This document shows, one piece after another, positions 1 through 64,000 of a stretch of DNA of 64,000 bases. The position numbers and the translations under genes are program-made. The notes beneath the pieces are model-generated. The model did no database searches, was not told the DNA's origin, and was given only the letters and a program-made list of their open reading frames with translations. Source of the stretch: Stegostoma tigrinum (lineage: Eukaryota); the NCBI RefSeq assembly GCF_030684315.1, contig NC_081369.1:23643754-23707753 (forward strand), in the 5' to 3' direction. Position 1 is the first letter of the stretch. Each line of letters starts with the position of its first letter.

Positions 1-160
1 TCACATTTAAGCGACTGCTGGACATGCACATGGACAGCAGTGAATTGAGGGGAATGTAGGTTAGGTTATTTTATTTTTGGATTAGGATTATTCCACGGCA
101 CAACATAGTGGGCCGAAGGGCCTGTACTGTGCTGTACTTTTCTATGTTCTATGTTCTATG
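1..160 (+). mobile_element. CR1 LINE 3' end (continues beyond the window start)
   Basis: End of ORF2 (FKRLLDMHM), 3' UTR GGGCCGAAGGGCCTGTACTGTGCTGT and (TTCTATG)n tail. Confidence 0.88.
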
Positions 161-199
161 TACCAAGGTTTGCAACATTGTCCAGAAAAATGAATTGGG

Positions 200-2440
200 A
201 ATTATAATGTGCCTGATTAAAGACTCAGGATATCCCAGTGTGCTTTATAATTACTTCTGAGTAGTCAAAACTGTTAGCTACATATATAGAACATAGAACA
301 TAGAACATAGAACAGTACAGCACAGAACAGGCCCTTCAGCCCACAATGTTGTGCCGACCATTGATCCTCATGTATGCACCCTCAAATTTCTGTGACCATA
401 TGCATGTCCAGCAGTCTCTTAAATGACCCCAATGACCTTGCTTCCATGCTCTCACAACTCTCTGCGTAAAGAACCTGCCTCTGACATCCCCTCTATACTT
501 TCCACCAACCAGCTTAAAACTATGACCCCTCGTGCTAGCCATTTCTGCCCTGGGAAATAGTCTCTGGCTATCAACTCTATCCATGCCTCTCATTATCTTG
601 TATACCTCAATTAGGTCACCTCTCCTCCTCCTTTTCTCCAATGAAAAGAGACCGAGCTCAGTCAACCTCTCTTCATAAGATAAGCCCTCCAGTCCAGGCA
701 GCATCCTGGTAAACCTCCTCTGAACCCTCTCCAAAGCATCCACATCTTTCCTATAATAGGGTGCCCAGAACTGGACGCAGTATTCCAAGTGCGGTCTAAC
801 CAAAGTTTTATAGAGCTGCAACAAGATTTCACGACTCTTAAACTCAATCCCCCTGTTAATGAAAGCCAAAACACCATATGCTTTCTTAACAACCCTGTCC
901 ACTTGGGTGGCCATTTTAAGGGATCTATGTATCTGCACACCAAGATCCCTCTGTTCCTCCATGCTGCCAAGAATCCTATCCTTAATCCTGTACTCAGCTT
1001 TCAAATTCGACCTTCCAAAATGCATCACCTCGCATTTATCCAGGTTGAACTCCATCTGCCACCTCTCAGCCCATCTCTGCATCCTGTCAATGTCCCGCTG
1101 CAGCCTACAACAGCCCTCTACACTGTCAACGACACCTCCGACCTTTGTGTCGTCTGCAAACTTGCTGACCCATCCTTCAATTCCCTCGTCCAAGTCATTA
1201 ATAAAAATTACAAACAGTAGAGGCCCAAGGACAGAGCCCTGTGGAACCCCACTCACCACTGACTTCCAGGCAGAATATTTTCCTTCTACTACCACTCGCT
1301 GTCTTCTGTTGGCCAGCCAATTCTGTATCCAAGCAGCTAAGTTCCCCTGTATCCCATTCCTCCTGACCTTCTGAATGAGCCTTCCATGGGGAACCTTATC
1401 AAATGCCTTACTGAAGTCCATATACACCACATCCACAGCTCGACCCTCATCAACCTTTCTAGTCACATCCTCAAAAAACTCGATAAGGTTTGTAAGGCAT
1501 GACCTACCCCTCACAAAGCCGTGTTGACTGTATTTGATCAAGCCATGCTCTTCCAGATGGTCATAAATCTTATCCCCCAGAATCCTTTCTAACACCTTGC
1601 AGACGACAGACGTGAGACTTACCGGTCTATAATTGCCAGGGATTTCCCTATTTCCTTTCTTGAAGAGAGGAATTACATTTGCCTCTCTCCAGTCCTCAGG
1701 TACGACTCCAGTGGAGAGCGAGGATGCAAAGATCTTCGCAAGTGGCGAAGCAATTGCATTTCTCGCTTCCCAAAGCAGCCGAGGACAAATCTGATCCGGG
1801 CCTGGCGACTTGTCAATCTTAATGTTTGACAAAATTTTCAGCACATCAGCTTCCTCTATCTCTATCCATTCCAGCATGCACACCTGCTCTTCAAAGGTTT
1901 CATTCACTACAAAGTTGGTTTCTTTCGTAAAGACAGAAGCAAAAAACTCATTTAGGGCTTCCCCTACCTCCTCAGGCTCCACACACAAGTTCCCTATGCT
2001 ATCCCTGATCGGCCCTACTCTTTCTTTGACCATTCTCTTATTCCTCACGTAAGTGTAAAATGCCTTTGTGTTTTCCCGGATTCCTTCTGCCAAGCCTTTC
2101 TCGTGCCCCCTCCTGGGGGCAGCAACAAATATATACAGCAACAAATTTGAACACAGCTCTGTCCTATAAACTGCAAACAGATGAGTAGGCAAATAATCTA
2201 TTTTAGTGATGTTCATAGAGGAGGGCACCGAGAGAACTTCATTTTATATAACTAAAGCTATGGATCTTTTTTTAGAAGAAACATGGCTAGACGAACATGG
2301 CTTCCGTTTAATCAATTATTTTTTCAAAATATGGCACCTCCAATAATACAATTTCACTCAGAAGTGCAATAATGTATTTACATACAGCACTACTGCTGTA
2401 GCTCAATCCATGATCTTCTGGCTCACAGGCAGATGTATTG
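200..2440 (-). mobile_element. Old Deu-domain tRNA-SINE (SacSINE1-like), split by a CR1 insertion into about 200-284 and 2117-2440
   Basis: Degenerate match to the DeuSINE layout on both sides of the CR1 (CTCAGGATATCCC...GTAGTC left; AGCAACAAATTTGAACACAGC...GAGAACTTC...GGATCTTT...TCTTCTGGCTCACAGGC right); same family as 50455-50870. Confidence 0.5.
285..2116 (-). mobile_element. Young 5'-truncated CR1 LINE with an uninterrupted RT domain
   Basis: ORF 336..2228 has KSPGPD, NYRPVSLTS, QHGF, YMDFSKAFDKVPH, GVPQGSVLGP, KFADD and ALERVQRRFTRM; (TTCTATG)n tail at 285-313. Confidence 0.95.
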
Positions 2441-5400
2441 CCGATTTTAAGGACCCTACAATAAACATGAGAAAATAAAGTAGTAAATTTGGTTATAAAA
2501 TGGTTGCATAAAAAGACTGGTTATGTGATTATTTGGACACAGCTACACTATAATGATTGCTCAGGGGTCCCAGAATAAAGAGAGGTTACCTTCCGCAGAT
2601 TGCAGGGAGACAATATCAGTTATCACTCAGGCCATTTCATTCTGATGATTTGCACAGATCTTTTTACGGCTTGCACAGAACTCTGGAATACTCATCTTTG
2701 TAGTTCTTCAACACTATTGTGCCGAAATCCTGGAAAAATGGCACACAGAGTATAATTCAGATCAGAAAAAAATCCGGCCAACATCCGCAGTCTAACATTA
2801 TGCCTGCGCAATAGTTGCCAGATCCTTTGAAAGAAATGTTATCTGAACCATCAATTTTTATGTAATAAACTTATCCATGTGAACAATAGAAACAAGCCTC
2901 ATCTGCCAGCTACAAAGGGTTAAAGTGTATTGTTTCCTGTTCATATCTGTGAATCTATTTTATCTTGATCATATTGCCTTCAAAATCTTTTAAAATCATA
3001 TTAAAGCAGTTTATCTGCTAACAGCTGTGTTGCCAAATCAGTCCAAAATTCATTGAGATCCCTGATTGGTTGTGATTTCAAATTTATGAAATTGACCTAA
3101 AATTAACAATTACATCAGAGGAAAAAGGATAATGTGTCTCTGTTTAGACATAACTGCTAGAGCTGATTTAAAACAGAACCAGTTCAATCTGTTGTACATT
3201 TGGAAAATAAGTAGCCCCTTAGTGTAGATACAAAGAGGCATGCTGCTCTACGAGAATGCCAAGATGATCCAGTACTCAAAGGGTTAAGCTGTTTCTCTGC
3301 TGACATTGCCATCCTCAAGAACTGATTTTGCACATGTCTTTATCTGTCATCGCACCACGTACATGGAAAGAAACCCAGAAGTCAGAAAAGCAGAGAAACC
3401 CATGCCTTCTGTCCATTGTTGTTGAAATACTAGTACTGACCTAACTGCTGTACATCTGCAAAAGATTCAATTATACTTCTGTGGGAAGGAGGTAAATGAT
3501 ACAGTTGAAGTAAGTTGGTCTGTTTTCTTCACATTGCATTGTTGTCTGAACCATGATTTTTATCCAGTTCCCAGAAATTTCTGCTGATTTTCTGTCCACT
3601 GCTCACACTTACTGGCAAATCAGGATTTCTTTGTGGCTGATTCTTGTAAAAAGGGAGCTTTCACTGAAGGTTGCATGAACTACGAATCCAAAGAAAATCA
3701 TTACAACAGTGCAGTTCATTCTTGTTAAGTAAACAAGATGATGACATGAACTTATATTTACTTCCTGTAAATATTCATTTATCTGGGATTCACATTAAGT
3801 TATAAATCAAAACACTGCACTGAACCAATCAATCATTCTGTATATTTCCTTGTCACCAGAGACCTTATAAAATCAAATAGAGATGATGATCTTCCACTAC
3901 TGTATATAGCACAGGAACCAATTCAGCTTAATGGGGGAAGCATGCATTTTTTGGGTTTAAGATGGCAATAACAGATGAAACACTTGCTTTGCCTTACAGA
4001 GGCCGATCTTGTTCTTTTTTCCTGCTTTTCACCTCCCTCGAGCTACTTGTGATGAGGAAGGAGCTAATGTAACATGCCACACTACCGTTCCCCTATCCCC
4101 TCCTGTCCCCTCCATGGCCCACGACACATTTCAAATGAATAGATTTAAGAAACAGTGAGCTTTGTCAGATTGCTAGGCAAATTAACTTATTGCTTTAATT
4201 GTTGACCAAAGCAACTAATATCGCCACCTTCAAATATGTGTAACTTTCCTGGTTCATCCATGTTTCTCCAAAGTTTAATACAGTTCTTTTGTTTCCTTTT
4301 CATTTCAATATTCTGTTGCCTCTAAACCTAAAGGGAACTTTAATTTAAAGCTCTTACTTTTCATATCTAACCTACTTCATTTTTGCCTGAATGGACATGC
4401 GAATTTCAGGTCAATCTAATAATGATAATGAATGTGCGAGTGTACATCCATTAAGTTTTTAACCATGTCAATCATTATTTTTGTTTGCCTTCCTCCTGAT
4501 TTATCTCACTAGCAAAACAATTAGTGGGCCAGTAAACAATTTTCCCTCCAATTTCTGTTTGTTTGCTGCACTGCGAGGTTTATTAAAATTTCAATGAGAC
4601 CACACATGAGTGTGTCTTAAAGGGGCAACTTCTGTACTTGGCCTGCCACTTCCCTACATGGTAGGTTTTTGACTGTAGTGCACCTATGCAGCTTAGAGGG
4701 CATGTTGACTGTAATTCTACCACACATATTCACCCTTATTAACTATTGTTTAAATATCAAGCAGAAGCAACTATTTATGTTTAAATGTAGATATTTAAAT
4801 AAAGCTTATCTAATTTTAATTTATTTATTTCTGTGTATGAATCTCAAAGAAGCGGGGTCTGAGCTATCATCATTTAATTTGTTAGCCAATGCACTTCATA
4901 CCAAGGATAATTCACTGCATTTTAAGCATGACGCAATTTGACATTTCTATATTAATAGTAATTTATTGCCATAGAAAGTAGCTACATTTCCTATACTATC
5001 TCTTAGTGCTTTGGTGATGATTGTAATAGATATGCTAAATCATCAGCTTGTGTTAAAGAGTTTTTCCTGTGTACTTTTCAAAACATTGCAAAAGATTTAG
5101 CCTCTTTCAGAATATCTTAATATTCCACACTCACCAAAGAACACTGTAATAAACTGTCCCAAAGCACTTCATGGGAGTTTTAGAATGAAAGGTGCTCGAG
5201 AAAAGAGGCCTACATCCTCTAGTCTCACCTCATTACTATATCTCTGGTATAATTTTATTAAATCTCTATTATACTTTCACCAGGACCTCCTTCCTAAAGC
5301 AGAATGTCAAATTTTAGACATAATAAACAAAATAATTTCAGTGGAAAGATAGACTTAGCATTACACTCACAAGCTGATCTATTCTAGATAGTTTTACCCT

Positions 5401-6007
5401 CTCACTGAAGGTTAAAATTCTAAGTAATATTCTAATTGCAATAGGGCATTGATCTTTATGGTTTTAACATTGATTCTTAATTTTTAACTCCACACTCCTA
5501 TTTACAAAAATTCATGTTGTAAATGCTTTTTGTTTTATAACTTCATCAAGATGCCCTCCAACATGTAAAGATTGGTCCAGCTACAAAGTTAACTTTTTAA
5601 GGATTTTGAAAAGATCTATAGCTCAGGTTGTAGCTAAAGTTATTGACTTGCTCACTGAGCTGGCTTGTTTTCGATCAGTCGTTTCGTCACCATGCTAGGT
5701 GACATCATCAGTGTGGCCTCCGATGAAGCAACGTTGTTCTACTCCACTTGGAGTTTATACTGTGCAGTCTGTTATGGTGAGTTGTGTCATTTTCGGTTCT
5801 GTTCTGTATGGGTTTGTATATTGGGAACAATTCTATATGTTTGTTGGTTGCATTGTGGGTTGAGAACCATACCTCCATGAATTCCCATCCATGTCTATGT
5901 TTGGCTTGGGTTACTACGGTTACATTGTCCAAACATAGACACGCATGGGAATTCCTAGAGGCATTGCTCTCAACCCGTAATGCTATCAACAAACAAAAAG
6001 AATTGGA

Positions 6008-6102
6008 GATAAAAATGTGTGAAGCTGGATGAACACAGCAGGCCAAGCAGCATCAGAGGAGCAGGAAAGCTGACGTTTTGGGCCTAGACCCTTCTTCAGA
6101 AA
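6008..6102 (-). mobile_element. About 95-bp Neptune-type PLE terminal-repeat fragment nested in the Poseidon-type palindrome
   Basis: CTGGATGAACACAGCAGGCC...TGACGTTTTGGGCCTAGACCCTTCTTCAG; 13-bp TSD AAAAAGAATTGGA at 5995-6007 and 6103-6115. Confidence 0.82.
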
Positions 6103-6226
6103 AAAAAGAATTGGACCTCATATACAAACCCATACAGAACAGCACCAGAAATGTCACAACTCACCATAACAGACTGCACAGTATAACCTCCAAGTAGAGT
6201 AGAATAACATCGCCTGATTGGAAGCA

Positions 6227-6266
6227 TCACTGATGATGTCACCTAGCATGGTGACAAAACGTCTGA
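6227..6266 (+). ncRNA. Minimal type I hammerhead ribozyme motif (G12 to A variant); mirror copy on the minus strand at 5675-5714
   Basis: UCA-CUGAUGA-U-GUCACC-UAGCAU-GGUGAC-(A)AAA-CG-UC-UGA: 6-bp stem II, 3-bp stem I UCA/UGA, ACGU palindrome in place of stem III. The mirror copy keeps GAAA but has GAC at the cleavage triplet. Confidence 0.72.
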
Positions 6267-6334
6267 ACAAAAACAAGCCAGTTTGCAAGCAAATCAACAA
6301 CCTTACAAAGTTGACTTTTTCTTTTGCAAATCCA

Positions 6335-6520
6335 GTACTAAGGCCTCCCAGGGGTAAAGTGAGCTGATCATAATGGCTGATCCATACAGACCAGATAAGT
6401 GTTAGGTTTGTTCTTTGGTCTGTGCTGAGTTGGCTGACCTCAGTTGTGATGATAGTAGATGTGGAATGATGGCATTTCATACCCTTGAATTAAGAAGGAA
6501 TGAAACAGCCAGGATTACCA
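6335..6520 (+). mobile_element. Ancient tRNA-derived SINE relic (AmnSINE2-like)
   Basis: GGTCTGTGCTGAGTTGGCTGACCTCAG resembles my recollection of the AmnSINE2 head; highly diverged. Confidence 0.3.
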
Positions 6521-7334
6521 TCATAAAACTTGACCAACATAAAGCAAACCATGTTGCAAGAGCAAGTGTATGCGTATAAAACAATGATAGGATCAGTTTG
6601 CCAGCATTCATTATTGAGACTCTGGAATCAGTTCTGTGTCATTTGGGCATGGTGGTCAGGCTAAGAGATGACCACTCGGACTGCATTCCAGCATGTCATC
6701 AATACCTTCAGTGAAGTTGAGTAGAGAATAATTACTGAATGGAAAAAGGAGAGGTCAAATGGACATGTTTAAAAAAATTCTGTTTAAAAAATATGTATTT
6801 AGTAGCACTGACATTTTTTTACAAAGTGTAATCTCTTCTTTAAACGTTGAACAAAATGAAATAAATGCTGTGGAATATTTCTCTATAGTTAGAATTTCTA
6901 ATTATTGCATGTAGTCTGTATTCAAGAAAAGAATGAATGTCTTTAAAAACATCTGGTTTTAATATATTAAAAAATTATGAATTTCAGCAAAATCTGTAAA
7001 CTTCCATGGCCTTTTTTCACTATTTTGTTTTAGCATGGTTACTAACTCTTGGAAAGTCTACAAAAAATGATAAAGAGTACATGGATTTCCTCTGAGCAAA
7101 TCACCTGTGGTGAACTGCACAATTTCCTGTGTGAAGCATCTTTCTATTTAATAGGCTGTACTCAAATATTGATTCATTTGTAACTAAAATAAGCAAAGAT
7201 TTTACTTAAAAAAGATAAACAAATGAATTCCAAAGTGTGGTACAGGCCTTTGGATGTTGAACAATCAAAGAGTGAGACTGTATCATTCACGGACAGCAGT
7301 AACAGAGTTTCACTGTTGGTATAGATATATATGA

Positions 7335-10075
7335 TCAAATACTTACAGCACGGAAGGAGGCCATTTGGCCCATCATGTCTCTGCTAGTTCTCCGAAGGGT
7401 GAATTCAGCTGTGCCCCTTCACTATTTTTAATTTGCAGATAATAATTCAATTTCCTTTTGAAGATCTCTGATTCACTCTGATTCAACTGCATCCTCAAGC
7501 AGTGCATTACAGATTTTAACCATTCACTGTCTCAAAATGTTATTTGTTATGTCACCATTGCTTCTTTTGTCAATTACATTGAATATGTGTCTTCTGATTC
7601 TCAAACCTCTATCAATGTGAATCCAAAGAGAATAGTCCTAATTTCTTCTTTCCATACACCTAACTAAATGCCTTCATCCCTGGAACATATCTTACGAATG
7701 CTTTCTACCCTATCAATATCCTGGGAGTTACAATTGACCAGAACTAAACTGAAAGAACCATATAAACACAAAAGTAGGACAGAAGCTAGGAATTCTGTGG
7801 CAGGTAGCTTGCCTTCTATCACCTTAGTGTCTTCCCACCATCTAAAAGGCATAAGTCAGGAGTGAAGTGCATTTGTTCTCATTTGTCTGGATTAATCTAG
7901 TTTCAGTAATACTCAAGAAGCTTGACACTTTCCAGGACAAAGCATCAAAATTGATTGGCACCCCATGCACTACCTTCAACAATCACATCCTTCGCCACTA
8001 AAACATAATGACATCAGTATGTACCATCTACAAGATGCAACGCAGTAACTCATCATGATTTCTCTGACTGCATCTTCCAAAACTGTGACATCTACTAGCT
8101 AGAAGAGCAAGGGAGACAAATATGTGGGAATGCCACCACCTGCAAGTTCCTCACCAAGCCACATACCATCTTGACATGCACTAATATTGCCATTCCTCCA
8201 TTGATGACTGGATCAAAATACAGGAATTCCCTTCCAACAACACAGTGAGGATCCTTCACCCCAAGGACTTCAGCAGTTCAATGAGACAACTCACCAACAC
8301 TTTCTGCAGGGCAATTTGAGATGATCCAATCTGCAATGCCCATGCAAATGAAAGGGTATAATTAATAACAACCCTCTACACATGCATCACGTTGACCCCT
8401 AAGTGTCAAACTCAGAACTGGGTGTAATACTCTAGTTAAGGTCAACTAGCCTTTTACACAGGTTTAACTTAACCTCCTTGCTTTTACACTCTATGCTCTT
8501 ATGGATGAATCCCATGTTACACAACACTTAATGAATCACAGGGTTCCAACAATTTTCAATAATTTATGCACGTATATACCAAGGTCCCTTTGCTCCACCA
8601 CCCACTTTAGAGTTGGACAGTCATCTCTCTCAAATCTTCCTAACAAAATGAACCACATCACACTTACTTTCCTTTAAATTTTGTCTCACACTTTTCCACT
8701 CAGCCCACCAAACTGTCCATGTACATTTGAAGCTCTACACTATACTCCTTTTGGTTCAGAATAATTCCAATATGATACTGTTGACAATAATATAAATGAT
8801 ATCAATGACATAAATTTTGAAATTGGACTCCATGCAACAAGGTCTAGATGATTAATATATATGAAATGTATCTCTGCTTCCTGTCACTCAGCCAATTTTG
8901 TATGCATATTTCAATTGTTCTTTGCATTCCACAGGCTCCAGATTTGTTCAAAGGTCTGTTATGTGGCATTTCATTAAATGCCTTTTGGAAATCCATGTCC
9001 ATAACATACATCAAACATTACCCTCATCATCTGTCTCTACTATCACATCAAAAAACTGAAACAAATTATTTAAACAAGATTTTCTCTTAATAAATCTATG
9101 TTGGCTTTTCTTAGCTAAAGCTCAAGTGACTATTAACTTTGTCTTAAATTATTATTTCTAAAACTCCCCCACTAATAGAGTTAAACTGTTTGGGTTATCG
9201 TTACAGGGCTTACCTTTACACTTATTTTGAACAAGGATCTAACGTTTGAAATTTGCCACTCATTCAGCACCAGCCCTGAATCTGAAGAAGACTGGCAAAT
9301 TATGGCCAAGTCTCCAAAACTTTCACTCTCACTTCACTCAGCATTCTTGGATCCACCTTATCTGGTCCTGATGCTTTATTGACTTTATCCACAAGCCTAA
9401 TCAAAGCATCTTCATTCTCAATTTTAAAACTTTCAGGTGTTTGAGCTACGTCCTCATTCACCATAACCTGGACCATATCCTTTTACTTGAGAAAGGTAAA
9501 TGCAAAACATTCATTTAAAACCTCAACATTGTCTTCTGTCTGTGCATATTTCTCCTCTTTGGGACCATATAAACCTCCACTCCACTTCTGATTGCGCTTT
9601 TACCTGCACTATGCACCTGTAGAAGACTTTGGATTCCTTTTTATGTTAACTGCAAGATTTTTCTTTTCTCATGTTCTATCTTTGCTTCACTTAGTTTTTT
9701 TTCCCAAATCCCCCCATAATCTTCCATATCCACCTCATTCTCAATAATTATCCACCTAACATTTGCCATAAGCACACTTTTCCGCTTTCCATCCCTTTAG
9801 TCACCTAGGGAAACTCTGGATTTGCTTGCCCTACCATTCCACTTCTGTACTTCCTTTCTATCTGTGCGTTAAAGGCAGACCATTGATCAGTTATGGTTTT
9901 GTCTGCTAATCCCTGATCCCAGTTTATCTGGGCCAGATTCATTCTTACCACGTTGGCCTTGTTAATTATTTTCATTCTGGTTTTCCCTTTGTCCCTTTTC
10001 ATAGCTATTCTAAACTTATGATATGTTGATCTCTGCCACCTTCCCCCACCAACTCTTTGCCCCACATTCTTCTCA
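7335..10075 (-). mobile_element. Heavily decayed CR1 LINE, interrupted by a younger LINE at about 7790-8345
   Basis: 3' UTR-like ACAGCACGGAAGGAGGCCATTTGGCCCATC at 7346; AAATGCCTTTTGGAAATCCATG (DFQKAF on minus) near 8976; ORF 9805-10083 resembles the CR1 tether (ANVVRMNLAQINWDQ...QWSAF). Confidence 0.6.
7790..8345 (+). mobile_element. 3' fragment of a Crack/CR1-group LINE
   Basis: AAGCTTGACACTTTCCAGGACAAAGCA...TTGATTGGCACCCC (KLDT.QDKA..LIGT); same family as 15575-16160, 20140-20670 and 63915-64000. Confidence 0.65.
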
Positions 10076-10579
10076 TGAATCAATTCTAGCAGTTAGGTTT
10101 AGCAGATATTATATACTAATTCAGTGGAAAATCAGGTAGGTGTTTAACAAGTAAATAGTACAGTAATGGAGATTTTCTCTGTTACCCTTACATTTCAGTG
10201 TTGTGGCTATTGTTTATTTTATGAAGTAAATCATAATGATTCTGCGCAGGTCAATTAAGAAGAATAATTTTCACAGTAAAGAATGCTTTATTAAGTACTA
10301 TTCCTGATCAAGTTTAGCCTGGAATATTATTGATATCTAAGAAAATAGGATACCAGTGACTGATATTATGGCATGACCTTGGTAATTTGAATGGTTTGTC
10401 GCTTACTAGAAACACATATAATCCAGCTTCTCAAAATTTTTATGAACAAATTTCTTTAAGGACCCAGATATACTTTACTCAGTCTAGTTTACTTTGATTT
10501 GGGAAACATGTAATTATTAAAAATTTAAGGGTTCAGTGTTATAAGTAAAATGAATTCCTGTATAAGTATCAGAGTGTCT

Positions 10580-11168
10580 CCATTCAAATTACTAACCTGT
10601 AGGACCTCTAACAGGAGAGCTGGCTTGAAACACATTTATCGATTAATATTTACTCATCATTCTAGAGGTGGGCTGCTGATCTCAGTATGATTGAGAGAAG
10701 GAATGAAAGCTTCTTTACAGAGTATCCTTTCCTCATCATTCAAACACTGATTGTCTTTCCTGCTGGGCTATCAGAAGAGATCCCATAGGAGAAGCCTTTG
10801 GAGATATTTGAAGTACACACCGCATGTCATTGTTTTATTTTGTTAGAGATTGATGACATGGATTCTACCTGAGAGATTACCTTTAAAATCATTTTAAGAA
10901 CAGTGAACTAAAAAATGCTAGTTATTTTCTGGCTTGGAGCACTCCACAAAATTTTAAAGATAATCTCGCAGATAAGATCCATGTCATCATTCTCTAACAA
11001 AGTATTTGAATGATGAGGAAAAGGTACTCCTTAAAGAAGCTTTAGTTCTTACCCTCATTCATACTGAAATCAGGAACCCATTTCTAGAATGATAAGTAAA
11101 TATTAATTGATAATTTTGTTTCAATCCAGCTCTTCTGTTAGAGGTCCTACAGGTAGTAATTTGAATAG
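10580..11168. mobile_element. Foldback/MITE-like palindromic element
   Basis: 10583-10748 is the reverse complement of about 11000-11165, and 10841-10889 of 10951-10999; roughly 90-bp extra segment in the left arm only. Confidence 0.75.
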
Positions 11169-36200: not shown

Positions 36201-39200
36201 TCCTCTCTAACATTTTTCACCTCGGCAGTTCCCACAGATTCTCGTTTGGCTGAACTTGCATTCCAATATCATTGTAAATTGAATATGTTTCTTGATGATC
36301 GATTTCAACAATTATCTCATTGTAGCATTCAAACATCTTTTCGGAGTCTCGCCTTAAAACAAAAACATCCTATATGGTTCAGATTAAAAGTAGTTGCCAA
36401 TAAGTTTGTTTTTTTGACACAGACAAAGCTGCAATTGTAACAACCAACACTGGTTTCAGTTATTTGCCAAGGAAAGCGACGGGTTTAAGTTATATTGTGG
36501 GAGTGATATAGGCGTTATAAACCAATCCCACAGGAAACAATATCTATAGAGATAAATCTCGCCATAGATTTGAAAGTGGCGGATCTATTACATATGTGTA
36601 ATGTATATTCCTGTGGGATTTTCCACCGTGGTGTTCAACATTAGAGAAATATAAATATTTTTAAATGAGAGTATAAAACTCAATCATGCTTCGCGGTCAT
36701 TAAAAGTCTATTTACAGTTCACTGCGGAAATCTCAGAGAGGGACAAGCGCTGGTCCAATTTTGTCTTACAAAAAAAAGGATCGGTTTCAGATTATGGAAG
36801 ATTTTATAGCGCTCATTTTAACCACGACTTCTTTCCCCAGTCCCCGAAGAGGGTTTATAAGTGTAAAAGGAGTAACGAGTGTTAAAGAGGAGTAATAAAT
36901 CAGCAGCCGGCCAGCGGGTCCTGACACCGCCCGGAGATGCGGCACGTGTCATGGCCGGGCTCCGAGTGCCTCCGAGCGGGAAACTGTCCCAGTCAGGACC
37001 GCTGGTTGAGACAGCTCCATCTATTTGGCCGTCTTAGAGCGCAAACCAGGTCCGCCTGACCTTTTAACTTGCTTTCCGTACTGTTCAGAAACTAATTTTA
37101 CAAATGTACATGAAATAATAAAGAAAGACGTTTATAGTTTGAAGGCTCCTCTGTAATGAAATCCCGACATGAAGCTTTTGCCCCGAAGCAAGCATTGACC
37201 CTAAGAGTGTAATAGCCTTCCCATTAGATGATTGACCAAAATATACAACAATTTCTCGCTTAGCATGGACTGGTATCAAAGGTATTGTGCTACAAACTGA
37301 ACGATTACCTCTGTTTATCTTAGAAAAAGGATTTTTATCACTTAACAATTGTCATTATTCTTTGCACAAATCATTTTCTTTCAAACAACCAGTTTTTGAA
37401 AAGCACGTTAATTGCACAGTAATCCAAGGTCCTAGGACTTCAAAGGGTTAATAACAGCAATATATTCAGTACCGTATGTCCCCTAAAATCAAGAGGCTGG
37501 CTTATTCACTTGACTAATTGATTTCTGTACAGTGTGTACTTCAACCGGTAAAGTTACTCATTAAATTAATTGATTATTAGTGCGTTGATGCTGTTGCCGA
37601 CGTCAATGATGAGGAAACACGTTTCTTACTGAGCACATTTAAACCAGTCACAATCCACGTGTCTTGCTGTAAGTAACAAACATCTAAATTACTGGTAGCA
37701 CGATATGAAGTACGCTCAGTGACACGGGCCAAATCACATTAGCATTACAATATAGAATCTATAGAAAGACAGCGTCCAAATGTTCTGTGCCGTGACCCCC
37801 AATCCTTACTGATCCTGCTAGTTGCATCACCTGTGCTCCAACATTCGCTTTCCGCCTTTTTGCTCTTTTCGTTCAATTTTATTTACTGTTTTCGCCCATT
37901 TCGGATTGTCTCATTTTCCTAAGCTCTCAGTTTCCTAGATTTAAAACTCCGGAATTATGCTAACAAATGTACACATTTTGTTTGAATTCACTTTTGAGCG
38001 TTCCCCTCCCATGTACTCCTTTTCTCGCCTTTTCTACTCTATCCTTGTGATCTGTTCTCTTTAATCTCAGTCTCTCAGTCTGTTTATTTCTTGTTCTTAG
38101 TCTCCTTCTCTAGTTCTATTTGCTTTAGATTATCATATTTTTCAGCCTGTGTTCTTGGCTTTTCATTCTTACTTTCCCGCCTGTACTTTCATCCTCTACC
38201 TTCTTTCCTTTCAGTGTTAAATCTTTTTTTCATGTTTCAAAGGATGCGTTCAGTGCCGACTTTCCATTTTCTTGACACTTTACTCTCCATCACTACTTTC
38301 TCCTGCCTTTTATGGGCCGATTTCTATTCTTTGCGCTGCCCTGAACGTTCCCCTTTTGCCCAAGATATACGAATGAAGAATTTCCGAACCACCACTCTAC
38401 CTAAAGGCGCGGGGCCACGGCAATGAATTTTTCAAGATGATTAGAATTCTGTCTACATGACACATGGCAATATATGTGAAGTAATTAATAAGGTAATAGC
38501 CCTGCCCGTGCCCCGGCCCCCAGCAACCCCCACCCAGTACCCACGCCCTCCCTGCGAATAGTCCGCTCCACAAACTGGACTGAGGTTGATTTCGCCTCAA
38601 GCCATGTGCAGCTCAAACTTAAAGAGCACGCAGTTTTCCAACGTGCTGCCACGCTGATCTGTAACCAAAGATTTAGATTGGTCTTTGTCCTTGCGAGATC
38701 GCGAAGCTTCCAGAATCCTTCCCTGCATTGAAACCAGTCCTTATAAAATAAATGGCCGAGTTTAATGTAAGAGTTTGGAAACCGTGTAGGCAACAGGGAC
38801 CTAGAGTTTGTAGCCTCGCGGTCAAGTCACTACCGCAAAATCCTGACCAACTGGGCTGTTTTAAAAACTTAACAAGCGCAGATCATTCAGTTACTTTATG
38901 CATTCTCGCTGCTTAACTACTCGAACCGATTAAGGTACAAAAGCAAGCCCGATCCCGAACGCCTCTCTCCAAAGGCAGTCAATAATTCGATTTCTAGTTT
39001 GTATTTGTGCACAATTCAATAGACGAATTTATCACCGGCCGTCAGTTAACAAGGCCAGAAAAAAAAACACAATTTAAAATTTTACTCTATTCTTCAAACA
39101 ATGGGTGGGCGATTATCTGACATCAAATACCAGAATGATGAGCCATAAAGCGATTAGATGTGGTACATACAGATTTAATATATTGATTCAGAGAATTTCA

Positions 39201-39689
39201 ATCCAGGGACTTGCTTCGCGCTAATCCGCATTTATTACAATCTCGTGTTTTGCTTTATCATGCAGACCTATCGTTTCACAACACCACACCGTAGAGAGGA
39301 ACGGGGAATCATAAATTTGCTAATTACAGTTTAGGGACAGGACAAAACGTGATAATGAGTTTGGTATGAAGGTGCTGGAGGCTGTGCAATTCACACCACT
39401 TCTGTACCAGCTTAACCACGGTAAGGGCAGCTTCTGAGTTTACGCCGGATTTCTTTATGTGTTTGAAATTAGCGTTAGTCCGCTTTGATGTGAAGTGGTG
39501 GCTCTATACCCGTTTGAAGTCCATTATTAACAAAGAATTAACTGGATCCTGAACTGCGCTGCCCACTCTCAGCCCACGCAGAGGAAACACCAGCTCATTT
39601 CGTTGAATCAAATAAAACTAACGCATTGGGGGTGCCAAGCGAACTTTCTTTAAATAGGGTAGATAGCAAGATGAGAGCCTATGTATATG

Positions 39690-40374
39690 CATGCAGTGTC
39701 GACGTCACCAAAAACTAAGGGTCTGTTTAACAAAGTTAAAACAATAGGTTAGGGAGAATAAAGTTTTGTCAAGCGAGCTGTAAAAAAAAACTACATCAAA
39801 GCGATCTCAACTTGTTCAGATTCCGTTTTGTCTTACTGAGGTCGGTTTTCTTTCTCTTGTTTGCGTTTGATGCCAATTATATTTCTACAAATGCTCAGCT
39901 TTTAAAAGAAAACCCCGTGGCAAAAAAAAGTGGGAGGCGAATGTACTTCTTTGAAACATTTGGGGCGGGCATGTTTTTTTTTGCCGGAGAACTGGTACTG
40001 ATTGGCGATCGCAAACTGCGACTTGAAAGCAACTGAAATAAAAGATCGCGACGTCAGTAAATAGATTTGGAAAAAAGACACGCTCTGTGACAAAGGCAGA
40101 GATTTGAGTAAAAGCTGCGGCGGACCCTGAAGAAATAGGAGGGGCCTAGCTCATGTCAGAAATGTCAATCAGGCCATCAACTCCGAATAATCTCTACGAA
40201 TCTGTTAGGACCTGACCTGGGCACCCGCAGATCAATAGCAAGTTGAGAGAGCGATCGGATCGGTTACAGTGTGTCTGCATGTGGAAACGTATACTTCCAG
40301 CTGGGTCTGTAGCGTTAAAGGTGGCTACTCCGGCTCTTTCCGCACCGCGATTTCTCCCGCACTAGTCACTGGCC
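39690..40374 (+). promoter_or_regulatory. Irx3 proximal promoter / 5' UTR region
   Basis: CpG-rich; GC box GGGGCGGG 39962-39969, inverted CCAAT 40001-40005, CRE-like GACGTCA at 39701 and 40050, PBX/MEIS-type TGTCAATCA 40163-40171. The TSS cannot be determined from sequence. Confidence 0.6.
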
Positions 40375-40587
40375 ATGTCTTTCCCACAACTGGGATATCA
40401 GTACATTGCTGCTACTAGGCCACTTTACCCCGATCGTCAGGGTCTATCATCTTCCAGGGCTGGGAGCGATCTCACGGCGTCCGGAGCTGCCTCCACTGTC
40501 CTCACCATGTACGGCTCCCCTTATGCCGCCCAAGGATACGGCGCCTTCTTGCCTTATGCAGCCGATCTACCCCTGTTTCCTCAACTG
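40375..40587 (+). CDS. irx3: Irx3 coding exon 1 (71 codons)
   Basis: GCCATG start at 40375; donor CAACTG|GTAAGA at 40587/40588, phase 0. Confidence 0.94.
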
Positions 40588-43178
40588 GTAAGAACATTTA
40601 CGTCAGTTTGCTCTCTCTTCCAGTCCTCTGAGCGCCGGTAAATCATTTCTGTACAAACGCCACCCCAACCCCCACCACCCCAAAAAAATACAGAAAGTTT
40701 GCAAGCGATTACCAAAGCAGCACGCGGGGCCAGAAACAGTGTGGGACTGGGGATTCTCAAAAATATTTTTTGGTTAAAAAAGCGCTTTACTTCAACCACT
40801 TTTCTTTTCGCTGTTGACTTTTCTCCCGAAAACTTTCCCGTCAGTTTCTGCGCCGCGTTTGTCAGTTTCACTGCCGTTTCCTCGTCAATTTCACTTGCGG
40901 ATTTTGTTATTTTTTTCGGGTGTGTGTGTGTGTGTGTGGCAGCTCCATTTTTGTTTGGCTTCCAGCGTGGTGTCACTCCACAAACTTTCCTCTCGCCCCA
41001 ATTGCTTTCTCTTCACCTCAACACGGGTGTTTTTGTGTGGCGACAGAGCGTAGCTGAATTGACTGTTGTGTTTCATCTTATGTTTGAGTTCTAAACGAGC
41101 ACTCTCCCTCTTCCCACTTCTCCCCCGATCCTCCCTATCCCACCTCCCTGTTTAGGGTGCCCAGTATGAACTGAAGGAGAGCCCAGGAGTACAGCATCCT
41201 GCTTTCCCGCACCACCACGCCGCCTATTACCCTTACGGCCAGTACCAGTTCGGGGACCCGTCCAGGCCGAAAAATGCCACCAGGGAAAGTACCAGCACTT
41301 TGAAAGCTTGGCTGAACGAGCACCGCAAAAACCCGTACCCGACCAAAGGAGAGAAGATCATGCTGGCCATTATCACCAAAATGACCCTGACCCAAGTGTC
41401 GACGTGGTTCGCCAACGCCAGGAGGAGGCTGAAAAAGGAGAACAAAATGACTTGGACTCCCAGGAACAGGACGGACGAGGAGGGCAATTCGTACGGAAGC
41501 GAGCCAGACCTGGAAGGGGAGAAAAAGGAGGAGGACGAGGAGATCGATTTGGAGAATATTGACACGGAGAATATTGAAAGCAAAGAGGACGAGGACGAGC
41601 AAGACCCGGACTTCAACTTGGACTGCAAACTGGATGGCAGAAGTGACTCAGAAATCTCGGACACTTTCGACGAGTTGAACGGCCCGGAGGCCGGCTTTCT
41701 GAAATCGGTGGTAGAAGACAGCAGAGTGAGCGAAGACAAACGGGGTGACCTGTCCCCGCAGATCTCCGGGCAGGTCAGCGGCGATCCGACCAAAAACAAC
41801 AGCGAGAGGAAAAGTCCGGTGTCGCCTGCACCCGAGAACAGCCTGTCGGTGAACCAGAAACCTAAAATCTGGTCTCTGGCTGAGACGGCCACGACGCCAG
41901 ACAATCCTCGCAAATCTCCCCAGATCAGTAACCCTCCCGCCGGCTCCGCTGCTGCCTCCTCTCTCCTGGGCCAGCACAGACTTTTCGCCTGCCCCATGGG
42001 CAAATTTCAGAACTGGACAAACCGCACCTATTCTCACCACCCGCTGGCTTTAATTAATTCCAATCATTTCCTTGGACTTAGTACAGGCCAAGCTGTTCCG
42101 ACTGCCGGGGTTCCCGCATTTTGCACAGTCAGGGGAGGCGAGGAACGGGCGCAGTCTGCAGAACCCACGGTAACAGGTACATTGAACTCAAATCCTATGA
42201 AACATGCTTCAACCAGACTCTGAGAACACCTCACACAATTTGCAAAGGGAATCAATTTTTTTAAAAAAATGAATAATACCGATCAGCAGCCTTACCAGTT
42301 GGGCCTTTTATTTAAACAATAAAGTTAAAAGTTAAAAGGAATGATTAACTCAGCGGTGATCTCCAAAGGTATCCCAACGATTGCGAATTAATTACATTTA
42401 CTGATTACACAAAGCCCACTTCTTCATTTTTTTTTCAATCGATCCTGAGAGATTTTTTACATCCTGCTCGCGAAAAGTACCATTGCTCAATTGTAACTAA
42501 ATCCAAGATAGAAGTACTCTAAGGTGCAATCAAAGTAATGGGATAATGATTTTTTGATGGTCAAAATTGCATTTATTATAAACTGATCTTCAGCACCAGT
42601 TTTAAGTATAATTTATAATTTCATTACAATAACTTTTCCAGTAAGTATTAGGTAGGGAAAAAAAGGCACCCATGTAATAAGATAACACTTACCCTGTATT
42701 GTATTCACACCACTTTATCCTTTAACTGGTCTAATTGGTAACGATTCTATAACAAAGTTGAATTTCAGCGTCTGAATCTGAGTAAAAGTGGCCTCGATAA
42801 TGGCGAACAATACCAATTATCAGAACTCGTTGTTATTTGCAGATCGAAGCAGTGCCTTGGAAATAGAGAAAAAAATAGTAAAGACAGCTTTCCAACCAGT
42901 TCCGAGACGGTAAGAAACATGTTTCGTTTTTGTCCGCATCTTCCCACCATTTTACACCAGATGGAGGTCTTTGCAGTAACAGGCGTGCAGCTTTTTTGTA
43001 TTCCTCGCTGTAGTTGACCTGCATTTAAAACTTAAATCACAACATTTTACACAAAATGTGGATGTCAAACTTTGGGGGAAAAAAAATCAAAACACTGATC
43101 CACAACAATTTTGTTCGTTTCAGACCCCAGAATCAACTCGATGCAGCCATGGTTTTGTCGGCGCTTTCATCCGCATAG
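40375..43178 (+). CDS. irx3: Iroquois-class TALE homeobox protein Irx3; CDS join(40375..40587,41156..42176,42843..42909,43124..43178), 1356 nt, 451 aa
   Basis: N-terminus [10 protein letters not shown]...[37 protein letters not shown] homeodomain [62 protein letters not shown], acidic region, IRO box [12 protein letters not shown] and C-terminus [40 protein letters not shown] all match the Irx3 paralogue. All three introns are GT..AG and the phases (0,1,2) join in frame. Confidence 0.96.
41156..42176 (+). CDS. irx3: Irx3 exon 2 (homeodomain about 41250-41455, IRO box about 41858-41893)
   Basis: Long polypyrimidine tract then TTTAG|GGTGCC acceptor; in frame with ORF 41300..42223; donor ACAG|GTACAT, phase 1. 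Confidence 0.94.
42843..42909 (+). CDS. irx3: Irx3 exon 3 (67 nt)
   Basis: TTTGCAG|AT acceptor; encodes (D)[21 protein letters not shown](R); donor CG|GTAAGA, phase 2. Confidence 0.92.
43124..43178 (+). CDS. irx3: Irx3 exon 4, coding part
   Basis: TTTCAG|A acceptor; encodes [17 protein letters not shown] then TAG at 43176-43178. Confidence 0.92.
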
Positions 43179-43499
43179 TCACTTATGGCATTTTTTTTAA
43201 AAAAAGAACTTTATTTTGTAACCATTTTCTTGTTAAATGGAATGTAAAAATAATTTTTTCCCTGTATAGTTTAACCTGTAAGCATGTATGTGTACTAAAC
43301 TGAACCGGTAATGTAATACTAGCCGACAAGGCGTGTATCAATTAGTTGCATTTGTGAGATAAAAGTGAACCCAGTTTTTTTTTGTAAGTCCAGTGAGAAT
43401 TAGTTATCACCTGGTGTTCGAGATGTTTTGTATATACTGCAAACAAAAAATGTACATACGTGTGAACGAAATTGTACAAGAAAGTATATATTTTTGGCT

Positions 43500-43505
43500 A
43501 ATAAA
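43500..43505 (+). terminator. Irx3 polyadenylation signal AATAAA
   Basis: First canonical AATAAA about 320 nt after the stop codon; preceded by multiple TGTA motifs and followed by a T/GT-rich tract (43527-43545). Confidence 0.75.
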
Positions 43506-45955
43506 TGAACAGTTACGACTTTAATCTCTTGTCTTTTGTATTTTGAAAGCTGCCAGTGTTGTAACCATTCCCACTGAACAGTTCAACATTCTGTTCACAA
43601 GGTCTAGTGAGTTTTATGATTGTTAATTGGCAATTCTATCATCCTCGAAAAAATCTCAACCCGTGAGAAAATATGCCCACTTCCCGGCCTCGAGTACTTT
43701 TAAAATATCTATTAATTACAGCAAAAGGAAGATTGTAAGCGGCTTAACTCAAAAGTTTTAAATATCTTTTGAAAAAGAAATTCTATCAAATCAAATGACA
43801 TTTGATACAGCTCACATCACTTTGTTTATACCTACAGTTCCATGTGCTTTCTTTTTCTAAACAAAAACATACTGGTTTCGTTTTTTAAGCGTCAACCTTC
43901 TGTCAGCAAAAATATTTTTTTTCCACAGCTAATATTTACACTAGCCCCAAGTGACCAAGCGGTGCTAAAATTAAACCCCCAAACCTAATTTTCAAATATT
44001 ATGAAGGATGCCAAAATATTGCACCCAGGTACAGTTTCGGTTTTTGATTTGATACGATATCTGTAAAACAATGTTTTGGGGATCATTGCGGTGTAGGTTT
44101 TAGTCGTTGCTTCATTGGTTGCAAGATATTTGGCATTATCGTTGCAAGTAGTTCAAATCATGACAATATTTTAATGCGGAATGATTGTAGATGCTTGAGA
44201 CACTTATACAGTATAATGACTAAATGACTTGAATAATACCAGATCCCCGAAGGCCCAACGCTGATGTGTTGGATTTTGGAGTGAATGGGGATGGGAAGAG
44301 TCGGGCTAAGAGCGCCTCCTACAGGCAGACATTCTCAAATGCCGCAGTAATCTCCAGAAGGAAGGGACACATTAATGTGGTACATCATGGGGAAAAATAG
44401 TCGTAAAACGCAGCTGCCTAACTTACTCCTGCTGTGTTCAAACCATTCATTTTGTAAAATTTGATGGTCTGTGCGAAAACTATATTAACTTTCATTCACT
44501 TCACGGATTATTTTTGGAGCCGTGAGATTCGGCCAAAATTGTTATTTACTCTCAGTGTTTTGCAAAACCCAGCTGTGAATTATGAAAAGATCAAAGTCAA
44601 GCTTTATCTGTCTCCAACTTTGTACAGAAGTTGGCGAGTATTTTCCTTGCGAGTAAACCAGCTTCTTTCCTCCCGTAGACAGTCACTCACAGGAAAGGAA
44701 ACATTTTCACGAATGAAATGTACAGAATCGTTCCAAGAGGCTCCTCACTGATATTATGTAATTGTTGTGAAAACCATTTATTGAAAACGGACTAGTGTTT
44801 GTTGAGTGTGCGTTTCTTTTGAAAAAGAAAGCCTCTAATTGAATTATGGCTTCAATATAATTGCTCCAAGTCTCATGCTCATTTCTAAGAGAGGGAAAAG
44901 AAACGATGCAGGCCACTTCCTTTAGAAGCAATCCATCATCAATAATAAATGATGCTAAAAGCTCATTTTACATATTTATTCGTGGTTATTGTCAGATTCT
45001 TTGAAATATCTGTTGTGTTTCGTAGTGGTTGCAAATGAGTCTCACTGTTACCAACTTAATGAATTTCCTGAAGTGTTTTCTCATCAAATAATAATCTGAT
45101 GACTCTAGAGTCAGGAATACTATCGTGAAATGTTACAATAGACAACAACAAGGATACCACAATCTTTCAGAAGAGGCAGATAATTGTGGGTGGAGGAGGG
45201 GGGTGGTGGTGGAGGGGCGTGGAACAATTGATAACTCCCCCCCCCCCATTCGCAACGTCCCCCATCCCCGTAACATTTCACAACTAACCGCTTCACTGAG
45301 CGGATCTTAAGGAGCATTCCACAGTTTGCATGATTAAAGCTTATTCAATAAAGTGCTTCGGAATCGCATTCATTCATAATACAATAATGTAAAATGGTTG
45401 AAGTGCAATCGATTAGATTCAGAGCAGTTGAAAGTAAAATAGAAAACTATCAAAATAAAATCAGGTAAAAAATGTAAATTCTTTGTTGGATATATGAGAG
45501 TTTTACATTTTCTTTTGGAGTGAAAAATGATCATTTTGACTAAAAATGTGATTAACTACGGTCTTTCCGCCTGCAGGGACATTGTGGCATCGTAAATCAG
45601 CAGTCACTGAATCAAGAGCCATTCCCATTTTGCCCCTCTTTTAACTTTAGAAAGGCTCCACCTATTTGCGATGAGTTAACGAAGTGTTGCAGGCGGACTA
45701 CATTTTAGCTTTTTTTTCCATTATTGCGCGTCTTGTGGTGGTGGCGATTACGACATCTATTCAAATCATTTTTTTGGTATGAATTAGTTCGAAGTGTTTT
45801 GCAATGCTGCTTTAATTAAAATGTTTGGAAAATACACGTTTAGCTGTTTGGCCAAGCTCCCACTCCGTTTCATTACGGTTCTTTGCACAGCTCAGTCAAC
45901 AGGACAGTATTAAATGCTGAATCTGTCTGCCAAGGGTTTCAAACAATATACAATC

Positions 45956-46393
45956 CCACCGCATCCCAAAACCAGCCCAGCTCATCCCCTCCCCCCACTG
46001 CATCCCAAAACCAGCCCAGCCTGTCTCTGCTTCCCTAACCTGTTCTTCCTCTCACCCATCCCTTCCTCCCACCCCAAGCCGCACCTCCATTTCCTACCTA
46101 CTTCCTCATCCCACCTCCTTGACCTGTCCGTTTTCCCTGGACTGACCTATCCCCTCCCTACCTCCCCACCTATACTCTCTCCACCTATCTTCTTTACTCT
46201 CCATCTTCGGTCCGCCTCCCCCTCTCTCCCTATTTATTCCAGAACCCTCTCCCCATCCCCCTCTCTGATGAAGGGTCTGGGCCCGAAACGTCAGCTTTTG
46301 TGCTCCTGAGATGCTGCTCGGCCTGCTGTGTTCATCCAGCTCCACACTTTATTATCTTGGATTCTCCAGCATCTGCAGTTCCCATTATCTCTG
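45956..46393 (+). mobile_element. Single-arm Neptune-type PLE 3' terminal repeat
   Basis: Near-identical to the arms of 19177-20007; 8-bp TSD ATACAATC at 45948-45955 and 46394-46401. Confidence 0.88.
46262..46295 (+). ncRNA. Minimal type I hammerhead ribozyme with an intact catalytic core; predicted cleavage after C46292
   Basis: CUGAUGA(46265-71)-A-GGGU-CUGG-GCCC-GAAA(46285-88)-CG-UC; ACGU palindrome in place of stem III; stem I only about 2 bp (CU/AG). Confidence 0.7.
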
Positions 46394-47245
46394 ATACAAT
46401 CTAGCTACCGGCCGCTTCCCTCGGTTAGCTCAAACGACATCGACACTTCTGTTTCATTTTCTGTGTCATACTTTGTCACAGGTTAACTAATGTAAATGTA
46501 CGAATAGGACTCGTTTAGGACAGTTTGCCAGACGAGATTTTAGGTGTTGACAATGACTCGGCTCTGTCTCTTGAAACACCTCTGAGCAGGACAAAAAGTT
46601 TCACAGGCTTGCGGCGTCACCCGTGATACATTCTGTCCTTTATTTACACTTTCTATTTTCTCTCCGGCTAACTTGAGTAACTGCTCACAAGCTCCTTTTC
46701 GACAACACTCAACTCCTTACAGGCAAATGAATCGTTATACATCAGAGAAATTTAAAAATATTTGTGCTTCAGTTCTTTTATTGACGACGTTGCAGAATAT
46801 ATTGGGGAACTGTTTGCAAATCAAGGAAGTGTTATCAGGAAGGTAGACAGCTAGACTGGACTCAGGCATTTACTGTCTCTGTCATTTTGTCTATGTATCT
46901 GAGCATGATAATTCTTTCATAATTGGGCACCATTCTGTTTAAGACTCTCCGCCTCTTCCCTCCCCTGTTTGCCCCTCCTATCCCTTTCTTTCAGTCAGCC
47001 CCTTTCCTGTCTCATCAATTATCAGCCCACTACTCCCGTTCAAAAGTGAAGTCATTACACATATTCATAAATCATCTCTGCTTGGTCTGATACTGATTGA
47101 TACAATTTTTTTTTAAAAAAAACTTTTGCACAGTTTTTCACCAGTTTACTTGAAGGATTTAATAAAAACGCGCGGATTTCAAGAGCAGGTCGAAATCAAT
47201 AGGACTTTTAACAGCGGATACCAAACGAACCTGTTCAAATTCGCT

Positions 47246-47303
47246 GAGAGGTAGTAGGCACTGCAGATACTGGGGAACCTGAGATAACAGGGCGTAGAGC
47301 TTG
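47246..47303 (-). mobile_element. 58-bp extreme 3' tip of the same PLE repeat
   Basis: GTAGGCACTGCAGATACTGGGGAACCTGAGATAAC; TSD TG(T/C)TCAAATTCGCT at 47232-47245 and 47304-47317. Confidence 0.7.
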
Positions 47304-49386
47304 TGCTCAAATTCGCTAGTTGTTCAGGAGTTAAGCAGTTCAAACTTTTGCATCAAGTCCCTAGAACTTAAAACATCGAGCTGGAAAGATTCAACCGCCA
47401 TATCATTTCAATGTGTTGTATTTCGCCACAGTTAGATAATTTAACGTCTTAAGCTTTTTGAACAGTGTCCCTGAAACAGCCTGAGCTTTCCAGTAACTTT
47501 TTAAAACAATGTTTTAATACCAGCCACTTATGTTTTACTTCCAATGAATTTTTGCGATCGATTAAAAACAACAAATTGATTTATTGTCTTAAATAGATTC
47601 CTCAATACCTCAAACTTTGGGCATTGAAAGTCAAGTAAAATGTACTGCGAGATGCAGTTTTGCCAAGAAAAAAAATCACGATCATATTACAGTTTGTATA
47701 TTTATTTTTCAAAATGATAAGTTCTCCGGGCGACACAACCGTACGGGTGTTTCAGGGTAGTGGAGGGAAATTGAGGCGAAACAGGCAGATGTGCCAGCTG
47801 CTATGCTATGTCCCCCAGGTAACTACACACCTTTTGGGCAACCGGAACCTTACGTCTGAGAGCAGGGTGGGCGGGTGGGATGTGTACCCCAGCTTCAGAT
47901 CGCCTGCAGGAGCCGTTTGTTTTCACATTTCTCGAATGCTAAACATATTGCAGACATTTGCACCAGTTTTGTTAGTTCACAACCACATCTTGTATGTATC
48001 GCTTTGGCAAGTCAGGCGGGAGTCGAGTTGCTGATGGAAATAATTTAAAATCTGTTTTTTTTTCAGTATGCTAATAGGTTTCTGGTTTGGTTGGAATACT
48101 TGGAGTGGTATGTACTCCTAGAAGCAATGGGCTGCCTGGCCTCTGAGCCACTGTTTAATGCTCTAAGAGATCAGCTTAAAAGGGCATGCCCAGAGGTTCT
48201 GCGCGTTAATGTTTCTCGTACTTGGGGTATGTCATGACCAATTGTTTGGCGTCAGCCTATAAAGGGGAGTAAAAGTTTTGGAATGTCAGTAGAGTCTTGT
48301 TTCTTCCAAGTACATATATTTTTTCGGATGTTTTGTCTTTTGTTTATTGGGAACATTCGGTAACATACGATTTTGCCGCCTCTCCCGCCAGAAGTTGGAT
48401 GTCTCTGTTTCTGTGGCAGAGGAACCAACACGCAGGCTGCACAGTGTGAGTTAACAGGAAGAAAATAACCCTGCCACAATTGGGGTTTCTGATTGGTTGG
48501 AGGTGAGGACACTATCTATTTTAAAGAAAAGTTCACAGGAGTTGACGAATAAGTTTACCTTTAATCGTTCCTTTTTAGGCATTCCAAAAAGCAAGAAACG
48601 ATTGGGGTCCAGTTCTGATGTTGCAGTCCAAATAGCGAACAGTAAGTTAAATTCCCGCGAGAATGGAATGGTGCTGTAAAGTATTTGAGACTTCAGTCAC
48701 GATTCCAGGGATAGGATTTGTACTTGTTAAAGATAATATTGCATAGCGCCTTCTGAATCATAATGGCTACATGGGAATGATTAAAATAAAATGCTCCAGA
48801 CTTCGTTCTCAGTTTGAAAGGAGTTGAACCCTTAACCAAATGATAACCCTATAATCTCCGTCATGGTTATTGTAGATGTAGGACTACAATTATAATTGTA
48901 CTTCAGGGAGCTAAACCAGATAATTGAGTCAGGAGCAATGAGTATATTGCTGTAATGACTCTTTCATAATTGTAAACACTAGGCATTAGGTCCTTATAGG
49001 GTCCATGGTCTATTGTGGGTGATCGCTGGTTTTAATTTTCCACTTGTGCTTTAGATTTTCATATCTGTCAAGCTTTATGCAGATATAGTCTAAAGTTGCT
49101 TCAAATAAGTTCAAAGCCAGGGATCTTTGTGTCAGCTTATTGACAAGTTGTTTATGACTTCTTGCAAACTTCACTCACCTTCCCCAGCTTCTTCGGAGCT
49201 GAAGACACATTGTGAAAGGTTATGTACATGGACTGAAAGAATGCAAAAATCAGTGTTTGGGGTGTTGTTGAAGTCCTGGGAAGGCGGTATGATTGGCTTT
49301 AATTGCGAGGTTCCTTTGCTGCAGTTGGAAATGTCTATTGATTTGTAATTCAAAATATAAACCACATAAACAAATAGAAAATGAAA

Positions 49387-50377
49387 TCCCTCAGAGCATG
49401 AACTGCAGATGCTGGAGTCAGAGACACACAGTATGGAGCTAGAGGAACACAGCAGGCCAGGCAGCATCAGAGGAGCAGGAAAGTTGATGTTTCTGCTTGG
49501 GACCCTCCTTCAGAAATGGGGAGGGGAGCTGGGTAATAAATAGAGAGAGGAGGGGTGAGGCTGTGGAAGGTAGGTAGGATGGTGATAGATGAGTGCAGGT
49601 TATGTCAGGTCAAGGAGGTGGGGATAAAAGGGAGGTTTGGACATGGGATGAGGCGGGAGGTGGGGAGATTTTAAAACTGGTGAATTCCATGTTTAGGCCA
49701 TAGGGCTGTAGGCTCCCAAGGCAGAATATGAGGTGTTGCTCCTCCAGTTTGCAGGTGGTGTCATTGTGACACTGGAGGAGGCCAGGGATGGAGACGTCAC
49801 CCAAGGAGTGGGAGGGGGAGTTAAAATGATTGGTGACTGGAAGGTGTTGTTGTTTGTCACGTACAGAGTGCAAAAGCTCTACAAAGTGGTGGCTGAGTCT
49901 ATGCTGGTCTCACTGATGTAGAGGAAACCACATCAGGAGCAGCAGATACAGTAGACCAAGTTGACACCCTGACCACCCACAAACTGGAGGACCAACACTT
50001 CACATTCCACCTCGGGAGCCTACAGTATGTAGGCCTAAACATAGAATTCACCAGTTTTAAAATCTCCCCACTCCCAGCCTCATCCACATCCAACCTTCAT
50101 TCTCATTCCCACCTCCTTGACCTGACACAATCTGTCCATCCTTTTTGTCCCACCCCTCTGCTCCTCCCACCTCATTGACCAATCCCCACCATTCCCTACC
50201 TGCATTCACCTATTACCATCCCACCTACCTTCCCCAGTCCCACCCTCCTCTCTATTCAATTCCCAGCTCCCTTCCCGCTCCTTCCTTTCTGAAGAAGGGT
50301 CCCAACCTAAAATGTCAACTTTCCTGCTCCTTTAATGCTGCCTGGCCTGTCGTGTTCCTCCAGCTCCACACTGTGTT
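49387..50377. mobile_element. Older Neptune-type palindromic PLE with a GIY-YIG endonuclease relic
   Basis: Minus strand NLVYCICCS*CGFLYISET...PVTNHFNSPSHS...EEQHLIFCLGSLQPYGLNMEF; inversion point about 49965; 10-bp TSD GAAAATGAAA at 49377-49386 and 50378-50387. Confidence 0.85.
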
Positions 50378-50454
50378 GAAAATGAAAGCTGTGCTTTGTT
50401 GACCTACAAGTTTAGAAATTTCTGAATATATTCAGAAATCAGACTATCCAGTCA

Positions 50455-50870
50455 GTGTCAGTCTTGGCACTGTTGTGACACTCTTACCTAGGGATCAAAA
50501 GGTCTTTGGTTCCAGCTCTAGTCTAGAATGTTTGATCATATAATCTAAGCCTGGCACTCAGTGTATTATTGAGGGGTAATGCAGTTGAATGACACATTAA
50601 ACTGAGGCCTACCAGTCTTTTCAGATGTATGCAAAGACCATACAACATTCTTTGAAGAATATCAACTGAGTTCTTGCAATGTGCTAGCCAACATTCAGCA
50701 CATAAAATAGTTGGTCCAGTTATCTAGTTGCTAGCTGCAGGAGTTTTCTGTGCACACATTGGCTACCATGCTTCTGTCATTGCAAAAATTAACACATTAG
50801 AAAAAAGACTGTATAACACTTTAATACTAAGGTTGTGAAAGGTGCTAGATAATTGTAAGTTGTTTCTTTC
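50455..50870 (+). mobile_element. Deu-domain SINE (SacSINE1/AmnSINE1-related)
   Basis: Degenerate Deu core GACACATTAAACTGAGGCC...TCAGATGTATGCAAAGACC...TTTGAAGAA...TGTGCTAGCCAACATT; tail GGTTGTGAAAGGTGCTAGATAATTGTAAGT. Confidence 0.65.
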
Positions 50871-51510
50871 TGGTCAAACCAACAGGTGGCCCTCATGCAC
50901 ACACACATGGTAATGGTGAAAATATGCAGTACAGTTCTTTATAAGTATCGAACATAGCAAGGTAAGTGATCTTGTAAGTCACTGTACTTGTACTTATCCT
51001 TTAGCATCCTGAAGGATATAGCAAAAAAAACTCAATTGTAAACAATGGGGCATCATAAATACCTACCTATAAATCTCCCAAAACAGAATTTCACAGTGTT
51101 CAATTGGAAAGAGCCATTCATTCGATAATTAATATTTTCCCTTGGATTCAAGTTATGTGATCAAATTTTGGTGTTTGTTTGGTTAGCAGCAGTATCCCAT
51201 TGAGTAGTATTGCACATGTGGAAGCTCCAATGAATGAGATTGAAAATTGATGAGACTTTCACTGAAACATTTGTCAGTAAATAAATATTCAACAGGCTTT
51301 TGATTGGCATTGTTGTTTTCTATGTTAACGTAAAGTGAGATTTTGTTTTGTCTAATAGGTGTAAGCCACTTTCCCAAGCCACCAAATGCTGGTGAGATTT
51401 CAGTTGTGGTCCAGAGGTGCAAATGTTATGTCTTTAGCAAGCTTGTGCTGACTCAGTAAAGGCTGATATGGTTGTGAGGAAATACAGTGTCATCCATTGA
51501 ACAATTGAAC

Positions 51511-52512
51511 AGTTACCAGTGGTGTGTCTCAAGGATCTGTTTTGGGGCCACTGCTGTGTGTCATTTTTATAAATGACTTGGACGCAGGCATTGGTGGATG
51601 GGTTAGTAAGTTTGCAGATGACACTAAAGTCGGTGGAGTGGTGGACAGTGTGGAAGAATATTGCAAGGTTGCAGGGAGACTTGGATGAACTGCAGAATTG
51701 GGCTGAAAGGTGGCAAATGGAGTTTAATATGGATAAATGTGAGGTGATTCACTTTGGGAGGAATAATAAGAAGGCAGAATACCGGGTCAATGGAAAGATT
51801 CTTGGTAGTGTCGACGTGCAGAGGGATCTTGGTGTCCATGTACATAGATCCCTGAAAGTTGCCACCCAGGTTGATAGTGCTGTTAAGAAGGCTTATGGTG
51901 TGTTAGGTTTTCTTGGTAGAGGGATTGCGTTCCGGAGCCGTGATGTCATGCTGCAACTGTACAAAATGCTAGTGCAGCCTCATTTGGAATATTGCGTGCA
52001 GTTCTGGTCGCCCCATTACGGGAAGGATGTGGAAGCATTGGAAAAAGGCGCAGAGAAGATTTACCAGGATGTTGCCTGGTCTGGAGCGCAGGCCCTATGA
52101 AGAAAGGCTGAGGGACTTGGGTCTGTTCTCAATGGAGAGAAGGAGGCTAAGAGGGGATTTAATAGAGACATACAAGATGATCAGAGGATTAGATAGGGTG
52201 GACAGTGAGAGTCTTTTTCCAAAGATGATGACTTCAGCTTGTACAAGGGGGCATAGCTGCAAATTGAGGGGTGATAGATTTAAGACAGATGTCAGAGGCA
52301 GGTTCTTTACTCAGAGAGTGGTAAGGGCGTGGAACGCCCTGCTTGCCAATGTAGTTAACTCAGCCACATTACAGGCATTTAAACAGTCCTTGGATAAGCA
52401 TATGGATAATGATGGGATAGTGTAGGGGGAGGGGCTTAGATTAGTTCACAGGTTGACACAACATCGAGGGCCGAAGGGCCTGTTCTGCGCTGCATTGTTC
52501 TATGTTCTATGT
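51511..52512 (+). mobile_element. 5'-truncated CR1 LINE, frameshifted
   Basis: [39 protein letters not shown]; (TTCTATG)n tail. Confidence 0.93.
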
Positions 52513-54549
52513 GGATGAAATGGCACAATGATTTATAAGACAAAAAATTAACAAAATCAGTGAGTACATAGTGTGCAGTATACTCTGCAATTAACATTTT
52601 TACCCTGGTCTGTCATGTTGAATTCCATTGTTAAAAGTGTTCCGGAAATTGTATCATTATAACATAGCTGCTCCTTGATATATAATGCTAATATTTTCAT
52701 ACTCATATCAACATAATTTATGTATGTTCCTTCAATTAACTTAGCACGACTGATGACAGAATTAATAAAGTGCTGCACATTTATAGGGGAGTCTCATAGT
52801 GCTCTAAAATTAGTACATTGTAAAATGTTTTAGATGGTCATGATTATATCCTCATAGCCTTTTTATTCTGGCAGCTTCACACTAGCAGCTGACCAGCCAC
52901 AAATATGAGGTTTATTTAATCACACTGGCATTCAAACATGTTATTGTTTGGATTGTCATATTGCTGTAGAAAACAGTTCGAAGTTGCTTCACAAACAATA
53001 CATCCCATCCAGGCCTTCCCAAACATGAGGTGCAAGATGACAGTATACGTTTCATGTGTGTGGATACAATGTCAACAAGATCTGCTATTCAGATTTCTGT
53101 CTTACTAATATCTATGGTGGAGTGAAGTTTCTACCTTTTCTGACATTACAATGCTTGTTTGCTGTTACAATGTTCTTTTATTTGTATAAAGACATCCCAC
53201 ACATCATGTACATAGCAACCCAGCTTTGAGTTCTTTAAACAAAAACCAGACACATCATCTGATAACATGGCAATGACTAGAAGGCTTTCTAAACACAATA
53301 TGAAAAATGCATCAAAATTCTATATGCCTTACAAGTTAAATAGGCCAAAAAGTAACAATTCAGTAGGTTAAGGAGTTACTCTAGTTTTGAGCATTCCTCT
53401 CAATAATTCATGGTTAACTTCATGGTTTGTCAGTTAAGAATAACATCACAGTGATCAAGAAATGGCAATATGGCTCAACCAGCTTGTTTTGAATAATCAG
53501 AAGTATCAAGTTACTGCTCACTCTCAGTGTAAATTCAATACGCTTGTTGTACCCTTTGTGGAATATATAAAGTACATTGCACCCGCAGGCAAAGGCATGT
53601 GCTTTAAATACAATAGGACAGCATAAGGCCTGACTTTTCTATTCAAGACAATCAAGATTGAATTGCATCATTTATTATCATAGAAGCTGTTCAAAGATGT
53701 AAGACATGGCACAACTTATTCCATTTAATTTACTGTGCATTAATAAGTAGAAAAGTCTGTACTTGTACTAATTCCACACTTTATTGTTTAAAATTATTCC
53801 TAAAAGCAAAGTTTCTCACTTATACAGAAAACCTTTTGGGCTCTATTGAGGGCTGGTCAGATTTATCACGTGATTAAATGAACTAAAAAAAAGATTTGTG
53901 GTTTATCTGACCTGGCAGCATTAGCAGTCCTAAAAACTGTTGGTTGATTTCAAAGTACTTAATCCACAAATTGCTGAAATTGAATGCATGTGAATGGTGG
54001 ATGAGGAAGAAATGAGACCAGACTAGACTACAATGATGCCATGATCCTATGCAATGTTCCCTGTAAATTGTACAGTCATGCAGCTGTGTAGCAACCTCAA
54101 AATCCTTGCACAGGCCACACAAAAGTCAGTCCTTTTAAGTTTTCTCATATACTCAAGCAGGCAAAACAAATTGAAAAGATTCCTCTACCTGAACAAATCG
54201 ACAAAGGCATGAAAAACGGACAAGACATGACAGGGAATATCTAGGAAAATACTACAGACAAACTTGTGCTGAAAGAACCATATAGAACCATAGTGAAAAG
54301 TGACAAGTGGATAACTTGGAAGAGTTGGAGTGGGAGAAAGTTAGTTAGAAAAATAAATACAGAAAAGTGGTTTCATAACACCATTATGACCCTATGATCT
54401 GAATGCACAATTGCCATGACAGAGTGCCAACATAGCTGATCACTAAATATTTGAAGACTAAAGCCATTGTGTTTTGTTTCCATCATTAAATTCATTTTTT
54501 TTGCCAATGATTGCACCCTTTCGCTGGAAGCTAAAGCTGAAACTAACCA

Positions 54550-54930
54550 TTTGCAGTCTTGGTGCCTTATTTGACCCTGAGATGAGCAACAACTGATTAC
54601 AACTGCCTGTTTCCACCTCTGTAACATTTCCTTTTGTCAGCCCAGCTCACCACATTTGCTGCTGAGGCTCTCATCCATGACTCTGTCACCTCTAGACTTG
54701 AGTAATCCAAAGTATTTGTGGCCTCCCGCATTCTCACCTCTATAAATTTGAAGTTATCCAAAATTCCGGGCTGGCCTTGTCTTAACTTATATCAATTACA
54801 ATTAAGCCATCACTATTGTAATGCTGGTCTATATTAGCCTACTGTTAAGCACTATCTAAACTTTAAACATTCTTATAAATATTTTCAATTTCCTCTATGG
54901 ACTCAATTTACCCGATCCCTATATCTCCTG
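54550..54930 (+). mobile_element. L2 LINE relic
   Basis: LGALFDPEMS...FHL.NI...AEALIHDSVTSRLE: typical L2 C-terminal RT motifs. Confidence 0.6.
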
Positions 54931-55480
54931 TAGCAATAAAGTAATGATCAGGAACTCACTGTCTTTGAGAGTGGTGAAACCAAACACAATAAATGCCTTC
55001 AAAAGGAAATTGGATGGGTAATTACAAGGTTACATGCAGGGGTACAAATTTGGAATGGGGAACAGAGGTTCTGTGCACACTGAGAGCTGGCTCTGAAGAA
55101 GCCAGACCAGTATCAAATACTATGCACATGTAAATAAAGGGTGACTTATTCATGGAATACAGGCCTCTGTGGAGTTATTTCTGCGGCAACGAGAGAAAGG
55201 AATTCATTCCTGAAGAAATTTGCATGCCACAGGCCTCTCTGAGTTGGGGTAAGCATTTCTGACATCATGATTTAGGAAGCTTGACTTATTTGATCCTGCC
55301 TTTGAAGACTAGGCCCAATGTGTGTAAAGAATGGATTACTTTTTCTGGGAAAATGTCATTGGGGCAGATGAAAAGTAATGAGTGCCTCTCCTGAAGGCTT
55401 GTGAATCTGCAGCTTTTTCGGTTATTAGGAACCTGATATTTATTGAGACAACAAATTCTAAAAGCTTTCAAGCGTTGACA

Positions 55481-58400
55481 TAAAGAAACAAACAAAGAAA
55501 CAAAGAAACCTACAGCACAGGAACAGGCCCTTCGGCCCTCCAAGCCTGCGCCGATCAAGATCCACTGTCTAACCTGTCATCTATTTTTTAACGGTCTGTG
55601 TCCATTTGCTCCCTGCCCATCCATGTACCTGTCCAAATATATCTTAAAAGACGCTAACGTGTCTGCGTCTACCACCTCCGCTGGCAACGTGTTCCAGGCG
55701 CCCACCACCCTCTGTGTAAAGAACTTTCCACACATATCTCCCTTAAACTTTCCCCCTCTCACTTTGAACTCATCACCCCTAGTAATTGAGTCCCCCACCC
55801 TGGGAAAAAGCTTTTTGCTATCCACCCTGTCTATACCCCTCATGATTTTGTAGACCTCAATCAGGTCCCCCCTCAATCTCCGTCTTTCTAATGAAAATAA
55901 TCCTAATCTTTTCAACCTCTCTTCATAGGTAGCACCCTCCATACCAGGCAACATCCTGGTGAACCTCCTCTGCACCCTCTCCAAAGCATCCACATCCTTT
56001 TGGTAATGTGGTGACCAGAACTGTACACAGTACTCCAAATGTGGCCAAACCAAAGTCCTATACATCTGCAACATGACCTGCCAACTCTTGTACTCAATAT
56101 CCCGCCCAATGAAGGAAAGCATGCCAAATGTCTTCTTGACCACCCTATTGACCAGCGTTGTCACCTTCAGGGAACAATGGACCTGAACACCCAGATCTCT
56201 CTGTTCATCAATTTTCCTTAGGACTTTTCCATTTACTGTATAGTTTGCCCTTGAATTTGATCTTCCTAAATGCATCACCTCACATTTGCCCGGATTGAAC
56301 TCCATCTGCCATTTATCTGCCCAACTCTCCAGTCTATCTATATTCTGCTGTAATTTCTGACAGTCCCCTTCACTATCAGCTACTCCACCAATCTCAGTGT
56401 CATCAGCAAACTTGCTGATCAGACCACCTACACCTTCCTCCAGATCATTTACATATATCACAAACAACAGTGGTCCCAGCACAGATCCCTGTGGAACACC
56501 ACTGGTTACAGGTCTCCAATTTGAGAAACTCCCTTCTACTACTACCCTCTGTCTCCTGTTGCCCAGCCAGTTTTTTTATCCATCTAGCTAGCACACCCTG
56601 GTCCCCATGTGACTTCACTTTCTCCATCAGCCTGCCATGGGGAACCTTATCAAACGCCTTACTGAAGTCCATGTATATGACATCTACAGCCTTTCCCTCA
56701 TCAATCAACTTTGTCACGTCCTCAAAGAAGTCTATTAAGTTGGTAAGACGTGACTTTCCCTGTACAAAACCATGTTGCCTATCACTGATAAGCCCATTTT
56801 CTTCCAAATGGGAATAGATCCTATCCCTCAGTATCTTCTCCAGTAGCTTCCCTGCCACTGACGTCAGGCTCACCAGTCGATAATTATCTGGATTATCCTT
56901 GCTGCCCTTTTTTAAACAAGGGGACAACATTAGCAAGTCTCCAGTCTTCTGGGACCTCACCCGTGTCTAAGGACACTGCAAAGATATCTGTTAGGGCCCA
57001 GGCTATTTCCTCTCTCGTTTCCCTCAGTAACCTGGGATAGATCCCATCCGGACCTGGGGACTTGTCCACCTTAATGTCTTTTAGGATACCTAACACTTCC
57101 TCCTTCCTTATGTCAACTTGACCTAGACTAAGCAAACATCTATCCCTAACCTCAACATCCGTCATGTCCCTCTCCTTGGTGAATACCGATGCAAAGTGCT
57201 CGTTAAGAATGTCACCCATTTTCTCTGACTCAGCGCATAACTTTCCTTCTTTGTCCTTAAGTGGATCAATCCTTTCTCTAGTTACCCTCTTGCTCTTTAT
57301 ACATGAATAAAAGGCTTTGGGATTTTCCTTAACAATGTTTGCCAGCAATATCTCATGTCCTCTCTTAGCCCTCTTAATCCCTTTTTTCAGATTCGCTCTA
57401 CATTCCCGATATTCTTGCAAAGCTTTGTCTGTCTTCAGTCACCTAGACCTCATGTATGCTTCCTTTTTTCTCTTGGCTGGTCTCACAATTTCACCTGTCA
57501 TCCATGGCTCCCTAATCTTGCCTTTTCTATTCCTCATTTTCACAGGAACATGTCTCTCCTGCACGCTAATCAACCTCTCCTTAAAAGCCTCCCACATATC
57601 AAATGTGGATTTACCTTCAAACAGTTTCTCCCAATCTACATTCCTCAGATCCTGCCGAATCTTGGTATAGTCGGCCTTCCCCCAGTTTAGTACTCTTCCT
57701 TTAGGACCACTCCTATCCTTATCCATGAGTATTGTAAAACTTACGGAATTGTGGTTGCTATTTCCAAAATAGTCCCCTACTGTAATATCAACCACCTGGC
57801 CGGGTTCATCCCCCAGCACCAGGTCCAGTATGGCCCTTTCCTGAGTTGGACTACATACGTACTGCTCTAGAAAACCCTCCTGGACACACCTTACAAATTC
57901 TGCTCCGTCTTGACCCCTAACACTGAGTGAATCCCAGACAACATTGGGAAAATTAAAATCTCCCGTCACCACCACCCTGTTTCTCCTACACCTTTCCATT
58001 ATCTGTTTACATATTTGTACCTCTATCTCACGCTCGCTGTTGGGAGGCCTGTAGTACAGCCACAGCATTGTTACTGCATCCTTCCTATTTCTGAGTTCTA
58101 ATCATATTGCCTCACTGCTTGAGTCCTCCATGGGGCCCTTCTTCAGTGCGGCTGTGATATCGTCTTTGACCATTACTGCAACTCCCTCACCCCTTTTACC
58201 TCCCTCTCTATCCCGCCTGAAGCATCGATATCCTGGGACAACTAGTTGCCAGCCATGCCCTTCCCTCAACCAAGTCTCAGTAATAGCAATAACATCATAC
58301 CTCCAGGTACCGATCCAAGCCCTAAGCTCATCTGCCTTATCTACTACACTTCTCGCATTAAAACAAATGCACCTCAGACCACCTGTCCCTTTGTGTTCAT

Positions 58401-59377
58401 CATCTGCTCCCTGACTACTATTCCCTTTAGTCACACGGACTCCATTATCTAGTTCCCTACAGGCTTTCATTTCTACCTCTTTTCTGTCCAATATTTGGTT
58501 CCCATCCCCCTGCACATTAGTTTAAACCCTCCCCCACAGCATTAGCAAAAGCACCCCCAAGGACATTGGTTCCAGTCCGGTTCAGGTGTAGACCGTCCAA
58601 TTTGTAATAGTCCCACCTTCCCCAGAACCGGTTCCAATGTCCCAAAAATTTGAACCCCTCCCTCCTACACCATCTCTCAAGCCATGCATTCTTCCTAGCT
58701 ATTCTTTCATTTCTGCATTGACTAGCATGTGGCACTGGTAGCAATCCTGAGATTACTACCTTTGAGCTCCTACTTTTTAACTTGGCTCCTAACTCCCTAA
58801 ATTCTGCTTGTAGGACCTCATCCCGTTTTCTGCCTATATTGTTGGTGCCTATATGCACTACGACAACTGGCTGTTTGCCCTCCCCCTTCAGAATGTTCTG
58901 CAGCCGATCGGAGACATCCCTGACCCGTGCGCCTGGGAGGCAACATACCATTCAGGAGTCCCGTTTTCAACCGCAGAACCGCTATCTATGCCCCTTACAA
59001 TTGAATCCCCAATGACTATCGCCCTTCCACTCTTTTTCCCGCCCTTCTGTACAGCAGAGCCAGCCATGGCGCCATGAACCTGGCTAATGCTGCCTTCCTC
59101 TGGTGAGCCATCTCCCCCAACAGTATTCAAAACAGAATAGCTGCTTTGGAGGGAGATGACTGCCAGGGACTCCTGCACTGCCTTCCTGCTCTTCCTCTGC
59201 GTTTTGGTCACCCATTCGCTATCTCCCTCAGCAATCCTAATCTTCGGTGTGACCAAATTGCTAAATGTGCTATCCACGACCCCCTCAGCATCATGTATGC
59301 TCCAAAATGAGTCCATCCGCAGCTCCAGAGCTGTCATGCGGTCTAACAAGAGCTGCAGCTGGACACACTTCCTGCAC
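55481..59377 (-). mobile_element. Near full-length CR1 LINE (ORF1 with SGNH esterase; ORF2 APE endonuclease plus RT), multiply frameshifted
   Basis: ORF1: IVIGDSIVRG, CLPGAR, VVHIGTNN, DGLHLN. ORF2: CFNARS, AITETWL, YYRPP, GDFNFP, LDLV, KSPGPDG, DFSKAFD, KFADD. (TTTCTTTG)n tail at 55481-55509. Splits the Gypsy gag. Confidence 0.95.
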
Positions 59378-60053
59378 TTAGTTAAGGAATATTATGACCA
59401 AAGCCTCATCTAATTCTGTGATTCTATCGCTTTTACTCAGCAGTTCGAGAACCAGAAGCATCCATGCTGGGATTTTTGTCAAGGTTAAGACGATTGGCAG
59501 AGGCATGTAACTTTGGTTTATCCCTCAATGAGACGCTGAGAGACTGTTTGGTATGTGGGGTTAATGAAGTAAACATGTGCAACTCTTTACTAACTGAAGC
59601 CCAACGGGAATTCAAACAGGTAGTACTACTGGTTTTGTCATTAGAAAATGCAGTAAATTAAACAAATGATTTAGAGGGTGTGCTGATGGAAGTGGACACA
59701 CTCCAGTCCTACTGACCCTGGGGAACACCAGTTCAGTGAAGGTAATTGCGTAGCCTCATCAAGTGCATATTCTGCACAGAGGAACTCTAGGTCAGCCCAC
59801 AGCAAAACCCCAAAACAAAGCCAAGCCTTGACCAAATGGCTAACATTTTTTTCGGGATCCAGGCCATTGTAGTTGCTGCCGGTGTGCTGATTCGAGGCAA
59901 CAAAAGAGTCCGACCAGGCCTGAATTGAGTGTGAGAACTCATAGGTTGGTACCCAGGAGAGTGCACACCCTAGAAGGTACACTAACATTGGGCTTGGTTA
60001 CATTTACAGTTACATTTTTGGCAACATCCAAATCAGAGTCAATTAAAATAAAT

Positions 60054-60288
60054 TGTTAATTGGTAGTAGGAACTGCCAGTGCTAGAGAATTTGAGATAAC
60101 AAGGTGAAGTGCTGGATGAGCACAGCAGGCCGAGCAGCATCAGAGGAGCAGGAAAGCTGTTGTTTCGGGTCTAGACCCTTCTTCAGAAATCAGAAATGTT
60201 TTCTGAAGAAGGGTCTAGACGCAAAACGTCAGCTTTCCTGCTCCTCTGATGCTGCTTGGCCTGATGTGTTCATCCAGCTCTACACCTT
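60054..60288. mobile_element. 235-bp palindromic PLE derivative made of two hammerhead-bearing terminal arms only
   Basis: 60101-60189 reverse-complements 60200-60288; 14-bp TSD CAAT(T/C)AAAATAAAT at 60040-60053 and 60289-60302. Confidence 0.85.
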
Positions 60289-60583
60289 CAATCAAAATAA
60301 ATGTCTGGTTAAATGGTCACCCCGTTCTCGTGGAGTTCATTGCCAGTGCAGCTGTTTCAGTGATTACAGAACCAATCGTTAACAAAATTTGCTCTGGATT
60401 CCAGCCCTTAAGTTTGCAGAGGACCTTGGCTATACTGAGAGCCTATACTGGGGTGCCCCGACAGATAAGGGGTAAAGCTTTGGTTTCAGTCTTGTATGAG
60501 AAGCAGCTGGCTCATTTACCCCTGATGGCAGTGAAAGGCTCAGGGCCAAGCCTGATAGGGCGAAATTACCTAAGAAAGATTCA

Positions 60584-60782
60584 GGGATAGCAAGAACTAC
60601 AAATGCTGGAGTCAGAGTCAATACAGTGTGGAGCTGGAGGAACACAGCAGGTCAGGCAGCATCAGAGGAGCAGAAGAGTCAATGTTTTGGGCCAGGACTC
60701 TTCATCAATCCCAAAATGTCAATCCTCCTGCTCCTCTGATGCTGTCTGACCTGTTGTGTTCCCCCAGCTCCACACTGTATTG
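60584..60782. mobile_element. 199-bp palindromic PLE derivative
   Basis: About 60619-60691 reverse-complements 60710-60782; 11-bp TSD AGAAAGATTCA at 60573-60583 and 60783-60793. Confidence 0.85.
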
Positions 60783-61050
60783 AGAAAGATTCACCTAGAT
60801 TGGCTCAACATTTTTCATTAGAAAGTGGCTGTCTGAGTGAAGTCCTGAGGTTTCTCAGGAAGCTTTAGGGACTATCAAAGGAGCCAAGGCCACCTTGCAT
60901 GCTGACCAGGAAGTAATTTCATGATTCTGCCCAGTGTTGTTTGTTTTGCATGCAAATGTAAAGGAAGAAACTAGGAGGCTCGAAAGCAAATGAGTCATCA
61001 AACCAGTCCAGCTTGCGGAATAGGCAGCACTGGTTGTAGCAATTGTGAAG

Positions 61051-61124
61051 TCTCTAGGCCCGAAACTGCTCCTCTGATGCTGATTGACCTGCTGTGCTCA
61101 TCCAGCTCTATCCCTTGTTATCTC
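61051..61124 (+). mobile_element. 74-bp PLE terminal fragment inside the Gypsy RT
   Basis: TCTAGGCCCGAAACTGCTCCTCTGATGCTG...CATCCAGCTCTA; TSD GTGAAG at 61045-61050 and 61125-61130; removing it restores IVKATESVCLCGDFK. Confidence 0.75.
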
Positions 61125-63914
61125 GTGAAGGCCACTGAATCAGTTTGCCTTTGTGGGGATTTTAAATAAATGGTAAACCATTTCACACAGCTGGATGAAT
61201 ACCCAATCATTTGCATCGAAGACTTACATGCAAATCTGTGGTGGGGTGTGGGAGTCACTGTACTTCATGAAGCTGGACATGAGCCATATATGCCTGCAAT
61301 TGCAGTTAGATGAGGATTACCAGAAATATGCTATAATTAATACCTACAAGAATTTGTACCAATATACCAGACTGCCATTTTGGATATCATCAGTTTGTGC
61401 TATTTTTCAACCGACCATGGAGAATATACTACAAAGTCTACCCCGGTTCACCATTTATGTGGACGACGTGCTAATAGCAGGGAAAATCAATAAAGAACAC
61501 TTAAAGAACATGAACATAGTCTTTAGCTGTTTGTTCAAGGTAGTGAGTATGCCTTAGAAGGGGGGATGTGTGTTCCAGCAAGATACCTTCTCGGGCTACA
61601 GAATTGACAAGACTGGATTAGAGCCTTTGGAAGATAAAGTGGAGATGATGAAAGGTGTCTTGGCTCCCATGTCTGTACTGGAACTTAGGTTTTTCCTTGG
61701 ATTGATGAATTATTACAGAAAGCTCATTAGTAACCTGGCCTCCATCCTAGCACCCTCACATCAGAAATTGAAGCAGTGAACATCATTGAAGTTGTTGGCG
61801 CACTATGTTCCAAGCAAGATCTCATGCCAACATGCGTTGCCTCCCCATACGGTATCAGGGTACTGTTAGCTCACAGATGGCCCAATGGAGAGGAACCCGA
61901 ATAGCATATGCTTGCCAGACTTTGGCTGATGCAGAGCACAAATACACCCAGATAGAGAAGTAAGGTTTGGCAATTGTCTTTGGTGTGAAAAAATTCCACC
62001 AATGCCTTTATGGATGTAAATTTGTAATAATAACAAACCACAAACCCATGTCAAGGCTACTCAAAGAGGACAAGGCCGTGCTGCCCATAGCTTCAGATCG
62101 AATTCATTGGTGCGCTCTCATTCTAAGTGCTTAGAATTACAAGTTGGAACACTGTCCGGAAGGCCATGTAGCAAATCTGGATGCCAGGAGCCGCCTCCCA
62201 CTGGTAGATCCACCACCAACTGTCCCGCCATTAGGAGAGTCTGTTCAGATTTTAGATTTTCTGGATACTCTTCCAGTCACCGTTCTCAAAATTAGACTGT
62301 GGATGCAAAAACAGTCAGTCCTGGCGAAACTAACCCAGCTGATGGCGATGGGGGAAACAAAAGGGCCATCACAACCAGAATTGAAACTTTCCTAGGCCCA
62401 GTAAGACCAGATCACTGAGGAGGACAACATTTTATTATGGAGAGCAAGAGTGATTGTCCCAAGCAAAGGTTGCTACAGGATAGTGGCTAAAATCCACTCA
62501 GATCACCGGGCTGTGCAAAATGAAGATGTTGGTGAGAAGTTATGTTTGGTGGCCAGGATTGGATGCAGACATAGCCCTGTTGGTGAGGAAGTGCCCAGAG
62601 CGACAACAAGAACAAAAGTTACTGCCAGCAGCTCCCCCAAATTCATGGGAATGACTGGGTAAATCATGTACTCAATAAGATGTTGATAATGCAAGCCTTT
62701 TCATGGGCTCAGTGTTCTCATTAATTGTGGCTACCTACTCAAAGTGGTTGCATTGCACAGAATTCATTTGTCAGACATAGGGATAACAATGGAATAGTTA
62801 TAAGCATCTCGGAATGCTTGGTCATATACAGCAGGCCATCACACACCAGCAGGGAATTCAAGTATTTCCTGAAGTTGAATGGCATTCGCCATGTAAGAAC
62901 AGCTCCATACCATCCATCGTCCAATGGTCTGACAGAAAGAGCATCCAGACTTTGAAGGGAGGCCTAAAGAAGCAGTCCACAACTTCACTCGATACCAGAC
63001 TGTCCCGGTTCCTCTTTGATTACGGAACCATCCCACAAGCAACTACAGGGATAGCTCCAGCAGAGTTGCTAATGGGGAGAAGATTCCGCACCAGGTTAAA
63101 TCTGACCTTCCTGGACCCGGGTGGGAGGATGTAATGGCATCAGGGACGCCAATGTCAGACACAATGCTCCTCTAACCAGGAAAGACAGTTTACTTTGGGG
63201 GCGAAATTTGGTGCCAAAATCACGGATATGGCCCTGCACGGGTAAGAGGCATGGTCAACATGGGTCCAGCGATGTACAAAGCTCAGGTAGGTGAGGCGGC
63301 CCCGAACAAGCATGTGGAGCACATGAAAGCTGCAAGCTCAAAAATGGGGCAGGAGCAAAGCATACCTGGCTCCCCAGAACAAGCTGTCAGAACCCTTGGG
63401 TTCTTCCCAGTCCATCTAGCGATGAAGAAGCCTCAGATTCTAAAATGGGCTGTGTCACAGCCTCAGTGCCTTTACCACCTGAAGAACAGGATGAATTTCT
63501 TCAATATGTTTTGGGCGCAAGAGGTGAAAATGCCCCAGGAGATTGAATTGAATTGAATCATTTATTGACACGTGCATTCAACCTAAAAATACAGTGAAAA
63601 ATGTGTACCTTCCCTGTACGTACATGGTACATACATTCACATTAACTTAGAATAAGATAAGAAAAAAATGATAACAAGAGAATCCAACTTTCCTTTCCAT
63701 TGCCACAGTCCCACTCAGGGCTTTCCAGCCCTCGCCATGTCGCTGCCAGCACCCCTACAGAGGGAGAGAGAGGAAGGGAGGTTAAAAAAAGGGAAAGGAT
63801 AAAGAAAGAAAGAGAACTGGCAAGCAGAGTAGTCTTTAAAATGCCACTAAGACCTTTTTAAAAAATTGGAAGCTTTGCTGAAGGACAAATGATTGTAAGG
63901 TAGGACTCTGTTTA

Positions 63915-64000
63915 ATTCATTCATGGGTTTTGAGTATCACTCGCAAAGTTAGTGTTTATTGTCCATTCCTGGTGGTGGTGGTGGTGAAGTACCATTTTGA
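63915..64000 (-). mobile_element. 3' tail of the Crack/CR1-group LINE or its partner SINE
   Basis: ATTCATTCATGGG...TATCACT...GTTTATTGTCCATTCCT resembles 15580-15645. Confidence 0.4.

What the first reader, a model, noticed from the sequence alone, without database searches (positions are those of the whole stretch)
5599..61130. Dispersed hammerhead-ribozyme system carried by two Penelope clades, inserted as TSD-bounded palindromes and mini-fragments
Seen: nine insertions (starting 5599, 6008, 19177, 45956, 47246, 49387, 60054, 60584, 61051), each with a 6-17 bp TSD. Five are inverted-repeat structures. Their terminal repeats contain CUGA(U/A)GA-N-stem II-GAAA-CG-UC in two unrelated sequence versions (stem II GUCACC/GGUGAC versus GGG/CCC). 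Established: Penelope-like elements carry minimal type I hammerheads with a palindromic ACGU loop that cleave as dimers (Cervera and de la Pena 2014). Inference: at about nine copies per 64 kb, this genome may hold a very large hammerhead repertoire. Non-autonomous, ORF-less derivatives may be mobilised in trans, retrozyme-like. I cannot tell whether this has been described in sharks.
Basis: partly seen in the sequence, partly recalled or inferred. Interest (0 to 1): 0.8.

Follow-up and report, generated by a model that had tools for sequence, protein, structure and literature searches.

The report
Truncated Penelope copies with hammerhead ends
These scattered mirror-image insertions are shortened copies of two known kinds of Penelope retrotransposon whose ends carry a known minimal ribozyme motif (about 100,000 intact copies in this genome), and their ends suggest that the element likely starts copying its RNA at two fixed sites at once and often runs off a capped RNA end lying just before the ribozyme.

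Summary
The nine insertions are real: eight have clear 8-17 bp TSDs, one only 6 bp; five are palindromes; two clades (Neptune-type A, Poseidon-type B). Only 1 of 14 arms in the window keeps an intact hammerhead. Genome-wide, one 31-base family-A hammerhead occurs exactly 92,385 times, and family A covers 6.9% of 830 sampled kb. Young copies with intact 1,073-1,108 aa ORFs between two hammerheads exist, so the short forms are best read as 5'-truncated products of autonomous elements, not retrozymes. Minimal hammerheads, inverted pLTRs, TSDs and one-sided tails are published, and this scan noted the same pattern on two other genomes. Not found in my searches: 47 of 48 palindromes carry exactly one tail, either arm may be longer, and 5' ends pile up at the hammerhead's 5' edge (5.4% per base against 0.15-0.55%), mostly after a G, with no excess at the cleavage site. 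Inferred mechanism: coordinated priming from both target ends at two RNA sites, with run-off at a capped RNA end. Ribozyme activity and RNA ends are untested.

The parts
5599..6303 (.). Family B (Poseidon-type) palindrome, 3' ends outward; left arm has the tail, right arm has none; GIY-YIG C-terminal remnant; both hammerheads mutated; 17-bp TSD
6008..6099 (-). Family A mini-insertion nested in the B palindrome: from position -1 of the hammerhead core to the tail-less end (+92); hammerhead mutated at G12; 16-bp TSD
19177..20007 (.). Family A palindrome; long tail-less left arm (to about -445), short tailed right arm (to about -155 to -183); GIY-YIG remnant; 17-bp TSD; both hammerheads mutated
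45956..46393 (+). Family A single arm with tail, 8-bp TSD
46265..46292 (+). The only intact minimal hammerhead motif of the window (C3 at 46265, predicted cleavage after 46292)
47246..47303 (-). 58-bp family A fragment: tail plus a few upstream bases, no hammerhead; 14-bp TSD
49387..50377 (.). Older family A palindrome; tailed left arm, tail-less right arm; GIY-YIG remnant (63% identity to the young ORF); 10-bp TSD; hammerheads decayed
60054..60287 (.). Family A mini-palindrome; both arms end at the hammerhead's 5' edge; one tail; 15-bp TSD; both hammerheads mutated
60584..60782 (.). Older family A mini-palindrome; tailed left arm to +1, tail-less right arm truncated inside the motif; 11-bp TSD
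61051..61124 (+). 74-bp family A fragment, tail-less, truncated inside the hammerhead; 6-bp flanking repeat of doubtful significance

Best explanation
The insertions are 5'-truncated copies of autonomous Penelope-like retrotransposons (a young, very abundant Neptune-type family and an older Poseidon-type family), and each palindrome is likely made during insertion, when the element's RT-endonuclease would extend both cut target ends from two fixed RNA start sites that flank the 36-38-base tail. Shown: family identity, intact partial-tandem masters, two 3' end classes (+92 and +128 from the core C3), one of each per palindrome, outward-pointing 3' ends, TSDs of 9-22 bp, and a truncation hotspot at -6 to +2. 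Inferred (about 0.6): one ribonucleoprotein, probably a dimer on one RNA, primes once at each site; the two cDNAs stop at similar places and their 3' ends are joined in the middle; single arms arise when one cDNA is lost or very short. Inferred (about 0.6): the hotspot is the capped 5' end of the element's RNA, about 4 bases before the core, so the 92-130-bp minis are run-off ('strong-stop-like') cDNAs of the 5' leader. The hammerhead is under selection in the source elements (pairs covary between families) but is inert cargo in nearly all dispersed copies, and the RNA that is copied is mostly uncleaved.
For: RT (YIDD, DKG) plus GIY-YIG in one ORF; uninterrupted 1,073-1,108 aa ORFs in 8 of 15 fetched candidate loci (one more of 1,166 aa), and a hammerhead-tail-ORF-hammerhead unit of 3,645 bp in L266. 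CX4CX2C linker in A, none in B, the clade marker given in PMC8557442. One tail: 46 of 48 palindromes by script (binomial P 4e-12 against 0.5), 47 after one by-eye correction; single arms 41 tailed, 46 not. Same rule in family B (3 of 3 clean pairs of 5 listed), C (5 of 5) and about 10 of 13 in D. Tailed arm shorter in 23, longer in 16, equal in 7 of 46; arm ends correlate (rho 0.46, P 0.0014; 7 of 10 long pairs within about 110 nt). Arms of a pair are about as close as, or closer than, the median other copy in 15 of 16, with up to 9 shared rare variants. In vitro, the anole Poseidon protein cuts and extends both strands and starts at two RNA sites bounding the tail (PMC11167929). Hotspot: 21 ends in 386 base-exposures at -6..+2 (5.4%) vs 0.55% downstream and 0.15% upstream, P below 1e-11, 75 young arms; also seen in older A and D. 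By-eye tally of the first 100 of 11,474 listed truncated copies: 58 end at -4, 48 of them after a G, and 14 of 17 when palindromic symmetry cannot supply it; about 10 of 21 G-selected junctions have a G templated by neither partner arm nor target; an extra G marks capped full-length L1 insertions (PMC11702581). Four loci show a jump from the -4/-2 end into internal element sequence (L271, L051; L286, L300). No excess of ends at the cleavage site (0.74% vs 0.52%, P 0.41), in line with PMC11167929.
Against: No RNA data were obtained, so the transcription start is not shown. The predicted scar of a homologous jump (G at -5 in copies that continue upstream) is absent: 129 against 166 for a control position. 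Family B shows no hotspot at the hammerhead edge (21 arms). Exceptions to one tail: one tail-less pair in the sample (L132) and two double-tail pairs among selected loci (L007, L280), none with a convincing TSD; L295 unresolved. PMC11167929 saw no strand difference in start-site use in vitro, so the coordination is not shown there. Correlated arm lengths and shared variants also fit fold-back or later gene conversion. Only 9 of 29 young single arms had a TSD by script. The G tally is by eye, from one contig, and many G's can come from the partner arm. The tail and hammerhead region fold no better than shuffles (z about 0 to -0.6). Clade assignment rests on one motif, not a tree.
Confidence: 0.68

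Rival explanations
1. Fold-back or self-priming: one strand is made first (or an antisense RNA self-primes, as proposed in PMC3846280) and the second arm is copied from it, the tail being lost on one side by endonuclease resolution.
For: Explains one tail per palindrome, correlated arm lengths and shared rare variants; short inverted matches and 1-3 base fillers occur at many centres.
Against: A copy cannot be longer than its template or gain a tail, yet the tail-less arm is the longer one in 23 of 46 pairs, by over 500 nt in L155 and about 290 nt at window 19177; tail-less single arms with TSDs exist (6008), so priming at +92 occurs on its own.
Confidence: 0.2
2. The hotspot is not an RNA end made by transcription but an RT stall, or a decay boundary, at the folded or protein-bound hammerhead.
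For: The peak coincides with the 5' strand of helix I in A and D; PAc protein binds this region and assists folding (PMC11167929); about 51,000 exact copies pass straight through it.
Against: A stall would be expected on entering the structure, not on leaving it; the G excess and the jumps from exactly this position fit a physical capped end.
Confidence: 0.25
3. One reading: the minis and palindromes are a non-autonomous, retrozyme-like family copied as units in trans through cleaved or circular RNA.
For: Very high copy number and a defined 92-130-bp unit; non-LTR retrozymes derive from pLTRs and were found in one chondrichthyan (bioRxiv 10.64898/2026.07.22.740005). Some minis could be re-copied in trans, since the primed region is all they need.
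Against: No tandem arrays in 830 kb; units run from -4 to +92/+128, not from one cleavage site to the next; no peak at +28; centres differ between loci; palindromes bury the motif in a hairpin.
Confidence: 0.07

Closest known systems
EN+ Penelope-like elements, Neptune clade (family A) and Penelope/Poseidon clade (family B) (PMC8557442, passages; PMC3846280, passages)
   Same: Single RT plus C-terminal GIY-YIG ORF with two cysteines between GIY and YIG; partial tandems; 5' truncation; inverted 5'-truncated copy; 30-40-bp tail often at one end only; TSDs.
   Different: Copy number and genome share are high for a hammerhead-bearing family (6.9% of the sample); the one-tail pattern is near-absolute and the truncation hotspot at the hammerhead edge with a G junction was not in the passages read.
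Minimal type I hammerheads of metazoan PLEs (Cervera and de la Pena 2014, PMC4209133, parts 1-2 of 4)
   Same: Core boxes, extra base after A9, G10.1-C11.1, short helix I, palindromic helix III; mostly single dispersed motifs tied to truncated PLEs; pairs on opposite strands 100-700 bp apart already noted in Schistosoma.
   Different: About 100,000 intact copies here against about 4,000 (coelacanth) and 9,000 (Xenopus) by their descriptor; near the 120,000 retrozyme copies of axolotl (PMC7229834, passage).
Poseidon from Anolis (PAc) in vitro (Frangieh et al. 2024, PMC11167929, parts 1-2 of 4)
   Same: Two internal RT start sites bounding the tail; both strands cut and extended; uncleaved RNA is the substrate; predicted dimer.
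   Different: That paper does not, in the parts read, tie the two sites to the two arms of inverted insertions; in family A the ORF starts 166 nt after the core rather than inside it.
Non-LTR retrozymes (PMC7229834, passages; bioRxiv 10.64898/2026.07.22.740005, parts 1-3 of 5)
   Same: Type I hammerhead, pLTR origin, large TSDs, high copy number.
   Different: Retrozymes are head-to-tail tandem arrays with cleavage-defined monomers and circRNAs; here copies are single or inverted and bounded by RT start sites and the hotspot.
L1 twin priming and cap-derived G (twin priming recalled; extra G from PMC11702581, passage)
   Same: Both target ends prime; inverted pieces are joined in the middle; extra G at the RNA's 5' end.
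   Different: In L1 the two cDNAs cover different parts of the RNA; here they cover the same part, offset by the tail.

Membership tests
EN+ Penelope-like element | One ORF with RT and C-terminal GIY-YIG | tested here: met
   Family A: 1,089-aa ORF in L266, Pfam RVT_1 E 3.6e-4 and GIY-YIG E 2e-3 on L196, both below Pfam cut-offs, motifs. Family B: RT-to-EN reading in broken pieces in L284, a younger B subfamily locus; no intact B ORF seen.
EN+ Penelope-like element | Two cysteines between GIY and YIG (CCHH) | tested here: met
   Present in A and B; histidines not checked individually.
EN+ Penelope-like element | pLTR partial tandems, inverted copy, tail, TSD | tested here: met
   (17 of 25 palindromes with TSD 9-22 bp; chance 2 of 150).
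Neptune clade (family A) | CX2-5CxxC linker between RT and EN | tested here: met
   At residue 912 of the L266 ORF; definition. Nematis shares the motif.
Neptune clade (family A) | RT phylogeny with named Neptune elements | not tested
   No named reference sequences were fetched.
Penelope/Poseidon clade (family B) | No CX2-5CxxC linker | tested here: met
   Absent in the 247-aa L284 piece that spans thumb to EN; one locus.
Minimal type I hammerhead of PLEs | Core boxes, base 9.1, G10.1-C11.1, helix II, palindromic helix III | tested here: met
   Across families the core is constant while pairs change: 10.2-11.2 G-C in A/D vs U-A in B; 2.1-1.1 U-A in A/D, A-U in B, C-G in C (n=2); helix III middle CG vs GC (A and B sets include 30 loci each chosen on the motif). 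Met by 1 of 14 window arms.
Minimal type I hammerhead of PLEs | Self-cleavage as dimer or with protein | not testable with these tools
   Needs in vitro assay; monomer fold pairs the core into an inactive form; no genomic trace of cleaved templates.
Non-LTR retrozyme | Head-to-tail tandem repeats with a hammerhead in each unit | tested here: not met
   4 same-strand neighbours among 187 arms, none a regular array; one 59-bp internal repeat (L286).
Non-LTR retrozyme | Unit bounded by cleavage sites; circular RNA | tested here: inconclusive
   Ends do not peak at the cleavage site; RNA not examined.

The most novel reading that the evidence does not exclude
Neptune-type Penelope RNA begins with a capped hammerhead; a dimeric RT-endonuclease primes both target ends from two sites on that same 5' leader, one RT following the other, and must jump from the RNA's 5' end to copy the body of the element, as retroviruses do after strong-stop synthesis. 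Failed jumps would have left about 100,000 hammerhead stumps and palindromes in this genome, and the 3' hammerhead would serve to define the acceptor end.
Probability: 0.25. Interest if true: 0.75.

Novelty: new member of a known kind. Interest (0 to 1): 0.45.

Why it matters
How Penelope elements make their inverted, one-tailed insertions and what their hammerhead does are open questions (PMC8557442 calls the cycle undefined and hammerhead function unclear). This genome holds a very young, intact and extremely abundant family, so the insertion record gives sharp numbers (one tail per palindrome, a 9-base truncation hotspot with a G junction, no trace of cleaved templates) that an existing in vitro assay and 5'-end sequencing can test directly. 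As a ribozyme census it is among the largest reported, but most copies are likely inert. The many long hairpins may also be a large source of double-stranded RNA (untested).

Tried and rejected
Rfam search: no hammerhead hit; the best hits were miRNA models below gathering score, explained by the hairpins. Cleavage-site truncation peak: none. Strand-transfer scar at -5: none. Selection on the core within dispersed copies: none in young arms; older arms 93.7 vs 90.0%, which mixes subfamilies. Stable stem-loop at the tail: not supported by folding. Palindromes as intramolecular ribozyme dimers: rejected, the partner is antisense. Palindromes with arms from different subfamilies, which would prove two RNAs: none clear among 16; L007 is the only candidate and lacks a TSD. 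Spliced exon before the hammerhead as in D. virilis: family D's upstream resembles a 3' splice site (motif recalled), but flanks at the hotspot are unrelated to each other, so not supported. Solved structures: none similar to the ORF. Rows set aside: one artefact end (L127:7604, direction unchanged), L122 (spurious) and L100 (cut by the stretch end) among B pairs, 4 edge singles, and inner-pLTR pairs L269 and L276. RNA evidence was not obtained. Lunse et al. 2017 was not held and is known here only as a reference in PMC6765202.
Full report
Observation. Eight of the nine insertions have clear TSDs of 8-17 bp at the stated starts; the ninth (61051) has only a 6-bp repeat that overlaps element sequence. 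Five are palindromes with 3' ends pointing outward. Eight insertions belong to family A and one (5599, with an A copy nested in it) to family B. Only one of the 14 arms keeps an intact minimal hammerhead, at 46265-46292. Rfam finds no hammerhead here.

Identity. Family A loci lead to an RT with DKG and YIDD motifs, a CX4CX2C linker and a GIY-YIG domain, the Neptune-type layout of PMC8557442 (passages). Of 15 candidate loci fetched, 8 hold uninterrupted ORFs of 1,073-1,108 aa and one of 1,166 aa; L266 shows hammerhead, tail, ORF, hammerhead, tail with a period of 3,645 bp. Arms of one young palindrome are 99.95% identical (L210), so the family is recent. Family B has a Poseidon-type EN without the linker; no intact B ORF was seen. 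Two more hammerhead-bearing families (C, D) occur in the sample but not in the window.

Abundance. One exact 31-mer of the family A hammerhead occurs 46,102 + 46,283 = 92,385 times (reversed control 0); the B 34-mer 53 times. In 83 evenly spread 10-kb stretches (17 of 100 requested did not exist) there are 187 family A arms in 139 units covering 56,890 of 830,000 bp. 106 arms span the motif, 39 keep the core, 26 also the helix III palindrome, about 100,000 genome-wide. A family-blind descriptor gave 46 hits against 0 in four controls. For scale: about 4,000 and 9,000 min-HHRs in coelacanth and Xenopus (PMC4209133), up to 120,000 retrozymes in axolotl (PMC7229834 passage).

Is the motif a hammerhead? 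Between families the core is constant while helix I, II and III pairs change together (small n for C and D, and A and B sets partly chosen on the motif). Within dispersed young copies the core is no better kept than downstream sequence (98.0 vs 97.7%) and its CpGs decay. The monomer folds with the core paired, as expected for dimer- or protein-dependent motifs (PMC4209133; PMC11167929). In palindromes the motif pairs with its antisense copy in hairpins of -126 to -594 kcal/mol. Activity was not tested.

3' ends. Arms end at about +92 or +128 from core C3, each just after the same six-base box. 46 of 48 palindromes have one of each by script (P 4e-12); L151 is a script error and makes 47; L132 has no tail and no convincing TSD. 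Single arms are 41 tailed and 46 not. Among selected loci 27 of 31 pairs have one tail; two others are inner pLTRs and two (L007, L280) lack TSDs. The rule holds in B (3 of 3 clean), C (5 of 5) and about 10 of 13 in D. The tailed arm is shorter in 23, longer in 16 and equal in 7 of 46; ends correlate. A tail at one end only is published qualitatively (PMC8557442; PMC3846280), the latter proposing self-priming on an antisense template. A longer tail-less arm, and TSD-bounded tail-less singles, do not fit copying of one arm from the other unless the apex was later deleted. PAc cuts and extends both strands from two sites bounding the tail (PMC11167929). I infer coordinated priming from both target ends, probably on one RNA.

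5' ends. Among 75 young arms the chance of ending is 5.4% per base at -6..+2, 0.55% at +3..+60 and 0.15% at -900..-7; around the cleavage site it is 0.74% (P 0.41). Older A and D peak at the same place, B does not. Genome-wide, 51,381 exact copies continue upstream and 11,474 match a pattern for ends at -2 to -5. By eye, 58 of the first 100 listed end at -4, and 48 of these follow a G, 9 a T, 1 an A (C excluded by the pattern); where the base before cannot be the mirror image of the partner arm, 14 of 17 are G. In 21 junctions from 20 loci chosen for that G, about 10 have a G templated by neither partner nor target, 3 use the last G of the TSD, and the rest are explained by the partner arm or unclear. 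An extra G marks capped full-length L1 insertions (PMC11702581 passage). L271, L051, L286 and L300 show the -4/-2 end joined to internal element sequence, as if RT ran off and jumped. The sequences around -4 resemble initiator or TCT motifs (consensus recalled, not tested). I infer a capped RNA end about 4 bases before the core. Against a general homologous jump: no G scar at -5 in continuing copies (129 vs 166). In D. virilis the start lies upstream of an intron whose end meets helix I (PMC2377424 section 14; PMC4209133), a different layout. No RNA data were obtained, so this remains inference.

Retrozyme reading. Not met: no tandem arrays (4 same-strand neighbours among 187 arms), no cleavage-bounded units, and only two end combinations recur among 48 palindromes. 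Re-copying of some minis in trans is not excluded.

Novelty. The system is known. Searches turned up no paper on these families in cartilaginous fish beyond one species in bioRxiv 10.64898/2026.07.22.740005 (parts 1-3 of 5), and none stating the one-tail count, the hotspot or the G junction; Lunse 2017 and Arkhipova 2006 were not readable and supplements were not read, so any of these may be in print. Two earlier notes of this scan describe the same insertions on other genomes as mostly ordinary; none matched the hotspot words. Verdict: new members of a known kind, with a useful and testable mechanistic record; interest 0.45.

Noticed in passing
window 41156-42220 (+): Large exon of a TALE homeobox gene (Pfam Homeobox_KN E 2e-18); the translation has Iroquois-like features (family name recalled). 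The insertions lie on both sides of it.
   Followed up: partly
window 10595-11154: Old inverted repeat with 154-bp arms at 86% and a 252-bp spacer, not matched by the Penelope queries; may be a MITE.
   Followed up: no
window 81-371: Two LINE 3' ends with short tandem tails in inverted orientation, 129 bp apart.
   Followed up: no
window 339-2243 (-), 55580-58951 (-), 30085-30585, 61177-61554: LINE remnants: RT, APE endonuclease and a GDSL-like ORF1, the first with a 635-aa open frame.
   Followed up: no
L093:5714-5909, L157:7221-7539 and other sample loci: Two further hammerhead-bearing families (C, 14 arms; D, 79 arms of which 11 overlap A) with the same palindrome and tail pattern; their ORFs were not traced.
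   Followed up: partly
L269:677-8580: 7.9-kb palindrome holding two uninterrupted ORFs (1,096 and 1,108 aa) back to back, four hammerheads, one outer tail.
   Followed up: partly
window 46272-46284: Family A stem II with its loop is itself self-complementary, so two RNAs are predicted to pair through stem II as well as helix III.
   Followed up: no
window 60121-60269, 60643-60759: Mini-palindromes score against a miRNA model (E 7e-6, below gathering score); probably only hairpin likeness.
   Followed up: no
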